DNA of 64,000 nucleotides, from positions 96,001 through 160,000 of the forward strand of contig CAVWBU010000049.1 in NCBI GenBank assembly GCA_963753345.1, read 5' to 3'. Source of the DNA: an uncultured Fibrobacterota bacterium (GTDB lineage Bacteria; Fibrobacterota; Chitinivibrionia; Chitinivibrionales; FEN-1185). The notes under the pieces were generated by a model, which was given only the letters and a program-made list of their open reading frames with translations, was not told the origin of the DNA and ran no database searches. Numbering within the stretch: position 1 is the first letter of the stretch; the number at the start of each line of letters is the position of its first letter. Below, piece after piece: positions 1-64,000 of this stretch. A program made the translations under genes and the position numbers.

Positions 1-58
1 GACAGTGGCACACGTTCTTTGATTTCTGTTCGCTCAGGCCACCCGTCCGTGTGTTGTT

Positions 59-1338
59 CTATCTGACAATATCAACCCTCCTGACCTCGCTTGCGGTTTC
101 GGACCGCAGGCTGACCCAATACAATCCGCTTGCCGTCGTTCCGTGGTTCCACACGCATTTCCGGAGGCCACTACCAGTCGCACCTTCGAACAGCGTGGCA
201 ACGTTACGGCCGTCTGCGGTAAACACTTTGATACTTGCCTTTTGCGATACTCCGGCATTGAACAAAACAGTTGTGACCCTGCTCGCGCCATCTTTTTCTA
301 TTACTAGTTTTTTTGCGGCCTGGGACTGAAATTGTTCGCGATTCTTTTTCAATGCAGCATTTACTTCGGCGAGCGGCCGGCGGTACAGGGTGCCGGACGA
401 CAGGGTGCCCGACCATACGGTTGCGTAAAGATATGCGGTATCAACGGCAATCGAAACGGTGCTTGTTTCCGGCGACATGCTGATGTCTGTCCAGGAAGCG
501 CTGTCTTTGGGTGAAGCATACACACCGCTATCAGTCGCCGTGAATAGCGTCGTCTTACTTAGGCACATGTCCTGAACATTGCGATTGATCGTGAAGGAGT
601 TCCACGTTAGTCCGCTGTCTTTGGAGTATGACAATCCAGAATATCCCCATCCCGATGAAGATCCGGGAGATAGATTATTCACCCAGACGGTTTTCTGATC
701 AGTAACCATTCTGGTATTGTCAATATAGTTCTTTACCATATTTAGACCGTAGTTCGCCTCCTGCCATGCTAATCCATCGTTACGGAGCGTGAAATGCCGG
801 CAGAACCTCCAAGCAAGAGAATATTTCCGACAATGCAAGCGGACCAAGGACCGTAGATCGACCCAGACCCCGAAAATAAATCATAATTTGTATTGAGAAT
901 TTTCCATGTTTGGCCGTTGTCTACAGACAAGAAGTACCTGCTGCTAACGAGTAGAATTCTGTTGTCCTGAACCGAAAGGGCAAAGTATAGGCCGAAGTAC
1001 ACATTATATTCGCGACTCGGGGTGCCGACTACATTCCAACTTGTCCCATGGTCGGTGGAAGCAACCAGACCGGAATCTCCGGTCGCATATATTGTGGTGC
1101 CATTCCCAGCCAAATTGCTGAAAGTCTTCATTCCTACTACATTTTGCCAAGTATTCCCGTTATCTCCTGATCTGAGAACTCCGTTTGTTGTGCTTGCAAA
1201 TACAAAGGAACCTGCAACGGCAACTCTCGTGACTCCTGTATCCGCAATTTGCCAGCCGGCAAAGCTTGTGAATGGGCTGGACAGCACTCCAACAAGGCAC
1301 CCCGCACCAACTACGCGGAAAACCAATTCCTTTTTCAT
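59..1338 (-). CDS. Secreted BNR/Asp-box repeat (beta-propeller-like) protein with T9SS-type C-terminal domain; one frameshift near 780
   Basis: AGGAGG RBS then ATG at 1338 (MKKELVF, signal peptide). Repeated SxDxGxTW motifs. ORF 769-1365 ends GISRS and continues as NDGLAW in ORF 59-847. C-terminus has KVFTADGRNV...ASGLYWV. Confidence 0.7.
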
Positions 1339-1653
1339 GAAGCACCTCCTGTTTTTAGGGTTCATTCTAGCACAATCAAATTGTTTTTACGGCGTGCAAA
1401 ACATCACTTTCGCTACTGCCAAGTAACAAGATCAGTTTAGTTTCGCTGCTTGTTGTCAAGGAGCGCCCCCAAGAAACACATATTCCACCTACAATATAAT
1501 AATCCCATCCTTTACTTACAAAAACAACCTGTATGTACATTCTTGGTATTACCAGACACCCAAAACCGCCATGGGCTTGAACGGATACAGAATTTTCACT
1601 TCACAACCGCCGCTCCAAGGGTGCGCGCTTGTGTTAATCCATCTCCATATTTT

Positions 1654-1685
1654 CTCCCTCTCCCGTGGGAGAGGGCGGGGTGAGG
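1654..1685 (+). repeat. REP-like palindrome, family D copy 1
   Basis: CTCCCTCTCCCGTGGGAGAGGGCGGGGTGAGG; related copies at 6495 and 37260. Confidence 0.7.
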
Positions 1686-1838
1686 TTGTTCCGGTCTTGC
1701 CGTAATCCCACCCACGCCGCACCCCGTGAAGCTCCCAAAGGCATTTCAATTTATTGATTATTATTTGTTGCAATCGATTGTCAGGTGGATACTATATCAA
1801 TACAAAAAATTATATATTTTGTTTTGTCAGGTAATCTT

Positions 1839-2546
1839 ATGACCAACGCCGGACACGAAGGACACAGGGCCAGGCTCAGATCGCGTTTTGAGAAAAACGA
1901 ACAAGAGCCGCTTGCCGGATACGCCGACTACGAAATCGTCGAGGTCCTGCTCACCTTTGTAAATGCCCGCAAAGACACCAAGCCGCTCGCCAAGGAACTC
2001 CTCAAGCGATACAAGACCGTGTACGGACTGCTCCACGCCGACCCCGGCGATCTTCTCAAGGTGCCGGGCGTGGGCAGGCGGACGTGCGAATTGCTCGCGC
2101 TGGTGCGGGAGGTGGCGGCGCAGAGCCTGCGCGAAAAACTCGAACGCCAGCCGCTGCATCACCGCAAGGACGTTGAGGAATACCTCAGGTTTCACTTCGG
2201 CGGCAGGGGCGACGAATATGTTGCCGTCATATACCTTGACAACGGCAACAACGTGATCACCACCGAGATCGAGTGCGTGGGCACGGTGAACCAGTGCGTG
2301 GTGTACCCCAGGGACATCATGCAGAGCGCTTTCCGGTGCAAGGCCGCCAAGCTGATCCTGGCGCACAATCATCCCGGCGGCAGCGCGAGCCCCTCGGAAT
2401 CCGACTGGAGCATCACGCAGCGGCTTTTTGAAATATGCAGGCTGCTCGACATAGAGCTGCTCGACCACCTGATTGTCGCGCGCGACACCACCGTGAGCCT
2501 CCGCGAGCTTCCGCGGTGGCCTTCCCCGCCCGGCCGCCCGCTGTGA
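1839..2546 (+). CDS. radC: RadC/JAB-domain protein (UPF0758)
   Basis: GHRARLR N-terminus, HhH segment (VPGVG), JAB motif HNHPGG...PSESD...LLDHLIV. Confidence 0.9.
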   Translation: MTNAGHEGHRARLRSRFEKNEQEPLAGYADYEIVEVLLTFVNARKDTKPLAKELLKRYKTVYGLLHADPGDLLKVPGVGRRTCELLALVREVAAQSLREKLERQPLHHRKDVEEYLRFHFGGRGDEYVAVIYLDNGNNVITTEIECVGTVNQCVVYPRDIMQSAFRCKAAKLILAHNHPGGSASPSESDWSITQRLFEICRLLDIELLDHLIVARDTTVSLRELPRWPSPPGRPL

Positions 2547-4945
2547 ACCGCATTGCCGCGGCCTTCGCCTGCGCCGCGTGCATGGCCGCCGTCGCCTGCG
2601 CCGGAACGATCCGCGGAACCGTGACGAGCGCGCAGTCGGGCAAGGCGCTATCCGGCGCCGTGGTGACCATTGCCGGCTCACGGCGGTCCGCACAAACAGA
2701 CAGCGCGGGTTGCTACAGGTTCGATTCGCTCCCTTCCGCCGCCTACACTCTCCGTTTCTCGCGCGGCGGCTACGATTCCCTTGTTGTAAATGATGTCTAC
2801 GTGTCGGGCGACGCCGAAAAACGCTGCGACGCGGAGCTTTCGCCCCGCAGCGCACGGGTCGACCGCATGGTGGTGCGCGGCACGTCGTTCCGCCGGCCGC
2901 CCGACATGACGTCGTCGACCAAGGTGATTTCGGCCGACGAGCTCCTGCGCGCGCCGGGCGCGCTCGAAGACGTTCAGCGCGTGGTGACCATGCTGCCGAG
3001 CGTGACCTCGGGCGGCGACAACACCAACGAGATCGTGGTTCGCGGCGGCGTGCCGGGCGAAAACCTGTTTCTGCTTGACAACATAGAAATACCCAACCTC
3101 AACCAGTTCGCGCAGGAGGGGACGGGCGGCGGCGTGATCTCCCTTGTAAACCAACTTCTTGTCAAGGGACTCACCTTCAACGCGGGAGCGCCGCCTGCCC
3201 AGTACGGCGGCACGGCATCCAGTGTTCTGGACGTCAAGATGCGCGACGGCAACGGCGATATCGTGCTCGGCGGCGTGGACCTGGGGGTTGCAGGCGCGGG
3301 CGTGCATGTGGAAGGCCCGCTTTTTTCCAAGCAGGCGAACTTCATGTTCTCGGCCACCAAGAGCTACCTCGATTTCGCCGCGCACACGATGTTCAACAAC
3401 CAGGCGGCGGCCATTCCCGAGTACTGGGGGCTGGAAACAAGGGTGGCGCACAACACCGCCGACCACAGGATTTACGCCGATGCAGTGTACGGCAACAGCG
3501 GGATCACCATCGATTCCTCGGACGTCCTTTACGGAACGCGCGGCTCGACCATTGCGTCGGGCGGGAATGTGTACGCGGGCGGCATCACGTGGGAACAGTT
3601 CGTGACGAAAAGGCTTTCCACGAGCGTTACCGTGTCGGCCGTGGGCAACACGTTCGACCGGCTCGAATACACGGGGGCCGACACCTTCTTCAAGAACGCG
3701 TCGATAGAGCAGGAGCAGGAATGCAAGGCGCAGGCGTCGCTGGAGTTCGACAACGCAGACAGGCTCCTGATAGGAGCGTTTGTCAAGAGGGCCGATTTCA
3801 GTATCAACATATGGGGAAAGCCCGATACCCTTAAGCGGTACAGCGGCCCTGCCGACACCGAGGGCGTCATCGTGCTCGACAGCGCGGGCGGGCCGGTTGC
3901 CTGGCAGCAGTCGGTTGCGGAGCGCGATGTGGGATACAAGTACGGCGGGTTCGTGTCGGGCATTATACGTCCCGCCGACCGCGTGCGCGTGGTGCCGGGA
4001 ATCCGGCTTGATGCATTTTCCATCACGCACAGCCTGTGCCTGTCCCCGCGTCTGAGCGCCGCATGGGCGATACTGCCCGAGCTCGAGGCCACCTGCGCGC
4101 TCGGGGTGCAGTACCAGGACCCGGACTACGCGGCGCTGGCCGCGTCGGCGCTCAACAAGAAGCTGTCACCCAAGAAGGCGGAGACCGCCGTCGCCGGGCT
4201 GGAATATCAGTTCGCACAGTCCGGAATCAAGTGCATCGCCGAGGCGTTTTACAAACGCTACACCGGCCTGCCGGTCGATTCGGCGCTCCTGCGGACGCGC
4301 ACCAGTGCCGTGGACACGTTCGTCCCGTCATACAATCTTCTTTCAATCGGGCAGGGGAAAAGCTACGGCCTGGAACTGTTCGCGCAGAAAATGCTCACCA
4401 AAGAATTCTCGTGGAGCGCGGCGTATTCGCTGTCGAAATCGGAAGACGCCGACCCGCGTCCCGGCCATGAGGGACAATGGTACCGCGCCGATTTCGATTT
4501 CATCAATTCGCTCACCCTCACCGGCGGCTGGAAAAAGGAGTTGCTCGGGTACGGCTGGTACAAATCACTGCACAATCACCTGTGGTTCAAGATCCTTTCG
4601 CCCGTCATGCCCATCGCCGACCGCAACGAGATTTCTGCCAAGTGGCGCTATCTCGGGCCGCGGCCGCACACCTCGCCGGTGTACGATTCGACCATGCGCC
4701 GGTGGTTCGTAGACAACACGGCGCCGCTGAACAACGACGTATACGGAGAGTACCACACGCTCGACATCCGGTGGGAACGCAGATTTGGCTTTGGTTTTCT
4801 GCAGATGATGTACTATTTTGATTTACAAAATGTGTACAATCGGAAGAACATCTGGACAAAGCTCTACACCGACGGGAGCCCGGACCCCGCGAGTGTCTAC
4901 CAGCTGTCGTTCTTTCCGGCGGGAGGTATCATAATTGGTTTTTAG
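2543..4945 (+). CDS. TonB-dependent outer-membrane receptor with N-terminal carboxypeptidase-regulatory-like domain
   Basis: GTG overlaps the radC stop. Signal peptide, GTIRGTV domain, plug motif (IVVRGG...ENLFLLDNIEI...YGG), C-terminal Phe. Confidence 0.85.
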   Translation: MNRIAAAFACAACMAAVACAGTIRGTVTSAQSGKALSGAVVTIAGSRRSAQTDSAGCYRFDSLPSAAYTLRFSRGGYDSLVVNDVYVSGDAEKRCDAELSPRSARVDRMVVRGTSFRRPPDMTSSTKVISADELLRAPGALEDVQRVVTMLPSVTSGGDNTNEIVVRGGVPGENLFLLDNIEIPNLNQFAQEGTGGGVISLVNQLLVKGLTFNAGAPPAQYGGTASSVLDVKMRDGNGDIVLGGVDLGVAGAGVHVEGPLFSKQANFMFSATKSYLDFAAHTMFNNQAAAIPEYWGLETRVAHNTADHRIYADAVYGNSGITIDSSDVLYGTRGSTIASGGNVYAGGITWEQFVTKRLSTSVTVSAVGNTFDRLEYTGADTFFKNASIEQEQECKAQASLEFDNADRLLIGAFVKRADFSINIWGKPDTLKRYSGPADTEGVIVLDSAGGPVAWQQSVAERDVGYKYGGFVSGIIRPADRVRVVPGIRLDAFSITHSLCLSPRLSAAWAILPELEATCALGVQYQDPDYAALAASALNKKLSPKKAETAVAGLEYQFAQSGIKCIAEAFYKRYTGLPVDSALLRTRTSAVDTFVPSYNLLSIGQGKSYGLELFAQKMLTKEFSWSAAYSLSKSEDADPRPGHEGQWYRADFDFINSLTLTGGWKKELLGYGWYKSLHNHLWFKILSPVMPIADRNEISAKWRYLGPRPHTSPVYDSTMRRWFVDNTAPLNNDVYGEYHTLDIRWERRFGFGFLQMMYYFDLQNVYNRKNIWTKLYTDGSPDPASVYQLSFFPAGGIIIGF

Positions 4946-6227
4946 ACCCGAGCTCTCGTGGGAATTTCTGTCGGCCGACGAAATAGAGGCGCGCTCGGTG
5001 CGCGGGGTGCGCAACCATGTCCGGCATGTCAAGGAAGTGTCGCCGCATTACCAGAACGCGCTGTTCGACGTGTTTCCCGAGGACATCAAGACGGCCGACG
5101 ACATCCGCAAGCTGCCGTTCACCGAAAAATCGGAGCTGGTGGAAGACACCGCCATGTTCCTCGGCGTGGTGCCGGAGCAGGTGGTGGAAACCGTGGTGAC
5201 GAGCGGTTCCACCGGAAAGCCTCTGGTGTTCTCGATGACGGCCAACGACATCGACCGGCTCGCCTTCAACGAAGCCCTTTCGTTCCATGCCGCAGGTGTG
5301 ACCCCGCAGGACCGGGCGCAGGTGCTCGTGTCGCTCGACAGGCTGTTCATCGCGGGCATGGCGTACTACCGCGGGCTCACGCTCCTGGGCGTCAACACGG
5401 CGCGCATCGGCGTTCTGCCCTTCGACATGCAGAAGCATTACATCGACCTTCTCAAACCCACGGTCGTGGTGGGCGTGCCGTCGTTTCTGCTCAAGCTGGC
5501 CAGGGAACTGGGCAAACTTTCCTTTGACCCGAAAAACGCCTCCATCCGGAAAATCTTCTGCATCGGCGAAAGCATCCGCGGCCAGGACATGGAGCTCAAC
5601 GTGGTGGGCAAGGCGCTCGAGGAGCTTTACAATGCGAAAGTGTATTCCACGTACGCGTCCACCGAGCTTTCCTGCGCGTACTGCGAGTGCGCGTCGCAGT
5701 ACGGCGGGCACGGCCACCCGGAGCTCGTGTACACCGAAATCATCGACGAAAACGGAAAGCCCGCAGCCGACGGCCAGCCCGGTGAGCTCGTCGCCACGCC
5801 GCTCGGCGTCGAGGGCGTGCCGCTCGTGCGCTACAGAACCGGCGACATCACGTTCAAACTCCCGGGAACGTGCGCCTGCGGCCGCAACTCGCTCCGCGTG
5901 GGCCCGATTCTTGCCCGTAAAGGGCACATGATAAAGCTCAAGGGCACCACCGTATACCCGCTCGCCATCACCAACGTGCTCGATTCGCTCGACGGCATCG
6001 ACGACTACATCATCGTCATCGAGGACGACGAGTCGCTCTCGGACCGCGTGGCGATCCATGCCGCCACCATGCCGTCGAACCTGGTTAACATCGGAAACCA
6101 ATTACGCGCGCAGGCGCGGGTGCAGATCCCGGTGCTCGTTTCCAACACGGCCACCATCCAGCATTTTAGGGGACAGTGTGCGAAGAAGGTGCGGGTGGTT
6201 GATAAGAGGAAGAGGAGAGCAGGATAG
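4935..6227 (+). CDS. Phenylacetate-CoA ligase (PaaK)-like AMP-binding enzyme
   Basis: LPFTEK, TSGSTGKP, YASTE and RYRTGDI motifs; GGGAGG before the TTG start. Confidence 0.85.
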   Translation: MVFRPELSWEFLSADEIEARSVRGVRNHVRHVKEVSPHYQNALFDVFPEDIKTADDIRKLPFTEKSELVEDTAMFLGVVPEQVVETVVTSGSTGKPLVFSMTANDIDRLAFNEALSFHAAGVTPQDRAQVLVSLDRLFIAGMAYYRGLTLLGVNTARIGVLPFDMQKHYIDLLKPTVVVGVPSFLLKLARELGKLSFDPKNASIRKIFCIGESIRGQDMELNVVGKALEELYNAKVYSTYASTELSCAYCECASQYGGHGHPELVYTEIIDENGKPAADGQPGELVATPLGVEGVPLVRYRTGDITFKLPGTCACGRNSLRVGPILARKGHMIKLKGTTVYPLAITNVLDSLDGIDDYIIVIEDDESLSDRVAIHAATMPSNLVNIGNQLRAQARVQIPVLVSNTATIQHFRGQCAKKVRVVDKRKRRAG

Positions 6228-6240
6228 TAATACATTTCTT

Positions 6241-6388
6241 GGTGGGGGAAGGCTCCCCCTCGCTGCGGCCCGGCGCTCATACTTTCAAAGTTCAGGTAAT
6301 TCCGCGCCGGTCCTCCGCTACCCCCTCCTGGGTGGCCGCCTTGACAAAGTAGCTGCAAAACATGCATCGCTGCGGCGGCACCCAGGAG
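6241..6388 (+). repeat. Structured repeat family A, copy A1
   Basis: GGGGAAGGCTCCCCCTCGCT...CGCTACCCCCTCCTGGGT...GGCACCCA; homologous to copies at 21852, 37021, 39909, 28552 (minus) and 10876. Confidence 0.9.
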
Positions 6389-6494
6389 CTATAGTTGAAA
6401 AGAAGTCGGGTTGTGCGTTTGCTTTGTCAATTCTTTTCTGCAGCGGTACCACGAGATAACTGTTGACGGATGATAGGATGATGTTTTATTTTGG

Positions 6495-6539
6495 CTCCCC
6501 TCTCCAATCGGAGAGGGACGCCCAAAGGGCGGGGTGAGG
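6495..6539 (+). repeat. REP-like palindrome, family D copy 2
   Basis: CCCTCTCC-AATC-GGAGAGGG...GGGGTGAGG. Confidence 0.7.
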
Positions 6540-6593
6540 TCGGACGATTCGAAGAAACATAACCCTTCGGCTGAATATTTTTCCTTTGACGCT

Positions 6594-6628
6594 TTCAACT
6601 TCCAACTTTTAACCTTCAACTCTCAACG
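6594..6628. repeat. Heptamer tandem tract (NNCAACN x5)
   Basis: ttcaact tccaact tttaacc ttcaact ctcaacg. Confidence 0.75.
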
Positions 6629-6639
6629 CTATTTCCCTC

Positions 6640-7835
6640 ATGCAACAACCGGAAAAATCATTGGACAATAAAGCCCCCCGCGTCATCGCCATCATCCCCA
6701 CCTACAACAACGCGGGCACCATCGAATCAGTCATATCGGAAACAAACAAATATCTGCCGGACGTTATTGTTGTCAACGACGGCTCAACGGACGATACGAA
6801 GAATATCCTGCAATCAATCAATGCCTCAAACAGCAGAATCATCATTGTCAATCTTGAGGAGAACAAAGGCAAGGGCTGCCGCATTGCGTGCGGGATTTGA
6901 AAAGGCCCAATGCGCTCGGCTTTACGCACGCGATAACGCTTGACGCTGACGGCCAGCATTATCCGAGCGACATTCCGGTGTTCCTGGAGAAAATCGCGGA
7001 CGATCCGGCAGCGCTGTGGATCGGCAGCAGGGTGCTTGTCAGGGAGGAAACAGGGGAGCCGGCGCGGTCGGCGGCCGGCCGCAGGTTCGGGTCGTTCTGG
7101 TACAAATTCATCACCGGCATTGACATTCGCGACACGCAGTGCGGGTTCCGGGCATATCCGCTTTCCGCGGCGCTCAATCTCAAATGCGAGGGTGACCGGT
7201 ACGAATTCGAGCAGGAGCTGCTTGTCAAGGCCGCATGGAACGGAATCCCGGTGAAGCCCGTTCCGGTCCATCTGTACTATGCTCCCCAAGACGCCGCGGT
7301 GTCGCATTTCCGGCCCGTGCGCGATTTTCTGCTGATTTTCCGGGTGAATTCCAGGGCAGTGATGATCAGGCTGTTTGTTCCCATGTCCATCGTCACGATG
7401 CCGGGTGCAACGTGGCCGCAGAAAATGGCCGCGCTCCTCAGGCACGAATTGCAGGCGCATTCCACGCCGAAGCGCGCCGCATCGTCGCTCTCAATCGGGG
7501 TATGCATGGGTATCCTGCCGATCTACGGATTCCAGGTGCTCACGCTCGTGCCGCTCTCGATAGCGCTGCGGCTCAACAGGCCGCTGGCATTCCTCGGCGT
7601 GAGCATATCCTCGCTGCCGTTTCTGCCGTTCATCATCGCGGCGGCGGTCGCGATTGGAAAGCTGGTGGTGCCCCGGGCGTGGAGCGCAGGGTTTGCGCAC
7701 AGCAGGTTCGCTCCGCTCATTTCAGGCGGGATCGACTGGTTTTTCGGGAGCATTATACTTGCGTTCGCGGCGGGGGGAATATGCTGGTTGGTGAGCTATG
7801 CGGCGTTCAAGGGCATGCGCAAGGAGAGAAAGTGA
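6640..7835 (+). CDS. Glycosyltransferase family 2 fused to a DUF2062-like membrane domain; two apparent +1 indels near 6877 and 6908
   Basis: IIPTYNN, VVNDGSTD, DADGQH and DTQCGFR motifs. Removing two bases restores GKGAALRAGFEKANALGF. C-terminal hydrophobic domain TPKRAASS...ILPIYG. Confidence 0.8.
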
Positions 7836-7896
7836 TGAAACGCTCCGGAGCACAGTTTCCATCGCATGATGAGATGTATCATAAAATCTTTCCTGC

Positions 7897-7925
7897 TTGA
7901 CAAGGACAACGTCAGTCCTTATATT
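7897..7925 (+). promoter_or_regulatory. Sigma70-type promoter
   Basis: TTGACA-17 nt-TATATT upstream of ATG 7977. Confidence 0.6.
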
Positions 7926-7976
7926 ATCTTCCAGTCTGCTTTTCCTTTCCAGTCACTTTCGATAGAGGAGTTCTTC

Positions 7977-9468
7977 ATGAAACACCTCGCTGGTGTGCGT
8001 TTTGTCATGATGATCCTGCTTGCCGCATTCACCGCGGTTCCCGCGTCATCCTTTGCAAAGTCCAGCCGGCCGGCTGCGATGCAAACGCCGGTTCCGCATT
8101 TCTTCAAATCGTTTATGCGCAACTATGGCGCCCATGAAAAACATTTCCGGTCTTTCTGAGGGGAGAACTCTTGGCAAGAGGGTTGCGGCCCAGGCCCTTG
8201 CATGGAAGCAGATCGGGTCGATACAGTACAATAATTCCAATTACAGCAGCATCGGCGCGCCGGTATGGGAATTGTCGAGCCGCGATACCACCGAGTACGA
8301 TGCCGACGGAAACGTGGTCCTTGATAAGACATCAAGCGCAAATTCAGGATGGAATACCGACAGCCTTACCTACATTGACTCGATGGTCTATTCAGGAGGA
8401 AAGCTGACCGAAGTGTTCTATTATTATAATTTCATGCTTGGCAGCGGAAGTTCCGTCACAAAGTCCTACTATGCCATTTCTTACCTCGCTGGTGGAAAAG
8501 TGCTGCTTGAAATAGGGTATACGTGGAACGATACGAAAAAAAACTGGGCACCATACTTCAAAGACTCGATCATTTATTCCAGTGCTCCAATTCCCCAAAC
8601 GAATACCTTTGAAGCTACCAATCTTTTGGCGTACTATCAGTCCCGGTTCGACACCATCTCCGGGTTGTGGAAAAGCGCGGGATATATGCAAAGGGTGGAT
8701 GCGGAGTGCAATGCCTATACGCTTTCGCTGCAAGGGAAAACACCGCCCGAATACGGACCAGTGGACAGCCTTGTCGACGAGAAGTTCATTATGACTTTTA
8801 ATTCCACGGTCTGGACCCCCAACACCACGGTCCAGGAACGGGACCAGCTGCTCGACCCGAAGACCAAGACGTTTTACGATTGCTACAAGTATGTCTATAC
8901 CTATAACACCGCGGGCTTTGAAACCGGCTATCAATACTTTACCTTCGATTCGTCGGCAGGAGCGCTTTTCTGCTCCTACAGAAATCTATACTATCCGGAT
9001 TCCCACGGCAACGATACGCTGGAGGTCGATTACTACTATACTTCGGGGGTCGTCTCGGATTCGTCTTTTTACCGGTACGCGCGCACGTACGATGCCTACG
9101 GCAACAACACCCAGGTTATTGAGTCTTACTTTGATTCCTATACCGATGCTTGGATTCTTTCATCCAAGACGATAAATCTCTTTGCTCAGATCAACTCGTC
9201 GGTGATTTCACTGAAGCAATTCGAGTCGAAGCGGAATATTTCAGTCACCAAGAACAGCGGCCGGCTATGTTTTTCAGGCCCGAACATTACCTGTCTCATG
9301 CTGTACAATGCATCGGGAAGGCTCTTGGCTTCCGTCAAGCAGAAGGAGGCATCGTCACTCGTGCTTGACCTGCCGGGGCAAAAAGCGCGGCTGGTTGCGG
9401 GCGTGTATGTTGCAAGGCTTTTGTATGACGGGAAAGAGACTTCAATACCATTGACAATAGGGCGATAG
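7977..9468 (+). CDS. Secreted Tyr/Asp-rich protein with T9SS-type C-terminal domain; frameshift near 8125
   Basis: GAGGAG RBS and signal peptide MKHLAGVRF in one frame, body in ORF 8020-9468. YD-like repeats (YDADGN, YDAYGN). C-terminal LYNASGRLL...AGVYVARL. Confidence 0.7.
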
Positions 9469-9560
9469 GCGGTTTTGATTTCTTCGGAACACAGGCTGGG
9501 TCTGCGCTGAGGGGTTAGTCGGGGGGCAGATATCCTACCTTCTGTGTTTTTGCCTTCTTT

Positions 9561-9595
9561 TCAACTGTCAACGGTCAACCGTCAACTTTCAACTA
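9561..9595. repeat. Heptamer tandem tract (TCAACNN x5)
   Basis: tcaactg tcaacgg tcaaccg tcaactt tcaacta. Confidence 0.8.
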
Positions 9596-9599
9596 TTTC

Positions 9600-10733
9600 T
9601 TACGGCGCCACTCTCTCCACAAACACCTGCTTCCCGTTCTTTATCTTCAGGATCACCGCGGACTTGATCGGATTTCTCTTTTCGTCAAATGTGATGGTTC
9701 CCGACACGCCCGCCACAGAGCCGGTCCGTATCGCCTCCTTGACCGCGTCCGGGTCCAGGCTCCCGGTTTTTCCGATCGCGGAAAGCAGGATCACGGCCGC
9801 GTCGTAGGCGAGCGATGCCAGCGCGTCGGGTTCCGCGCCGTAGGTTTCCTTGTACTTTTTCACGAAATTCCTGACGACCGCGCTCGTGTCGTCCTTGGAA
9901 AAGTGGTTCGAAAACACGCAGCCTTCAACGGCCGCTCCGCCGATCTTCACGAGCTCGGGCGAATCCCAGCCATCGCCGCCGCCCGTGGGGACGATAAGCC
10001 CTATCTCACGGGCCTGCTTCATGATCATGGCGTCGGCCGTGTAGTAGTTGGGGCAGTAGAGAAATTCGGGCGCAGCGGCCTTGATATTGGTGAGCTGGGC
10101 CTTGAAGTCCACGGTGTTTGCTTCGTCGGTGAACGCCTCGCGCGCGACAATGGTTCCGCCGTATTCGGAGAACTTTTTCGCGAACACCTCGGCGAGGCCC
10201 TTGTTGTAGTCGTTGCCATTGTCAAACAGGATTGCGGCTTTCTTCGCCTTGAGCGTGAACGCGGCGTATTTGGCCATCACCGTGCCCTGGAACGGGTCGA
10301 TAAAGCACGCGCGGAACACAAAGTCGCCCGCCTCGGTGACTTTCTCGTTGGTGGAGGCCGAGGAAACCATGGGCACGCGCGATTCCTGACAAAGGGGAGC
10401 AATGGCGAGCGAGTTTTTCGAGGCCACCGCGCCGACGAGCCCGACGATCCTGTCGCGGCTGATGAGCTTCTGGCAGGCGTTGGCCGCCTTTTCGGACTGC
10501 CCCTCGTCGTCTTCGTACACGGCGCGCACGGGCATGCGGGTGCCGGCGATCTCGATGCCGCCGTCCTTGTTTGCTTCCGCCACGGCAAGCCGCATGGCCT
10601 GCCGAGACGATTGTCCGTATGTCGCCGTGTTGCCGGTAAGCGGGAACAGTCCGCCGATGACGATTTCCTTTTTCGAGGGCGAGCAGCCAACCGCAATTAA
10701 TAGGGCAAGAGCAAGAAGAATGGTCTTCTTCAT
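9600..10733 (-). CDS. Branched-chain amino acid ABC transporter substrate-binding lipoprotein (LivJ/LivK family)
   Basis: Lipobox AVGC, PLTG..A.YG, FRACFIDPFQG, GGDGWDS. No permease genes adjacent. Confidence 0.9.
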   Translation of the reverse strand: MKKTILLALALLIAVGCSPSKKEIVIGGLFPLTGNTATYGQSSRQAMRLAVAEANKDGGIEIAGTRMPVRAVYEDDEGQSEKAANACQKLISRDRIVGLVGAVASKNSLAIAPLCQESRVPMVSSASTNEKVTEAGDFVFRACFIDPFQGTVMAKYAAFTLKAKKAAILFDNGNDYNKGLAEVFAKKFSEYGGTIVAREAFTDEANTVDFKAQLTNIKAAAPEFLYCPNYYTADAMIMKQAREIGLIVPTGGGDGWDSPELVKIGGAAVEGCVFSNHFSKDDTSAVVRNFVKKYKETYGAEPDALASLAYDAAVILLSAIGKTGSLDPDAVKEAIRTGSVAGVSGTITFDEKRNPIKSAVILKIKNGKQVFVERVAP

Positions 10734-10875
10734 GGCATGATCCTTTTGGTTGCAAAATTTTCCAGTATCAAAATAAATGTGTCGGGAGATGAAAAGTATA
10801 TGAAATAATCGGCAAAAGGGAGGGATCTGTTTTTCTTTTAGAATTGTAAATGGAGATGGTACTTGTGAAGTTTTT

Positions 10876-10932
10876 GGTGGGGGAAGTTTACCCCGTCGGG
10901 TACTTCCAAGGGTCGTCCCCCTCGCTCCGGCC
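10876..10932 (+). repeat. Structured repeat family A, partial copy A2 (carries the 27-nt insert shared with A4)
   Basis: GGGGAAGTTT-ACCCCGTCGGGTACTTCCAAGGGTCGT-CCCCCTCGCTCCGGCC. Confidence 0.8.
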
Positions 10933-10962
10933 TCTTTACAGTACTTTTCCCTCTCTACTTCT

Positions 10963-11544
10963 TCAACCGCCCGCCTGCGAAAAATCATAATGTCTGTCGG
11001 CCGGGAAGGCATCTTGCAGACCGAAGTCCATGGCGGCGGTGTTTTCTTTATGATTGAGATACCATATTTTTGCATCAAACAGGAATTCCTTTGCCAGATC
11101 CGCCAGCATAAGCAAAATGGAATTTACTTTCGTGTCTTTTTCCACAGAAGCATAGCTGATATAGAACTCCAACTCATCTGCGGCCACTTCATGAACAATG
11201 CCGAAGACATCTTCAAGACTCTCACCGATTTCGAAACCTCTTTCCCCAAGCGCATCATCTCCCTGTGGGCAGCTGAGAACAGGAGCTATTTCGAGACCAA
11301 GGCTTTGGACGATTTTCCATATTATTGCGCGTTGCGCATCCTTCTTTACACTCATGTAAAGATAGAAAGCCCTGGTGAGGACGTTATCGCTTAATGCGCC
11401 TTTCTCTTCAAAAAAACCTACCGCCTCCGTCGCCCGCTTTGCCGCCGAAGTCAGGATTCTGGAAACCTGCGGATTTTTGTCGAGTTTTGCACCGAGGATC
11501 ATTCTCGAAGAGATGTGGTTTTTGAGCGAAGCGGTGCGTTCCAT
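10963..11544 (-). CDS. Hypothetical protein, possibly a degenerate ferritin/rubrerythrin-like helical bundle
   Basis: GAGGA RBS; two E...F[FY]...[FL]..[LM] helical halves; sigma54 promoter upstream. Confidence 0.55.
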   Translation of the reverse strand: MERTASLKNHISSRMILGAKLDKNPQVSRILTSAAKRATEAVGFFEEKGALSDNVLTRAFYLYMSVKKDAQRAIIWKIVQSLGLEIAPVLSCPQGDDALGERGFEIGESLEDVFGIVHEVAADELEFYISYASVEKDTKVNSILLMLADLAKEFLFDAKIWYLNHKENTAAMDFGLQDAFPADRHYDFSQAGG

Positions 11545-11614
11545 AAATTTTTCCTCAGGTACAGGTGATTTCCAGATGAACGCTTAACCATTAACACAAC
11601 TTAATGAAAACAAC

Positions 11615-11630
11615 TGCAACAACTATGCCA
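11615..11630 (-). promoter_or_regulatory. Sigma54 (-24/-12) promoter
   Basis: Minus strand TGGCAT-AGTTG-TTGCA, about 70 nt before ATG 11544. Confidence 0.75.
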
Positions 11631-11814
11631 TCATTTTACCGACAGGTGTCTGGCCATTCGCTGCACGCATCCGGACAAAAATGATGGCCGTATTGCGGCA
11701 AGGAGCCCGGACAGCGGCTGCTGCCGGGAAAAAGCAAATCCGGAAATGGAGAAAGAAGACAAGAATGGTGAGAACGCCGCGGACGATTGTTCTCAAGGGG
11801 AAAAGCGCTGGATG

Positions 11815-12183
11815 TCAGAGAATCCCCATCGATGCGAAGATTTCTTTCACTTTGTAAGGTGAAATAGGTTTTTCAAGAAAGCAATCAACCCCGAACGAAG
11901 ACACCTTTTCTTTGGTCTTGTCGTCACCATAAGCGGTCATGACGATGATCTTGCAATCCTTTTGAATCGCTCGCGCAGATTGGATGACCTGGTATCCATC
12001 GTTATTTGAGGTTCCGCTGAGTCTGAGGTCGGCTATGACGGCTTGGTATGCGTTCTTCTGGAGGAGATACAATGCTTCATCGAGAGTTTGCGCTGTTTGA
12101 GTTTGGACATTCGGACCCCTGAGGACTTTGGAAAATGCAAAAAGAATCGCTTCCTCGTCATCAACTATGAGAATATTCGACAT
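11815..12183 (-). CDS. Single-domain response regulator (receiver)
   Basis: ILIVDDE, phosphoacceptor IADLRL, MTAYG, EKP. Confidence 0.9.
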   Translation of the reverse strand: MSNILIVDDEEAILFAFSKVLRGPNVQTQTAQTLDEALYLLQKNAYQAVIADLRLSGTSNNDGYQVIQSARAIQKDCKIIVMTAYGDDKTKEKVSSFGVDCFLEKPISPYKVKEIFASMGIL

Positions 12184-12420
12184 TTCCTGGCCCATCCGAT
12201 TTTTCTTCCTAAAAAATATCTGCTGCACATGGACAGAGAGCATTGAAGAACCCCGCAGCAAGCTGCGAGGACCACGCTACGGTCGATAAATACACCTGGA
12301 AGTAGAGGCGCAAGCCAATCTTCCATCCCTATGGAAATAAAAACATACTTATAGCCCCTCGCAAACCCCGATACAAGCTTTGAGGAATGCGCTCGCTATG
12401 GGGTTCACACTATCTACGTT

Positions 12421-12436
12421 CGCAAAATCCTTGCCA
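12421..12436 (-). promoter_or_regulatory. Sigma54 (-24/-12) promoter
   Basis: Minus strand TGGCAA-GGATT-TTGCG (GG-N10-GC) upstream of the receiver gene. Confidence 0.6.
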
Positions 12437-12894
12437 CGATTTCTTGTGCCGAGTTAGTGGAAATCGGGTTGTAAAGCCCGGTCATGGCTGATCGATTTCC
12501 AGGAATTCCCACTCTTGGGAACCAGAGTTGTTACGGATAGGAAAACCACCACCTCCAGCGGTCCAGCGCTGCACTCCACCGTATAATCGTGCTGGTACAC
12601 TTATTGCCGATATTATTCCAGGAAGAAGATGAAAACATCCGCTTTTCTTCCGGATCGAATGGCATTTTACGCGGAACTGGCACGCAAGCTAATGGCATTC
12701 TGCCGCAAGCACGGAATTAAGTGCGAAATGAATGCATCGGACAAAAAATCCATCCGCACGCCGAGACCTTGACAACAGGAAGTGACTCAACAGCGTTCAC
12801 CAGCCGCATTGCAAAACGCGGCGATGGGTGACGTTTGAGCACATCGGGCCGCGGTGAGTACATGCGCCAAATGCCATATGCCGGCCTGTATTCC

Positions 12895-15198
12895 CTACCC
12901 CTGTTGCGCAGGCAAATACCTATTGAGCATTTTCGCAAGTTCGGATATGCTGAAGGGCTTGCGAATGCTTGCGGTGAAACCGTATTCACCCGGATTTGCC
13001 ATAACCGGGTCTTCGGTATAGCCGCTTGCCACAAAGCAAGGTGTTGTGGTATTCACCTTCCGGATTTCTCCGATGGCTTCTTTTCCTCCCATGCCGCCGG
13101 GAACGGTGAGGTCGAAAAGCATCCCGGCAACTTTCCGGTTCGCCCTGGTTTCCGCCAGGAAATAATCGACCGCTTCCCTTCCGTTTGTCGTGCAAATTAC
13201 TGTATAACCAAAAGACCGGAGCGTGGATCCGACCGCTTCCCTGATCACGTTTTCGTCATCCATGATCAGGAACGTGCCGGTTCCCGCATGATCCGCCCCA
13301 TGCTGTTCAGGGGGGGATGAAATCGCATCGGTGTTGGCCGGCATTACAACATGGAACGTACTGCCTTTGCCGGGTTCGGATTCCACATCAATACAGCCGC
13401 CGTGCCGATAGACAATTGAATGGCAGATGGCAAGTCCGAGGCCATGCCCCTTTGCTTTTGTCGAATAAAACGGATCGAATATGCGGGGCAGAACCTCTTT
13501 GGAAATGCCGAAGCCATGGTCTTTAATTGAAATCCTGACATACTTGCCCGCGGGAAGCGTCGGGTGTTCCTTTTCAACCAGACGGATATTTTTTGCCGAA
13601 ATTTCAATCGTGCCGCCGCCCGGCATCGCCTGCTGGGCGTTGATGACGATATTATCGACGACCTGACCGATCTGCCCCCTGTCAAAATCGCACCACCAGA
13701 GGTCTTCCGGCGCATCGAACGTGCATGAAACGTTCGAACCGCTGAGAGCGAATTGTGAGGTTGCCCGCACAAGAGGAAACACGGGTCCCGCTTTCCGGAC
13801 CGGAAAGCCGCCTTTTGCAAACGTCAACAATTGCTGCGTGAGGCCGCGGGCTCTGTCGATTGTTTCAATTGCCCTCGAAAGGTACTGTGTGCTGTTGGCG
13901 CGAACGGAATCCGCTTTCGCAAGTTCGATGTAACTGTAAATGCCCGCCATAAGATTGTTGAAATCGTGAGCGATGCCGCCGGCCAGTACGCCAAGGGATT
14001 CGAGATTCTGGTTCCTGTGCGTGGCATCAATAAGCTTCTGTTTTTCGGTGATGTCCCGGAAAACGATCACGACGCCGATGATGGTGCCGCTTTTGTCTTT
14101 TATCGGCGCGGCGCTGTCGGCAATGGTTTTTTCGGTCCCGTCTCTTGAAACAAGGAGCGTGTGATTTGCGAGCTCAACGGCGCTTTCGGCCGCCAGCACT
14201 TCCCGAAACGGGTCTTCTTGAGGTTCCCGGGTAATATCGTTGACAATGTTGAATATTGAATTGAGCGGTTTTCCCTGCGCTTCGTCCTGACGCCAGCCGC
14301 ACAGTTTTTCGGCCGCGGCGTTCACGATATCAACCCTGCCTTGAGCGTCGGTGGTGATGACGCCGTCGCCGATGCTGAGAAGCGTAACGGCAAGCCGTTC
14401 GCGTTCCGCGGCCAGGGCATCCGCATTGCGTCTGCGCTCCGTGATGTCGCGATTGATGGAAATCACGCGCTGGGGCGTGCCTGTTGTATCGAATTCCGGC
14501 ACAAGGCGCCAGTTGAAAAAACGCAAGCCCTTGTTGCCCTCAAATGAATATTCCCGCTCGTAGGGCTTCCCGCTGTCCAGGACTTTTCGGACGCCTTCTT
14601 CCCACATTCGGCAAATTTCTTCCGGAAACCCGAGTTCACGATTGGTCTTGCCCATGAATTGATCCGCTGGGGGTTTGAAGACATCATTGACATTTTTTGA
14701 TACGAAAAGGTGGCGTCCCTCGCGGTCGACCCGACGGAGAATATCCGGCAGACCCTCCACAAGGGCCCGAAGCGATTCCTCGCTTTGCGCCAGTCTGGTC
14801 GATGCATCCCGGAAATGCTTTTGCGATTTGACAAGTCTGCTGATAAATTCAAAGAACAGTACGAAGACAAAGAGCCCTTCCGTCCGGTTAACGATATCGA
14901 GAAGCGGCAGGTTTGGGGCGTTGGGAACATCTGCCGTCAAGAGTGCGCCGGTGAAACTGGCCAAAATAATCGTAATAAGTATAATGGCGCCGTAAGAATC
15001 ATTTTCCGCGCGATATATGAGAATCAGAGGAATCAGGTACAGAATCCAGTGAATCGCGCCATAGGGCGTCGATGCGTCAATAAGAAAAACTATGGCAATG
15101 CATGCAAAAGACAAAATGAACAGATTGCGGTCGGAAGACATCTTCTTTTCAATAGCCAGCACAAGCGCCTTGAGGTCCATATTTTTCCCCACCTTCAT
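12895..15198 (-). CDS. Membrane hybrid sensor histidine kinase (2 PAS, HisKA, HATPase, receiver)
   Basis: N-terminal TM helices, two PAS/PAC domains, H-box AHDFNN, FDPFYSTK..GHGLGL, C-terminal receiver (MDDE...FDLTVPG...KPF). Confidence 0.92.
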   Translation of the reverse strand: MKVGKNMDLKALVLAIEKKMSSDRNLFILSFACIAIVFLIDASTPYGAIHWILYLIPLILIYRAENDSYGAIILITIILASFTGALLTADVPNAPNLPLLDIVNRTEGLFVFVLFFEFISRLVKSQKHFRDASTRLAQSEESLRALVEGLPDILRRVDREGRHLFVSKNVNDVFKPPADQFMGKTNRELGFPEEICRMWEEGVRKVLDSGKPYEREYSFEGNKGLRFFNWRLVPEFDTTGTPQRVISINRDITERRRNADALAAERERLAVTLLSIGDGVITTDAQGRVDIVNAAAEKLCGWRQDEAQGKPLNSIFNIVNDITREPQEDPFREVLAAESAVELANHTLLVSRDGTEKTIADSAAPIKDKSGTIIGVVIVFRDITEKQKLIDATHRNQNLESLGVLAGGIAHDFNNLMAGIYSYIELAKADSVRANSTQYLSRAIETIDRARGLTQQLLTFAKGGFPVRKAGPVFPLVRATSQFALSGSNVSCTFDAPEDLWWCDFDRGQIGQVVDNIVINAQQAMPGGGTIEISAKNIRLVEKEHPTLPAGKYVRISIKDHGFGISKEVLPRIFDPFYSTKAKGHGLGLAICHSIVYRHGGCIDVESEPGKGSTFHVVMPANTDAISSPPEQHGADHAGTGTFLIMDDENVIREAVGSTLRSFGYTVICTTNGREAVDYFLAETRANRKVAGMLFDLTVPGGMGGKEAIGEIRKVNTTTPCFVASGYTEDPVMANPGEYGFTASIRKPFSISELAKMLNRYLPAQQG

Positions 15199-15665
15199 AG
15201 GTTAGACGAAGATGAAGCGCTTCGTGTTACAGTGCAGGGCCGGGATGCGTCAAGTGCGTAATTGACAAATGTGCAGAAGCACATCGTCACGGAATCCATT
15301 GAAGAACTCCGCCCGGTAGTGTCAAGATTCCTTTGGTGAAATTGTCCTCTTATTATCTGCATTCGCATATCGTACCAGTAGGGGTTCAATTATGAATACA
15401 TTTGCCAAAACGATTGTAGTGGCGTCATTCGGTTTTCTGGCAAGCCAGATGTTCGGCTGCGCATCTTCCACCAGCCTCACCGATGTTTGGCGCGATCCAG
15501 GGTATCAGGTTCCGCCAAAACAAGAAGGCCGAGAATTTGCGGGAGGTAATCAGGAACCTGGGGTATAAACCGGAATATTGATTCCACGGTTGCGGCGACC
15601 GGCGAAGATCGGGCGATACGGACAGGCGCGGCGGCAACCCGGATTCGGCAGAGCCGGTCCCGGGG

Positions 15666-17000
15666 TCAGGTTTCGCCGCCGGTCTTCGTAAGTTTCCTGT
15701 ACAGCGACGAAAGTGAAATGCCGAGAATCTCGCTGGCTTTGTACTTGTCGCCTGCGCACTTGTCAAGCACCCCTTTGATGTGAAGCGTTTCCATCTCCCC
15801 GAGGGTCACCAGCGAAACATCCTTGCCGCCCTGCGGCGGGGCAAACGCGCCGGCGCTCAGGCCCGGGAAGTGCGCGGGGGTAATTTCCTGTCCGCGGGCG
15901 AGCAGGAACGCCCGTTCCAGCATGTTCCTGAGTTCCCTTATGTTTCCCGGCCATGCGTAGCCGGCGAGAAGCTGGACCACGGGGGTTGACAGGGGCAAGT
16001 GGGGATAATCGAAGCTCTTGAGGATCCGATCGCATAATTCGTGGACATCCTCTTTTCTTTCGCGCAGCGCGGGCAGGCGCACGGGAAAAACACAGATGCG
16101 GTAGTACAGGTCGTTCCTGAACCTCCCGCTTTCGGTCTCCTTGAGAAGGTCGCGGTTTGTCGCACATATCAATCTGAAATCGCTCTTCCTGAGATTGTTC
16201 TCTCCGATTCTCCGGAAAGATTTTTCCTCGATGGTCTTGAGGAGCTGCGTCTGGACCTCCATATCCATATCCCCGATTTCATCGAGGAAGAGCGTGCCTC
16301 CGTCGGCAACTTCAATAAGGCCTTCCCGGTCCTTGATGGAAGACGTAAACGCTCCCTTTACATGGCCGAACAATTCGCTCCGCAATAGCTCGCCCTTGAG
16401 GCTGGAACAGTTTACTTCGACAAAGGCCTCGGATTTCCTGTCGCTGTGGTTATGTATCCATTTTGCGAGCACGCCCTTGCCGGTGCCTGTTTCACCGAGA
16501 ATGAGGACGACCGTGTCGTTTGCCGCGGCAACTGCCGCGTGCTCCATGACCTCGGTGATTGCCGGGGCGGTTCCGAAATATGGTTCGTCCTGTTTGACAA
16601 GCCTGGTCTGAACAAGCGCCAGCTTCCGAAGCGACCCTATTTCGAGGGCCTTCTGCAACGAGGCGAGCAGATCGGTCATTTCGACAGGCTTGGTGAGGAA
16701 GTCTTCGGCGCCGTTCTTGGTGGCCTTCACCGCCGTGGGAATGTCGCTGCTGCCCGTTATCACGATAACCGGAAGGTGGGGATGTCCCTGCTTAAGTTCC
16801 GGAAGCCAATCGAGGGAGTAACCGTCCGGCAACTTGAGATCGAGCACGATGGCGTCGAACCGGTCTGCCGCAACCGCCTTCTTTGCGTCCGCAAGGCTGG
16901 CGGCGCTTTGTGTTGCAAATCCGTTCTTCACAAGGTATCGTTCGTAGGCGAAAAGAGAGGCTTCATCGTCTTCGACAAGAAGGAGCTTGTGGTTTCTCAT
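15666..17000 (-). CDS. Sigma54-dependent response regulator, NtrC family
   Basis: Receiver domain, Walker A GETGTGKG, ELFGHVKGAFTS, LFLDEIGD, WPGNIREL, Fis-type HTH. Confidence 0.95.
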   Translation of the reverse strand: MRNHKLLLVEDDEASLFAYERYLVKNGFATQSAASLADAKKAVAADRFDAIVLDLKLPDGYSLDWLPELKQGHPHLPVIVITGSSDIPTAVKATKNGAEDFLTKPVEMTDLLASLQKALEIGSLRKLALVQTRLVKQDEPYFGTAPAITEVMEHAAVAAANDTVVLILGETGTGKGVLAKWIHNHSDRKSEAFVEVNCSSLKGELLRSELFGHVKGAFTSSIKDREGLIEVADGGTLFLDEIGDMDMEVQTQLLKTIEEKSFRRIGENNLRKSDFRLICATNRDLLKETESGRFRNDLYYRICVFPVRLPALRERKEDVHELCDRILKSFDYPHLPLSTPVVQLLAGYAWPGNIRELRNMLERAFLLARGQEITPAHFPGLSAGAFAPPQGGKDVSLVTLGEMETLHIKGVLDKCAGDKYKASEILGISLSSLYRKLTKTGGET

Positions 17001-17174
17001 GGTTTTTCAGGTTCCGGGGAAAAGTGGGGGACGGATAAGGCGCAATTTTCACGATCTTACGGAACGCCGGAATTCTTCGCAACGTAACATTAATATAAAT
17101 GCCTCCCACGAATCTCCCGAAGATAAATGCATTTGTTGCCTGCAAAACTAAACGAGCGGAAAACCTTTTATGAT

Positions 17175-17330
17175 TCACCTATCAGGAGCAGGAAATTCCA
17201 GACACCTCCCGTAAAAGTCCTTGTTCTCCTCGCCTTCGACCCACGTGGTTTCGCCGTGCTTGTCGACCACGCTCTTGACAATGGCAAGGCCGATGCCGGT
17301 TCCGATGAATCCCACAGCGAGCGCATTCCT
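17175..17330 (-). pseudogene. Remnant of a histidine kinase HATPase C-terminus
   Basis: GTGIGLAIVKSVVDKHG.TTWVEG (G2 box region) with no upstream kinase body. Confidence 0.65.
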
Positions 17331-17601
17331 CGAAGCTTGCTTCGGGGTTAGCGAGCGACTGTTAAGTATGTCTCTTTCCATAGAGATGGAAGATTCCTCG
17401 CAGGCGGTTCGCGGCGGTTTTGGGCGGGCTTGTCATAGTCAATGCGGCGTCGGATGTTTTGCGGATAAAAATTCTTTGCTTTGCAGAGGTCTGCTTGAAA
17501 ATCAATTCATGCGTAGAACGGATGCAAGGACAATTAGAATAGAAAGTCCCGAGGATAACGCCGAAAGGAGAAAAGGCGTGGCTCCATTCACCTAGTGGTG
17601 T

Positions 17602-18210
17602 TTAAGACGAGGGACGTGGTTTCTTGTCGCGTTGGGGGTGCTTCTTGAGGTACTCCTCGAATGATTGAAGATATTTCGGGTTTCCCGGAACCACCACGTG
17701 AGTTTCTGCATAACGCCGCGCGAGAGCGTGGACATCACCCATATAGAGTTTGTCGCCGTTGACAAATCTGTCGGCAAGGCCGCCCAGGTAATCGGCACGC
17801 TCCTTAGCATCGTGGTACGCCTTCTGGAGCACGGTACGCGTTGAATCGTTGCCGTTTTTGTAAAAGTCTGCAATTGCCCACGTCAAATGCCAGTAGTTGA
17901 AACTCCAGTAAACAGAGTCAATACGGGAAAAATAAAGGTCGCTGATCCTGGCCGCCTGACTCGGCGTTATCACCTGATCGCGGATTGCCCATACTCCCAG
18001 CACGCACCCAATTGTTCCCTTGTCGATTTCCATTTCTGCAATCTTTAGCGTCTGATCGATGTCCACTCCCTCAAGTAAAACCTTTGAACGGTCATGCGGG
18101 AACCCCAGGCATCCCGTCAAACCCACGACTGCCGCAACAAGAACGAAGAGCTGCAGAAGAATTCTTGGAGCCGTGCGCACACGAACTGTCCCGCGGCGCG
18201 GCGTGTTCAT
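17602..18210 (-). CDS. Hypothetical lipoprotein
   Basis: Basic N-terminus, hydrophobic stretch, lipobox LTGC. Confidence 0.65.
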   Translation of the reverse strand: MNTPRRGTVRVRTAPRILLQLFVLVAAVVGLTGCLGFPHDRSKVLLEGVDIDQTLKIAEMEIDKGTIGCVLGVWAIRDQVITPSQAARISDLYFSRIDSVYWSFNYWHLTWAIADFYKNGNDSTRTVLQKAYHDAKERADYLGGLADRFVNGDKLYMGDVHALARRYAETHVVVPGNPKYLQSFEEYLKKHPQRDKKPRPSS

Positions 18211-18329
18211 AATGAACCCCTTTCCCGGTTCAACAATAGGAAAACAGCGGCGTACAGCAATTTCTCTCCTGCCCGCGCCATTAAGGTGAAAATGCGGCGG
18301 CAACAGACCCGCCACACCGCGACCTCAAC

Positions 18330-18755
18330 CTAGAACGTAAACAAGATCAGCGGCGCCGCGGCAAACACAGTGTGCCCGTAGGCGGTGTAGCGCGCGGTTT
18401 GAGGCACGCCCTTGTCAAGCGACCCTTCGATGCTTATCCATAACGCAGAAGCAATGACACAGGAGCCGACGATCCGGTGAATGACCCTTACCACCGGAGG
18501 AAGGTCGTCGTTTGTAAACAGGATGGTCGCTCCCAATCCGGCCTGAGCGCCCAGGAGGCACAAATTCGTAATTGCCCCGGCTCTTGTTCCGGTTTGCTGG
18601 GCAGTCTGCAGCATTCGTACGTCGGAATAAATTCCCGTGGCTTCAATGAAAGGAACCGCGCACAAATGAACCACACCTTTCCAAGAATGAATCTTCCCGA
18701 AAGAATTTCCGAATGCCAAAAGCAGCACCATGGCACACGGAATCAAGCCGCGCAT
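18330..18755 (-). CDS. Hypothetical membrane protein
   Basis: AAGGAGG RBS, signal peptide, several hydrophobic segments. Confidence 0.65.
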   Translation of the reverse strand: MRGLIPCAMVLLLAFGNSFGKIHSWKGVVHLCAVPFIEATGIYSDVRMLQTAQQTGTRAGAITNLCLLGAQAGLGATILFTNDDLPPVVRVIHRIVGSCVIASALWISIEGSLDKGVPQTARYTAYGHTVFAAAPLILFTF

Positions 18756-18879
18756 TGATCCTCCTTTGTTTACGTCTGCTCACTCGCGCGCCTCGGGACC
18801 TGTAATCTTCTCTACACGCGATTTTTGGAAACGCCCGGCTCTTGCTCTTGATGTATTGGCCGGGCGTTCCATCGTATCT

Positions 18880-19627
18880 CTATTTCTCCTGTGCTTCCAT
18901 GTGGTGATGAGGATGCTTGCCCCATCCTCCCAGCACGAGGCGGATGTAGGCGCCGTTTTGCATGATCGACGGCAGGCCGGTTACGGTTGTACCTCCCGAA
19001 TACCACTTCTTTCCCGAATAGAGATCGACCAGGTATCCCGCCCTGAGGCCAAAGGAAAAGCCCATTGTTCCATCCTTACTGGCAAGAAGGTAATTGGAGC
19101 CCAGGCCGATATCAAACAGGGGAGTGGCCTGCCACACCATGGAATTGGGTTCCGTTGAGTTGAGGAGATCCGGCAGTGCTTTTGTGTTGCTCCGGAAGTT
19201 CATGCAATTAAGGCCGACTCCGCAGCCCAAGGTAAGGATACAGGTCGACGGGCATGGCAGGCGGCAACACGTTAAAGCCTGCATCGGCAACGATCTCTCC
19301 CATGCCCAGCGAGGTGCGCAGCCCCGCATTGAGATTGTCTCCCCAGATCCTGGCCATGATATGGTGTTCCATGATGAACCTGTCCCAGTCTTTATAGCTG
19401 CCCAAAGTCAGCGTCCATGCTTGTGCCGGGAAACGTGAATAGCCCAGCGATCCAAGATAATTGTTGAGGTCGCCGAAACCGATCCAGGAGAACCCGGGAC
19501 TGATGTACCTGAAATGGTGGGTGGGTTTCATCATCATCATCGAGTCATTGTCCATGGTGTGAGCGGGCGTGCTTGCAAATGAAACCAGCAGAACAAGTGC
19601 GGTGAGAATGTGTGCTGTTGTTTTCAT
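18880..19627 (-). CDS. Hypothetical exported (beta-barrel-like) protein; frameshift near 19225
   Basis: AAGGAG RBS and signal peptide MKTTAHIL. LYPYLG continues as GVGLNCMNF in ORF 18880-19329. Met-rich N-terminus and His-rich C-terminus. Confidence 0.6.
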
Positions 19628-19762
19628 AATTGTCTCCTTGTTGATAAAAAAGATTGTTTGCGTTTTAACATTGAGGGGGCTGCCTCTGCGACCGATGCGC
19701 CCTGTATTCTTATTGAGGGAAACTCCTTTTTGATGAATGGAATGCGTCAATCCACTTTTATC

Positions 19763-19778
19763 CGCAATTCTCATACCA
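19763..19778 (-). promoter_or_regulatory. Sigma54 (-24/-12) promoter
   Basis: Minus strand TGGTAT-GAGAA-TTGCG upstream of ATG 19627. Confidence 0.55.
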
Positions 19779-19944
19779 TCACAAAAGCAGGAGTGCACAC
19801 TTGGCGAGGGTTGGAATGTATGAGGAAATTCTCATTTATGGGAAAATGGTTTTTCAAGAATGGAATTGGGTGTACAGAAGTCAAACCCGCGAGGTGAGAT
19901 TGTATGATGCGTCACGTCGGCCGCAAAGCGATCTTTCTCGCTTG

Positions 19945-20799
19945 TCACTTTTCCTTCCTGTCGTACCGTTTGGGCAGCGCGATGATGGTGTCGATCACCC
20001 TGTATTTCAGCGCCTCTTGGGGTGAAAAGTATACTTCCGATGTGTCAATAATCATGGATTCCGGGATGTCGGTCATGGACCGCCATTCCTCCAAGTCAAG
20101 GTCCTTGGCGACTGCGTCGTAGGTGTGGTCTTTGCCGGAAAGGCGCAGGTCCTGGCCGTGAAACATAAAGACCGTGTTTCCGTAAGCGGCCCGCAGGCCC
20201 GTGGCCGCCGCCAGGATCCTCACGCCCGATGAGGCGCAGAAGCCCGAAGCATAAATGTTGACTCGTGCGCCAAGGCTCCGCATAACATTGCACACGGCTT
20301 TTGCGTCGGCGATGTTGCCGCCCGAGGAGCACAGGTACAGGTTGATGTCCCTGGTGTCGCCGGCGCCGGCCAGGAGAAGTAGCTGTTTCGCGAGCCACGA
20401 ACAGGTGAGTTCGTTGATGTCGTTGCTGAAATAGATCTTTCGCTGTTTAAACAGCAGCGTGTCGAGCGGGGGAGCGTTGTAGATTCCCTTTTCGATTCTG
20501 GTTTCGAGTCCCTCGTCCTCGCCGGCGTCGGCGGAAGCGGCCTGCCTCCTCGACTGCAGGACAAAGGAGGCAAGCAGAATTGCGGCGGCGATCACCAGCA
20601 CGGCTGCGACCATCCGGAGGACGGAATTGACAAAGGCGAATGCCGCATGCCGCGAAGCGCGCTCCCCGTTTGGAGAACCGCACGGTTCCCTGCACACCAT
20701 GCCGTCCGGCGCCGCCATGGAACACTCCCCGCACAGGCCTTTGCCGCAGCGTTTACAGATTGCGAGTGCCGGCGATTGAGGATGGCGGTAGCAGTTCAT
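19945..20799 (-). CDS. ClpP-family protease with N-terminal B-box-like zinc finger and TM helix
   Basis: CYRH...CKRC...CGEC...C..PC; one TM helix; RKIYF, INLYLCSSGG, CASSG, FMFHG, SPQEALKYRVID. Confidence 0.8.
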   Translation of the reverse strand: MNCYRHPQSPALAICKRCGKGLCGECSMAAPDGMVCREPCGSPNGERASRHAAFAFVNSVLRMVAAVLVIAAAILLASFVLQSRRQAASADAGEDEGLETRIEKGIYNAPPLDTLLFKQRKIYFSNDINELTCSWLAKQLLLLAGAGDTRDINLYLCSSGGNIADAKAVCNVMRSLGARVNIYASGFCASSGVRILAAATGLRAAYGNTVFMFHGQDLRLSGKDHTYDAVAKDLDLEEWRSMTDIPESMIIDTSEVYFSPQEALKYRVIDTIIALPKRYDRKEK

Positions 20800-20802
20800 G
20801 CT

Positions 20803-21750
20803 TCAGCAGAATCCTTTCTCCGTGAGCCATTTCTGCGCGTCAAGCGCGGCCATGCAGCCGCTGCCCGCGGCCGTGATTGCCTGGCGGTAGCGGAAGTCCT
20901 GCACGTCGCCGGCCGCGAATACGCCCTCCACCGAAGTCTGGGCCGTGCCGGGGTGCGTAAAAATGTATCCCGCCTCGGTGAGCCTGAGCTGGCCGGCCAG
21001 AAACTCCGTGTTGGGTCGGTGGCCTATCGCCTCGAACGCGCCGCGCACCTCGAGAGCCGAGGTTTCGCCCGTATGCGTGTCCCTGAGTTTGATGCCCGAC
21101 AGCGCTTTGTCGCCCACGAATTCCTCAACGACCTTGTTCCACAGGATTTCGATCTTCCCGTGCCCGAGGGCGCGCTGTTGCATGATGGTGCTTGCGCGAA
21201 GGGAATCGCGCCGGTGAATCATGTAGATTCTGGAGCCGAATTTTGCGAGGTGGAGCGCCTCCTCGACCGCGGTGTCCCCGCCGCCGATCACGGCAAGCGG
21301 TTTGTTGCGGAACACGGGAAGCGCGCCGTCGCACACCGCGCAGGCCGAGATGCCGCGCCCGAAGAACTTCTTCTCCGATTCCAGGGGAAGGCGCCGCGCA
21401 ACGGCGCCGGTGGCGACGATGAGCGAGCAGGCCTGATAGGTCCCGCCGCCCGCAGAGGTGATGGTGAACGGCCCGGCATCGAGCTTGACGGATTCGACAT
21501 CCTCGGTGACGAACCTGACGCCGAACCGGCTCGCCTGTTCGCGCATTTCGGCCATGAGTTTCTGGCCGCTTATCCCGTCCTTAAAACCGGGGAAATTCTC
21601 GATGTCGGTGGTGAGCATGAGCTGGCCGCCCGGAATCCCGCCCGCCTGGAACCCTTCGATAAGAAGCGGCTTGAGGTTCGACCTGGACGCGTAGATCGAC
21701 GCGGTAAGGCCCGCAGGCCCGGAACCGATGATGATGAGATTTTCGGACAT
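20803..21750 (-). CDS. trxB: Thioredoxin-disulfide reductase
   Basis: IIGSGPAG, GGQL..TT..EN.PGF, CAVCDG, GGGDTA, FAAGDV. Confidence 0.96.
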   Translation of the reverse strand: MSENLIIIGSGPAGLTASIYASRSNLKPLLIEGFQAGGIPGGQLMLTTDIENFPGFKDGISGQKLMAEMREQASRFGVRFVTEDVESVKLDAGPFTITSAGGGTYQACSLIVATGAVARRLPLESEKKFFGRGISACAVCDGALPVFRNKPLAVIGGGDTAVEEALHLAKFGSRIYMIHRRDSLRASTIMQQRALGHGKIEILWNKVVEEFVGDKALSGIKLRDTHTGETSALEVRGAFEAIGHRPNTEFLAGQLRLTEAGYIFTHPGTAQTSVEGVFAAGDVQDFRYRQAITAAGSGCMAALDAQKWLTEKGFC

Positions 21751-21851
21751 TTGTTTCCTTCTGCAGACGTTTTTTACAAGACAAAAATACAAAGGGGAAA
21801 TGCGGTGAGGTCGAAGAATCGATTACAATTCAGCTTTAATAAAGTCTTCAT

Positions 21852-22003
21852 GTGGGGGAAGGCTCCCCCTCGCTTCAGCCCGGCGCGCTTCCAAATAGCA
21901 ACGCAGGCCAACTACGCGCCGGTCTTCCGCTACCCCCTCCTGGGTAGCCCCCAAGTAAGTTGATTTGCAAGAAAGAAACTTCTGCTGCGGGGGCACCTAG
22001 AAG
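21852..22003 (+). repeat. Structured repeat family A, copy A3
   Basis: Same conserved blocks as A1. Confidence 0.9.
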
Positions 22004-22007
22004 AGTT

Positions 22008-22124
22008 GTTGAAAAGTTGAAACGTTGAAAAGTTGAAGCGTTGAATAGACAAAAGTTGAGTGGTTGAGGAGTTGAGAAGAAAAGACATGAACAAGTTGGC
22101 GATTGACAGTTGGCAGTTGACAGT
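22008..22124. repeat. Octamer (GTTGANNN) then heptamer (AGTTGRC) tandem tracts
   Basis: gttgaaaa gttgaaac gttgaaaa gttgaagc gttgaata ... agttggc agttgac. Confidence 0.8.
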
Positions 22125-22144
22125 AAATTTTAGGCGGATGCCAA

Positions 22145-22328
22145 TTGGCGCAAGAGGGGTAAATTGACAGAATAGATTCCCTCTGCCGCGCGCCAGGCCG
22201 GACTGGAAGGTGCGCTGGAGCGCATTGCCGCCTGATCCCTAGCCGAAGGCGGTTGGGACAGGCGGCAACGAGGCCGAAAGGCCGAGCCTGGAAGGAGGGC
22301 CGCCGCCGTACTGCGGCGGGGCGCCCAA
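22145..22328 (+). repeat. Structured repeat family B, copy B1 (candidate ncRNA or folded ssDNA element)
   Basis: TTGGCGCAA..TTGACAGAATAGATT..TGCCGCGCGCCAGG..GACTGGA..GGGGCGCCCAA; four further copies. Confidence 0.9.
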
Positions 22329-22438
22329 GTATTTTTTAGAATTGGTCATTATTTATTTGACCCTTTTCCCCCTTTTCCGCGACAATATAATAAGGAATAG
22401 GGAATCAGGACATAATCCAGGCGCGCGTGCCTCTGGTA

Positions 22439-22468
22439 TTGACTTGCCACAGATAGTAGTTGTATACT
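22439..22468 (+). promoter_or_regulatory. Sigma70-type promoter
   Basis: TTGACT-18 nt-TATACT upstream of ATG 22515. Confidence 0.5.
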
Positions 22469-22514
22469 CCATGGTATATAGACTGTTCCAATAACCCAAG
22501 CAAAGGAAACAGCC

Positions 22515-23907
22515 ATGAACAGCGTTAAAACCATCATTGCCATGGCCTGTGCCATGACTATTGCCGGTTCTTCCGGGGCGGCCACCATCTTTTCGGATAA
22601 TTTTTCGGACACCAATGCGTCCAAACTCAACTGGAACGCGCTGGCGGCGCAGGGATTTACGGCAACCTACCGGGAGGAGCGCTTGTGCTCAAGAACCCCG
22701 ATGCCACCTACAGCGCGTTTTACATGCATCTGTTCACCGGTACCAAGCCCTCCACGTTCAGCCTTTCGGCGACGTTTACCATAGCCGATTCCTCGGTAAA
22801 CGGCGCCGGCCTCATGTTCTGCCTCAACTCAACGACCGTTTCGGGTTACGCGACGCTGCTCGGCAACACGCAATATCTCTTTCTGCGTTAAGTACACAGC
22901 GTCCGCGCAGCCCGACCTAAAGGACAAGTTCAGCCCATTTATCAAGCAGCTTCCCGCCACGAACACAATCCTGGTCAGCAAGACGGGCAGCGTATTCGAC
23001 GTGTTCTGCAACGATCATTACATAACGCAGGTTCAGCGACGCGACCTTCGCAAGCGGCGACATCGGCATTCTCGTTCCTCAAAAGGCGACCATCAAGGTG
23101 GACAACGTGCTCATGACCGACCAGGCGACACCCCCACCCCTGTCGGCCTGCTATGCCGATTCCTTTCTGACAACCGCGAGCGACGCGTGGTCGAGCCCCT
23201 CTGCGGGTGAGGCCACCTTCGGCGGCGGGCAGCTGGTGCTCAACAACACCGACGCGGTTTATTCGAGCACCATCTACACCGACGGGATTAATCCGAAGGG
23301 GTCCATCAAGGCCGTGGTGTCGCACAAGAGCGGCGCCGGGGCCTACGGCGTTGCTTTTGTGGAAAGCGATTCGAACAGGGTGACGCCGTTCGCGTTTTGC
23401 GTCGACTCATCCCGCCACTACTCGATTGTCAACCCCGACAGCCCCACCATAAGCTCGCATATCGCGGTCGGGATCGTCTACGGCGGCCTCGGCACCGACA
23501 CCATCGAGGTCCTTCAATACGCCAAGAAATGGGTCTTTCTGATAAACGGCGGCGTGCAGGACTCCGTGCCCATTCCCGCCGATTTCCGCGTGGATGGGTT
23601 CGGGCTCTACGCGAGCAAGCAGACGTCGATGGCGTGCAGTTACTTTGTGGCCGGCGGCGACAGCACCGGCGCGAGGTGCGCCGCCCTTCCGGTGATATCA
23701 CGGATTCCCGCGCCTGGACTTAGATCCGCTGTGCCGGTTTTCGGCAGGGGGAGCACGGTATACGACGTGCGGGGAAGAAGGGTCGGTGTTTTTGACCGCG
23801 CAACATTCGGCAGGTCGAATTTTCCGGCCGGTCTTTACTTTGTGGTGCCTGCGGGCAGGAAAGTGGGAACCATGGGCGCGCTGCCGGTTCTAAAGACGGG
23901 TAACTGA
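22515..23907 (+). CDS. Secreted protein with two concanavalin/LamG-like beta-sandwich repeats and T9SS-type C-terminus; three frameshifts (near 22670, 22882, 23031)
   Basis: AAGGA RBS, signal peptide, IFSDNF. The segments join into one coherent protein with duplicated GG.LVL.N.DA.YS. C-terminal YDVRGRRV...AGLYFV. Confidence 0.65.
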
Positions 23908-23926
23908 AGTCCTGCGGCAATAGATG

Positions 23927-23960
23927 AAAAAAGCCCCGGTCAGTTGTGCCGGGGCTTTTT
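23927..23960. terminator. Bidirectional intrinsic terminator
   Basis: AAAAAAGCCCCGG-loop-CCGGGGCTTTTT between convergent genes. Confidence 0.85.
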
Positions 23961-23981
23961 CTTTTCGCGCTATTCGGCTTC

Positions 23982-24164
23982 CTATGTTTTTGCCATCGCC
24001 TTGAGGCATTTCATGCACACTTTCATGTGGCGTGACGTGCCGTTCACCTTTGTCTTTATGGTGCGAAGATTGGGGAAAAAGATTCTCTTGTTGACGTTGT
24101 GCGCGTGCGACAGGGTATTACCGGATTCCGGATGTTTTCCGCACACTTCACATGTTTTCGACAT
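23982..24164 (-). CDS. rpmB: 50S ribosomal protein L28
   Basis: MSKTCEVCGK..GN..SHAHN..KR.F.PNL...CMKCLK; AGGAGG RBS. Confidence 0.96.
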   Translation of the reverse strand: MSKTCEVCGKHPESGNTLSHAHNVNKRIFFPNLRTIKTKVNGTSRHMKVCMKCLKAMAKT

Positions 24165-24293
24165 AAAAGCCTCCTGATAATTTCGCGTTTGTTCCTTTTT
24201 GCAGGTGACTAATATAGATTATCCTCGTTTTATTATTCAAGGAAATTGGTTGGGGCTTTGTTAATATTCGTGAATCAATTAAGATAGAAAACG

Positions 24294-24455
24294 TGGGCGC
24301 CCCGCCACGCTGAAGCGTGTCGGCGGCCCTCCCTCCGGTCTCGGGCTCGCCCTCGGGCCGCCTCGGCCCTATGCCGCGAGTACGCGGCCGGGTCCGGGCG
24401 GCATCCCGCTCTAGCGGGACCTCCGGTCCGGCCTGGCGCCGGGCAGAAGACTATT
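24294..24455 (-). repeat. Structured repeat family B, copy B2
   Basis: Reverse complement reads GGCGCCAGGCCGGACCGGAGGTCCCGCTAGAGCGGGATGCCGCC...GGGGCGCCC. Confidence 0.88.
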
Positions 24456-24615
24456 GCCGATTTTATCTCATTGGCCGTTGGTACCAATTCAGGCCTGAGC
24501 GCAGGGAAGAAGTGAGCTACGGAGTCTTATCTTTATTGCAATCGCGGCGGGGCGTATTTTTTTAGGTGGAGGAATCCCTCGTCAGGATCATGCAAGAAAT
24601 TCCGGAAAAGAAATC

Positions 24616-25206
24616 ATGATAGAAGGCCTCAAGCCGTTCTATAATTCTGTCTTGAAACCTGTTGCGGACATTTTCGCAAAGGCCGGAATTCATCCCCATG
24701 CAATTAGCCTTGGCGGGGTCGTGCTGTCTGTCATTGCAGCGTATTGCTGCGCAAGAGGACATTGGCCGCTCGCCGCGCTGCTGGTGTTCTGCGGGTCATG
24801 CATGGACGGGCTCGACGGGCTCGTGTCGCGTGAAACGGGCAAGCAGACGCGCTTTGGCGCGGTACTCGACTCCGCAGCCGACAGGGTCACCGAGACGGCG
24901 TGGTTTTTCGGGTTGCTGCTTTACTACGCAGCCAACCCGACGCACGGCGAAGCAGGAATTTATCTTGCTTTTCTTGCCCATGCAGGCTCGCAGATGGTAA
25001 GCTATGTGAGGGCGCGCTGCGAGGGCGCGGGCATAGCGTGCAAGGAGGGAATCCTTCAGCGGCCCGAACGCATTGTCATCATCATTGCATGCCTCCTCTT
25101 GGGTCCCGCATTAATGTTGTGGGGACTCGGTATTATCGCCGCTCTCGGATTTGCCACCGCGCTGCAGCGCTGCGGCGCAGCATGGCGCGCCGGCAACAAA
25201 AGATAG
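24616..25206 (+). CDS. CDP-alcohol phosphatidyltransferase (PgsA/PIP-synthase-like)
   Basis: DGLDG..SR..G..T.FGA.LDS..DR signature; SYVRAR.E, RPER. Confidence 0.9.
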   Translation: MIEGLKPFYNSVLKPVADIFAKAGIHPHAISLGGVVLSVIAAYCCARGHWPLAALLVFCGSCMDGLDGLVSRETGKQTRFGAVLDSAADRVTETAWFFGLLLYYAANPTHGEAGIYLAFLAHAGSQMVSYVRARCEGAGIACKEGILQRPERIVIIIACLLLGPALMLWGLGIIAALGFATALQRCGAAWRAGNKR

Positions 25207-25228
25207 ACAATCGGAGGGATCGTCACCA

Positions 25229-26569
25229 GTGCTTCTCCTGTCGCTCAAGTTCTGGCGGGAATACCATACCAACCCGAAAGCGGCCCTGGAATCGCTGCGC
25301 ATCAACCGGCGCAGGATTTCGTACCCGGTTCTCAAATTTGCCACGTTCGTGCGGATCGTCTTCGATGAATACCTTCAGAACCATTGCATCACGCGCGCCT
25401 CCGCGCTGGCGTTTGCCCTGCTGCTCACCCTCATTCCGCTTCTGGTGTGCATTTCGCTGGTGATGACCAAAGTCATGGACGTGCCGCTGCCGCAAATGGA
25501 GAAGGTGCTGGCGTTTTTCCTCCCGTTCGCGCCCCAGACCGTGCTTGCGCACCTGAGCACATTCTTTACTAATGCGCAGAAGGTGAAGGGGTGGGGCATC
25601 GGCGTGCTCATCATTGTCACGCTGAGCCTGTTCGGCACCGTGGAAGAGGCGCTCAACATCATCTGGAAAGTGCCGCGGTCGCGCTCATTCTTCGTGCGCC
25701 TCCGCACCTTCACCATGGTGATGGTCTACAGCCCTGTTTTGTTCTTCGCTTCGTTTCAGGTGCGTCGCAACATCATGCCCGACATCAAGACGGTCTACAT
25801 TTACTCGCTTGACGTGCTCTCGTTCGTGCTCATCGTGCTGGCATTCACGGTTTTTGTCTGGGTGGTTCCCAACACCAAGGTAAGGTTCAGGCAGGCCGCC
25901 CTGGGCGGCATAGTGTCGGGCCTGCTGTTCGAACTCGAGCGCTACTGCTTTTCCCTGTATGTGAGCTTCAATGCGCAGACGCTCACCATCTACGGCGCGT
26001 TCGGGATCTTTCTCTTCTTTCTCATCTCGCTGTTTCTTGCCTCGTGCTTTGTCCTGTTCGGCGCCGAAGTCGCGTTTGTCGCGCAGAACTTCAGGCCGCT
26101 GCTCCGCGCCAAGAAACGGTGGGAACGGCGGATCAGCGACTACAAGACCTATATGAGCCTCCGCGTGATGATCGACGCCGTGTCCGCGTTTCTCGCGCAT
26201 AAAAATCCGCCCACCCTGTCCCACTTCATGAAGAAGTACGAGATGACCGAAACGCAGGCGCTGGGCATTGTAAACTCCCTGAAGCGGTGGGGGTTTCTCC
26301 ACTCGATAGGCGGCAACAGCAGCGGCAAGGACGCCTATGTGCCCACCCGCGATTTCGCTTCCGTTCCCCTGCGCGACGTGCTCGATGTCATCGAGGACGA
26401 AAACCGCTGCATCCCCACCACGCCCGACGACTTCGCCAGGAATTACGTGGCGGGCATCATCGCCGGCGTGCGCCAGCGGCCCGCGTCGCAGACCGATAAG
26501 TTGACGTTTGAGAAGCTCGTTGAGGAAATCGAGGAGGGGGAACGGAGGTTTCAGAAACCGGGGATTTAG
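25229..26569 (+). CDS. YihY/BrkB family membrane protein with C-terminal winged-helix-like extension
   Basis: ASALAF..LL.LIP, E.ALN.IW, VPNTKV, IYGAF, LFGAEV. Confidence 0.85.
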   Translation: MLLLSLKFWREYHTNPKAALESLRINRRRISYPVLKFATFVRIVFDEYLQNHCITRASALAFALLLTLIPLLVCISLVMTKVMDVPLPQMEKVLAFFLPFAPQTVLAHLSTFFTNAQKVKGWGIGVLIIVTLSLFGTVEEALNIIWKVPRSRSFFVRLRTFTMVMVYSPVLFFASFQVRRNIMPDIKTVYIYSLDVLSFVLIVLAFTVFVWVVPNTKVRFRQAALGGIVSGLLFELERYCFSLYVSFNAQTLTIYGAFGIFLFFLISLFLASCFVLFGAEVAFVAQNFRPLLRAKKRWERRISDYKTYMSLRVMIDAVSAFLAHKNPPTLSHFMKKYEMTETQALGIVNSLKRWGFLHSIGGNSSGKDAYVPTRDFASVPLRDVLDVIEDENRCIPTTPDDFARNYVAGIIAGVRQRPASQTDKLTFEKLVEEIEEGERRFQKPGI

Positions 26570-26622
26570 GGGCACGGACCGACATGAAAGTCTTCCCGCC
26601 GCAGATATAAATGGAGGTTCTC

Positions 26623-28410
26623 ATGAAATCATCCCGATTTTCTGCGGCTTTTGCGCTCGCGGCAGTCACACTCCTGTTTCTAACCGTTAATACCCAAGCG
26701 CGGCCGCTCGCATCTTCCGCTTCAATGGGCGGAACATTCTCCTTTGAGATGCACCAGGACACGATGGCGGATAAATATTATGCCGACGTGTTCGGCCCCA
26801 TCCCTCTTAGCGGCGCGCCTGCCGAAACTCTTTTCATTCCGCTTGCAGGCACCTACGCGGCCGGGACCCAGATTGCATCACCCGGCATTCCGTTTGTCAT
26901 CAAATATGTGTACCATGTCGAGTTGATGGATGCGGCCCAGAGTGTGAATGTGGTTGTGGCGAACAATTCCGGGGCAACCTTCGCTGCGCTGACTGTTAAC
27001 GCCGGGACCCTTGGCTCATCCACGATAAATAATCTCCAGCCCAATTCCTCCGGAAATTTGCAGTTCGATGCACGGGCGAAGACCATAGACAGCGTAATGA
27101 CCGTGTCAATCGCAGTCACGCCTTCAACAACCGGTGCGTTTGTCGCGGGAGACAACCTGCGGGTCATTTTTTCGCTCAACGGCCTTATTGCAACCAAGGT
27201 GGTGGCGCTCGATTCGATGCTTGCGGGATATCAGCGCATATTCACCAACGAGTATGCCATCACCGATACGTTGAACGTGGATTACCTGGACATCAGCAAA
27301 GGTTTTTTCAATTACACGGTGTTCAACTATACAGGCCTCGATCTGCAGCTGTCAATCGTTCATCGCAATGTGTGGCTGACGAGTTTCTGCAAAGGCAAAA
27401 TGCCCGCGCTTAACTCCATAACCGATCTCGTCGGCCTTACAATAACCGACTCAAACAATGCCTACGTAGGAGAGGTGACTCCAGGCTCCACTCGTATTGA
27501 TTTTTCCGCCGGGCAGGCCGACAGTTTTTCCAAGACCAATTTGTCCGGCTGCCGTCTCTTCCCGGAGTGGGATTCTGCAATGAAGAAATCCGTCACCAAG
27601 GTCGACTACATTATAAATGCAGGCGTGTACGGAAGGCGGGTGACCCTCTTGGCCGGCGATTCGCTTTCTTTCGTCATCAAGACCGTGATGTTTAAATACC
27701 TTGACATATCCGGAACGGTCATGGAATCCTACCATCTACCGGGCTTTTCTCTCACGTTTGCAGTACCGCCATCCTGGACCGCCGGTTCCGGTCCGAACTT
27801 GTTCGAATACTATATTGCCGTCAACATGCCGAACGGGGCGCTTCTGGACACCCTTGGCACTGCACAAAAAATCTTCGGCACCAAGAACCCCGCTATAAAC
27901 TGCCAATGGCTGGCGAATATCGCTCACGCCGCCAACAACGCAACTGTCAATGAACAGGTGGACATCTCCCCGGTGCTTGGCCCCAAACCGGATTCGATGT
28001 GCTTCACCGAAGAGAACACTATTCCTGCAGGCACGAAGGTTCTACTGGTTAATGACCTGACTGATCCGACAGATTCGTCCTATGCCAAGCACATCGGCCG
28101 CATGACCATCCGCGACAGCATCGCGTTTGCGCCTTCCACCATTGTGGAGTACGACCCCGTGGCACCCTTGTCATTTGCGTGCCAAGCGGCGTTCCCGGTC
28201 CTCCGGTATTCTCTGCCCCGGCAATGCCGTGTGAGCGCCGATTTCTACGACATGAAGGGCAGGCTGGTCTACTCGTATGTCAACAAGAGCCAGGGCCCCG
28301 GTTCGTATGCGCTGAGAATTCCAACGGCACCATGGCCGCACGGCATGTATTGCATGGTTTTCAAAGCGGGGAGTTTTGGGAAGAGGGAGAAAGTGGCGGT
28401 AGTGAGGTGA
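26623..28410 (+). CDS. Secreted protein with T9SS-type C-terminal domain
   Basis: GGAGG RBS, signal peptide, C-terminal YSLP...FYDMKGRLV...GMY. Confidence 0.75.
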   Translation: MKSSRFSAAFALAAVTLLFLTVNTQARPLASSASMGGTFSFEMHQDTMADKYYADVFGPIPLSGAPAETLFIPLAGTYAAGTQIASPGIPFVIKYVYHVELMDAAQSVNVVVANNSGATFAALTVNAGTLGSSTINNLQPNSSGNLQFDARAKTIDSVMTVSIAVTPSTTGAFVAGDNLRVIFSLNGLIATKVVALDSMLAGYQRIFTNEYAITDTLNVDYLDISKGFFNYTVFNYTGLDLQLSIVHRNVWLTSFCKGKMPALNSITDLVGLTITDSNNAYVGEVTPGSTRIDFSAGQADSFSKTNLSGCRLFPEWDSAMKKSVTKVDYIINAGVYGRRVTLLAGDSLSFVIKTVMFKYLDISGTVMESYHLPGFSLTFAVPPSWTAGSGPNLFEYYIAVNMPNGALLDTLGTAQKIFGTKNPAINCQWLANIAHAANNATVNEQVDISPVLGPKPDSMCFTEENTIPAGTKVLLVNDLTDPTDSSYAKHIGRMTIRDSIAFAPSTIVEYDPVAPLSFACQAAFPVLRYSLPRQCRVSADFYDMKGRLVYSYVNKSQGPGSYALRIPTAPWPHGMYCMVFKAGSFGKREKVAVVR

Positions 28411-28454
28411 GGAACGATGGCGATGAAACTGGTGATACAAGTTCAGCACAACTG

Positions 28455-28506
28455 GAGATTGCTTCGCGGAGTTTATCCCGAGTTCTGTCGAGTGGCTCGC
28501 AATGAC
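28455..28506 (+). repeat. REP-like element GAGATTGCTTCG...CTCGCAATGAC (single copy here)
   Basis: ATTGC..CG / CGCAAT arms enclosing GTTTATCCCGAG..GTCGAG. Recognised from memory as a widespread palindromic repeat type. Confidence 0.5.
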
Positions 28507-28551
28507 AATCATTCCTTTCAATCTACAAATGCGAATGTTCATTGCAGATCC

Positions 28552-28708
28552 CACTGCTCTCCAAGGGTGCCCCCGCACAGGTGCTTGATTCTTGCAACCG
28601 GCCTCTCTAGGGGGACACCCTGGAGAGGGGAGTGTCGAGGACCGTAGGGCCGAGACCGGGGGAGACGACCCTTGGAAGTACCCGACGGGGTAAACTTCTC
28701 CCCCGACA
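28552..28708 (-). repeat. Structured repeat family A, copy A4
   Basis: Reverse complement shares GAAGTTTACCCCGTCGGGTACTTCCAAGGGTCGT with A2 and GAATCAAGCA.CTGTG.GGGGCACC...AGAGCAGT with A5. Confidence 0.85.
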
Positions 28709-28764
28709 TTATGTCTTTCAAAATTATCGGGTTGCCTTCTTAAATCCCTTCACACTCTTCGTCA

Positions 28765-29523
28765 TCACCTTATCATTCTCCCCTTATTCTTCAAATTCTC
28801 CTCAACAATCTTTACCAACGCGCTTCCCACAATCGCGCCATCTGCCCCGGCCGCTTTCATGTGACGAACATGATCGGGTGTTGAAATCCCGAACCCGACG
28901 TATAGTGGTTTATTCGTCACTTTTCGGAGCCTCGCAAGCGTGGTATCAACGGTCACATTGAGTTTTCTCTGCACACCTGTCGTTCCCAAACGCGAAACAA
29001 CATACACAAAGCCGGTGACGTGCTTGCATATATATTGCATGCGCTCATTGGGCGTGAGTTCCGAAACAATATATACGGTTTGCAAACCATGCTTTCTCAT
29101 TGCGGCGGAAAGCTCGGCCGATTCCTCGGGCGGCATGTCGGCGACGAGCAGGCTGTCTATGCCGCTATCGGCCGCGCGTTTGCAGAAGGTATCATAGCCA
29201 AGGTGCCGTGCCGAATTTGCGTACATCAATATTCCTATGGGGCAATCGGAATACGCGCGGATATTCCTAATGAGCCTGAAAAAAGACGCGTGCGTCAAGC
29301 CGGCATCTATGGACCGTATCGCGGCGCGCTGGTTGATCGGGCCGTCGGCAACGGGGTCGGAGAAAGGGTAGCCGATTTCAAGGATGTCCGCGCCGCTGTC
29401 GATATATGCCTTGAGAATCGACTCGCTCGTCCGAATGTCCGGGTCACCCGCAACGGTGAACGGGACAAATGCGATTTCGTTGTGCTGCTTGAGCGACTTA
29501 AAAATATTTGAATATCGGTTCAT
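28765..29523 (-). CDS. trpA: Tryptophan synthase alpha chain
   Basis: AGDP, EIGYPFSDPVADGP.NQ, VSR.GTTG, VGFGI, GAIVGSA. Confidence 0.95.
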   Translation of the reverse strand: MNRYSNIFKSLKQHNEIAFVPFTVAGDPDIRTSESILKAYIDSGADILEIGYPFSDPVADGPINQRAAIRSIDAGLTHASFFRLIRNIRAYSDCPIGILMYANSARHLGYDTFCKRAADSGIDSLLVADMPPEESAELSAAMRKHGLQTVYIVSELTPNERMQYICKHVTGFVYVVSRLGTTGVQRKLNVTVDTTLARLRKVTNKPLYVGFGISTPDHVRHMKAAGADGAIVGSALVKIVEENLKNKGRMIR

Positions 29524-29538
29524 GATATTTTCTCGCCG

Positions 29539-29573
29539 TTAACTGCCAACTGTCAACCGTCAACTGTCAATTA
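29539..29573. repeat. Heptamer tandem tract filling the trpB-trpA spacer
   Basis: ttaactg ccaactg tcaaccg tcaactg tcaatta. Confidence 0.8.
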
Positions 29574-29577
29574 TAGG

Positions 29578-30769
29578 TTATATCTTCTTTCCGAGGTACT
29601 CTGCCACGTGATAAATGTCCTTGTCGCCCCGTCCAGACAGGTTTATCACCATGATCTTGTTCTTCGCCATTTTCGGCGCGGCCTTGATTGCGTACGCGAA
29701 CGCATGCGCGGACTCCAGCGCCGGGATGATGCCTTCGCATTCGCACAGCATGCAAAACGCGTCCACCGATTCCCTGTCGGTCGCATAGGTATAGCGCGCG
29801 CGGTCGCTCGTATACAAATAGGAATGCTGCGGCCCCACGCCGGAGTAGTCGAGTCCTGCCGACACCGAATGCGTGGTGGCGATCTGGCCGTGAGCGTCCT
29901 GCAGCACATAGGAAAGCGATCCGTGCAGAATGCCCGGGCGCGACATTGTTGTCGGCGTGAGCCGTGTGGCGTGTTTTTTTGTGGCGAGTCCCAGACCGCC
30001 CGCCTCGACGCCGGTGAGCGACACGCGCTTGTCTTCGAGGAACGCGGAAAAAATGCCGATGGCGTTTGACCCGCCGCCCACGCACGCGACGATTTCGTCG
30101 GGCAGCCTGCCTTCTGCGGCGAGTATCTGGCGCCTTGTCTCTGAGCCGATCACGCTCTGAAAATCACGCACCATGGTCGGGAAGGGGTGCGGCCCGAGCG
30201 CCGAGCCGAACACGTAATGCGTGTACGGGCACGAAAGCGTCCAGTCGCGGAGCGCCTCGTTCACCGCGTCCTTGAGCGTCTTGTTGCCGCTTTCGACCGG
30301 GATCACCTTGGCGCCGAGAAGGTCCATGCGGAACACATTGGGCCGCTGTCGCGCCATGTCAACTGTTCCCATGTAGATATCGCATTTCAGCGAAAGCAGC
30401 GCCGCCGCCGTGGCCGTGGCCACGCCGTGCTGGCCCGCGCCGGTTTCGGCGATCACGCGGGTCTTGCCCATGTACGCGCCGAGGAGCGTCTGGCCCAGGG
30501 AGTTGGTTATCTTGTGCGCGCCGGTGTGGTTGAGGTCTTCGCGCTTGATGTAGATGCGCGCGCCGCCGAGTTTTTTGGTCAGGCTCTTTGCAAAGTAGAG
30601 CGGCGTGGGGCGGCCGCAGTAGTTCCTGAGAAGGGAATGGAATTCATTCGTGAACGCCTTGTCCCGTTTCGCGGTATTGTATGCCTTTTCGATGGCCGCA
30701 AGCGCGGGCATGAGCGTCTCGGGCGCGTACTGTCCGCCGAACGCGTCCGAAATATCCTTTTTTTTTCAT
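29578..30769 (-). CDS. trpB: Tryptophan synthase beta chain; frameshift near 30745
   Basis: MKKKGYFG in one frame joins [46 protein letters not shown]. Confidence 0.95.
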
Positions 30770-30780
30770 GAAATCGCCGG

Positions 30781-31740
30781 TTACTTGATGATTCTGAAGA
30801 ACCTGTTCGCCCTCAGGTGGACGCTGCCGGATCCGGACGGGGCGAACGACCACAGGACGCAGACCGCGCGGCCCTTGACAGATGAGGCCACGACCGGCCC
30901 GAAATACCGCGAATCAAACCCTTTTTGCCAGTCGTCGGCGAGAAGAAAAATACATGATCTGGTAAATGTGTACCCGTACATTTTCTCCCCGTTCCGGATG
31001 AGCGAAAAGGCCAGGAAGACGTCTTTTCCTGTTTGTGAATGCGACAGGTAGTCGCGCATCCTGTCCCAGAAAAACCAGTCGAACTCGTACTGCGCCGGCA
31101 CCGAATCGATCCGGCCTTTGTAAAGAGAGAAATCCCTGGTGTAAAGGGTGTCGGCGGCAGCGCCGTTGACAAACACCAACGGCCGCACCGAGAACCGTTC
31201 GCCCGGATGCTCCTGCCGGATAAGCGCGGCCGCGAAAAAAAAGTCCCGCAGCGGCAGGGAGTCGAGGGCGACCGTTGTCCCTTTCGCGGGCACTACGTAC
31301 AGCGGCATGGAATCGCGCGGCGAGTATTCCGGCGGCAGGGGCTCCTCGCCGGCCGGCAGGGAAGAGCGGGCAACTGTGCGCTTGTTAAGGATGCGGCACG
31401 AGCCCCTGCGTATTACGACGCTGTCGCCGGAAACCGCGGCGACCCGGAGGATCGAGGGCTTCCCGCCGATTACGGGATTGGCGAACACGACCGGACTTGC
31501 TCGGGAGGGGAGAAAAAGCTCCGACAGCGGCCACACCCGGAGCAGCTTGAGCACCAGCACCCGGTCGCCGTCGGCAAGCGCGGGTTCCATCTGGTCGGTG
31601 CGGACCAGCACGGTGTCGAGCACGAACAGTTTGATTGCCGCTGCGCACAGGAGGACAATGACCGCAAACTTGACAATACGGTAAGTGATAACGCGGCCGT
31701 CAAGCGGCGCCGCCCGCTTTCCGTTCACAACAGGCGCCAC
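30781..31740 (-). CDS. Signal peptidase I (S26) homologue with substituted catalytic residues
   Basis: Directly after lepA; TM helix; TDQMEPAL..GDRVLV, ILRVAAVSGD, DSRYFGPV. Confidence 0.8.
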   Translation of the reverse strand: MAPVVNGKRAAPLDGRVITYRIVKFAVIVLLCAAAIKLFVLDTVLVRTDQMEPALADGDRVLVLKLLRVWPLSELFLPSRASPVVFANPVIGGKPSILRVAAVSGDSVVIRRGSCRILNKRTVARSSLPAGEEPLPPEYSPRDSMPLYVVPAKGTTVALDSLPLRDFFFAAALIRQEHPGERFSVRPLVFVNGAAADTLYTRDFSLYKGRIDSVPAQYEFDWFFWDRMRDYLSHSQTGKDVFLAFSLIRNGEKMYGYTFTRSCIFLLADDWQKGFDSRYFGPVVASSVKGRAVCVLWSFAPSGSGSVHLRANRFFRIIK

Positions 31741-31742
31741 GG

Positions 31743-33542
31743 CTACTCCCTGCTCAATACCGCCAGGAACGCCTCCTGCGGTATTTCCACGTTGCCCACC
31801 TGCTTCATCCGCTTTTTTCCTTCCTTCTGCTTTTCAAGGAGCTTGCGCTTGCGCGTGATGTCGCCGCCGTAGCACTTTGAGGTCACGTCCTTGCGGTATG
31901 CCTTTACCGTGGTGCGCGCGATCACACGGCCCCCGATTGCCGCCTGGATCGCCACCTCGTACTGCTGGCGCGGAATGAGCTCCTTGAGCTTGGAGGTGAT
32001 CATCTGGCCGTAGGCGTACGATTTTTCCTTGTGGATGATGGTCGAGAACGCGTCCACGAGCGCGCCGTTGATGAGGATGTCGAGCTTGACAAGGTCGTTT
32101 TCCTGGAACGAGTCGAACTCGTAATCCATGGAGGCATAGCCCTTTGAAATGCTCTTGAGCGTGTCGAAGAAATCGATGATTATTTCCGAGAGCGGGAGTC
32201 TGTAGTTCATGCACACGCGTGTGGGTTCAAGGTATTCCATGGTGCCCATGATCCCGCGCTTGTCCTCGCACAGCTTCATGATGGCGCCCACGAATTCGGT
32301 GGGCGTGATGATCTGCACCTTGTCCATCGGCTCCGAAACGGATTCGAGGTAATTGGGAGGCGGGAGCTTGGCCGGGCTCTCGATGTACAGCTCCTCCTTG
32401 TTGCGGGTAAGAATCTTGTACCTTACGTTGGGGACCGTGGTGATGATGTTGACATTGTATTCGCGGAACAGCCGCTCCTGCACCACCTCCATGTGGAGGA
32501 GGCCGAGAAACCCGGCGCGGAACCCGAACCCAAGCGCCCCGGACGTTTCGGGCACGTAGGAAAGCGACGAGTCGTTGAGCGTGAGTTTTTCCAGCGACGA
32601 GCGCAGGTTCTCGTAATCGTCTTTGTCAACCGGGTAAATGCCCGAGAACACCATGGGCTTCACCTCTTTGTAGCCCGCGACCGGCGCATCGGCGCCGCCG
32701 GTCTTGAGGGTGATCGTATCGCCGATCTTGATGTCCGACACCGTCTTGATATTCGCGATAACGTAGCCCACCTGGCCGGGGGTGAGCACGTCTTCCGGCG
32801 TCCTGCCGAGACGGAAGAATCCAACTTCCATCACCTCATGCTCGCTGCCGCGAAAGAAAAACTTCACCATGTCGCGTGCCTTGATCTGGCCGTCGAACAC
32901 GCGCACGTACGCCACGGCGCCGCGGAACGGGTCGAACTTCGAATCGAATATCAGGGCCTTGAGCGGTCGGTCGACGGAACCCGCGGGCGGCGGAACGGCG
33001 GCCACGATACGTTCGAGGATCGCGTCGACCCCCGCGCCTGATTTCGCACTGCACCGCAGGATCGAGGCTGCGTCGACGCCGAGCAGGTCGGAGATCTGCC
33101 GCGCCACGTCGTCGGGGTGGGCCGACGGCAGGTCTATCTTGTTCATCACCGGGATGATCTCGAGGTCGTTGCCGAGCGCAAGGTACACGTTGGTGAGCGT
33201 CTGCGCCTCGATGCCCTGGCTCGCGTCCACCACGAGCACGGCGCCTTCGCATGCCGCAAGCGAGCGCGACACCTCGTACGAAAAGTCAACGTGGCCGGGC
33301 GTGTCGATGAGGTTGAAGCAGTAGTCGCTGCCGTCCTTGGCGCGGTAGGTCATGCGCACGGGGTGCGACTTGATGGTGATCCCGCGCTCGCGCTCGAGAT
33401 CCATGTCGTCGAGGATCTGGTCCTGCATCCGGTCCTTCGCCACCGTGCCGGTGATCTCGAGGAAGCGGTCGGCCAGCGTCGACTTGCCGTGGTCGATGTG
33501 CGCGATGATGCAGAAATTGCGGATAAATTTGGGGTCCTGCAA
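31743..33542 (-). CDS. lepA: Elongation factor 4
   Basis: [52 protein letters not shown]. Confidence 0.98.
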
Positions 33543-33638
33543 AAAAAACTCCGGATTTCTATTCTATTTTCTGGATGAATGAGAGTGTTTGCGACAATGG
33601 AAAATACAATAGGGGAGACGGCAAATTAGTTGAAGATT

Positions 33639-33831
33639 TTGGGCGTTCCCCCATGTAGAGTCTCTACATGGGGGCGGCCGTGCTTCCGGTCTCGGCCTCC
33701 GGCCTCGGGCTGCCTGCCACGAATGCCCTGCGGGCCGTGGTCAGGCAGCACCGCGCTCCTGCGCGGCCTCCAGTCCTGCCTAACGCGCGGCAACGGAATT
33801 CTATTCAGTCAACTATTTCTTTCCGCGCCAA
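33639..33831 (-). repeat. Structured repeat family B, copy B3
   Basis: Reverse complement reads TTGGCGC..TTGACTGAATAG..TGCCGCGCGTTAGG..GACTGGAGG..GGGGAACGCCCAA. Confidence 0.9.
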
Positions 33832-33873
33832 AACGCATGCGCACACATCAACTAACGTTTCTTTCTTTACTTT

Positions 33874-33985
33874 TCAACGCTTCAACTATTCAACGTTTCA
33901 ACGCTTTTCTTCTCAACTCATCAACGCTCCAACGCTCGAACGCTCCAACTCTTCAACTTCTCAACTCCTCAACTTCTCAACTTCT
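33874..33985. repeat. Octamer tandem tract (TCAACNNN, more than 10 degenerate units) overlapping the Mur ligase stop
   Basis: tcaacgct tcaactat tcaacgtt tcaacgct ... tcaacttc tcaactcc tcaacttc. Confidence 0.8.
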
Positions 33986-35339
33986 TCCTTATCTCCTCCA
34001 CCAGCGCCGGCAAAGAAGGATCTCTTGCGCCCATCACAAGCACAACATCACCAGCCCCGGTGTGCTGCTTGATAAGCGCGACAAGTTCAGCACGGTCGCG
34101 CGGGGCGGATACGGTTTTGCCCTTGTCCCGCACGAGGCCGGCGATAATGTCCGACGAGATGTCCTTCTGTGCGGTGCCGCCCGCGTAATAGATGGGGAGG
34201 AGAAACAGCATGTCGTCGGATGTCAATTCCTCTGCGAACATGGCGACGAATTCGTCCTTGAGGAACCGGGTGGGGCCGAAGCCGTGCGGCTGGAACACTG
34301 CAAGCACGCGAGGGGAGAGCAGGCGTGCGGCACGGATGGCTGCGCGGATTTTTTCCGGGTTGTGGGCGTAATCGTCGATGATGCGGATGCCGTTCTGTAA
34401 AGTCACCACCGAAAACCTGCGCTGCACGCCCTGGTATTCCGCCGCCGCGTGGGCCAGGGACGGCCCGTCGCAGCCGAGCGTGTCGCACACGCACAGCGCG
34501 GCCAGAAGGTTCGACAGGTTGTGCGCTCCGGGCAGCGGAAGGGTGTAGGTGACGCCGCCGCGCGAAAATGAAATCCCGGGCGCAATGGTAAAGCCCTTGT
34601 CGGGCGCGAAGTCTCCCTCGAGACCGAAGGTGCGCTGCGCGCCGAGGACCGCGAGCTGCGGGTCGTCGGCGTTGGCAACGGTGATGTTCGACTGTCTCGC
34701 CAGCGCGGAAAACAGGCAGAGCGTTTCGGGCACGGGCTTGTGGTCCTTGGACACGTTGAGGAACACGCTCAAGTACGGTTTGTATTTTGCGCACGTGCCG
34801 TCACTTTCGTCCGCCTCGATCACAAGGATGTCCGACGTGCCCATAAAGGCGTTGCCCGCAAGCCCCTGCTTTTCCAGGCGCACAAGGCCTGCGCCTGAAA
34901 TGAGCGAGGGCGACTTGCCGCATGCGTCAAGGAACTCCCATATCATTGCCGCGACGGTCGATTTTCCGCTCGTGCCCGCGACCGCGATGGTCGCCTTTGA
35001 TGCCACGACCGCCGCGAGCACATCGGACCGGTGAACGATCGCTATGCCCGCGGCACGCGCGGCCGCGATCTCGGGGTTTGTCTCCTCGATTGCGGTGGAC
35101 ACCACGAGCGCGTCGGTGCCGCGGGTGACGCCGGATCCGTCCTGCGGAACAAGGATGCAGCCGAGCTTGACGAGCTTGTCCTGGAGGTCCAGCACGTCCG
35201 CCGAATTGAGAAGACGGTCTGAGCCGGACACAACCACGCCGTCCCATGCGCAGTACTGGGCGATCGCGCTCATGCCCGAGCCGAGGATGCCCGCGAAATG
35301 CAGGCGGCGGCACGACACGCCGTTAATCGATAACGACAA
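33969..35339 (-). CDS. Mur ligase, MurC/Mpl-like paralogue
   Basis: HFAGILGSGMS, AGTSGKST, EADESDG, DDYAHNP, FQPH. Confidence 0.88.
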   Translation of the reverse strand: MSLSINGVSCRRLHFAGILGSGMSAIAQYCAWDGVVVSGSDRLLNSADVLDLQDKLVKLGCILVPQDGSGVTRGTDALVVSTAIEETNPEIAAARAAGIAIVHRSDVLAAVVASKATIAVAGTSGKSTVAAMIWEFLDACGKSPSLISGAGLVRLEKQGLAGNAFMGTSDILVIEADESDGTCAKYKPYLSVFLNVSKDHKPVPETLCLFSALARQSNITVANADDPQLAVLGAQRTFGLEGDFAPDKGFTIAPGISFSRGGVTYTLPLPGAHNLSNLLAALCVCDTLGCDGPSLAHAAAEYQGVQRRFSVVTLQNGIRIIDDYAHNPEKIRAAIRAARLLSPRVLAVFQPHGFGPTRFLKDEFVAMFAEELTSDDMLFLLPIYYAGGTAQKDISSDIIAGLVRDKGKTVSAPRDRAELVALIKQHTGAGDVVLVMGARDPSLPALVEEIRKKLRS

Positions 35340-35853
35340 GCATACCCTCCGGAACGTGGTCGAACAGTTCCACGATGTCCGCGTTCTTCATGCACACGCA
35401 GCCGTGCGACGCGGGCGCGCCCACGGACTTCTCGTTGTTGGTGCCGTGGATGTAAATGTACCGCTCATAGGAATCGATGCCCTCGCCGCGGTTGATCCCG
35501 TCTTCGCATCCTTCGAGGCGCAATATTCTCGTAAGGATAAGATTCTCGCCCGGGACGCCCACGGTCCATGTTTCTCCTGTGTCAAGGCGGTCCCGAAATA
35601 CCCTGCCCACGGGCGCGCCGTGGCCGTATTTTTCCTTCACCCGGTGCACGCCCGCGGGCGTCATGAGCGAGCCGTCGGCGTTGCCCACGCCGAACCTCGA
35701 CGACGACACCGGGTATTCCTTCACGGCAACGCCGTCAACCAGGCGGTACAGCCTCTGTTTCGCAATGTCGACAAACAGGAATTTCTGCGGCGTTGCGCCG
35801 CACGTCCGTTTGAGGCGCTCCTGGGCGTTCCGCAAACGCACTGCATCGATCAT
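35323..35853 (-). CDS. L,D-transpeptidase (YkuD family)
   Basis: VDIAKQRL, YPVSS, TPAG, IYIHGT...SHGC motif. Confidence 0.9.
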   Translation of the reverse strand: MIDAVRLRNAQERLKRTCGATPQKFLFVDIAKQRLYRLVDGVAVKEYPVSSSRFGVGNADGSLMTPAGVHRVKEKYGHGAPVGRVFRDRLDTGETWTVGVPGENLILTRILRLEGCEDGINRGEGIDSYERYIYIHGTNNEKSVGAPASHGCVCMKNADIVELFDHVPEGMLVVID

Positions 35854-35974
35854 GGACACTTCTCCTGCCGCGCCGGGAGGACGCAAAGTAAACTTGTTGT
35901 AGACATGCGCACCGTAATAAAATATAATCAATATCTGCAACGAGGCTCACACATCAGCGGAAAGGCAGGCCATC

Positions 35975-36655
35975 ATGAACGGTAAACCGGCGCAGCAGCC
36001 ACAGCTTCTCTCGAACGACGACACGTGGCGCATCTTCCGCATCATGGCCGAATTCGTTGAAGGGTTCGAGACCCTGTCGAAAATCGGCCCGTGCGTCACC
36101 ATTTTCGGGTCGGCGCGCACGGCCGCGGGCGACGTGTACTACGAGATGGCCCGTTCGGTGGCTTCGCTTGCCGTCAAGCACGGCTACGGGGTGATCACGG
36201 GCGGAGGCGGCGGCATCATGGAAGGCGCCAACAGGGGGGCATTCGAGGCCAACGGAACGTCGGTGGGGCTCAACATACAATTGCCGTTTGAGCAGGTGCC
36301 CAACAAGTACATCAAGCTCCTGCTGAGCTTTCGGCATTTCTTCTGCCGCAAGGTGATGTTCCTCAAGTACACCTCGGCGGTTGTCGTGCTGCCGGGAGGT
36401 TTCGGCACCATGGACGAACTGTTCGAAACGCTCACGCTCATCCAGACCCACAAGAGCGAAACGCTGCCGCTTGTCATTATGGGAAAAAGCTACTGGGAAG
36501 GGCTCATTGCGTGGCTGCGCGCGGGCATGCTCGGGAAAGGATACATTTCTCCGGAGGATTTCGATCTCGTGAGGCTCACCGACGATCCGCAGGAAACCAT
36601 CGACATCATCAACACGTTTATGAAGAAGCGCAGCACGCAGGTGAATTTTTCCTGA
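35975..36655 (+). CDS. LOG family nucleotide phosphoribohydrolase (TIGR00730-like)
   Basis: FGSAR, TGGG.GIME.AN.GA, RK.MF, PGGFGTMDE. Confidence 0.92.
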   Translation: MNGKPAQQPQLLSNDDTWRIFRIMAEFVEGFETLSKIGPCVTIFGSARTAAGDVYYEMARSVASLAVKHGYGVITGGGGGIMEGANRGAFEANGTSVGLNIQLPFEQVPNKYIKLLLSFRHFFCRKVMFLKYTSAVVVLPGGFGTMDELFETLTLIQTHKSETLPLVIMGKSYWEGLIAWLRAGMLGKGYISPEDFDLVRLTDDPQETIDIINTFMKKRSTQVNFS

Positions 36656-36689
36656 CGGGAATCTATTTGTGCAAATAAAAAGTTTGTTG

Positions 36690-36718
36690 TTGACAAATTG
36701 TTTCGTGGAAGATATTAT
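36690..36718 (+). promoter_or_regulatory. Near-consensus sigma70 promoter
   Basis: TTGACA-17 nt-TATTAT. Confidence 0.75.
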
Positions 36719-36853
36719 TTATATGGAAGCAGGCGGGAACAACGCCCGCTTCCGATAAGTAAACAAACGAAATGGGGCTTGCGGTCCGACGAGTAACGAG
36801 TAAGTCCGCGCAAGTTCCGAGTTTCCCGTCCTCATCCAAAAGGAGGTGCTGCC

Positions 36854-36916
36854 GTGGCAGCGAAGAAGAGGAAAAAAGTCGCGAAGAAAAAAGCGACGAA
36901 GAAAAGGAAAAGATAG
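36854..36916 (+). CDS. 20-aa Lys/Arg-rich small protein MAAKKRKKVAKKKATKKRKR
   Basis: AAGGAGGT RBS with AGGAGG 7 nt before GTG; own promoter and terminator; too short for the ORF track. Confidence 0.7.
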   Translation: MAAKKRKKVAKKKATKKRKR

Positions 36917-36949
36917 GTCTTTCGTTCCTGCACGATGTGCGCAGGCAAG

Positions 36950-36978
36950 GCGGGTGGACGTGATGTCCGCCCGCTTTT
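36950..36978 (+). terminator. Intrinsic terminator
   Basis: GCGGGTGGAC-GTGAT-GTCCGCCCGC-TTTT. Confidence 0.8.
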
Positions 36979-37020
36979 GATTTTTAGGTTAGAGAATGGG
37001 AATCGAAAAGTTACTAATGG

Positions 37021-37152
37021 TGTCGGCGGGGGAAGTTTCCCCCTCGCTCCGGCCGCCTTCGGCGTCCTGCGCTACCCCCTCCTGGGTGCACCCCAAGTGG
37101 AAGCAGTGGCTGAATCAAGCATCTGTGTGGGGGCACCTACGTAGAGCAGTTG
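37021..37152 (+). repeat. Structured repeat family A, copy A5
   Basis: GGGGAAGTTTCCCCCTCGCTCCGGCC..TCCTGCGCTACCCCCTCCTGGGT..GGGGGCACC. Confidence 0.9.
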
Positions 37153-37259
37153 TGAAGGCATTCCTTTTTCTCACTCAGTTTTGTTTGATCCGCCACAAAA
37201 TGGCGCATTATTTATTGCCGGGGCAACGCCCCGGGGCGACAAACAGAACAATGTATATT

Positions 37260-37310
37260 TCCCCTCTCCACTTTTGGAGAGGGGTGGCCGTGACAACGGC
37301 CGGGGTGAGG
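37260..37310 (+). repeat. REP-like palindrome, family D copy 3
   Basis: CCCCTCTCCA-CTTT-TGGAGAGGGG...GGGGTGAGG. Confidence 0.7.
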
Positions 37311-37331
37311 CGACGATTCTGAGAATTCCAC

Positions 37332-37508
37332 TTGGCGCAACTATTGCAACTTGACAAAATAGATTTCTTCTGCCGCGCGTTAGGTGGACCGGAGGGCGCG
37401 CAAGAGCGCGCTGCCGGTCGACCCGGCCGATAGGCATAGGGCGATCCGGCAACGAGGCGAACAGCAGAGCCCGCAGGGAGACCGACCCCGCGAAGCGGGG
37501 GAACGCCC
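37332..37508 (+). repeat. Structured repeat family B, copy B4
   Basis: TTGGCGCAA..TTGACAAAATAGATT..TGCCGCGCGTTAGG..GACCGGAGG..GGGGAACGCCC. Confidence 0.9.
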
Positions 37509-37686
37509 TGGTCTTATTTCTCTATTCCCTCCCAGCTATAATTATTGCACCCCGGTCTGGCATCTTTTAGATTTATTCCGCCTTGCGAAAGCATTACCGG
37601 GCAAAGATGTCCGCCGGGATGCCATGCAAATTTGAACGGCATGAGAGCATGGACAGCGCAAGGCTTGATACCCCTTTGTTAAGGTC

Positions 37687-39873
37687 ATGAAAGAATACTC
37701 CGCATACATCTCCGACACGTGGAACATCTCCGAGCCGCTCGCCAAAGAACTGTGCGAATGCTACGAAAAAGGGTATTCCCCGTATTACTGCGCCGACTAC
37801 CGGCCCGCGGTCGCGGTTGAGCTCGACGCCGCCGGCGTGTGGCCGATCTTCGATTTCCTCCGCACTATGGTCGAGCTATCGCCGAAGAAGAAGCGGCTTC
37901 TCAACGCGCTTAAGAAAAGCGGGAAGCTCACCGGCGACCTGGAAAAGCGGATCGTGCACAGCGCGAATTCCTTCGAGCTCGACGATATGCTTTTGCCGGA
38001 ACGGCTCAACCCGCGGAGCAAGGGACAGCTTGCGCTCAAGAAGGGGCTGGGCGAATGCGCCGACGCCATTCTTGCGCAGCAGGAAACAGGCGCTTCCCTC
38101 GATGACCTTGTCGCGCCGTACGTAGGGAAGGACCCTACGGTCGCGACGCAGGACGCCGTAATTGCAAATGTCAAGGACATCATCGCCGAGCGTTTCGCCT
38201 ACGACGAAACCGCGCGCGCCATGGTGCGCGAATTCATGTACGACGACGGCTTCTTCGAAGTCGTGCCCAAGTCGAAAACCGACGAGAGGTTTGCCCGCTT
38301 TGCCGGCAAACCGGCGCCGGTGCGCGAGGTTTCGAAGGAGGATCTCCTGATGCTCCTTGCCGCGGAAGACGGCAAACTTGCGCGCGTCAAGCTCACCGTG
38401 CAGCTCTTCCGCATCACCGAGCTTCTCAAGCACCACTTCGTGGTCAATCCCGACGCCGCCGGCTTCCCGCTCATCAGCGAGGCCATCGACGACAGCTGGG
38501 TGCGCCTGCTGCAGCCCATTGCCGAACGCGACGTCAAGGCGCGCCTGCGCGCCGAAGCCGAAGACTGGGCGCTCGGCGTCATCCGGCCGGACCTGCAGAA
38601 GCGGCTTGCCGGGGAAGGCGAGGAAAAATCGTGCATCGCCTGCGGGGTTCACGACAAGAAGACGTTCGCGGTCGTCGCGTGCAGCACGCGCGGGCGCCTG
38701 TACGGCGCGGCGGTCGAAAAGAAAATCCCGCTTGACAAGCCCGCGGTGAGCGAGCGCCTCAGACAGTTCGTGCTGCGGTACCATCCCGAGCGCATCCTGG
38801 TGGCCGACAACGAAAGCGCCGCGATCGCGGAGGCCATCATAGCAAAATCACTTGACGCGCTCCCGGCGGTCCCCGCGGTCGAGCGGGTCAAGCGGGCCGG
38901 GGGGCTTCCCGACATTGCGGCATCGGAATGGATGAAAAAGGAATGCGCCGATCTCGAAGAACCGATGCAGCACGTATTTGCCGCGGCATTGACCTGCCTT
39001 CAGCCCCTGCGCCTTCTTCCCGTCCTCGGCGCCGAATACTTTTCCCTTCATCCGCTGCAGGCCTGCGTCACGCCCGCCCGTTTTTCGGAATGCGTCGACC
39101 GGATCGTTGTCGGCATGAGCATCGCCCGCGGAATCTCCCCGAACGATCTTTCCGAAACGGTGCTGTCGCCGAACTTCGATCCGTTTGCAGGCGATGCCTT
39201 GCGAAAGGAGATCGCGTCCCGGTGCCAGAAGGCGCCGTTCGCCGCCAAGGACGACCTGCTCAAGGTGCCCGGCATCACCGAAAGCGCGTTCCGCAATCTG
39301 GCGGGCTATGTGGTGATTCCAACGGCCGATTTCGCCCTCGACCGCACCATGGTGCATCCCGACCATTTTTCGTGGATCGGCGAGATGTGCGAGTTTCTGC
39401 AGCTCCCGCCCGACGCGCTTGTGAACGACCCCGAGGCGGTCCGCTCGTTCCCGGAATCCGACTTCGCAAAGAAACTCTTTATCGAAAAGAAACTCATCGA
39501 CCAGCTTGCCGCCGGCCGCAGGTCCGCCGCGGCCGCGCTCGCCAAGCCCCGGCGGAAGCTCAAGCTCACCGAGATCGAGGAAGGTTCGGTGGTGAACGGC
39601 CGGGTGACCAACATCACGCCGTTCGGCGTGTTTGTCAACATCAACGCGGTGTGTGACGGCCTCATCCACATTTCACAGCTCGCCGACACCTATGTCGAAT
39701 CGGCCGACCAGGTGGTGAGCGTGGGCGACGTGATAAATGTCCGCGTTCTCAAGGTGGACATCAAGAAGCGGAGAATCTCGCTGTCGATGAAAGGCCTGGG
39801 CCACCAGGGCCCCAAGGTTTCCCCCTCAAAGCGCCAGCTGTCGGACCTTGCCTCTCATTTTCAGAATCGCTGA
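37687..39873 (+). CDS. Tex-like protein with C-terminal S1 RNA-binding domain (divergent)
   Basis: Tex N-terminal pattern (G.SP.Y.A.YR), HhH (KVPGI...F.N.AG), LDRT.VHP, S1 (GRVTNITPFGVFV...GLIHISQL). Confidence 0.85.
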   Translation: MKEYSAYISDTWNISEPLAKELCECYEKGYSPYYCADYRPAVAVELDAAGVWPIFDFLRTMVELSPKKKRLLNALKKSGKLTGDLEKRIVHSANSFELDDMLLPERLNPRSKGQLALKKGLGECADAILAQQETGASLDDLVAPYVGKDPTVATQDAVIANVKDIIAERFAYDETARAMVREFMYDDGFFEVVPKSKTDERFARFAGKPAPVREVSKEDLLMLLAAEDGKLARVKLTVQLFRITELLKHHFVVNPDAAGFPLISEAIDDSWVRLLQPIAERDVKARLRAEAEDWALGVIRPDLQKRLAGEGEEKSCIACGVHDKKTFAVVACSTRGRLYGAAVEKKIPLDKPAVSERLRQFVLRYHPERILVADNESAAIAEAIIAKSLDALPAVPAVERVKRAGGLPDIAASEWMKKECADLEEPMQHVFAAALTCLQPLRLLPVLGAEYFSLHPLQACVTPARFSECVDRIVVGMSIARGISPNDLSETVLSPNFDPFAGDALRKEIASRCQKAPFAAKDDLLKVPGITESAFRNLAGYVVIPTADFALDRTMVHPDHFSWIGEMCEFLQLPPDALVNDPEAVRSFPESDFAKKLFIEKKLIDQLAAGRRSAAAALAKPRRKLKLTEIEEGSVVNGRVTNITPFGVFVNINAVCDGLIHISQLADTYVESADQVVSVGDVINVRVLKVDIKKRRISLSMKGLGHQGPKVSPSKRQLSDLASHFQNR

Positions 39874-39908
39874 TATCAAGTTTTTCACTTTCTCCCAATG
39901 AATTTGCT

Positions 39909-40058
39909 GGTGGGGGAAGGCTCCCCGTCGCTCCGGCCCTGCGCTCGTCACATCAAAGTTCGTCTTATTCCGCGCAGGTCCTGCGCTGCCCCCTCATGGG
40001 TAGCCGCCTTGACAAAGCAGTGGCAAGACCATGCAATGCTGTGGCGGCACCCACGAAG
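39909..40058 (+). repeat. Structured repeat family A, copy A6
   Basis: Close relative of A1 (GCCGCCTTGACAAAG..CATGCA..GCTG.GGCGGCACCCA). Confidence 0.9.
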
Positions 40059-40127
40059 AATAGTTGAGGAGTTGAGAGGTTGAGAAGTTAATAGGAAAAC
40101 AATGATTTACTCCTTGAAGATTCCGGC

Positions 40128-40326
40128 TGGCGCAATAAGAGTAAATTGACAGAATGGATTTCTCCTGCCGCGCGTTAGGGGCGACTGGAGGTCCCGCTAG
40201 AGCGGGATGCCGCCCGGACACGCCGCGAAGCGGCCTCGTGCCGAGGCGGCCCGAGGCCGAAGGCCGAGACCGGAAGGAGAACCGACCCGAGCCTGAGTCT
40301 TGACGAAGGCGAGGGGAACGCCCAAG
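40128..40326 (+). repeat. Structured repeat family B, copy B5
   Basis: TGGCGCAA..TTGACAGAATGGATT..TGCCGCGCGTTAGG..GACTGGAGG..GGGGAACGCCCAA. Confidence 0.9.
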
Positions 40327-40373
40327 TCCTCTACTAGGAACGCTTGATAACCTGCCATACTTAACAATCGGGA

Positions 40374-42050
40374 TTACATTCTCTCCGGCGCCGAAACACC
40401 CAACAAATCCAATCCTAGTCTGATCACGTTCCTCACGCCGCAAGTGAGCAGCAGCCTCGCGCACGACAGGGGCCTGTTGTCCGTCACGATCCTGTGCTTC
40501 TGGTAGAACGAATGGAACTCCGCGGCGAACGATTCGAGGTAGGCGGTGATGCGCTGGGGCTCCACGAACAGCGCGGTCTGCACGAGCAGGGTGGGGAATT
40601 CCGCGATGCGACGCACCAGGTCGAGCTCTTCCGGCTCGGCAAGCAGGGAGGGCGAGGCGCCGCCGGCATTCCCGTCTGTAAAGCCCTGTTGGCGCGCGTG
40701 GGCAAGCAGGCTGCACGTGCGTGCATGTGCATACTGGACGTAATACACGGGGTTGTCGTCGGATTTCTTCGTGGCGAGCGTCATGTCGAAGTCGAAATGG
40801 CTTGACAGGCGGCGCATGAGGAAGAAGTAGCGCATCGCGTCGACGCCCACCTCGTCGAGCAGGTCGGCCATGGTCACGAAGTCGCCCTTACGCTTGGACA
40901 TGCGGAACGGGACGCCGTCGCGGATCAGGTTAACCTGCTGGATGATGAAATTCTTAAAGACGGTCTTCGACAGTCCGAGTGCGGACACCGCGCCCTCGAG
41001 CCGGGGCAGATACCCGTGATGGTCGGGCCCCCAGAACGTGTACGATTCGTCAAACCCGCGCGACGCCTTGTGCAGGTGGTACGAAAGATCGGCCAGGAAG
41101 TAGGTGGGCGATCCGTCCTGCCGCACGAGTACGCGGTCTTTTTCGTCGCCGAAATTGGTCGAGGCGAACCAGACCGCGCCTTCCTTTTCGAGAACAAGGC
41201 CCTTTTCGCGAAGGAGCGAGAGTGTCTTTGCGGGCGCGTCCGATTTGTGAAGCTCGCTTTCCATAAACCAGCGGTCGTAGTTCACGCCGTACGCGGCAAG
41301 GATTTTTTTCTGGTCTGCCATGATGCGGCCCAGCGCCTCCGCAGTGAACAGCCGTTCGGCTTCGGCGCCGGGCATTGCCGCGACCTCGGGCCTGGCCGCG
41401 GAGATTTCGGCTGCCAGGTCGCGTATGTAATCGCCCTCGTAGCCGCCCTCGGGAATGGCCGCGTCCTTTCCGTGGCCCTGGTAGTACCGGCATGCAATCG
41501 ATTTTCCCAGCAGCTCGACCTGGTTGCCGTAGTCGTTCACGTAGTATTCGCGCTCCACCTCGTGGCCCAGCCACGAATTGACGCGCGCGATGGTGTCGCC
41601 GATTGCCGCGGCGCGTCCGTTGACCACCACCATGGGCCCGGTCGGGTTTGCGCTCACGAACTCGAACAGGATGCGTTTCTTCTGCGGAACCTGGTTGCGG
41701 CCGTATCGCTCCGGCGACAGCGCGGCCTCGGCAAGCACGCCATGCAGATACACGGGGCTCAGACGGAAATTGATGAACCCGCCCGCAATCGTGCTCACAA
41801 GGCCCGGATCGGGCGTCACGAAGCGGTCGTCCCATGCAAATCGCTCCATGAGTTTGCGGGCGACGGCCACGGGATTTTCTTTGAGGATTTTTGCAAGGCC
41901 GAGCGCCATGGGCGACGAAAGGTCGCCGTGCGATTTCTGCTTTGGTTTTTCGATGACGATATCTGGGGCAGCAACCGCTGTCCCGCCGAACGCCGACGCC
42001 GCGGCCGACCGGAGCGCGCCGGCAAGATATGCATACACGGAATCAGGCAT
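40374..42050 (-). CDS. argS: Arginine--tRNA ligase
   Basis: EFVSANPTGP, REYYVND.G.Q, FGDEKDRV, MSKRKG, YVQYAHAR, GVSAPERM. Confidence 0.96.
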   Translation of the reverse strand: MPDSVYAYLAGALRSAAASAFGGTAVAAPDIVIEKPKQKSHGDLSSPMALGLAKILKENPVAVARKLMERFAWDDRFVTPDPGLVSTIAGGFINFRLSPVYLHGVLAEAALSPERYGRNQVPQKKRILFEFVSANPTGPMVVVNGRAAAIGDTIARVNSWLGHEVEREYYVNDYGNQVELLGKSIACRYYQGHGKDAAIPEGGYEGDYIRDLAAEISAARPEVAAMPGAEAERLFTAEALGRIMADQKKILAAYGVNYDRWFMESELHKSDAPAKTLSLLREKGLVLEKEGAVWFASTNFGDEKDRVLVRQDGSPTYFLADLSYHLHKASRGFDESYTFWGPDHHGYLPRLEGAVSALGLSKTVFKNFIIQQVNLIRDGVPFRMSKRKGDFVTMADLLDEVGVDAMRYFFLMRRLSSHFDFDMTLATKKSDDNPVYYVQYAHARTCSLLAHARQQGFTDGNAGGASPSLLAEPEELDLVRRIAEFPTLLVQTALFVEPQRITAYLESFAAEFHSFYQKHRIVTDNRPLSCARLLLTCGVRNVIRLGLDLLGVSAPERM

Positions 42051-42420
42051 GCCGGACGCCCCGTGGTTCGCTTTTGTCGAGCGGTTCCCACAGCTCTTCG
42101 AGAGCGTAGTACCTTCGGACCTGCGGCGTCATCACGTGGACCACAATGTCCGAGAAGTCAACGAGGATCCAGCGGCCGTCCTGTTCCCCTTCGGAATGCC
42201 ACGGGGAGACGCCGCGGCGTTCGAGCGCGTCCACGATGCCGTCGCGGATCGCGCGCGTATGATTCTGGTTGTCGCCCGAACACACCACGAAGTAGTCGGC
42301 GATGCCGGTTTCCTCCTTAAGGTTGAGGACGACGATGTTCTCTGCCTTCTTGTCAAGGGCAGCCTCGGCAATGAGCGGCAGCAGATTTTTTCCGCGGGGC
42401 AGGTCTTTGCGCGCCGTCAT
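42043..42420 (-). CDS. rsfS: Ribosome silencing factor
   Basis: DKKAENI, ADYFVVCSG, WILVDF.DIVVHVM...R.YY.LE.LW. Confidence 0.95.
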   Translation of the reverse strand: MTARKDLPRGKNLLPLIAEAALDKKAENIVVLNLKEETGIADYFVVCSGDNQNHTRAIRDGIVDALERRGVSPWHSEGEQDGRWILVDFSDIVVHVMTPQVRRYYALEELWEPLDKSEPRGVRHA

Positions 42421-42836
42421 CGGACATGCTCCCGGAAGTCGGCGCCCACGTAGACCGCTGCGTCGTAGAGTTCGTCCCCGTTGCGCATGAGAACGACCGA
42501 ACGGATGCCGAGCGCCTGGGCCACCTGGCGCGCAATTGCCTGGTCTTTGGTGCGGGACACCACCAGCGTCTCGGTGTAATTGCTCGTCTTGGCGTTGCTC
42601 TCGTTCTTGACGTCGAATTTCTTCGACCGCAGAAAATCGGCCATTATCTTTGCCGCTCCGTCGATGCCGCACCCGTTGAGCACCTGGATTTTTCCGATAT
42701 ATGGAATGTTCATCCGCGCATCCTCGGATTTCTGCTGGGGGGCGGATTCCGCGGCAGGCTGCTGCCGCCGCAGGCCCAGGGCCAGTGCCGCGACAAGCAC
42801 GGCGCAGGCGATAAGCATGATGACGGTGTTTTTCAC
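42417..42836 (-). CDS. LytR C-terminal domain membrane protein
   Basis: N-terminal TM helix, IQVLNGCGIDGAA, VYVGADF. Confidence 0.85.
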   Translation of the reverse strand: MKNTVIMLIACAVLVAALALGLRRQQPAAESAPQQKSEDARMNIPYIGKIQVLNGCGIDGAAKIMADFLRSKKFDVKNESNAKTSNYTETLVVSRTKDQAIARQVAQALGIRSVVLMRNGDELYDAAVYVGADFREHVR

Positions 42837-42923
42837 GCTGCTCCCGGAAGTAACAACGACGTGCGCGGGGGCGCGCCGCGTACGCAGGTGTGGTGAAGGT
42901 TTTCCGTGTGCAGGAACACGGCG

Positions 42924-43256
42924 CTACTTCCCGCCGCTCACCACGCGCGGAGCGTGGGAAGGTATTTCGTTCTCGGCAAGATGCACAAATGTCAAGACCA
43001 TGATCCTGTCGCCCACCACGCCCATGCGGGCGGCCGGGCCGTTGAGCTCCGCGATGCCGGACCCCCGCTTGCCCTTTATCACATAGGTGCTGAAACGGTT
43101 GCCGTTTTCCATGTTGAGCACCTGGACCTCCTCGTAGGGGAGGATGCCCGCCTTTTCGAGATAGTCTTCGTCAAGCGTGATGCTCCCTTCATAGTCCAGA
43201 TGGGCGCCGGTTACCGCGATGTCGCGTATTTTAGCTTTGAGGAAACTTCTCAGCAT
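42924..43256 (-). CDS. panD: Aspartate 1-decarboxylase
   Basis: K.KI...VT.A.L.YEGSIT.D, NG.RF.TY.I, LNGPAAR. Confidence 0.95.
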   Translation of the reverse strand: MLRSFLKAKIRDIAVTGAHLDYEGSITLDEDYLEKAGILPYEEVQVLNMENGNRFSTYVIKGKRGSGIAELNGPAARMGVVGDRIMVLTFVHLAENEIPSHAPRVVSGGK

Positions 43257-43272
43257 AGAATGACTCCACCAA

Positions 43273-43896
43273 CTAGAATGAGAAACATACCCGCAGGCCG
43301 GCCGTGACGCCCGCCGAAGCGCCCCACACGGGGCTGTTCCAGCGATTCTCCGCAATCTGTATGCTCATGTCAATGCCACTCCACATCATGTCCGGAACAA
43401 GCAGACCCAGTCCGAGCGGCTGGAACCTGCGAGAAGCGGCGCTCCAGCCGACGAACAATCCGGCGCAGCCTGCCGCGGCGGCCGCCATGATCCATCCCCG
43501 GACCGCATGGCCGCTGCGAATCTGGTTCACGCCCGGCACCAGGAAGCTTCCTGCCGCAGTCCAGCTGTCCCCCAACCGTTTCCGCGCATGCATGGACCGC
43601 ACGTCCGCGTCCGAATGTCCCGCCCGCCGGAGCCTGATGTACTCCGCCTCCGGTATGGAAAGCTCTTGCCATGGTCTGCGGTAGTATTCCGATATGGAAA
43701 TCCCGCTTTCGAGCAGCTGGTGCACCTTTACAAGCGGCAGCTTCATTTCCTGTATCTTGTTCCACTCGGTCTCGGAAAGGCCGAGTTTTTCGTAGATTTC
43801 CTTGTCGCCGGGCGATGCCCCCAGCGCAATTGCCATCGGACCGTGCGCGAGCAGCAGAAAAAGGCCGCATTTCACCATCGTTTCCCTGATGGACAT
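43273..43896 (-). CDS. Hypothetical membrane protein
   Basis: Signal peptide, SFLVPGVNQ TM2-like motif; co-oriented operon member. Confidence 0.65.
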   Translation of the reverse strand: MSIRETMVKCGLFLLLAHGPMAIALGASPGDKEIYEKLGLSETEWNKIQEMKLPLVKVHQLLESGISISEYYRRPWQELSIPEAEYIRLRRAGHSDADVRSMHARKRLGDSWTAAGSFLVPGVNQIRSGHAVRGWIMAAAAAGCAGLFVGWSAASRRFQPLGLGLLVPDMMWSGIDMSIQIAENRWNSPVWGASAGVTAGLRVCFSF

Positions 43897-44090
43897 GGGA
43901 TTTCCCCGGAAGAAATCGTTCCGCCGCAGAGCAATCCCCCTTCGATCAAGACACCGAAAATACTTGATGTGCCGGTTGTCGCAAAGGCCGACGCTAAAAA
44001 GAATGGGTTGGATTGATTGACAGGATGCCTCAGGGGTGCGCTCATGAGGGAATGCCATGAAGGCGAACAAGCACCGCATTGTGCGGGAAA

Positions 44091-44672
44091 TCAGTTCGAA
44101 CTCGTCAGCTTCTTGAGCTCGTCCCGGAGCCTGGCCGCGTCTTCGTAGCGCTCTTCCGCGACCGCTTTTTCGAGCTTCTGCCGGAGGGCATCCAGGGGCG
44201 AGGGGGCCGGCGCGGAAATGTTTTTTTCCTCCTGCCGGCCGGGGAAGGGCTGCTGTTGCGCGTCGCCGCCCGTTTCCTCGGCAAGGAGTATTCCTGCTTT
44301 GTCAAGTACCTTCTCCTCCACGAACAGGGGCGCGCCGAAGCGGAGGGCGAGGCAGATCGCGTCGCTCGGCCGTGCGTCGAAATCCAGGGTTTTTCCCTTG
44401 AAGTCGAGTACGAGCCGCGCGTAAAACGTGTCGTCGATGAGGTCCGACACCTCGACCCGCACCATTGCGCACCCGATGGCGTCGAGCACCGATTTGAAGA
44501 GGTCGTGGGTGAGCGGGCGCGGAATTTCCACTTTGTTAATCTGGATGACGATGGACTGCGCCTGCTGGTCGTCGATGAAAATGGGGAGCGCGCGCTTGTC
44601 GGTTGCGCCCTTGAGAAAGATGACGAAGCGCTTGTTGAGCAGCGCGACGTTGACAATTTCAACGGGGATCAT
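44091..44672 (-). CDS. Bifunctional nuclease (DUF151) with UVR domain
   Basis: LPIFI, RPLTHDL, FYARL, DARPSDAI.LA; AVAEERYEDAARLRDE. Confidence 0.92.
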   Translation of the reverse strand: MIPVEIVNVALLNKRFVIFLKGATDKRALPIFIDDQQAQSIVIQINKVEIPRPLTHDLFKSVLDAIGCAMVRVEVSDLIDDTFYARLVLDFKGKTLDFDARPSDAICLALRFGAPLFVEEKVLDKAGILLAEETGGDAQQQPFPGRQEEKNISAPAPSPLDALRQKLEKAVAEERYEDAARLRDELKKLTSSN

Positions 44673-44763
44673 GGTGAAAACCGCTTCCGGGATTGTGGCA
44701 AACCTGAACCGCTTCCAAAATACTTCATGGCGGATAATCGGAATGGTTGAGGGGCAGGGTCGG

Positions 44764-45225
44764 TCAGTTGGGCAGCAGGCAGATCTTCTGCGACGTGTGG
44801 GTGAGCAGGGTTTTCCACCGGGAGTGTTCTTTTATGTAAATCTCGGTCACGATCAGGTCGTTTTTCGTGATGTCCCTGCTGTCGCCGGCGATTTCTTCCT
44901 CTATTTCAAACGTGGCGAAGGCCATCGATTCGTCCTCGGTGATGAACGGCTGGTAGCTGAGGATCGTGCTGAGCTTGACGGGCGTCTCCGCCTCCATAAT
45001 TTCCTTCTTGAGTTCCGCGATGGCCATTTTTACGCCGGCCGAATTGATGAACTGGTATTTTCTGGCGCAAATTCTATTGAGGGCGCCGGTGTCCTTTCTG
45101 GAAATCGCCTCGATCCGTTCCTTGAGCAGGTTCTTCAGAACAAGGGGAAGGTCTGATTGACAGAATACAATTGAGGGAAGAAGAAGAACTGTCAGGGTGA
45201 TGACGGATACGGTGCGGGTCGTCAT
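44764..45225 (-). CDS. NTF2/DUF4440-like exported protein
   Basis: Signal peptide, KD..AL..I....Y.FI...G, TEIY.K...RWK...H.S. Confidence 0.7.
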   Translation of the reverse strand: MTTRTVSVITLTVLLLPSIVFCQSDLPLVLKNLLKERIEAISRKDTGALNRICARKYQFINSAGVKMAIAELKKEIMEAETPVKLSTILSYQPFITEDESMAFATFEIEEEIAGDSRDITKNDLIVTEIYIKEHSRWKTLLTHTSQKICLLPN

Positions 45226-45276
45226 ACATGCCTCCGGTCGGTAAAGCGCAACGCCGGCGGGCATTGCATGATTGCT

Positions 45277-46578
45277 TTACAGCCCCTTCACCATTTCCTT
45301 CACCATTCTCATCGACTTTGCCGTGGCTTCCCAGAAAAACAGCCCCATCGGGATCGGAATGGAGTTTTCGAAGCCCTTTTCGATCACCACCGCCTGCTTC
45401 TTGGCAAGCACCTGGTGGTTCTGGTCTTCTATGGTTACTTCATTTTCGAGTTTCAAAACGGTCTGCTCCAGTTCGTCCTGCGAATAACTCGACACCTGGC
45501 TTTGAATGGTGAAATACAGATCGGTTCGGCCGCCGGGCTGAGCGGGCGCCATGAAGCAGGAATCGCGGAGAAACTTCGAGATATACCCGTCGCTCGAGAA
45601 TTCTTTTGTCAAGGTGACGGCGTTTGCCGCGTTCGGCTTGTAGGAAATGGCAAACGTTGCGGGAATGGTGTTGAAAAGGATTGTCTGGTCGGGGACGGTA
45701 ACGCCGAGATCGTTCGCGTCGAACTGGCTGGCGCCGAGCACGGCCGCGGCAAAGTCAGGTTTCAGCATCAAGGTGGCGCCTTTTGCCACGTACGGGATCC
45801 TGAAATTTGAAAATGAGATGGAGCCGCGGTTGTCGGATGTTCCGGAGCACAGTTTCTTGCCGCCGGACAGCACGCAGGCAATGGTGATTCCGGGCAGCGG
45901 CACCGTGTCCGCCATCACCTGCACCGTAAACGGGGCTGCGAGGGTGGTGCCCTGCTTGCCGGTGATGATGTATTCCTCCGAGCGCACGGCAAATTTGTTG
46001 AAAAAGTTCTGCAGGATCTTGCGCGTTTCTTCGAGGAGAAAGGAGCGGGGCGTGGATTCGTCGGGCAGTCCTATGGGCGTGCCCATGCGTCCCATGGTAT
46101 AGTAGATGGTGTTGACGCCCAGGTTGTAAAGGTTCGTCGCTGCGTTGTCCTCCAGCGCTTTCTTCATGAGCGTATAGAAACGCAGGGAAATGGAGTAGCA
46201 TTTGTTGTTGTACGCTTCAAGAATGGGCCGCGCATCTTCGCCCGAGAGCGAAATGGTGATGGTGGCGGTGTGGCCCGAACGCGTCTGGTCGATCTTGGCC
46301 CTGGAAAGGCAGGTGTCGGCGAAGGCATTGAAATGGGACCGCTGGATCGCGTTGGTGGTGTCGACGGTGACGTCGGCCTCCTCCCTCAGCCATTCCCATA
46401 AATCAATTTTAAAACTGCCCATCGCCGCGCCCCGGATCTGGTCTGCCACATCCTGCGAGAGGGGTTTGGCGAGCTTGAGGGAATAGACGCCCGAAATGGG
46501 ACGGGAATGCGACTGGATTGCCGCGATAAGGACGACCGCCGCAACAGCGGCGAAACAGCAGTGGGTTCCGCGATGCAT
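45277..46578 (-). CDS. Hypothetical exported protein
   Basis: AAGGAG RBS, signal peptide, 433-aa ORF. Confidence 0.7.
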   Translation of the reverse strand: MHRGTHCCFAAVAAVVLIAAIQSHSRPISGVYSLKLAKPLSQDVADQIRGAAMGSFKIDLWEWLREEADVTVDTTNAIQRSHFNAFADTCLSRAKIDQTRSGHTATITISLSGEDARPILEAYNNKCYSISLRFYTLMKKALEDNAATNLYNLGVNTIYYTMGRMGTPIGLPDESTPRSFLLEETRKILQNFFNKFAVRSEEYIITGKQGTTLAAPFTVQVMADTVPLPGITIACVLSGGKKLCSGTSDNRGSISFSNFRIPYVAKGATLMLKPDFAAAVLGASQFDANDLGVTVPDQTILFNTIPATFAISYKPNAANAVTLTKEFSSDGYISKFLRDSCFMAPAQPGGRTDLYFTIQSQVSSYSQDELEQTVLKLENEVTIEDQNHQVLAKKQAVVIEKGFENSIPIPMGLFFWEATAKSMRMVKEMVKGL

Positions 46579-46682
46579 CTCAATCTCCTTGCGTCAACCG
46601 GCCGCCGCCTCCCGATGTGCGCCCGTTGCCGTTAAAGATATATCCGCCGCGCCAAGGGCGGCAAGCGGAAGGGATGCGGCCT

Positions 46683-48026
46683 TCAGCCCCCGATTTTCTT
46701 CATCACCAGAGCGGCAAGCTCCTGGGCCTGTTCCCGTGTTTTCGCCTCGGCGTAACACCGGATGATCGGCTCGGTGTTCGACGGCCGCACGTGCACCCAC
46801 CCGTAGTCGCGGAGTATCTTGAGGCCGTCCTGCGTGTCGACGGTTTCATTTGAAAAGGCCTTTTCCAGCGCTGCAACGACCGACCGCGCGTCGCCCGCGC
46901 AGGGAATCTTTTCCTTGACAATATAATAGCTTGGCCATGAAGCGGCGAGACGGGTGAGCGGCGCGCGCCGGAGCGCCATGAGCTCGAGGATGAGCGCCAT
47001 GCCGCACAAACCGTCGCGTACCGTGGAAACTTTCGGGTAAATAACGCCGCCGTTGCCCTCGCCGCCTGCGGCGCAGCCGTTTTCCGCCATGGCCTCAACC
47101 ACGTTCGCCTCGCCGATCCTGGCGCGGATCACGCGCACGCCGAACCGGCGCGCCACGTCGTCGACCATCATCGAGGTCGAAAGGTTGGTCGCGACCGGTG
47201 TTCTTGTTTTGGCAAGGATGTTTTCGAGCGCCAAGACGAGCGTGAGTTCCTCGGTGAGCGGCTGTCCCTTTTCGCCCATGAGCGCGAGCCGGTCGGCGTC
47301 CGGGTCGAAGGCGAACCCGCCCCAGAAGCCGTCCGACGAGGCAAGCATGCTTGATAACTGCGAAAGGTGTTCGGGCCGGGGTTCCGGGTTGTGAACGAAA
47401 TTGCCGTCGAGCCCGTTGTTGACGCCCTTCCATGCCACGCCCAGACGTTCGAGCAGAACCGGAACAATCACGCCGGCCGCTCCATTGATGGAATCCACGG
47501 CGATGGTGATACGCGCATCGCGTATTGCCGTTGCGTCAACCGCAGCGAGGATCCGCTCCACATGGGGCAGCACCGCATCTTTAACGAGGGGCTTTGCGCG
47601 GCCGCCGCGCACGATGCCCGCGCCCGTCCATTCCGCAAGAACGGCGCGGTACACCTCGTCGCATTCCTGTCCTGTAAAGAGGCGCCCGCCGGCGCGGATC
47701 ATCTTGTAGCCGTTGTAGGGGAGCGGGTTATGGCTCGCCGTGATCATGACGCCCGAGGCCGCGCCGAAATGCGCCACGGCCACGCATGCCGTGGGCGTCG
47801 GCGCGATGCCGATGTCGAGCGGCGTGCCGCCGGCCGCACTGATGCCGTCGAAGATCGCGGCGGCGAGATCGGGCCCCGACGGCCGCGTGTCGCGCGCGAC
47901 AACAACGGTTCCGCCGCCCGCGAGCCGGGTCTGGACATTGGCCAGGGTGAACGCGAAATCGGGCGTGAACGTTTCGCCCACGATTCCCCGGACGCCGGAG
48001 ACGGTCATGATGGGAAGTTTGTTCAT
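46683..48026 (-). CDS. Phosphohexomutase (phosphoglucosamine mutase/PMM family)
   Basis: SGVRG, RDTR.SG, TASHNP, FDPDADR, GGEGNGG, RPSNTEP. Confidence 0.92.
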   Translation of the reverse strand: MNKLPIMTVSGVRGIVGETFTPDFAFTLANVQTRLAGGGTVVVARDTRPSGPDLAAAIFDGISAAGGTPLDIGIAPTPTACVAVAHFGAASGVMITASHNPLPYNGYKMIRAGGRLFTGQECDEVYRAVLAEWTGAGIVRGGRAKPLVKDAVLPHVERILAAVDATAIRDARITIAVDSINGAAGVIVPVLLERLGVAWKGVNNGLDGNFVHNPEPRPEHLSQLSSMLASSDGFWGGFAFDPDADRLALMGEKGQPLTEELTLVLALENILAKTRTPVATNLSTSMMVDDVARRFGVRVIRARIGEANVVEAMAENGCAAGGEGNGGVIYPKVSTVRDGLCGMALILELMALRRAPLTRLAASWPSYYIVKEKIPCAGDARSVVAALEKAFSNETVDTQDGLKILRDYGWVHVRPSNTEPIIRCYAEAKTREQAQELAALVMKKIGG

Positions 48027-48356
48027 GGATGCCGTTCCTTGGAGAAGTCGAAACAGGTGAGGGATATGTGCGGCGGAGCGTTCATGAACGCTTCGCCCTT
48101 GCAATGCCGTGCGAAAGAAAATAAATCATTTCATGGTTCGGGTTGAACGCGGTCGCCGCGAAGCGGTTCCCGGCGCGCAGCAAAGGTTTCGAAATTCCTG
48201 CGGCTTTTTCTTTCAAATGCTGTATATTATGAATGCAACCCTCCGCAGGCTGTTTGACAGGACAGACTCCAGCCTGCGCACCGACAGGAATCCTGTTTTG
48301 TCAACTCTCTGCACCCGGGACGACCGCCCGGCGCGACAACAACAGAAGAAACACGC

Positions 48357-48914
48357 ATGCCCATAGAATTACTCTATATCATTCCGGTCCTCGCGGTGGC
48401 GTTTCTGGTGTACCGCCTCGTTCTCAACGCACAGAAGCGCGCAGAGGCCGCCGGTGCAGCAGGCACGGTTAAGGCCGGGGACACCAAATCGCAGCAGGCT
48501 GTCCGGTCCACCGAGGAGCGGCTTAACGAATACGAACAGACAATCGCCCAGATCAACAGAACGCTTTCTGCCCAGCAGAAGGTCATCGAGAAATTTCAGG
48601 AGGAAAACACTTCCTGCACCGGCGAAATAGAAAAGCTCAACGCGCAGCTCCGGGAACTACACAAGGAATACGATATTGTTATCAGTGAAAACTTCTCGCT
48701 TCGCGCAAAAGCAAAGAGCCTTCAAAGAAAGCTCGATGGCATTCCCGCCGCGTTTGACTCGGCAGGTCCCGCCGCCGAGTCGGCTCCGCCTTCCGACGGC
48801 GTCAAGGAGACGATGGCGATGAACCTGAACCTGTACGAAGACACCAAGCTCTTCAAATCGTCCTCACTGCTTGACGACACGACACGGTTCGACGAGACCG
48901 AATCCTCAGCCTAA
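48357..48914 (+). CDS. Hypothetical single-TM coiled-coil protein
   Basis: N-terminal hydrophobic helix followed by a heptad-rich segment. Confidence 0.7.
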   Translation: MPIELLYIIPVLAVAFLVYRLVLNAQKRAEAAGAAGTVKAGDTKSQQAVRSTEERLNEYEQTIAQINRTLSAQQKVIEKFQEENTSCTGEIEKLNAQLRELHKEYDIVISENFSLRAKAKSLQRKLDGIPAAFDSAGPAAESAPPSDGVKETMAMNLNLYEDTKLFKSSSLLDDTTRFDETESSA

Positions 48915-49001
48915 ATCCTCCTGTTTCATTCCGCCAAGCATCTTCCGCCGAAAATTCGCAGTTTTCTGCAATTTTTCCTCTTTTTGTTGATTCCACAAAA
49001 C

Positions 49002-49049
49002 AAACGATATGTAGTATTGCACTATCTTAAGTTACACAACATATTGTGG
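49002..49049. promoter_or_regulatory. Tandem NrdR-box-like sites
   Basis: AAACGATATGTAGTAT (49002) and ACACAACATATTGTGG (49034), 32 nt apart. Confidence 0.55.
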
Positions 49050-49120
49050 TTTTTTGCATTCTGAAGATGTGTTAAGTCAAGAATTACCATAATATTCGGA
49101 CATTTTCATATAGAAAAAAC

Positions 49121-49190
49121 TTGACTTTCTTGGACCTATCTAGTATTGTATAGGTGAGAATAGGCTTAATTAGGGTGAAAAAGGGGCAAC
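49121..49190 (+). promoter_or_regulatory. mra promoter and probable MraZ operator repeats
   Basis: TTGACT-17 nt-TATTGT, then TAGG/TAGG/TAGG/AAGG at exact 10-nt period (49151, 49161, 49171, 49181). Confidence 0.65.
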
Positions 49191-49193
49191 ACA

Positions 49194-49655
49194 ATGTCTC
49201 GATTCCGCGGCCGATTCGATCTCTGTCTTGACAATCAGGGCAGGATCAATGTTCCCGCAAAGTTCCGAAAAGCATTGGATCCTGAAGCTTCGGAAACACT
49301 CGTCATATGCAGAGCGCCGGCCGGATGTCTTCGCGCGTATGCGCAAAACATGTGGAACAAGTATGAAGATGAGATCGCGCATTGGCCTCAGACGGCGGAG
49401 GCGTTGCGGCACAAAACGCTCCTGTATTCAACGCTGTACGAAACCGTGCTTGACGCGCAGGGAAGGATAACGCTGCCGTCTTTACAGATAAGCATAGCCG
49501 GGATCGTGAAGAACGTCACCCTTATCGGACAATACGGCTTCTTTGAGATCTGGGACACCGACCGTCTCGGCACCTACCTCGGAAAGCAGGACGACTTCGA
49601 CGAAGTGTTTTTCAAGTCGGTCGCGTCCGCGTCGGGGAACGTTGAGCGCCGATGA
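49194..49655 (+). CDS. mraZ: Division/cell wall cluster regulator MraZ
   Basis: FRG.F...LD.QGRI.VPAKFR, LDAQGRI.LP, FEIWD. Confidence 0.93.
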   Translation: MSRFRGRFDLCLDNQGRINVPAKFRKALDPEASETLVICRAPAGCLRAYAQNMWNKYEDEIAHWPQTAEALRHKTLLYSTLYETVLDAQGRITLPSLQISIAGIVKNVTLIGQYGFFEIWDTDRLGTYLGKQDDFDEVFFKSVASASGNVERR

Positions 49656-50589
49656 CGTCTATCATGTCCCCGTGCTCCTGGCAGAGAGCATGGAGGCCCT
49701 TGCCGTAAAGCCCGACGGCACGTACCTCGACGCGACGGCGGGGGGCGGCGGACACCTGAGAGAAATACTGGCAAGACTTGATAAAAAAGGAACTGCAATC
49801 GGTATCGACCGGGACCCGGACGCAATCGCATGGCTCGGCGCGCACAGCGCGCACAGGGAACACGGTGCAGCGGCCCTTATTCTGGAACAATGCCCTTTTT
49901 CGCGATTCGACACGGTTCTGTCACATCACGGCATCGGCGCCGTCGACGGCATGCTGCTCGATCTTGGCGTGTCGTCGCATCAGATTGACACACAGGAACG
50001 CGGATTTTCGTACATGAAGCAATCCGACCTCGACATGCGCATGGATCCCGCCTCCGGCATGAGCGCCGCGGATTTCTGCGCGTCGGCGAGCGAGAAGGAA
50101 CTCGCGCGCGTTCTTGCCGACTTCGGGGAAATCACCAACCCGCTCCGCATGGCCCGCGCCATCAAGGGATGCGCACAGCGCCGTCCGCTCCGGACGTCGG
50201 GTGACCTGGTATACTGTCTGAGAAATGAATACGGCGTCTCGTTTCCGGTCAAGGTGATTGCAAAGGTGTTCCAGGCGCTGAGGATAGCCGTGAACGGCGA
50301 GCTTGACGAACTGGCCGCTTGCCTTGCCGCGGCACTATCAAAAGTCAAGCATGGCGGCAGGATCGTGGTAATTTCGTACCATTCGCTCGAAGACAGAATC
50401 GTCAAGAATTTTTTCCGCGACAATGAGCAGGGATGCGTGTGCCCGCCCGTGCTGAAAAAGTGCATGTGCGGCAGAAAAATATTGCTTAAGCGCCTAAACA
50501 AAAAAGTGATAATTCCGTCGGCGGCCGAGGTTGCACGCAACCCGCGCGCGCGTAGCGCGCGCCTGCGCGCCGCCGAGATGGTTGCTTAA
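49642..50589 (+). CDS. rsmH: 16S rRNA m4C1402 methyltransferase
   Basis: HVPVLL.E, DAT.GGGGH, DLGVSS.Q, RGFS, FQALRIAVN.EL, SYHSLEDRIVK. Confidence 0.96.
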   Translation: MSADDVYHVPVLLAESMEALAVKPDGTYLDATAGGGGHLREILARLDKKGTAIGIDRDPDAIAWLGAHSAHREHGAAALILEQCPFSRFDTVLSHHGIGAVDGMLLDLGVSSHQIDTQERGFSYMKQSDLDMRMDPASGMSAADFCASASEKELARVLADFGEITNPLRMARAIKGCAQRRPLRTSGDLVYCLRNEYGVSFPVKVIAKVFQALRIAVNGELDELAACLAAALSKVKHGGRIVVISYHSLEDRIVKNFFRDNEQGCVCPPVLKKCMCGRKILLKRLNKKVIIPSAAEVARNPRARSARLRAAEMVA

Positions 50590-50608
50590 CACAAGGGAAT
50601 TTTACGCC

Positions 50609-51028
50609 ATGAACAACCGCCCCGACAAAAAGGCTTCCGGGAAACACGGCGGCGCGCAGGCGGCCGCCCCGGTGCTGCGGCTGCGGGAACTTGCCGTTGG
50701 CGTCGCGATCATCGCGCTGCTCATCGCGTGGCCGCTGCTCATGGTGTCGAGGCAGATCTTCATCACTAACCTCTCGGTGCGGGAGAGCGCGCTCGCCGAC
50801 AGCCTTGCCGACGTCGGGCGGCAATGCGCGGCCCAGCGGCTTTACAACGAAAAGCTGTCGAGCACGGCGCGCATTGAGTCGATCATGCGCGAGCACCGCG
50901 GTCTCGAGTATCCGTCGGCCGCCCGGATCATCGTGCTGCGCGAGCCGAAAGAGAGCGCTCCCGGCGGGCGGGCGACACGGGATTTTATCGCGATTATCAA
51001 GAAACCTTTTGTCCGGGAGAAGGGGTAG
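50609..51028 (+). CDS. ftsL: FtsL-like cell division protein
   Basis: Position between rsmH and ftsI; TM helix plus coiled coil; LSSTARIE. Confidence 0.65.
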   Translation: MNNRPDKKASGKHGGAQAAAPVLRLRELAVGVAIIALLIAWPLLMVSRQIFITNLSVRESALADSLADVGRQCAAQRLYNEKLSSTARIESIMREHRGLEYPSAARIIVLREPKESAPGGRATRDFIAIIKKPFVREKG

Positions 51029-51033
51029 ACGCC

Positions 51034-53019
51034 ATGTTCAGGGCTCGGGCGTATTTCGTTGCCTGTCTGCTTGCTGCGCTCGGCCTGGGAATCGTTGCCC
51101 GGCTGTTTTACATCCAGATCGTGCACGGCAGTGAATATGCGCAGGAAAGCAGGAGACAGGCGCAGCAGCGCGTGTTGCTTTACGCGAAACGCGGCGACCT
51201 GCTCGACCGAAAGGGCCGTGTCCTGGCGACAACCGGGAGCCAGCTCACGCTCGACGCAACCCTGCTTGCGGCGCAGAACGGCCCCGAGCAGCCCGATTCG
51301 GCTGAGGGCCGGGTGCTGCTCCGGCGGGTGTATCCCTACGGCGATGCCGCGGGCGCGGTGCTCGGCTACGTGGGAAAAGACGGGTACGGCCTCGGCGGCG
51401 CGGAGTTCGTTTTTGACAAGTACCTTCGCGGCGAGAGCGGCTGGGCGATCGTGATGCGCGACGGCCGCAACCGCAGATACCCAACGCTCGACCTTCCGCG
51501 AAAGCAGCCCGAAACCGGCGGCAATGTGTACCTCACCATCGATATCGACGTCCAGAAGATCGCCGAGAACGTGATCCGGCAGACGGTGAATTCCCTGAAT
51601 GCAAAAGGCGCCATGTGCATCGTGATGGAGCCGGCAACGGGCAGGATCCTCGCCATGGTGAACGAGCCGGAGTTCAACCCCAACATGCCCGCACGGTACG
51701 CGCTCGACGCGCGGCTTAACAAGTGCATAGGGTACACCTACGAGCCGGGCTCCACCTTCAAGGCCGTGACCGCCGCCTGCGCCCTCCAGGAAGGCGTAAA
51801 AAAGGAAACGGACATCATCGATGGGAATCACGGCGTGTACGAAATCTTCGACGAGAAGATTCGCGACGAGAAGCCGTACGGAAAGCTGACGTTCTCCGAA
51901 GCGCTCAGCTATTCGAGCAACGTGTGCTTCGCCAAGGTGGCAAACGACATCGGCAACGAGCGGCTTTACAAATACGCACGCGATTTCGGGTTCGGCACCC
52001 GGTGCGGCATCATGCTGCCCGGCGAGGAAAGCGGCGTGGTGCATCCCATCGAGAAGTGGTCGGGTCGCACGCGCGTGACCATGGCGATAGGCCAGGAGGT
52101 GAGCGTGACCCTCCTCCAGATGTCGCTGCTCTTTGCAGCCGTTGCGGACGGCGGCGTCCTCGTGGAGCCGCGCATTCTGGAAGCGGTGCGTTCCCAAGAC
52201 GGCGCGGTTGTCGACAGCGGGGAATACCGGCCGCTGCGGCGGGTGATCGGGGAGGATGTGGCGAAGCGGCTGACGGCCATGCTGTGCGACGTGGTCCGCA
52301 GGGGAACGGGCGTCAAGGCGGCGATCAACGGCGTCACCGTCGCGGGAAAGACCGGCACGGCGCAGAAATTCGACAAGGAGACGGGGTCGTACTCAAACAC
52401 GCGCCAATGGTCATCGTTTATCGGATTCGCGCCGGCCGACCGGCCGCTTCTTTTGTGCGCTGTGGTCATCGACGAGCCGCTGCATGCGGAGATGGGCGGC
52501 GTTGCTGCGGCGCCCGCCTTCCAGAAAATAATGAGCCAGATCATTTCGCATCCTCAACTCGAGTTCGCGGAGAAAATCCTCGGAACGCCCGGCGTCGCAC
52601 TAGCGGCCATCCCGGCCGCCGGGACGGCGGTGCCCGAGTGCACCGGATTGCCTTCCGACAAGGCCGCTTCCCTGTTGACTTCAGAGAATATCCCGTTTGA
52701 AATCGTGGGCGGCGGAAAGGGCACTATTGCGTTTCAGGAACCACGGCCCCAAACTCCGCTCGGCGCTGGGCAGAAACTGATGCTGTATACCACGAATCCC
52801 GGCGTAACCGGACGCGCGGCCGACAACGTCGCCGTGCCCAATTGCACGGGCAAGGACCTGCGCGACGCCGTGAACGCCATGAACCTGAAGGGCCTTTCCC
52901 CCTATGTGATAGGCGCGGGCCTCGTGGCGAGACAGAGTCCTGCGGGAGGCAAATTCGTTCATCGTGCCGAGGCGTGCACGCTTGTGTGCTCGTTCGGCGA
53001 ACCGGCGAAGAAGCTGTAG
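51034..53019 (+). CDS. ftsI: Class B penicillin-binding protein with PASTA domains
   Basis: RG..LDRKG, RVYPYG, EPGSTFK, SSN, KTGTAQ. Confidence 0.93.
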   Translation: MFRARAYFVACLLAALGLGIVARLFYIQIVHGSEYAQESRRQAQQRVLLYAKRGDLLDRKGRVLATTGSQLTLDATLLAAQNGPEQPDSAEGRVLLRRVYPYGDAAGAVLGYVGKDGYGLGGAEFVFDKYLRGESGWAIVMRDGRNRRYPTLDLPRKQPETGGNVYLTIDIDVQKIAENVIRQTVNSLNAKGAMCIVMEPATGRILAMVNEPEFNPNMPARYALDARLNKCIGYTYEPGSTFKAVTAACALQEGVKKETDIIDGNHGVYEIFDEKIRDEKPYGKLTFSEALSYSSNVCFAKVANDIGNERLYKYARDFGFGTRCGIMLPGEESGVVHPIEKWSGRTRVTMAIGQEVSVTLLQMSLLFAAVADGGVLVEPRILEAVRSQDGAVVDSGEYRPLRRVIGEDVAKRLTAMLCDVVRRGTGVKAAINGVTVAGKTGTAQKFDKETGSYSNTRQWSSFIGFAPADRPLLLCAVVIDEPLHAEMGGVAAAPAFQKIMSQIISHPQLEFAEKILGTPGVALAAIPAAGTAVPECTGLPSDKAASLLTSENIPFEIVGGGKGTIAFQEPRPQTPLGAGQKLMLYTTNPGVTGRAADNVAVPNCTGKDLRDAVNAMNLKGLSPYVIGAGLVARQSPAGGKFVHRAEACTLVCSFGEPAKKL

Positions 53020-53040
53020 AAAACGCGAATCGGGGGATTT

Positions 53041-53265
53041 GTGGCAGACGACTTGAAGCGGTTCATGGAAGCGGAAATTTGCATGATGAAGCGTGACATA
53101 GGGTATTGCCGCGACAAGAGCTCGGAATATTTCACCAGAAAGGCAATCGAGTGGATCGAAAAAAACTCGGCCGGGTTCAGGGTGGAATGGGAGAGGAAGA
53201 AACGGATAGAAACGGCCAAAAAATGCGGCGTGCGGAGAAAAGCGGTTGTGTATGACGTGGAATGA
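53041..53265 (+). CDS. Small hypothetical protein inside the dcw cluster
   Basis: GGGGA RBS, GTG start; fills the ftsI-murE gap and overlaps the murE start. Confidence 0.6.
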   Translation: MADDLKRFMEAEICMMKRDIGYCRDKSSEYFTRKAIEWIEKNSAGFRVEWERKKRIETAKKCGVRRKAVVYDVE

Positions 53266-54730
53266 GCTGAAGATGCGGCTTGCGGTGAAATCAGCCGGGG
53301 GAGAGGCAAACCCCGCCATCGCCGACGTCACCGGTGATTCCCGGGCCGCGTCACCGGGCGCGTTGTTCGTGAGCATCCCGGGGTTCCGCGTGGACGGCGA
53401 CCGTTTCATCCGGAGCGCAATTGACAAAGGCGCATGCGCGGTGCTGTCCGAAAAGCCCCAGCCCTGGTGCCCCGTGCCCTGGGCGCAGATCGACAACACG
53501 AGAAAAACTCTCGGCATCGTGAGCAGAATGGTGTACGGAATAGATTTGTCGGACGTCACTATGACGGCCATCACCGGCACCAACGGCAAGACCACCACGG
53601 CGCATCTGTTCCGTTCGCTCTTGTCGCAGCAATACGATGCGAGCAGGGTGTGGATGTTCGGCACCATCAAGTATGTGGCTGCGGGCACTTCACAGGAAGC
53701 GCACAACACTACGCCTGAGGCGGCGGAAATTTTCCGCAAGATCCGGACCGCTTCCGAAAAGCCGAAGGCCGTGGTGATGGAAGTGTCGTCACATTCGCTT
53801 TCGCTCGACCGCGTGTCGGGCCTCGAGTTCGATTGCGCGGTCTTCACCAACCTCACGCAGGACCACCTTGACTTCCACGAAACCATGGAAAACTACTATC
53901 AGGCGAAGAAGCTATTGTTTGCGGGTTACCTCAAGGCAAACGGCGCAAGCGTGATAAACATCGACGATCCGTGGGGCGCGCGGCTGTCACAGGAGCTTGA
54001 TGGAACAAAAGTCGTCACCTTTGGAAAAAACGCGGCCGCCGATCTGCGCATCACGGGTTGGGAATGCTCGTGGGACCGGACCTCGGTGTCGCTTTCCGTG
54101 GCAGGCGCGCCGGTTTCGTATTCGTCGAAGCTGGCGGGGTTCTTCAACGTGTACAACATGACCGCCCTCGTTGCGGGCGCGCACGCGCTCGGCATGCCGC
54201 CGGACGCAATGCGGCGCTGCTTCGATGCGGTGGACACCGTGGCGGGCCGCATGGACCGGGTGCCGCTCGACGCGCCGTTTTCGGTGTTCGTGGACTACGC
54301 CCACACGCCAGACGCACTTGTCAATGTGCTCTCAACAGCCAAGGACCTCACCGCGGGAAGGCTCATCTGCGTGTTCGGGTGCGGCGGCGACCGCGACACA
54401 AAGAAGCGGCCCCTCATGGCGCAGGCGGTGGCCGAAAACGCCGACGAGGCCGTGGTGACCTCTGATAATCCGCGCAGCGAGGACCCTCACGCGATTCTGA
54501 GGGACGTGCTTGCCGGAATGCCGCTGGATTTTCCCCATACGGTGATCGCCGACCGCAGGGAGGCGATCCGCAAGGCGCTTAAGATCGCCAGGGCCGGTGA
54601 CTGCGTGGTGGTGGCGGGCAAGGGGCACGAGAGCTATCAGGAAGTGAAGGGCGTGCGTTATCATTTCGATGACAAAGAGGAAATCGTGAAAGCGTACAGG
54701 GAGATAAAGGCAGATGCAGTTAAGCGTTGA
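53252..54730 (+). CDS. murE: UDP-MurNAc-tripeptide synthetase (meso-DAP type)
   Basis: TGTNGKTT, MEVSSH, DYAHTPD, DNPR, AGKGHE. Confidence 0.96.
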   Translation: MTWNELKMRLAVKSAGGEANPAIADVTGDSRAASPGALFVSIPGFRVDGDRFIRSAIDKGACAVLSEKPQPWCPVPWAQIDNTRKTLGIVSRMVYGIDLSDVTMTAITGTNGKTTTAHLFRSLLSQQYDASRVWMFGTIKYVAAGTSQEAHNTTPEAAEIFRKIRTASEKPKAVVMEVSSHSLSLDRVSGLEFDCAVFTNLTQDHLDFHETMENYYQAKKLLFAGYLKANGASVINIDDPWGARLSQELDGTKVVTFGKNAAADLRITGWECSWDRTSVSLSVAGAPVSYSSKLAGFFNVYNMTALVAGAHALGMPPDAMRRCFDAVDTVAGRMDRVPLDAPFSVFVDYAHTPDALVNVLSTAKDLTAGRLICVFGCGGDRDTKKRPLMAQAVAENADEAVVTSDNPRSEDPHAILRDVLAGMPLDFPHTVIADRREAIRKALKIARAGDCVVVAGKGHESYQEVKGVRYHFDDKEEIVKAYREIKADAVKR

Positions 54731-57521
54731 ACAGAAAAATTCCGGCCTCACGCTCGGCGCTTTCGCCGCCTACAGCGGCGGCGAAACATCGCTGCCCGCT
54801 TCGGCGCTTGACCGGCCGCTCGGTCTCGTGTGGAATGATTCGAGAAAAGTGGGCCCTGGCGATGTGCTTGTTGCCATCGAAACCGAGACGGACGACGGTC
54901 ATAAGTACGTGAGCAAGGCATTTGACCAGGGAGCGGCTGCAGCGCTTGTTTCAAAAAAGAAAATCTCCATGATCCCCGAATCCGTCCGTGAAAAGCTGAT
55001 TATGGTTGCCGATCCCCTGAAGTCTCTTCAGAGGATCGCCTCGAAATACCGCGCGACCCTTTCCTGCGGCATGGTAGGGCTCACCGGAAGCTCGGGCAAG
55101 ACAACGGCGCGCTCTTTTATTTCGGCTGTCCTACGCAAATCACTTGACGTAAGCGAAACACAGGGGAACTGGAACAATCACATCGGCGTGCCGCTGTGCC
55201 TTTTGCGCTTTACGGGAAAGGAAAATGCCGGCGTGCTGGAGATGGGGGCAAACCATTCGCGCGAGATCCACACCCTGTCGAAAATGGTGAGGCCCGACAT
55301 CGGCATCATCATGAACATCGGGTACGCGCACATCGGGTATTTCGGATCGCTTGCAAACATCGCGAAGGCGAAATTCGAGATCGTTGACGGCATGAAAAGA
55401 AGCGGCACGCTCCTGCTCAACGGCGACGACCCGCTCCTGGTGAAGAAGGCGACAACGGTGAAGATGAACGTCGAGTTCTTCGGCACAGCGAAACGCTGCG
55501 CCGTGCGCGCCGAAAACGTGCGGCTCACCGGCGACGGGCGCACCGCGTTCGTTGTTGACGGAGAAGAATACAAGCTACCCATGCCCGGCAGGCACTTTGT
55601 GTATTCGGCGCTTGCGGCCATCGCCGTTGCGCGGCGGTTCAATGTTGACAAAGGCCGCATCAACGCGGCGTTTTCGGCGCTTGCACCCGGCCCCCTGCGC
55701 GGCACCATAGAGAAGAAAGCGGGCGCCACGTTCGTGGTCGATTGCTACAATGCGAACCCTTCGTCGATGAAGAGCGGCATCGAGCTTCTCGGCGAGGTCG
55801 CGGGAAAAAGTCCGAAAGTCGCCATTGTGGGCGACATGCTCGAACTTGGAAAATTTGCTCCGCGGCTTCATACTGCGCTCGGCAGGCATCTTGCCGCGGC
55901 GCGCGTCCGGCGCATTCTTGCGGTCGGCGAATATGCGTCGGCAGTTGCAAGGGGCGCGGCCGCGGGCGGCGTGGCCCGGAAAAACATCGTGACCGCGCCC
56001 GACAGTTCTTCCGCCGCGCCGATTGCGCAAAAAATGGTAAGGGCCGGCGACGTGGTCCTGCTCAAGGGGTCGCGCGGCGTCCATCTCGAAACCGTGTATG
56101 AGGGAATCGGCGCGGCCGAGAAAACCGCTGCGATTCCGAGGCCCGTTTCCTATCCAAGGTCGTACGTTCCGCGGCGCGCCTCCATTATCGGCGCGGCAAG
56201 GAGCGGCATCGGCGCGGCAAGATTCCTTAAAAGTAAAGGCACGGAGGTATTTGTGAGCGACACATGTACGGCGGAGAAACTTGACAGGGTGCTTGCCGAC
56301 GGCGGACTGACCGGCGTTGCCCGTGAAGCGGGCGTTCACACGGCGGCCGTGCTTGACGCCGACGTGATCGTGCTGTCGCCCGGCGTGCGGTCCGACCTGG
56401 CGGTGCTTGTGGAGGCCGGGCGCAGGGGCATTCCGGTGTGGTCCGAGGTGGAACTCGCCTACAGGTTTACGGGTGCGAAATTCCTTGCCGTCACCGGGTC
56501 AAGCGGGAAAAGCACGACCGTCAGCATGCTCGGCGCGGTCATGGCGGCGGCGGGAACACCGCATGCCATGGCGGGAAACATCGGGATTCCGCTGGTGGAG
56601 GTGATCGATTCCGTTCCCGCCGACGGTTTTGTGGTTGCCGAGATTTCAAGCTTTCAGCTCGAAACCATCGATCTGTTCAGGCCGCAGGCCGCCGCCGTGC
56701 TCAACTTCACCAAGAACCATCTCGACCGCTACGGCAGTGAAGAGGCCTACTACAACGCCAAGAAGGAAATCGCCAGGAACTTCACCTTTGACAACCATCT
56801 CGTGCTGAACAGCCGCGATCCCCGGCTCGTGGCATGGGCAAAGGAAATGAGCGCCAGAACCAATGTCGTCTTCTTCGGCGCGCAGGTAAGGGGCCGCGAC
56901 TGCGTGTGGCACCGCGACGGCGTCGTGTGGGCCACCATGAACGGCGCAACCCGCGCCGTTTTCGAAACCGCGGCCATGCATTTGAGCGGCCCGCACAATT
57001 ACGACAATGCCTGCGCCGCTGCCGCGCTTGCGATGGCGGCCGGCGTCGGCGACGAGGCGATTGCTCAGGGAGTGTGCGGGTTCAAGGGGCTTCCGCACCG
57101 CCTGCAATACGTTGACGAAATCGGCGGCGTGAAATTTTACGACGATTCCAAGGCGACGACGGCCGAGTCGGTGCTGTGCGCCGTCACCGCGTTCGCGAGA
57201 AACGTGCACCTCATCGCCGGCGGACGCGACAAGGGCTGCGACTTCTCTATCGTCAAGGACGCCATCCGCATGCGCTCGAAGGGCGTTTATCTTATCGGCG
57301 AGGCGGCCGCGAGAATCTCCCGCGAATGGGAAGGCCTGGCGCCGCAGGAGACATTCGATTCGCTGGAAACGGCCATGCGCGCGGCCCTGCGGAACGCGAA
57401 ACCCGGCGAGGTTGTGGTCCTGTCGCCCGGGTGTTCGAGTTTCGACATGTTCGAGAACTACGAAAAGCGCGGTGAGGCGTTCGCCGCAATCGTGCGCACG
57501 CTCAAGCAGGAGGCGCGGTGA
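54714..57521 (+). CDS. murF-murD: Fused MurF-MurD ligase
   Basis: MurF half (TGSSGKTT, NNHIGVP, DCYNANP.SM, GDMLELG, LKGSRG) is in frame with the MurD half (GAARSG, SPGV, EISSFQLE, HLDRY, DDSKAT, LSPGCSSFD). Confidence 0.88.
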   Translation: MQLSVEQKNSGLTLGAFAAYSGGETSLPASALDRPLGLVWNDSRKVGPGDVLVAIETETDDGHKYVSKAFDQGAAAALVSKKKISMIPESVREKLIMVADPLKSLQRIASKYRATLSCGMVGLTGSSGKTTARSFISAVLRKSLDVSETQGNWNNHIGVPLCLLRFTGKENAGVLEMGANHSREIHTLSKMVRPDIGIIMNIGYAHIGYFGSLANIAKAKFEIVDGMKRSGTLLLNGDDPLLVKKATTVKMNVEFFGTAKRCAVRAENVRLTGDGRTAFVVDGEEYKLPMPGRHFVYSALAAIAVARRFNVDKGRINAAFSALAPGPLRGTIEKKAGATFVVDCYNANPSSMKSGIELLGEVAGKSPKVAIVGDMLELGKFAPRLHTALGRHLAAARVRRILAVGEYASAVARGAAAGGVARKNIVTAPDSSSAAPIAQKMVRAGDVVLLKGSRGVHLETVYEGIGAAEKTAAIPRPVSYPRSYVPRRASIIGAARSGIGAARFLKSKGTEVFVSDTCTAEKLDRVLADGGLTGVAREAGVHTAAVLDADVIVLSPGVRSDLAVLVEAGRRGIPVWSEVELAYRFTGAKFLAVTGSSGKSTTVSMLGAVMAAAGTPHAMAGNIGIPLVEVIDSVPADGFVVAEISSFQLETIDLFRPQAAAVLNFTKNHLDRYGSEEAYYNAKKEIARNFTFDNHLVLNSRDPRLVAWAKEMSARTNVVFFGAQVRGRDCVWHRDGVVWATMNGATRAVFETAAMHLSGPHNYDNACAAAALAMAAGVGDEAIAQGVCGFKGLPHRLQYVDEIGGVKFYDDSKATTAESVLCAVTAFARNVHLIAGGRDKGCDFSIVKDAIRMRSKGVYLIGEAAARISREWEGLAPQETFDSLETAMRAALRNAKPGEVVVLSPGCSSFDMFENYEKRGEAFAAIVRTLKQEAR

Positions 57522-58672
57522 AAACGAAGCTGTCGCGCATCGACTTCGGGCTGCTCGCCGCCGTGCTCGTTATGGTCGGGGTGAGCATCGTGATGGTGTA
57601 CAGCGCGTCGTTCGCAGTCGCGCAGAGCAAGTACGGCGGCGCCGATTTCTTCCTGATGCGCCAGGCGGTGCGGGCCGGCCTCGCGCTCGGGTGCTTCATG
57701 GTGTTCATCAACGTGGATTACCACTTCTGGGGAAAACAGAGCGCCATCGCCTACGCGGCGGTCATCGTGATGCTGGTGTACGTGATGGTGGCGCCCGCTG
57801 CACGCGCTATTCACGGCGCGCGGCGGTGGATATCCCTCGGGTTCGTCCAGTTTCAGGTGTCGGAACTCGCGCTTCTGGTCCTCGTGGCGATGCTGGCGAC
57901 GCAGCTCGCGAACGACGGCGAGGAAGTGAAGGACGGCAAGAAGTTCATGGGATATCTTGTCAAGATTGGAATCGTGTGCGGGCTTATCGGCCTGGAACCG
58001 AATTTCTCCACGGCCGCGCTGGTGGGGTTTTTGGGGATCTGCCTCGTTTTCGCGGCGGGCGCGCGCCTGTCGCACCTCGCGTTGCTGTGCGGCGCTGCGG
58101 TGCCGCTGGCCGTTGTCGCCGCGTTCGGCGCAGGATACCGCAGGCACAGGATACTTGCGTTCCTTCACACATCGGACCACAGGGGAGACATCGGGTACCA
58201 GGCGTACCAAGCGCTTATCGGGCTGGGAAACGGCGGGCTGTTCGGCGTGGGCATAGGCCAGGGCGGCCAGAAGTACTTCTACCTGCCCGAGCCGCACACC
58301 GATTTCGTGTTCTCCATCCTCGGCGAGGAACTGGGCTTCGCGGGGGCGGTGATGGTTCTCCTGCTGTTCGCGTTTATTGTGTATTGCGGAATAAGAATCG
58401 CGCTGAACGCGCCCGACAAGATGGGACAGCTTATGGCGTTCGGGTTCACCTTTGTCCTGGCGATTTACGTATTGATACACGCGGCTGTCAACGTGGGCCT
58501 TGTCCCCACCACCGGCATACCGATGCCGTTTTTGAGCTACGGCGGCATGAGCCTTTTGTTCACCATGAGCAGCATGGGAATACTCCTCAATATTTCGAGC
58601 CAGGCGGGACAATCGTACCGGATGCCGGCGGTGAAACCGTATCGGCCGCTCCATGCCGCCGGGAGAGCGTAG
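57518..58672 (+). CDS. ftsW: SEDS peptidoglycan polymerase FtsW
   Basis: MVYSAS, GARRWI, Q.SE, YLPEPHTDF.F...GEELG, PFLSYGG.S. Confidence 0.95.
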   Translation: MKTKLSRIDFGLLAAVLVMVGVSIVMVYSASFAVAQSKYGGADFFLMRQAVRAGLALGCFMVFINVDYHFWGKQSAIAYAAVIVMLVYVMVAPAARAIHGARRWISLGFVQFQVSELALLVLVAMLATQLANDGEEVKDGKKFMGYLVKIGIVCGLIGLEPNFSTAALVGFLGICLVFAAGARLSHLALLCGAAVPLAVVAAFGAGYRRHRILAFLHTSDHRGDIGYQAYQALIGLGNGGLFGVGIGQGGQKYFYLPEPHTDFVFSILGEELGFAGAVMVLLLFAFIVYCGIRIALNAPDKMGQLMAFGFTFVLAIYVLIHAAVNVGLVPTTGIPMPFLSYGGMSLLFTMSSMGILLNISSQAGQSYRMPAVKPYRPLHAAGRA

Positions 58673-58673
58673 C

Positions 58674-59769
58674 GTGAACGCAACGGCAACAACAATCGTG
58701 GTGGCGGCGGGCGGAACAGGCGGCCACATTTTTCCGGCGCTCAGCGTGGCGCTCGAGCTGCAAAAGAGGCGGCCCGCGCCGGCGCTTCTGTGGGTGGGCA
58801 CGGGCCGGAGCAGGGAAAAGGAACTGTGTGATGCAAACGGTATTCCGATTATGATTCTTGACGTTGAGGGAATCCGCCGATCCCTGAGCCTCGCCGCGAT
58901 GCGCGCCGCGTTCAGGTTTGTGGCCGCACTTTTTCGCATGTTGTCGCTGTTCGGAAAGTCAAGGCCGCAGGCGGTGGTGGCGTTCGGCGGGTACGTGTGC
59001 GCTCCCGTGCTCGGCGCGGCGCGCTTAAGACGGGTGCCGTATTTCCTGCAGGAGCAGAACACCGTTCCCGGGCTTGTGAACCGGTTTTTCGCAAAGGGCG
59101 CGCGCCGGGCGTTTCTGGGACTGCCGCTTGCAAACGGGCGGACATTGGGCTGCGCGAGCGAAGTGACGGGCACGCCGGTGCGCGTCAGGGCGACATCGTA
59201 CGAAAGGTTCGGCTATCCCGCGGGGTTTTCGAAAACGAAGACGACGGTGCTCATCTGCGGCGGGAGCCAGGGCGCGCAGTCGATGAACGACGCGCTTATC
59301 GCGGTTGTCAAGAAATGGGCGGCGTCGGGCATTCAGGTGGTGTGGCAGACGGGCGCGGCGTCGGTTGAAGCGATTAAAGCGGCATTTGTCAATAACGAAA
59401 GCGTGTTTGTGTTTTCCACGCTCGCCGACCTGTACCCGTACTACGCGGCGGCCCGCGTGGTGGTCGGCAGGGCCGGAGCGTCCACGCTCGCCGAAGCGAG
59501 CCTGTTCGGACTGCCCGCGGTGCTGGTGCCGCTGCCCTGGGCGGCAGAGAATCACCAGTGGTTCAACGCCGGTCTTGCGCAGGAGCAGGGGTGGGCGATC
59601 CGCATTGCGCAAGACAGCGGCACCGGTGCGAATGTGGAGAAAGCAATGGAGAAAATATTGTCGGATAAGAATACCTACGACGCCATGCGCGCCCGGGCGT
59701 TTGAGAACAGCCCTGCGCAGGCGGCGGCTAAGCATTGTCGGCACGGTTGCCAAGGAACTCGGCGTATGA
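58674..59769 (+). CDS. murG: MurG glycosyltransferase; indel near 59730 falsely joins it to murC
   Basis: GGTGGHIFP, FGGYV, EQN..PG..N, GGSQGA, RAGAST. The natural end SIVGTVAKELGV-TGA lies in another frame and overlaps the murC ATG (ATGA). Confidence 0.92.
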
Positions 59770-61145
59770 TCGGCCTTAACAGACGCAACAAGGTGCACTT
59801 TGTGGGCATCGGCGGCGTGGGCATGAGCGGCCTTGCCGAGCTTCTGCGGGCCGCAAACTACCCCGTGACCGGCAGCGACCGGCAGGCCTCCGCCATCACG
59901 AAAAGGCTGGAGTCGCTCGGCATTGCAATACAGTACCATCATACGCCGTCGCTCATCAAGGACGCGGACCTTGCGGTGTACTCCAGCGCCATACGCGAGG
60001 ACAACGCCGAGCGCGTCTTCGCGGCGCAGCACAAAATCCCCCTCATGCGTCGCGCGGAAATGCTGGGCGAGCTCATGCGCATGAAATTCTCGGTGGCGAT
60101 CGCCGGCACGCACGGCAAGACCACCACCACGTCGCTTATCGGGCAGATCCTCAGCGACGCGGGAAAGAAGCCCACGGTGATCGTCGGCGGCATCCTGAAA
60201 CGGCTCGACACCAACGCCATTTCCGGCGCGGGAGACCTTCTGGTCGCGGAGGCCGACGAATTCGACCGGTCGTTCCTCAGGATGTACCCGTCGATTGCCG
60301 TGGTGACGAACATCGAAGAGGACCACCTCGATTGCTATTCGGGAATAGAGGACATCAAGGCCGCGTTCTTGCAGTTTGCCAATCTGGTGCCGTTCTACGG
60401 CGCGCTGGTCGCCTGCGCGGACGATCCGCACGTGCGCGAGATCCTGTCTTCGTATTCCAAGCCGGTCATTACCTATGGAACGGAGCATGAGGCAGACTAC
60501 TTTGCGCGGGACATAACGTTTGCAGGGGGGAAAACTGCGTTTTCGGTGTTCAAAAAGGCCGAACGGCTCGGTGCGCTTGCGCTTGCCATACCCGGACTCC
60601 ACAACGTGAAGAACGCGCTCGCGGCCTGCGCCGTTGCAACGGAGCTTGGCGTTGATTTTAACGGCATCGCGAAAAGCCTGTCCACGTTCGGCGGCGTGAA
60701 GCGCAGGTTCGAGGTTGTCGGCGAGAAACAGGGAATAACGGTCATCGACGATTACGCGCACCACCCGAGCGAGATCCGCGCGACCCTGTCTGCGGCCAAA
60801 AGCGCGGGGTTCGGCAGGGTGGTGGCGGTGTTCCAGCCGCATTTGTACACCCGCACGCGCGATTTCCTGTCCGGGTTTGCGGCCGCGCTGTGCCTGGCCG
60901 ACGAATTCGTGGTGACCGCCATATACAAATCGCGCGAGGAGCCTATCGCGGGCGTGAACGGCCGCGCGATCGTCGACGCCGCGGCCGCGCTGGGCTGCCG
61001 CCAGGCGGCATATGTTGACAGAAAAGAAGACGTGCCGGCCATGCTCGCCCCGAAGCTTAAACGGGGCGACGCCGTGGTGGTGATGGGCGCCGGCGACATC
61101 AACGAGATCTGCAAAGGAATTCTCGAAAGGATCGCGCATGCATAG
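59766..61145 (+). CDS. murC: UDP-MurNAc--L-alanine ligase
   Basis: HFVGIGGVGMSG, AGTHGKTTTT, EADEFDRSFL, DDYAHHP.E, FQPHLYTRT. Confidence 0.95.
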   Translation: MIGLNRRNKVHFVGIGGVGMSGLAELLRAANYPVTGSDRQASAITKRLESLGIAIQYHHTPSLIKDADLAVYSSAIREDNAERVFAAQHKIPLMRRAEMLGELMRMKFSVAIAGTHGKTTTTSLIGQILSDAGKKPTVIVGGILKRLDTNAISGAGDLLVAEADEFDRSFLRMYPSIAVVTNIEEDHLDCYSGIEDIKAAFLQFANLVPFYGALVACADDPHVREILSSYSKPVITYGTEHEADYFARDITFAGGKTAFSVFKKAERLGALALAIPGLHNVKNALAACAVATELGVDFNGIAKSLSTFGGVKRRFEVVGEKQGITVIDDYAHHPSEIRATLSAAKSAGFGRVVAVFQPHLYTRTRDFLSGFAAALCLADEFVVTAIYKSREEPIAGVNGRAIVDAAAALGCRQAAYVDRKEDVPAMLAPKLKRGDAVVVMGAGDINEICKGILERIAHA

Positions 61146-61947
61146 GCGGATGGGCGCGAACAGGCGCAGGATCCACGGTGAGCGCCGGCAAGCGGCCGGG
61201 AGCGCGGTGAAAAAGGCGGCGGCGAGAGCGGCTTCCTTTTCCACCGCTGCCATTGTCGCGGTGTGCGTGTGCGGCGGCGCCGTGATCGGCGCGGTCAAGG
61301 CGGTCGCGTGGGTCAACCGGTCGCCGCTCTTTACCGTTGCGACAATCCGGGTGGAAGGCGCCGTGCGGGTCGACCAGGCCGAGGCGGTGCGGCTTTCGGG
61401 CATCAAGCCCGGCATCCGCATGACCGCGGTGAATCCCCGCGCCTGCGAGCAGGGAATATGCCGCAACGCATGGGTGCGCGGCGCGAAGGTGTCGCGGCAT
61501 TTTCCGAACACCGTGGTTCTGCGGCTCACCGAAAGGACGCCGATAGCGCTTGTCAACGCCGGCCGCGTGCGGTACACCGACGACTGCGGCGTGCTGCTGC
61601 CGCTGTTTGCCTGCACCTATTCGAACCTGCCGGTGGTCTCGGGCCTGGGCCGCGATTCGGCCGGGTGCCTTGCCGGCGCGTCGGTGGCGCGGCTGAAACG
61701 GTTTCTTGACGATTGCAACAATGAGGCCCCGCTGCTGGCGAAAAGGATTTCGCAGATCGATTTTGCGCAGCCCGGCGCGGTGATGCTGAGGATGGAGGAG
61801 CTGGACGCGACGGTGGAAATGAACGACGCCCAGGCGCGGGTCGGGATGCGCAGGCTGGCGCGGCTCGCGGACGTTGCCGCGGCAGGGCCGTCGGCGCAGC
61901 AGAAAAGGATCAACCTGTGCTACGAGAATCTTGCGTTTGTCCAGTAA
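61138..61947 (+). CDS. ftsQ: FtsQ/DivIB cell division protein
   Basis: TM helix plus POTRA (F.V..I.VEG...WV..AKVSR.FP...L.ER.P.A). Confidence 0.85.
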   Translation: MHRRMGANRRRIHGERRQAAGSAVKKAAARAASFSTAAIVAVCVCGGAVIGAVKAVAWVNRSPLFTVATIRVEGAVRVDQAEAVRLSGIKPGIRMTAVNPRACEQGICRNAWVRGAKVSRHFPNTVVLRLTERTPIALVNAGRVRYTDDCGVLLPLFACTYSNLPVVSGLGRDSAGCLAGASVARLKRFLDDCNNEAPLLAKRISQIDFAQPGAVMLRMEELDATVEMNDAQARVGMRRLARLADVAAAGPSAQQKRINLCYENLAFVQ

Positions 61948-62015
61948 CAGGGTGAAATAACCTGTCCCGCCGCGGGGCGGGATGTTTTCATACTTTTTCA
62001 GCGCGGAGGATAAGC

Positions 62016-63254
62016 ATGGAAGACAACACCTTTATCGGCCTCGACATAGGCACAACCAAAATCGCCTGCATCATCTCGGAGCTCGGCGCCAACGACGAGC
62101 TCAAGATCGTGGGCGTCGGCGTAAGCCCGTCGGACGGCCTGCGCAAAGGCGTGGTTGTCAATATCGATAAGACGGTCCATTCGATCCAGAAGGCGGTGGA
62201 GGAGGCCGAGCTCATGGCCGGCATCGACGTGGAATCGGTGTATGTGGGCATCGCCGGCGACCACATACGGGCGATAAACTCCAAAGGCGTGGTGGCGATC
62301 TCGCGCCAGGACAACGAGATCACCGAGCTTGACGTGGTGCGCGCCATCGACGCGGCCAAGGCCGTTTCGATCCCCATGGACCGGGAAATCCTCCACGTGA
62401 TTCCCCAGGAATTCATCGTTGACGACCAGAAGGGCATCAAGGACCCCATCGGCATGTGCGGGGTGCGGCTCGAGACGCAGGTGCACATCATCACCGGCGC
62501 GGTGACGAGCGCCCAGAACATCTACCGGAGCGTCGAGAAGGCGGACCTCAAAGTGCGCGACCTCGTGCTCGAGCCGCTCGCGTCGAGCTATGCGGTGCTG
62601 GAAAAGGACGAGAAGGAGCTCGGCGTGGCGCTCGTCGACATGGGAGGCGGCACCACCGACATCGCGATTTACTTTGACGAAAGCATCCGCCACACCGCGG
62701 TGGTGGGTCTCGGCGGCAAGAACGTGACGAGCGACATCGCCATCGGCATACGGACGCCCATCGAGCGCGCCGAGGAGATCAAGAAGGAACACGGATGCGC
62801 CTACGCGCCGCTGGTGAAGGCCGACCAGTTCATCAGCGTGCCGGGCGTAGGCGGCCGCGAGCAGCGCGAGGTGTCCAAGGCGGTGCTCTCCTCGATCATC
62901 GAGCCGCGTCTCGAGGAGATCCTGTCGCTTGCTTTGCGGGAAATCAAGCGCACCGAATACGCCGACATGCTCGGCGCGGGCGTGGTGCTCACGGGCGGCG
63001 GCGCGCTTATGGACGGCATACAGGAGCTTGCCGAAAAAGTGTTTGAGATGCCGGTGAAGATCGGTTTTCCCACCGGGTTCGGCGGGCTCACCGAGGCGGC
63101 GAAATCCCCCATACACGCCACCGGCGTGGGGCTGTGCATCTACGGGGTCAAGCACGGCAGGGGGACCAAAAAGAGCAAAAAGAGCTTTGGCGGCGAGGAC
63201 AGTTTCAAGAAGATTTTCGAGCACATGAAAGTCTGGGTGAAGGAGTTCTTTTAA
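62016..63254 (+). CDS. ftsA: Cell division protein FtsA
   Basis: GLDIGTTKI, G.RKGVV.NI, DMGGGTTD, VLTGGG. Confidence 0.97.
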   Translation: MEDNTFIGLDIGTTKIACIISELGANDELKIVGVGVSPSDGLRKGVVVNIDKTVHSIQKAVEEAELMAGIDVESVYVGIAGDHIRAINSKGVVAISRQDNEITELDVVRAIDAAKAVSIPMDREILHVIPQEFIVDDQKGIKDPIGMCGVRLETQVHIITGAVTSAQNIYRSVEKADLKVRDLVLEPLASSYAVLEKDEKELGVALVDMGGGTTDIAIYFDESIRHTAVVGLGGKNVTSDIAIGIRTPIERAEEIKKEHGCAYAPLVKADQFISVPGVGGREQREVSKAVLSSIIEPRLEEILSLALREIKRTEYADMLGAGVVLTGGGALMDGIQELAEKVFEMPVKIGFPTGFGGLTEAAKSPIHATGVGLCIYGVKHGRGTKKSKKSFGGEDSFKKIFEHMKVWVKEFF

Positions 63255-63320
63255 TTGCCCTATGAGAACACCATCGACGATTGATTGCCATACACACCAA
63301 ACCTTCAGAAGGGGGTTGTT

Positions 63321-64000
63321 ATGATCTTTTCATTGGATGAAGACTTTGGCGCCAAGGCCAAGATGAAGGTCATCGGCGTCGGAGGAGCAGGCGGAAACGC
63401 CGTGAACCGCATGGTGGCGGCCGGCTTGAGCGGCGTGGAGTTCATCGCGATCAACACCGACGCGATGGCGCTTGACAACAACAAAGCGGACAACCGCGTC
63501 CAGATCGGCGACAAGATCACCAAGGGTCTCGGCGCAGGAGCCAACCCCGAGATCGGCCGCATCGCCATGGAGGAGGACCGCGAGAAGGTGGCGGCGATGC
63601 TCGAAGGCGCGGACATGGTGTTCATCACCGCAGGCATGGGCGGCGGGACGGGCACGGGCGGCGCGCCCGTGGTGGCCGAAATCGCGCGCGAGCTCGGCAT
63701 TCTCACGGTTGCCATCGTGACAAGGCCCTTTCTGTTTGAGGGCAAGGTCCGCGACCGCAACGCGCGCAAGGGCATCGACGATCTGCGCAAGAGCGTGGAC
63801 ACCATCATCGTGATCCCCAACCAGAAGCTGCTTTCCATTGTGGACCGCACCACGTCGCTCATCGACGCCTTCAAGATCGCCGACGACGTGCTGTACCAGG
63901 CGACCAAGGGCATTTCCGACCTCATCTCGGTGCACGGACTCGTCAACCTGGACTTTGCCGACGTGCGCACCATCATGAACGGCATGGGCGACGCGCTCAT
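63321..64000 (+). CDS. ftsZ: Cell division protein FtsZ (truncated by window end)
   Basis: ATG 63321: [41 protein letters not shown]. Absent from the ORF track because no stop lies in the window. Confidence 0.97.

Follow-up and report, generated by a model that had tools for sequence, protein, structure and literature searches.

Copies of an eight-helix repeat fill hundreds of intergenic gaps in a Fibrobacterota bacterium and its relatives

Copies of an eight-helix repeat, family B, fill hundreds of intergenic gaps in an uncultured Fibrobacterota bacterium and its relatives, and the repeat matches no catalogued RNA. Its copy number, its fold and the selection acting on that fold, its strand asymmetry, the order of the mosaic to which it belongs, its position rules and its turnover are shown by the analysis. 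We tentatively propose, with a probability of roughly 45%, that family B is an interspersed, non-autonomous repeat akin to REP, BIME and BOX elements that works as a folded single strand, most likely RNA, with a boundary role in cis, and that turns over by recombination or through an enzyme. The initial annotation had named a noncoding RNA and a folded single-stranded DNA mobile unit as the candidates; this is the right pair of alternatives.

A covariance model trained on 20 further copies of the same genome found exactly five matches (E 7e-17 to 1.5e-26) in the window, the 64-kb stretch of DNA analysed here. They are the five copies that the initial annotation had listed, all with the correct place and strand, and its spans include approximately 40 nt of an upstream AT-rich module besides the core. 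This module is present at B1, B3, B4 and B5 and absent at B2. Specifically, the B1 core, with its eight-helix fold, lies at 22184..22328 on the plus strand (cmsearch 132.3 bits, E 5.8e-26), preceded on that strand by an A element (21850..21999, nhmmer E 6.9e-39), a GTTGR tandem tract read from the sequence (22000..22125) and the AT-rich module (22133..22183; nhmmer match 22133-22343), for which the consensus of 196 full copies reads TTGGCGC-N12-TTGACAGAATAGATT. The B2 core (24293..24445, minus strand; 90.2 bits, E 6.8e-17, and alignment) lacks both the upstream module and an A element. Also on the minus strand, the B3 core (33639..33792, 135 bits) lies upstream of lepA, in a gap that is also occupied in genomes G004 and G005; its module (33793..33844; nhmmer match 33623-33844) is joined to the murC stop by a short tandem tract of GTTGR words with a period of about 8, visible in the sequence (33845..33968). 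The B4 core (37371..37510, plus strand, 94.4 bits) lies upstream of a Tex-like S1-domain gene, with its module at 37320..37370 (plus strand; nhmmer match 37320-37525) and, upstream, an A element at 37025..37141 (plus strand; nhmmer E 9.4e-27 and sequence) that is separated from B4 by about 180 nt of other hairpins. The B5 mosaic begins 35 nt past the stop of the S1-domain gene with an A element (39908..40055, plus strand; nhmmer E 4.5e-42 and sequence), followed on the same strand by a GTTGR tract and spacer identified from the sequence (40056..40114), the module (40115..40165; nhmmer match 40115-40336) and the core (40166..40325, 118.8 bits), the 3' end of which is 48 nt from the stop of the convergent argS.

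Across the genome, G000, an nhmmer census gave 431 matches, comprising 258 copies with the upstream module, 101 cores only and 72 partial copies, which together account for 1.77% (about 1.8%) of the DNA. The 359 near-complete copies in 4.516 Mb correspond to one per 12.6 kb, in good agreement with the earlier estimate of about one per 13 kb, and the five copies listed belong to a family of hundreds. Family B forms the 3' part of a larger intergenic mosaic repeat (median 434 nt), in which the A element, the GTTGR tandem tract, the AT-rich module (TTGGCGC-N12-TTGACnGAATAGATTTC), the B core and a T-rich tail follow one another in fixed order. Of the 258 full copies, 175 are preceded on the same strand by an A element, at a median gap of 74 nt, and none has one downstream or inverted. 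Likewise, GTTGR words occur 2.62 times per 150 nt upstream of full copies versus 0.14 times downstream.

The B core is a 145-nt unit of eight helices that folds on one strand only; its covariance model contains 40 pairs in 11 helix segments with three branch points. P1, a 5-bp closing stem, is followed by P1b and P1c, short helices with purine-rich internal loops, which lead into a four-way junction bearing the hairpin P2, the long arm P3/P3a and the small hairpin P4, the latter closed by tandem G-A pairs. P5 is a side hairpin located directly before the 3' P1 strand, and CGCCCA ends the conserved block. A conserved CCA follows the closing stem. The stems first proposed from the window copies (GCGTT/AACGC or GCGCC/GGCGC, hairpin 1, and GCCGCC/GGCGGC or GCTGCC/GGCAGC) are real and covary genome-wide. 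In the 209 copies in which the closing stem could be parsed, the TT/AA form occurs 138 times, CC/GG 58 times and mixed forms 13 times, while 140 of the 349 distinct copies lack the anchors and were left unparsed. The WRGA loop ascribed to hairpin 1 holds for the five window copies but for only 112 of 229 parsed copies genome-wide, where CAGA, CAAA and CATA are also common. The last hairpin, initially taken to vary freely, instead consists of a few module types, with long near-perfect palindromes inserted at its tip.

That the structure is under selection, as had been suggested, is borne out by covariation, by the association of helix strands, by double changes and by distant copies. In an alignment of 127 copies, taken from the window and from 20 stretches chosen for high copy density and fitted to the model, 94.2% of cells are paired versus 80.1% in shuffles, both sides are altered in 32 of the 40 pairs, and the covariation score is 0.332, reached by none of 500 shuffles, versus 0.120; partners slid out of register score at most 0.058. 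The two strands of each helix are associated with a Cramer's V of 0.58–0.89, even at a separation of about 110–130 nt, versus 0.17–0.46 for most non-partner modules, including the neighbours P1c and P2, with the exception of P5 and the P1 strands (0.65–0.73). Among 57 independent nearest-neighbour pairs, we counted 61 pair-keeping double changes, 66 disruptive single changes and 41 single changes passing through G-U, where a paired-site divergence of 7.2% per site predicts only about 11 double changes. Beyond this genome, the covariance model finds matches in 27 of 151 genomes of the phylum and in 16 of 54 genera; in other species and genera, both the fold and the unpaired junction letters are retained. 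An alignment of 21 copies from other genomes is 93.9% paired versus 71.9%, with both sides altered in 35 of the 40 pairs and a covariation score of 0.468 versus 0.132. In distant copies, AGG.AGGAC.G.AGG, CCGAG, GAG.CCG.AAGGAGG.CCG and CGCCCA are kept, yet every helix has changed.

At stem positions, mismatches are strongly asymmetric (G-A/A-G 153 versus C-T/T-C 36; G-U 120 versus A-C 43), which indicates that one strand folds. This asymmetry does not separate RNA from DNA, because the GNA triloops and Y-GA-R tandem G-A pairs that are frequent in family B are stable motifs of RNA and single-stranded DNA alike. A rival reading is a free-standing RNA gene family, in which a new class of structured RNA (a self-cleaving ribozyme, a ribonucleoprotein scaffold or a sponge), transcribed from its own module upstream and ending at the T-rich tail, would have multiplied in the lineage. 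Throughout the order all helices vary but the purine-rich junction letters hardly do, a pattern known from ribozymes and protein-bound RNAs and consistent with such a gene. The Shine-Dalgarno-like AAGGAGG within a conserved internal loop and the non-canonical A-C/C-A covariation that flanks P4 fit it too. In line with this, the conserved block stops sharply at CGCCCA, with T-rich sequence starting 3–5 nt later, and 258 of the 359 near-complete copies in G000 and G001 carry the conserved AT-rich module at a fixed distance. However, the module is not a consensus sigma-70 promoter, a simple scan having found none at B4 or B5; outside G000 and G001 it recurs only in parts (TTGAC in G004 and G005, GAATGGATTT in G018), and 101 copies lack it. 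Moreover, no pseudoknot or tertiary pair stood out in a mutual-information scan, and we know of no function that requires dispersed gene copies by the hundreds. Searches for known RNAs argue in the same direction: Rfam 15 gave no family at gathering score in the whole window, and a scan of 22000-24600, covering B1 and B2, at E<=10 gave chance-level matches only. The best sub-threshold match on an element, Twister-sister, scored 19.1 bits (E 0.93), where its gathering score is 34. We therefore regard a free-standing RNA gene family as quite improbable. These scans also contained no Flavo-1 match, and we found no positive likeness to that motif, which the element ends had been thought to resemble. 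A tRNA- or tmRNA-like gene was rejected as well, ARAGORN having called none in the window.

The positions of the copies follow clear rules. The A element starts a median of 24–30 nt behind a stop codon, and the B end lies 14–19 nt from the stop of a convergent gene, while start codons are 56–125 nt distant. Of 345 copies flanked by called genes on each side, 104 (30%) lie in convergent gaps, versus 470 of 3059 gaps (15%) overall, and 31 of 359 copies share more than 40 nt with a crudely called gene. These rules bear on whether B is a cis-regulatory leader, a riboswitch or attenuator of the gene downstream. B1, B3 and B4 do face a downstream gene, and the median distance from the B end to the next start codon in co-directional gaps is 56 nt. 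However, 173 copies have their downstream gene on the same strand and 181 on the opposite one, 104 copies lie in the convergent gaps, the adjoining genes are unrelated in function, and occupancy of the same gap differs between species. A leader is thus close to refuted by orientation and extremely improbable, whether as a riboswitch, against which the initial annotation had argued, or as a gene-specific leader. Within co-directional gaps, 109 sense and 72 antisense copies amount to a mild orientation bias.

Sister species differ in both occupancy and copy content. Among 15 sites filled in G001, nine hold a copy in G000 and six are empty or different there; at five analysable sites the cores are 59–71% identical and the flanks 82–91% identical. 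The gap between the S1-domain gene and argS holds an element on the plus strand in G000, an inverted one in G005 and none in G004, and only G001 and G002 have the trpB site filled. Such turnover would suit a second reading of the folded strand as single-stranded DNA, whereby B or the whole A-to-B mosaic would be a non-autonomous mobile unit whose shape is recognised by an enzyme acting in trans during replication or repair, transcription being incidental. REP/REPIN elements are recognised by RAYT in such a way, and IS200/IS605 ends by TnpA. The near-random orientation relative to genes points the same way, as do the stable DNA motifs noted above and the long palindromes at the P5 tip, which are nearly all Watson-Crick. 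Additionally, short 3'-end remnants are found behind full copies, intergenic orphan 3' motifs number 50 versus 14 for a reversed control motif, and in 134 of 225 cases the element strand matches the local GC skew, which ties it weakly to the direction of replication and would suit a DNA intermediate.

On the other hand, in G000, the genome with most copies (assembly 94% complete), Pfam searches for Y1_Tnp (PF01797), the TnpB zinc ribbon (PF07282) and RVT_1 (PF00078) gave no matches. Elsewhere, PF01797 has eight matches in G002 and two each in G004 and G005, PF07282 has none in the five genomes searched, with matches in control genomes, and PF00078 has none in G005, like G000 a repeat carrier. 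An IS200/IS605 derivative (PATE) or TnpB omega-RNA was rejected on these grounds, as was a retroelement-borne RNA (group II intron, retron or SINE-like). Transposase load does not track the repeat, since DDE_Tnp_1/rve/Y1 matches number 147/36/8 in G002, 2/1/2 in G004 and 7/1/0, plus one IS110-type gene, in G000. Genes flanked by inverted B copies included no nuclease or recombinase among the eight scanned of 18. No terminal inverted repeats or target duplications are visible at three filled-versus-empty comparisons, where the flanks have diverged. With regard to a MITE, a cut-down DDE insertion sequence, the only likeness of the ends is one of 4–7 nt between 5' TTGGCGC and 3' GCGCCCAA, and the DDE genes of G000 are few. 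The copies are also old, with a median nearest-neighbour identity of 88.6% and only 19 of 357 at >=95%, and a 145-nt eight-helix recognition structure far exceeds the known sites of single-stranded DNA transposases, all of which are, to our knowledge, far smaller. Mobile single-stranded DNA is therefore possible, if somewhat unlikely.

Comparison with known systems is consistent with the interspersed-repeat reading. BIMEs of enterobacteria are mosaics of REP sequences with other motifs, and REP/REPIN units, often in inverted doublets, pair with RAYT transposases, whose gene is typically flanked by repeats. Like them, family B has hundreds of extragenic copies just behind stop codons, enriched between convergent genes, with compensatory stem changes, several modules in fixed order and orientation, and occupancy that varies between relatives. 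Unlike the REP sequence, a 20–40-nt imperfect palindrome, B is a multi-junction fold with conserved unpaired letters that forms on one strand only, and the two have no sequence likeness; with no PF01797 match in G000, a REP/REPIN system with its own RAYT was rejected. BOX elements of Streptococcus pneumoniae, built of boxA, a variable number of boxB and boxC, likewise form a three-part intergenic mosaic whose two structured end modules enclose a variable middle, occur in both orientations and have no transposase of their own. In contrast, the middle of the family B mosaic is a tract of 7–8-nt words rather than a 45-nt unit, its A and B modules fold separately without mutual pairing, and lineage and sequence differ. 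The bcr1 repeats of the Bacillus cereus group and ERIC/IRU, structured repeats of about 125–155 nt reported to be transcribed, resemble B in length, in a conserved predicted fold with compensatory changes and in dispersed intergenic position. They form one long imperfect hairpin with terminal inverted repeats, whereas B forms a four-way junction with a side hairpin, and inverted ends were sought in B and not found.

For the non-autonomous repeat that we favour, the RNA would come either from read-through of the neighbouring gene, the mosaic starting so close behind stop codons, or from its own upstream module. Several observations weigh against this reading: as noted above, the module lacks a consensus promoter and recurs only in parts elsewhere, the T-rich tail does not resemble a classic terminator tail directly behind a hairpin, and a simple terminator scan flagged the B4 end through no more than a 5-bp stem. 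A role in cis cannot hold for about one-fifth of copies unless these are transcribed on their own, because 72 lie antisense in co-directional gaps. Covariation in a mobile family can also arise because master copies are selected for mobility and not for a service to the host. In the trp gene row of G001 and G002, a sense copy lies about 40–75 nt before the trpB start, which disfavours strong termination and indicates that read-through of copies is tolerated. Between sister species, copies turn over by replacement, gain and loss, for which recombination among copies or a candidate mobilising enzyme is probably responsible. We propose that the folded RNA may serve transcripts in cis as a stable end or boundary rather than as a ligand switch.

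The five family B elements reported by the initial annotation are present at their places in the window and align with one another over ~210 nt. A covariance model seeded with 20 other copies from the source genome (G000), selected for equal length, returns exactly five matches in the window, with E-values of 7e-17 to 1.5e-26 and cores at 22184-22328 (B1, +), 24293-24445 (B2, −), 33639-33792 (B3, −), 37371-37510 (B4, +) and 40166-40325 (B5, +). Across the G000 assembly (4.52 Mb in 55 contigs, 56% G+C), in which the window is bases 96001-160000 of contig 49, an nhmmer profile of the five window copies finds 431 matches at E ≤ 0.01, comprising 258 full copies with an upstream AT-rich module, 101 copies of the core only and 72 partial copies. 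B thereby covers 80,154 bases, or 1.77% of the genome, with a near-complete copy every 12.6 kb. Rfam 15 yields no family at gathering score over the whole window, and the likeness to the Flavo-1 motif suggested earlier did not hold, as Flavo-1 is absent even from a permissive Rfam scan over B1 and B2 that gives chance-level hits only. ARAGORN finds no tRNA-like genes in the window. In titles and abstracts, the literature on Chitinivibrio and on Fibrobacter repeats or structure mentions no such repeats; the Fibro-purF motif (PMC7668255) is a separate, purF-specific one.

The consensus fold of the 20 seed copies (RNAalifold) contains 40 pairs. A 5-bp closing stem P1 (GCGYY/RRCGC) is followed by P1b and then by P1c, which contains a symmetric GGA/GGA internal loop and opens into a four-way junction carrying the hairpin P2, the long arm P3/P3a and the small hairpin P4, the last flanked by C-GA-G on either side; P5 is a side hairpin immediately 5' of the 3' strand of P1. 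Among 127 model-aligned copies, drawn from the window and 20 stretches picked for copy density, standard pairs occupy 94.2% of cells versus 80.1% in shuffles, and 32 of the 40 pairs have changed on both sides. The covariation score of these copies is 0.332 versus 0.120 when shuffled (0 of 500 shuffles reach 0.332), and it is at most 0.058 when the partner column is slid by 1-3. Because related copies can inflate pair counts, two further tests were applied, namely helix-strand association and nearest-neighbour pairs. Specifically, both strands of each helix, some of them ~110-130 nt apart, are linked with a Cramer's V of 0.58-0.89, whereas most non-partner modules, including neighbours such as P1c and P2, reach 0.17-0.46, the exception being P5 against the P1 strands (0.65-0.73). 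Most helices have therefore moved between copies with both strands together, a pattern for which simple descent of subfamilies fails to account. Additionally, 57 independent nearest-neighbour pairs, with a paired-site divergence of 7.2% per site, hold 61 pair-keeping double changes where ~11 double changes of any kind are predicted. Single changes in these pairs number 66 that disrupt pairing and 41 via G-U. The excess of double changes is in part module exchange rather than stepwise compensation.

The folding strand of B is the strand as given. Stem mismatches are asymmetric, with 153 G-A/A-G versus 36 C-T/T-C and 120 G-U (51 of them at one fixed P2 pair) versus 43 A-C, and this asymmetry does not separate RNA from DNA. 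A mutual-information scan for tertiary pairs or a pseudoknot recovers nothing beyond the known helices, linked neighbours and a single A-C/C-A pair near P4. At the latter, columns 239/240 with 399 of alignment A4, on either side of P4, split almost evenly between AA...C and CC...A (62 A-C versus 60 C-A), a non-canonical covariation at the junction. The helices themselves fall into distinct types. Among 229 copies with a parsed P2, out of 349 distinct copies, the four main forms are GTGAGC/GCGAAT with a tandem G-A (55), TCCCGC/GCGGGA (51), CCGCGC/GCGCGG (41) and GTGCGC/GCGCAT (28), and among 209 copies with a parsed P1 they are TT/AA (138), CC/GG (58) and mixed (13). P5 occurs as a short hairpin, as a 32-nt hairpin with two G-A loops, or with a tip that holds a 19-22-bp near-perfect palindrome. 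One truly orthologous pair, G000 C30:24435-24726 and locus L073:951-1171 of the relative G001, is identical by eye at nearly all aligned core positions and differs exactly by a palindrome of ~25-30 nt in the P5 tip; P5 is a site of gain and loss of a small palindrome.

B is part of a larger mosaic. A second structured repeat of ~145 nt, A, lies upstream of B1, B4 and B5 and is composed of a GGGGGAAGGCTCCCCC hairpin, a variable hairpin and CGCTACCCCCTCCTGGGT...GGGGGCACC. In the window, A elements are located at 6240-6384, 21850-21999, 37025-37141 and 39908-40055 on the + strand, with a partial one at 28565-28643 (−); G000 holds 277 A matches, of which 257 span 90 nt or more, and Rfam contains no match for A. 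Together, A and B make up ~2-3% of the genome (80 kb of B and 257 A copies of ~145 nt). A is the fixed upstream partner of B: a same-strand A precedes 175 of the 258 full copies (median gap 74 nt), none of the 258 has A downstream or inverted, and 5 of the 101 core-only copies have A. The tract between A and B is filled by GTTGR words with a period of 7-8, as at window 22000-22125, 33845-33968 and 40056-40100; their density per 150 nt is 2.62 upstream versus 0.14 downstream of full copies, and 132 of the 258 carry at least three. Tracts beside copies in other genera differ (for example, TACTCCTACT repeats in genome G112), and TCTACAA tracts precede some orphan B 3' ends in G000. From end to end, the mosaic measures a median of 434 nt (180 copies). 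A consensus scan finds no sigma-70 promoter in the upstream module of B4 and B5. The Bacteroidetes-type −7 promoter motif is TAnnTTTG, and fitting it to TAGATTTC is guesswork. Taken together, B very probably belongs to the REP/BIME/BOX kind of interspersed repeat, as a mosaic selected for its structure and built from a far more elaborate unit.

Genes were called crudely by codon usage (3114 genes, 78% coding). The five window copies lie beside ordinary named genes, namely trxB, lepA, murC, trpB, argS, a LOG-family gene and an S1-domain gene. Genome-wide, 173 B copies have a downstream gene on their own strand, 181 have one on the opposite strand and 5 have none. Co-directional gaps hold 109 sense versus 72 antisense copies, convergent gaps hold 104 and divergent gaps 60, out of G000 totals of 2127 co-directional, 470 convergent and 462 divergent gaps. 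Given these totals, the counts follow no leader-like rule and amount to a roughly twofold enrichment in convergent gaps. A riboswitch or other leader was rejected on this orientation relative to genes and is nearly excluded. The near-random orientation would suit a single-stranded DNA mobile unit, as would the turnover between species described below. The strand of B matches the local GC skew 134 times out of 225; for genes the figure is 243 of 449. Within gaps, the stop codon lies a median of 24-30 nt before A, the end of B lies 14-19 nt from the stop of the convergent gene, and start codons are 56-125 nt from the mosaic. The mosaic fills 47 convergent gaps almost wholly, so flanking transcripts must enter it. 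The organism uses ordinary terminators too, since the gene at 23098-23907 is followed by a classic intrinsic terminator with a GC hairpin and a T run at window 23930-23965 (+). A 20-codon lysine/arginine-rich ORF at window 36854-36916 (+), with a GTG start 7 nt behind a perfect AAGGAGG and a terminator-like hairpin 3' of it at 36947-36977, may be a gene for a tiny basic protein.

Beyond G000, BLAST detects B in four of the five other genomes of the genus, and neither in G003 (same genus, 99% complete) nor in 25 other genomes of the order. The covariance model is positive in 27 of 151 genomes of the phylum, in 16 of 54 genera; this survey scored 21 candidates per genome, so that its copy numbers are lower bounds. 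In seven other genera the helix sequences differ, and one form is devoid of P2 and most of P3, while the unpaired letters AGG.AGGAC.G.AGG, CCGAG, GAG.CCG.AAGGAGG.CCG and CGCCCA are kept. In 21 copies from other genomes, 93.9% of cells are paired versus 71.9% in shuffles, 35 of the 40 pairs have changed on both sides, and the covariation score is 0.468 versus 0.132. The invariant junctions would suit a free-standing RNA or ribozyme, a reading that we regard as improbable. The upstream module is not intact outside G000 and G001, with parts recurring in G004, G005 and G018, and a T-rich stretch lies 3' of most of the relatives' copies. In a pattern scan of contigs, the matches listed are mostly chance: 2 of 80 loci tested pass the B model, both in one Fibrobacterota MAG, and none of the eight viral contigs that matched a 20-nt motif passes it. 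The loose pattern AAGGAGGNCCG...RRCGCCCA has one ~49-nt match in each of many Collinsella genomes (L098, L100, L103 and ~15 more loci); none of these passes the B model, and they are probably an unrelated conserved sequence of that genus.

Comparison of orthologous gaps reveals turnover between species. Upstream of lepA, G000, G004 and G005 carry a sense copy, each of a different P2 type, while G002 retains a 3' remnant and G003 has neither. Between the S1-domain gene and argS, the mosaic is present in G000 and B is inverted in G005; G002, G003 and G004 are without B there. A sense copy lies ~40-75 nt before the trpB start, between trpB and the preceding gene, in G001 and G002, and the two genes abut in G000, G003, G004 and G005. 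The trpB start of G000 (window 30712-30760, −) has a nine-A run with one extra base relative to G002, G004 and G005, so that the first ATG is not in frame with the conserved N-terminus (GYFG.FGG); either a frameshift or a homopolymer assembly error accounts for this. Of 15 G001-occupied sites mapped through both flanking sequences, 9 carry a copy in G000 and 6 lack one. At the five analysable shared sites, cores are 59-71% identical and flanks 82-91%, and the zone of low identity is roughly as long as the entire mosaic; most shared sites do not hold the same copy in the two genomes. Within G000, nearest-neighbour identity has a median of 88.6% and reaches at least 95% in 19 of 357 copies, some of which are assembly duplicates. 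On sequence comparison, B thus appears to be an old family in continuing replacement and exchange, with no recent invasion. One or two extra 3'-terminal pieces of B, comprising the P5 3' strand, the P1 3' strand, CCCAA and the T-rich tail, occur in tandem 14-50 nt behind some complete copies (behind copy 1501-1698 at L069 on G001 contig 492; G000 C16:113773, C16:247496 and C19:18018), as if copies had been replaced successively at the same spot. Short 3' remnants of B occur; in a test for retroelement-like 5' truncation, biased by nhmmer detectability, fragments are anchored 27 times at the 3' end and 27 times at the 5' end. Among the public runs listed for window 31700-41600, 13 DNA runs from 6 studies, none is on record as RNA. 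In contigs of four DNA runs over 21000-40900, no clean joint (empty site) is seen across any of B1-B5; these contigs break at repeats, and the joints recorded link two copies or have a short side. One 4176-nt contig that spans 22572-26571 appears to carry ~280 nt less than the window around B2.

In a search for a mobilising gene, the models for Y1_Tnp, the TnpB zinc ribbon and RVT_1 draw no match in G000, although control genomes are positive. Its transposases are one IS110-type gene, seven DDE_Tnp_1 matches (three of them identical and short) and one rve. G002 has 147 DDE_Tnp_1, 36 rve and 8 identical Y1 transposase matches, with 87 candidate B copies in a first look versus 364 in G000; G003, without B, has 0 DDE_Tnp_1, 1 rve and 0 Y1; and G004 has B and almost no transposases. 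Neither the IS110-type, the DDE_Tnp_1 nor the rve genes track the repeat across G000-G005. Self-BLAST of the crude gene set, which missed the three short DDE copies, finds no gene family of more than three members in G000 except 14 glycoside hydrolase family 2-like enzymes of ~935 aa, some in tandem (C15:73311-76112, C18:62076-71316 and 11 more). Of the 18 genes flanked by inverted B copies, the eight scanned are all ordinary or of no known family, with no nuclease or recombinase among them. No inverted ends or target duplications of B are seen, in flanks too diverged for certainty. Exchange between copies by recombination would fit the mosaic pattern of modules. A single-stranded DNA mobile unit, for which the near-random orientation and the turnover speak, is the less probable reading next to the RNA form set out below.

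Several features favour RNA over DNA as the putative folded form of B: the conserved purine-rich junctions, the tolerance of G-U and G-A on one strand, the T-rich end, the position of the mosaic just after stop codons, where any read-through transcript must include it, and the lack of known single-stranded DNA transposases in G000. By analogy with REP, from general knowledge, B may act in cis as a stable transcript-end or boundary structure. We put the combined reading, a REP/BIME/BOX-kind repeat that folds as RNA and has a cis role at transcript ends or boundaries, at roughly 0.45. A more far-reaching proposal is that the B core, with its eight helices, invariant purine-rich junctions, SD-like AAGGAGG loop and conserved ...CGCCCA end, represents a new order-wide class of large structured RNA that is active, either as a self-processing ribozyme or bound to a conserved host protein as its RNA partner. 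Transcript ends at about one tenth of gene gaps would then be marked or processed by B, which would spread as RNA or with the partner's help. We consider this a long shot.

In the few well-studied bacteria from which interspersed structured repeats are known, these are short palindromes. The B unit is as elaborate as a riboswitch or a small ribozyme, and its shape and unpaired letters are conserved across an order of uncultured Fibrobacterota. With hundreds of diverged copies per genome, the family is an unusually deep natural alignment for work on RNA structure. The repeats also break metagenome assemblies, with public-run contigs ending at them and summed contig depth over them ~10-50 times that of neighbouring genes, and they produce spurious ORFs. 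As none of the three enzyme classes (Y1, TnpB, reverse transcriptase) is found in the most copy-rich genome, how B spreads and persists becomes a testable question. If the B core does prove to be an active RNA, such 'junk' repeats of bacteria would amount to an RNA-based system that spans the genome, and not to passive palindromes.

Follow-up and report, generated by a model that had tools for sequence, protein, structure and literature searches.

The DNA analysed here, referred to as the window, is a stretch of 64,000 nucleotides from the genome of an uncultured Fibrobacterota bacterium, which is available as a 55-contig assembly that is 94% complete. Directly downstream of a LOG-family gene (PF03641), the window contains a short transcription unit with an open reading frame (ORF) for a very small, lysine-rich peptide. 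The next gene downstream, on the plus strand, encodes a Tex-like protein consisting of the Tex central region and an S1 domain, and a dispersed repeat of ~125 nt plus another ~700 nt lie between the terminator of the unit and this gene. A Mur-ligase gene and a gene for a YkuD L,D-transpeptidase are located near the unit on the minus strand. The order of these genes (Mur and YkuD, then LOG, ORF, and Tex) is kept in all loci that are long enough to show it. The synteny with LOG was considered as a clue to the function of the peptide and was rejected as such, since the whole Mur-YkuD-LOG-ORF-Tex block is conserved and the linkage to LOG thus reflects gene order. The features of the unit, all on the plus strand, are the following:

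36690-36718, plus strand: sigma-70-type promoter TTGACA-17-TATTAT, matching 11/12 consensus positions (-35 TTGACA at 36690-36695, 17-nt spacer, -10 TATTAT at 36713-36718)
36725-36753, plus strand: 5'-terminal hairpin GGAAGC..GCTTCC, located at the predicted start of the transcript and contained in the MFE fold
36757-36763, plus strand: AAGTAAA motif in a single-stranded A-rich stretch 3' of the 5' hairpin (alignment A1)
36778-36814, plus strand: mid-leader stem-loop of the MFE fold, CTTGCGG (36778-36784) with CCGCGCAAG (36806-36814)
36830-36837, plus strand: pyrimidine-rich tract CCTCATCC just 5' of the Shine-Dalgarno (SD) sequence and partly complementary to it
36840-36847, plus strand: SD sequence AAGGAGGT, with a 6-nt spacer to the start codon
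36848-36861, plus strand: small predicted hairpin, GCTGC/GCAGC, whose loop contains the GTG start codon
36854-36916, plus strand: ORF for the 20-aa peptide MAAKKRKKVAKKKATKKRKR, with a GTG start at 36854 and a TAG stop
36900-36929, plus strand: predicted stem (8-sequence consensus) in which the last, purine-rich part of the ORF pairs with a T-rich tract past the stop codon
36947-36987, plus strand: intrinsic terminator with a 14-pair GC-rich stem (36947-36977), followed by a T run

The promoter, the 5' hairpin, the second leader stem, the ribosome-binding site, the GTG-initiated ORF, and the terminator all lie where the initial annotation had put them. Its count of 14 Lys or Arg residues among the 20 of the peptide was one too high: there are 10 Lys and 3 Arg (13/20), next to five Ala or Val residues (5/20). 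The 5' hairpin starts 7 nt 3' of the -10 hexamer. A scan of 3 kb revealed two promoter-like sites vs. 0.9 +/- 1.0 in shuffled sequences, and the pattern TTGACA-N17-TAT[AT]AT occurs at eight sites on both strands of the 4.52-Mb genome vs. 0.38 expected from base composition. Other sites with this pattern are found upstream of, e.g., pilin-like and Fur-like ORFs, which are putative assignments made by eye. The predicted transcript of 264 nt folds better than 200 out of 200 dinucleotide shuffles (z = -3.89). A search of Rfam at E <= 10 over 3 kb produced no match to the unit and two chance-level matches elsewhere. Nowhere in the 4.5-Mb genome was a second SD-led Lys-rich ORF found; the one in the window is the sole one.

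Loci of relatives were retrieved via the LOG protein, which yielded 27 Fibrobacterota records. Where the order is mentioned here, it comprises those records of relatives that are labelled Chitinivibrionales or Chitinispirillaceae. A Lys-rich ORF with a AAGGAGGT-type SD and a GTG start codon is located 3' of the LOG gene in 25 of the 27 Fibrobacterota loci, and the promoter and terminator are kept as well. Thus, the check that had been proposed for the unit, i.e., conservation of the ORF and its ribosome-binding site downstream of LOG in relatives, had a positive outcome. The two exceptions are L012, where the contig breaks off 257 nt past LOG, and L017, where only ~130 nt separate LOG from Tex and a Lys-rich ORF is missing. 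Genomes G004, G029, and G006 contain the ORF as well, the last of these as a 19-aa form, and all eight metagenome contigs that were picked by their SD-start pattern (8/8) have the full promoter-leader-ORF-terminator layout. In G002, where a contig break interrupts this region, only the end of the ORF and the terminator are visible, at the start of a contig. G005, which belongs to the same genus as the window and is 96% complete, has no such ORF between LOG and Tex. The gene is dispensable, as its absence between LOG and Tex in L017 and G005 demonstrates. No Lys-rich ORF was found in the 11 LOG loci of other phyla that were checked.

The signals around the ORF vary little. A GGAGG core is situated 6-8 nt 5' of the start codon in 28/28 units, and the start codon is GTG in every one of these 28, even though ATG and TTG were permitted in the search. 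The promoter, TTGACA-17-TAnnAT, matches 10-12 of the 12 consensus positions in 21/28 units. The leader is 123-171 nt long in 26/28 units and ~280 nt in the other two, and most relatives have a hairpin-plus-T-run terminator 3' of the ORF. In addition, 296 genomes of the phylum were searched for a strict pattern (AGGAGG, 7-8 nt, GTG, 6 nt, AARAAR). Within the window's order and with G000 left aside, it was found in 4/7 genomes of family f1, 24/46 of f5, 2/4 of f2, and 4/7 of f4, which are lower bounds, since the strict pattern misses known carriers such as G004, in which the spacing is 6 nt. Of the 151 genomes in a different order's largest family, 4 contained the pattern; the sequences of these hits are unlike, and a reversed-pattern control was matched about as often.

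A transcript that is so short (~260 nt) and so highly structured, and that ends in a strong terminator, could be a non-coding small RNA, in which case the ORF would be a by-product of a purine-rich segment of the RNA and would not be translated; the purine-rich short forms of the ORF have few stops in any frame. This explanation is very improbable. Besides the lack of an Rfam match, the codon periodicity of the substitutions argues against it. In nine pairs of close short forms, in which two loci were used twice and which are kin rather than independent, there are 29 synonymous vs. 6 non-synonymous differences (S = 123.5, N = 461.5), corresponding to a pN/pS of 0.06, and codon position 3 takes 28 of these 35 substitutions. 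When all 15 pairs including long forms are considered, pN/pS amounts to 0.32; in the two most divergent long-form pairs, pN is 0.18-0.24, with an unsure alignment of the repeats. The control frames +2, +3, -1, and -3 have pN/pS values of 2.2-2.8. Furthermore, the ORF is conserved far beyond the leader: among the five loci that encode a 22-aa peptide, identity is 93-100% in the ORF, 74-90% in the 150-nt leader, and 46-68% in the downstream 100 nt. In contigs of four DNA runs, the ORF (covered by four contigs), the SD, and the terminator are unchanged relative to the window, and changes are found in the leader at positions 36735, 36739, and 36805; upstream, 29 differences were counted in a contig that is more divergent. 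Also the perfect, ideally spaced SD in 28/28 units is at odds with an untranslated RNA, as are the long forms, which keep frames of 138-213 codons open while every other frame contains stops.

The antisense frame deserves separate mention. It shares its wobble positions with the Lys-encoding frame, and its pN/pS is low as well (0.11), so that this ratio alone cannot exclude it. Since the frame is open in the window, the true product could be a hydrophobic, Phe/Leu-rich peptide encoded on the minus strand (36948-36832), e.g., a type I toxin-like membrane peptide. The chance of this is close to nil: the antisense frame contains nine stops in four long-form orthologs, no SD was seen before its TTG start, no minus-strand promoter was reported downstream of the frame, and the conserved promoter, SD, and terminator all serve the plus strand. 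The Lys-encoding frame is the sole frame that is open in 28/28 units, up to a length of 213 codons. Judged from these sequence comparisons, substitutions have accumulated as expected of a translated gene whose peptide is under purifying selection, and the unit is a conserved gene, real though very small.

The orthologs vary in length from 18 to 213 aa, with only their composition (33-65% Lys plus Arg) and AKK-, PAKK-, and VKK-type repeats in common. The longest ones carry an additional short, non-basic tail at their C terminus. Near relatives differ by whole repeats, as exemplified by forms of 26 vs. 41, 75 vs. 95, and 181 vs. 138 aa. How these lengths are distributed was examined on a LOG tree with an ingroup of 36 rows and an outgroup of 3, from which the duplicates L002, L006, L010, and L070, the 22 LOG loci of other phyla, and L009 and L012, in which the ORF region is missing, were left out. 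The window's clade (12 rows) contains short forms only, of 20-41 aa. A separate clade of five has an identical 22-aa peptide, one 18-aa form pairs with a gene-loss locus, and the remaining clades have forms of 50-213 aa.

With the Pfam model HC2 (PF07382), the 213-aa syntenic ortholog L019 scores 62.7 bits, above the gathering cut-off of 40. Five other orthologs were matched below the cut-off, i.e., L015 (31.1 bits), L028 (27.1), L035 (23.1), L068 (19.3), and L018 (8.1). No HC2 match above the cut-off was found anywhere in the window's genome, and the 20-aa peptide itself has no Pfam match at E <= 1 and no NCBIfam match. A 57-aa form has an NCBIfam match only far below the cut-off (8.1 bits, a Burkholderia H1-like model). 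A homology search with a 75-aa ortholog, in which 8000 candidates were scored, gave none at E <= 0.001, owing to the low complexity of the query. A search of PDB sequences with a 69-aa ortholog yielded nothing but the N-terminal, Lys/Ala-rich region of HrdB/SigA from Streptomyces, at E >= 0.03, which is a compositional match. Exact look-up in a collection of 15 billion proteins retrieved 0/10 and 0/5 peptides, including forms of 60-213 aa; since the long forms are absent as well, this blank says little about annotation.

Since the 213-aa ortholog passes the threshold for HC2, a histone H1-like protein of Chlamydiae, the window's peptide can be considered as the smallest version of such a protein. 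The match to the model is one of low-complexity composition, and common descent with chlamydial Hc2 does not follow from it. Like Hc2-type proteins, the orthologs consist of Lys/Ala-rich, low-complexity repeats in the apparent absence of a globular domain, and they show length polymorphism by in-frame gain and loss of repeats. On these sequence properties, the family is probably best described as Hc2-like histone-H1-tail proteins, of which the window has the minimal form.

The initial annotation had left the choice between a nucleoid-condensing peptide and a small basic peptide associated with the ribosome. Several very small basic proteins of the latter kind are known, i.e., bTHX, bS22, and bL37, which are ~24-33 aa long, and the window's peptide resembles these tiny ribosomal proteins in size and charge. 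In their manner, it might fill a pocket in the rRNA or coat RNA rather than DNA. The strong SD and promoter would fit the abundant product that such a role entails, and the downstream neighbor is an RNA-binding, S1-domain Tex-like protein. Nevertheless, a ribosomal or RNA-associated role is unlikely. Proteins that occupy a fixed rRNA site have a fixed length and a conserved sequence across their carriers, whereas the orthologs here range from 18 to 213 aa and have only composition in common. In addition, no NCBIfam or Pfam ribosomal model was matched, the gene lies outside any ribosomal-protein cluster, it is absent from two lineages, and the genome contains a separate bS22-like candidate (PF08213, 20.3 bits vs. 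a cut-off of 23). The freedom of the family to vary in length and sequence makes a non-specific target likelier than a fixed pocket in the ribosome. Together, the HC2 match of the longest ortholog, the length range, and the non-ribosomal gene context lean toward the nucleoid, or a polyanion more generally, and thus toward the first of the two functions originally proposed.

The explanation that we favor, with a probability of roughly 0.55, is that the unit is an independently transcribed and translated micro-gene for a minimal, 20-aa, Lys/Ala-rich, Hc2-like polycation, which occupies the site between LOG and Tex in one order of the Fibrobacterota. Going by the strength of its signals alone, the peptide would be made in quantity. 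It would be a disordered polycation that has neither a fold nor a specific site and that binds polyanions via its charge. By analogy with Hc2 (PMC2848022), the KPAA tails of AlgP and PhaF (PMC9239181), and ScvA of Coxiella burnetii (PMC13568565), the likeliest target would be chromosomal DNA, which might be neutralized in charge or compacted, as is the case with Hc2, with tails of the AlgP type, and with protamines. The peptide might also bind RNA and polyphosphate. The series of ORF lengths from 18 to 213 aa results from in-frame gain and loss of AKK-type repeats. Four HU/IHF-family genes are present in the window's genome and, in view of these genes and the loss of the ORF in two lineages, the peptide would be an accessory rather than the sole component of the nucleoid.

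Polyphosphate also figures in another explanation, in which the polycation organizes polyphosphate or polyhydroxyalkanoate (PHA) granules or tethers them to the nucleoid, in the way of the H1-like tails of AlgP and PhaF. The KPAA-repeat tail of AlgP is described to localize to polyphosphate granules and to space them, and the homologous tail of PhaF is thought to tether PHA granules to DNA (PMC9239181). The window's genome encodes the polyphosphate kinase PPK1 (152.9 bits), and old cultures of a cultured member of the class are described to fill with PHA "lipid cysts" (PMC4814513). However, AlgP and PhaF have a structured N-terminal domain, whereas the orthologs here consist of the tail only and thus lack a granule-binding part, and ppk and pha genes are absent from the neighborhood. 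A role in granules is therefore quite improbable.

The leader of the unit may bear on how the Hc2-like polycation is dosed. Across the order, little of its sequence is conserved beyond the SD region and the pyrimidine-rich tract; the CU-rich tract 5' of the SD is the most conserved leader feature after the SD itself. In the eight close units of alignment A1, changes on both sides that keep the pairing were found in 4/6 pairs of the 5' hairpin, and compensatory changes in 6/13 consensus pairs of the terminator. The AAGTAAA motif is invariant in 5/7 columns of A1, and the other two columns vary in one sequence each. This motif also occurs in more distant leaders. In the mid-leader stem, CTTG is present in 5/5 of the closest sequences and CAAG in 4/5 (CAGG in L011). 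This stem is absent from the 8-sequence consensus structure, and other clades have different mid-leader stems. The four pairs of the hairpin with the GTG codon in its loop are invariant in the eight sequences, so that covariation cannot test this hairpin. The stem formed by the 3' end of the ORF and the T-rich tract is a weak prediction: its 11 pairs show one-sided changes only and no compensatory change among the eight sequences.

The SD is predicted to be sequestered in most relatives. Its predicted mean probability of being unpaired is 0.15 vs. 0.35 in mononucleotide-shuffled leaders, as calculated for 32 units whose loci are kin and hence not independent. In the 22-aa clade, a 13-pair imperfect hairpin of the pyrimidine tract with the SD and the GTG codon is predicted. 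In the window, the predicted pairing of the pyrimidine tract with the SD is weak, and the probability of the SD being unpaired is 0.43 vs. 0.40 in mononucleotide shuffles, i.e., there is no extra pairing. The suggestion in the initial annotation that the leader may be regulatory is moderately supported by the conserved length of the leader, the conservation of the 5' hairpin, and the predicted sequestration of the SD in most relatives, but not by the window's own SD. With these folding models, the leader could plausibly exert control in the family as a whole, and support for such a role in the window's copy is weak. In the proposed mechanism, the 5' hairpin would be stabilizing, and the long leader, the SD-pairing pyrimidine tract, and the invariant, weak GTG codon would hold translation of the polycation, which is potentially harmful, in check. 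The combination of invariant GTG and SD-pairing tract suggests that the dose of the peptide may be held down. Overproduced H1-like proteins are toxic, which fits such a held-down dose.

A different kind of control would be exerted if the Lys-rich ORF were the leader peptide of an attenuator that senses lysine or Lys-tRNA and regulates read-through of the terminator into Tex. A short ORF dominated by a single amino acid, a terminator within 30 nt, and a gene on the same strand form the classical layout of attenuators, and Tex is always the next gene downstream. We consider this explanation extremely improbable, since orthologous ORFs reach 213 aa, an antiterminator alternative was not seen in the folds that were examined (a non-exhaustive set), the Tex-like S1-domain gene is outside the lysine pathway, and the ~125-nt dispersed repeat and the ~700 nt mentioned above separate the terminator from Tex in the window.

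The favored reading, i.e., that of a minimal histone-tail-like polycation, can be extended to a broader one, which has several parts and is, taken as a whole, rather unlikely to hold. Free "histone tails" of 18-26 residues may be widespread, overlooked bacterial genes, which would encode polyamine-like counter-ions of nucleic acids in doses set by a state-sensing, SD-sequestering leader. The leader hairpin may open and close with temperature, with ionic strength, or with the peptide itself. The locus may be an order-wide syntenic example, ranging from a 213-aa Hc2-like protein down to 18 aa, and such micro-genes may arise by shrinkage, after which strong purifying selection holds them.

In the literature, supplements being outside the scope, we found no description of the gene in Fibrobacterota, of stand-alone 18-26-aa forms, or of oligolysine micro-genes from bacteria. 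As bacterial H1-like proteins rich in lysine, among them those of the Hc2 type, are already well known, the locus extends a known kind and does not open a new one. As gene callers drop ORFs that are so short, the peptide is probably missing from protein catalogues; it may be among the more abundant polycations of its host cells. The main value of the locus is in the length series at one syntenic site, a natural series from 18 to 213 aa, in combination with the clear purifying selection on its shortest forms. It turns the minimum useful length of a histone-H1-like tail, and the target to which such a tail binds, into a testable question. Besides, the leader, the SD-pairing pyrimidine tract, and the invariant GTG start together form a defined candidate element for translational control, which serves a product whose overproduction is toxic in other systems.

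Among the known systems with which the peptide can be compared, bTHX, bS22, and bL37 are similar to it in length and charge. They differ in their fixed length and conserved sequence, neither of which is found in the window's family, and no ribosomal model was matched. With the C-terminal domain of histone H1 and with protamines, the peptide shares the composition class (Lys, Ala, Pro, Val, Thr) and the nature of a disordered polycation that presumably neutralizes the charge of DNA, a property described for such tails (PMC9239181) and generally established. In contrast to H1, the window's form has no winged-helix globular domain and is far shorter, and it is Lys-rich, whereas protamines are Arg-rich. 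The ScvA peptide of Coxiella burnetii, which is ~30 aa long, rich in Arg and Gln, and tied to a developmental form, is different from the Lys/Ala-rich peptide of the window. What they have in common is that both are stand-alone, very small basic peptides with a gene of their own; ScvA, of the small-cell variant, is described as a proposed chromatin condenser (PMC13568565).

The tails of AlgP and PhaF are Lys/Ala/Pro-repeat polycations of an H1-tail-like composition, as the orthologs are. DNA binding by the KPAA repeats in these tails and an association of AlgP with polyphosphate granules have been described (PMC9239181). The long orthologs at the locus similarly contain PAKK and AKKA repeats. 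However, AlgP and PhaF have structured N-terminal domains, whereas the orthologs are the tail alone, and the window's form amounts to ~4 repeat units.

The closest comparison is with Hc2 (HctB, PF07382). Hc2 is described as a protein of 165-237 aa in which the number of lysine-rich pentamers varies, and both Hc2 and the family described here thus vary in length via gain and loss of short lysine-rich repeats (PMC2848022). Both are Lys/Ala-rich and of low complexity, and both are tail-only proteins that lack a globular domain. The carriers are different: here, they are free-living, anaerobic Fibrobacterota rather than Chlamydiae and, in contrast to the carriers of Hc2, no developmental cycle is, to our knowledge, known for the window's organism. 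Also the product in the window, which itself matches no model, is with its 20 aa only about a tenth of the size of Hc2, and its family is distinguished by a conserved leader of 123-171 nt and a GTG start codon.

The Lys-rich gene has been naturally lost twice at the syntenic site between LOG, the gene directly upstream of the unit in the window, and Tex, the Tex-like S1-domain gene downstream. One loss is seen in G005, a genome of the window's own genus, where LOG and Tex are separated by ~520 nt of unrelated spacer (L073, contig C52), and the other in locus L017 (3145-3274), where the two genes lie just ~130 nt apart. In a further relative, G002, a contig break interrupts the unit: at the end of contig C6 (L072), LOG is followed by sequence that bears no resemblance to the promoter, and contig C7 opens with the end of the ORF and the terminator of the unit (L009). 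It is possible that an insertion into the unit has occurred in this genome. In one clade, represented by L018 (3354-3596), an in-frame ATG is located five codons upstream of the GTG, within the SD sequence, and the ORF is listed there as a protein of 80 aa (MEVVKV...). Gene callers may choose this upstream ATG over the GTG at SD spacing.

In the window's own genome (G000), the spacer before Tex is unusually long (700 nt), because a dispersed repeat of ~125 nt, revealed by a genome similarity search, is located there:

Window 37028-37155: dispersed repeat, ~125 nt, between the terminator of the unit and Tex

At least 46 matches to this repeat are present in the genome, on both strands and with 74-90% identity (40 of the 245 first-look candidates were scored), and the depth of metagenome contigs rises abruptly at the repeat, from ~9 to 365. 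Judging from the likeness of translations, a further copy seems to be present near window positions 39898-40083.

Lys/Ala-rich tails resembling that of histone H1, the kind of polycation to which the Lys-rich gene is assigned, are contained in, or terminate, several larger ORFs of G000 (e.g., ...KKTKSAKKTARRKAKPAKKAAKRKK). These and other features of the genome are:

C41, scan coordinate 89245, minus strand: larger ORF with H1-like tail, 386-codon frame
C32, 138263: larger ORF with H1-like tail, 952 codons
C28, 65615: larger ORF with H1-like tail
C16, around 86,700-93,500, minus strand: example of homopolymer A/T runs
C24, near plus-strand coordinate 180,830, minus strand: extremely acidic 59-aa ORF (MILDEQFDADEILRDVDELDDDDD...), found by promoter-pattern match
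C32, 179853-179954 (L071, 354-455), plus strand: very basic 33-aa ORF MSSVKKHRKAKINRHKRKKKRRLSRHKKRTWQA

A similar tail in a relative accounted for a spurious DNA match (L007). The very long homopolymer runs, found on contigs C16, C18, C32, and C45 and corresponding to poly-K and poly-F across hundreds of codons, could stem from misassembly or represent low-complexity DNA.

The acidic ORF, opposite in charge to the window's Lys-rich peptide, is preceded by a near-consensus promoter (TTGACA-17-TATAAT) and a GGGAGGT SD sequence.

The basic 33-aa ORF gave no match in an NCBIfam search. It matched Pfam PF08213 (COX24_C) with 20.3 bits (E 5e-4), below the cut-off of 23. This family is that of ribosomal protein bS22; the ORF is likely an unannotated bS22-like gene, distinct from the window's Lys-rich unit.
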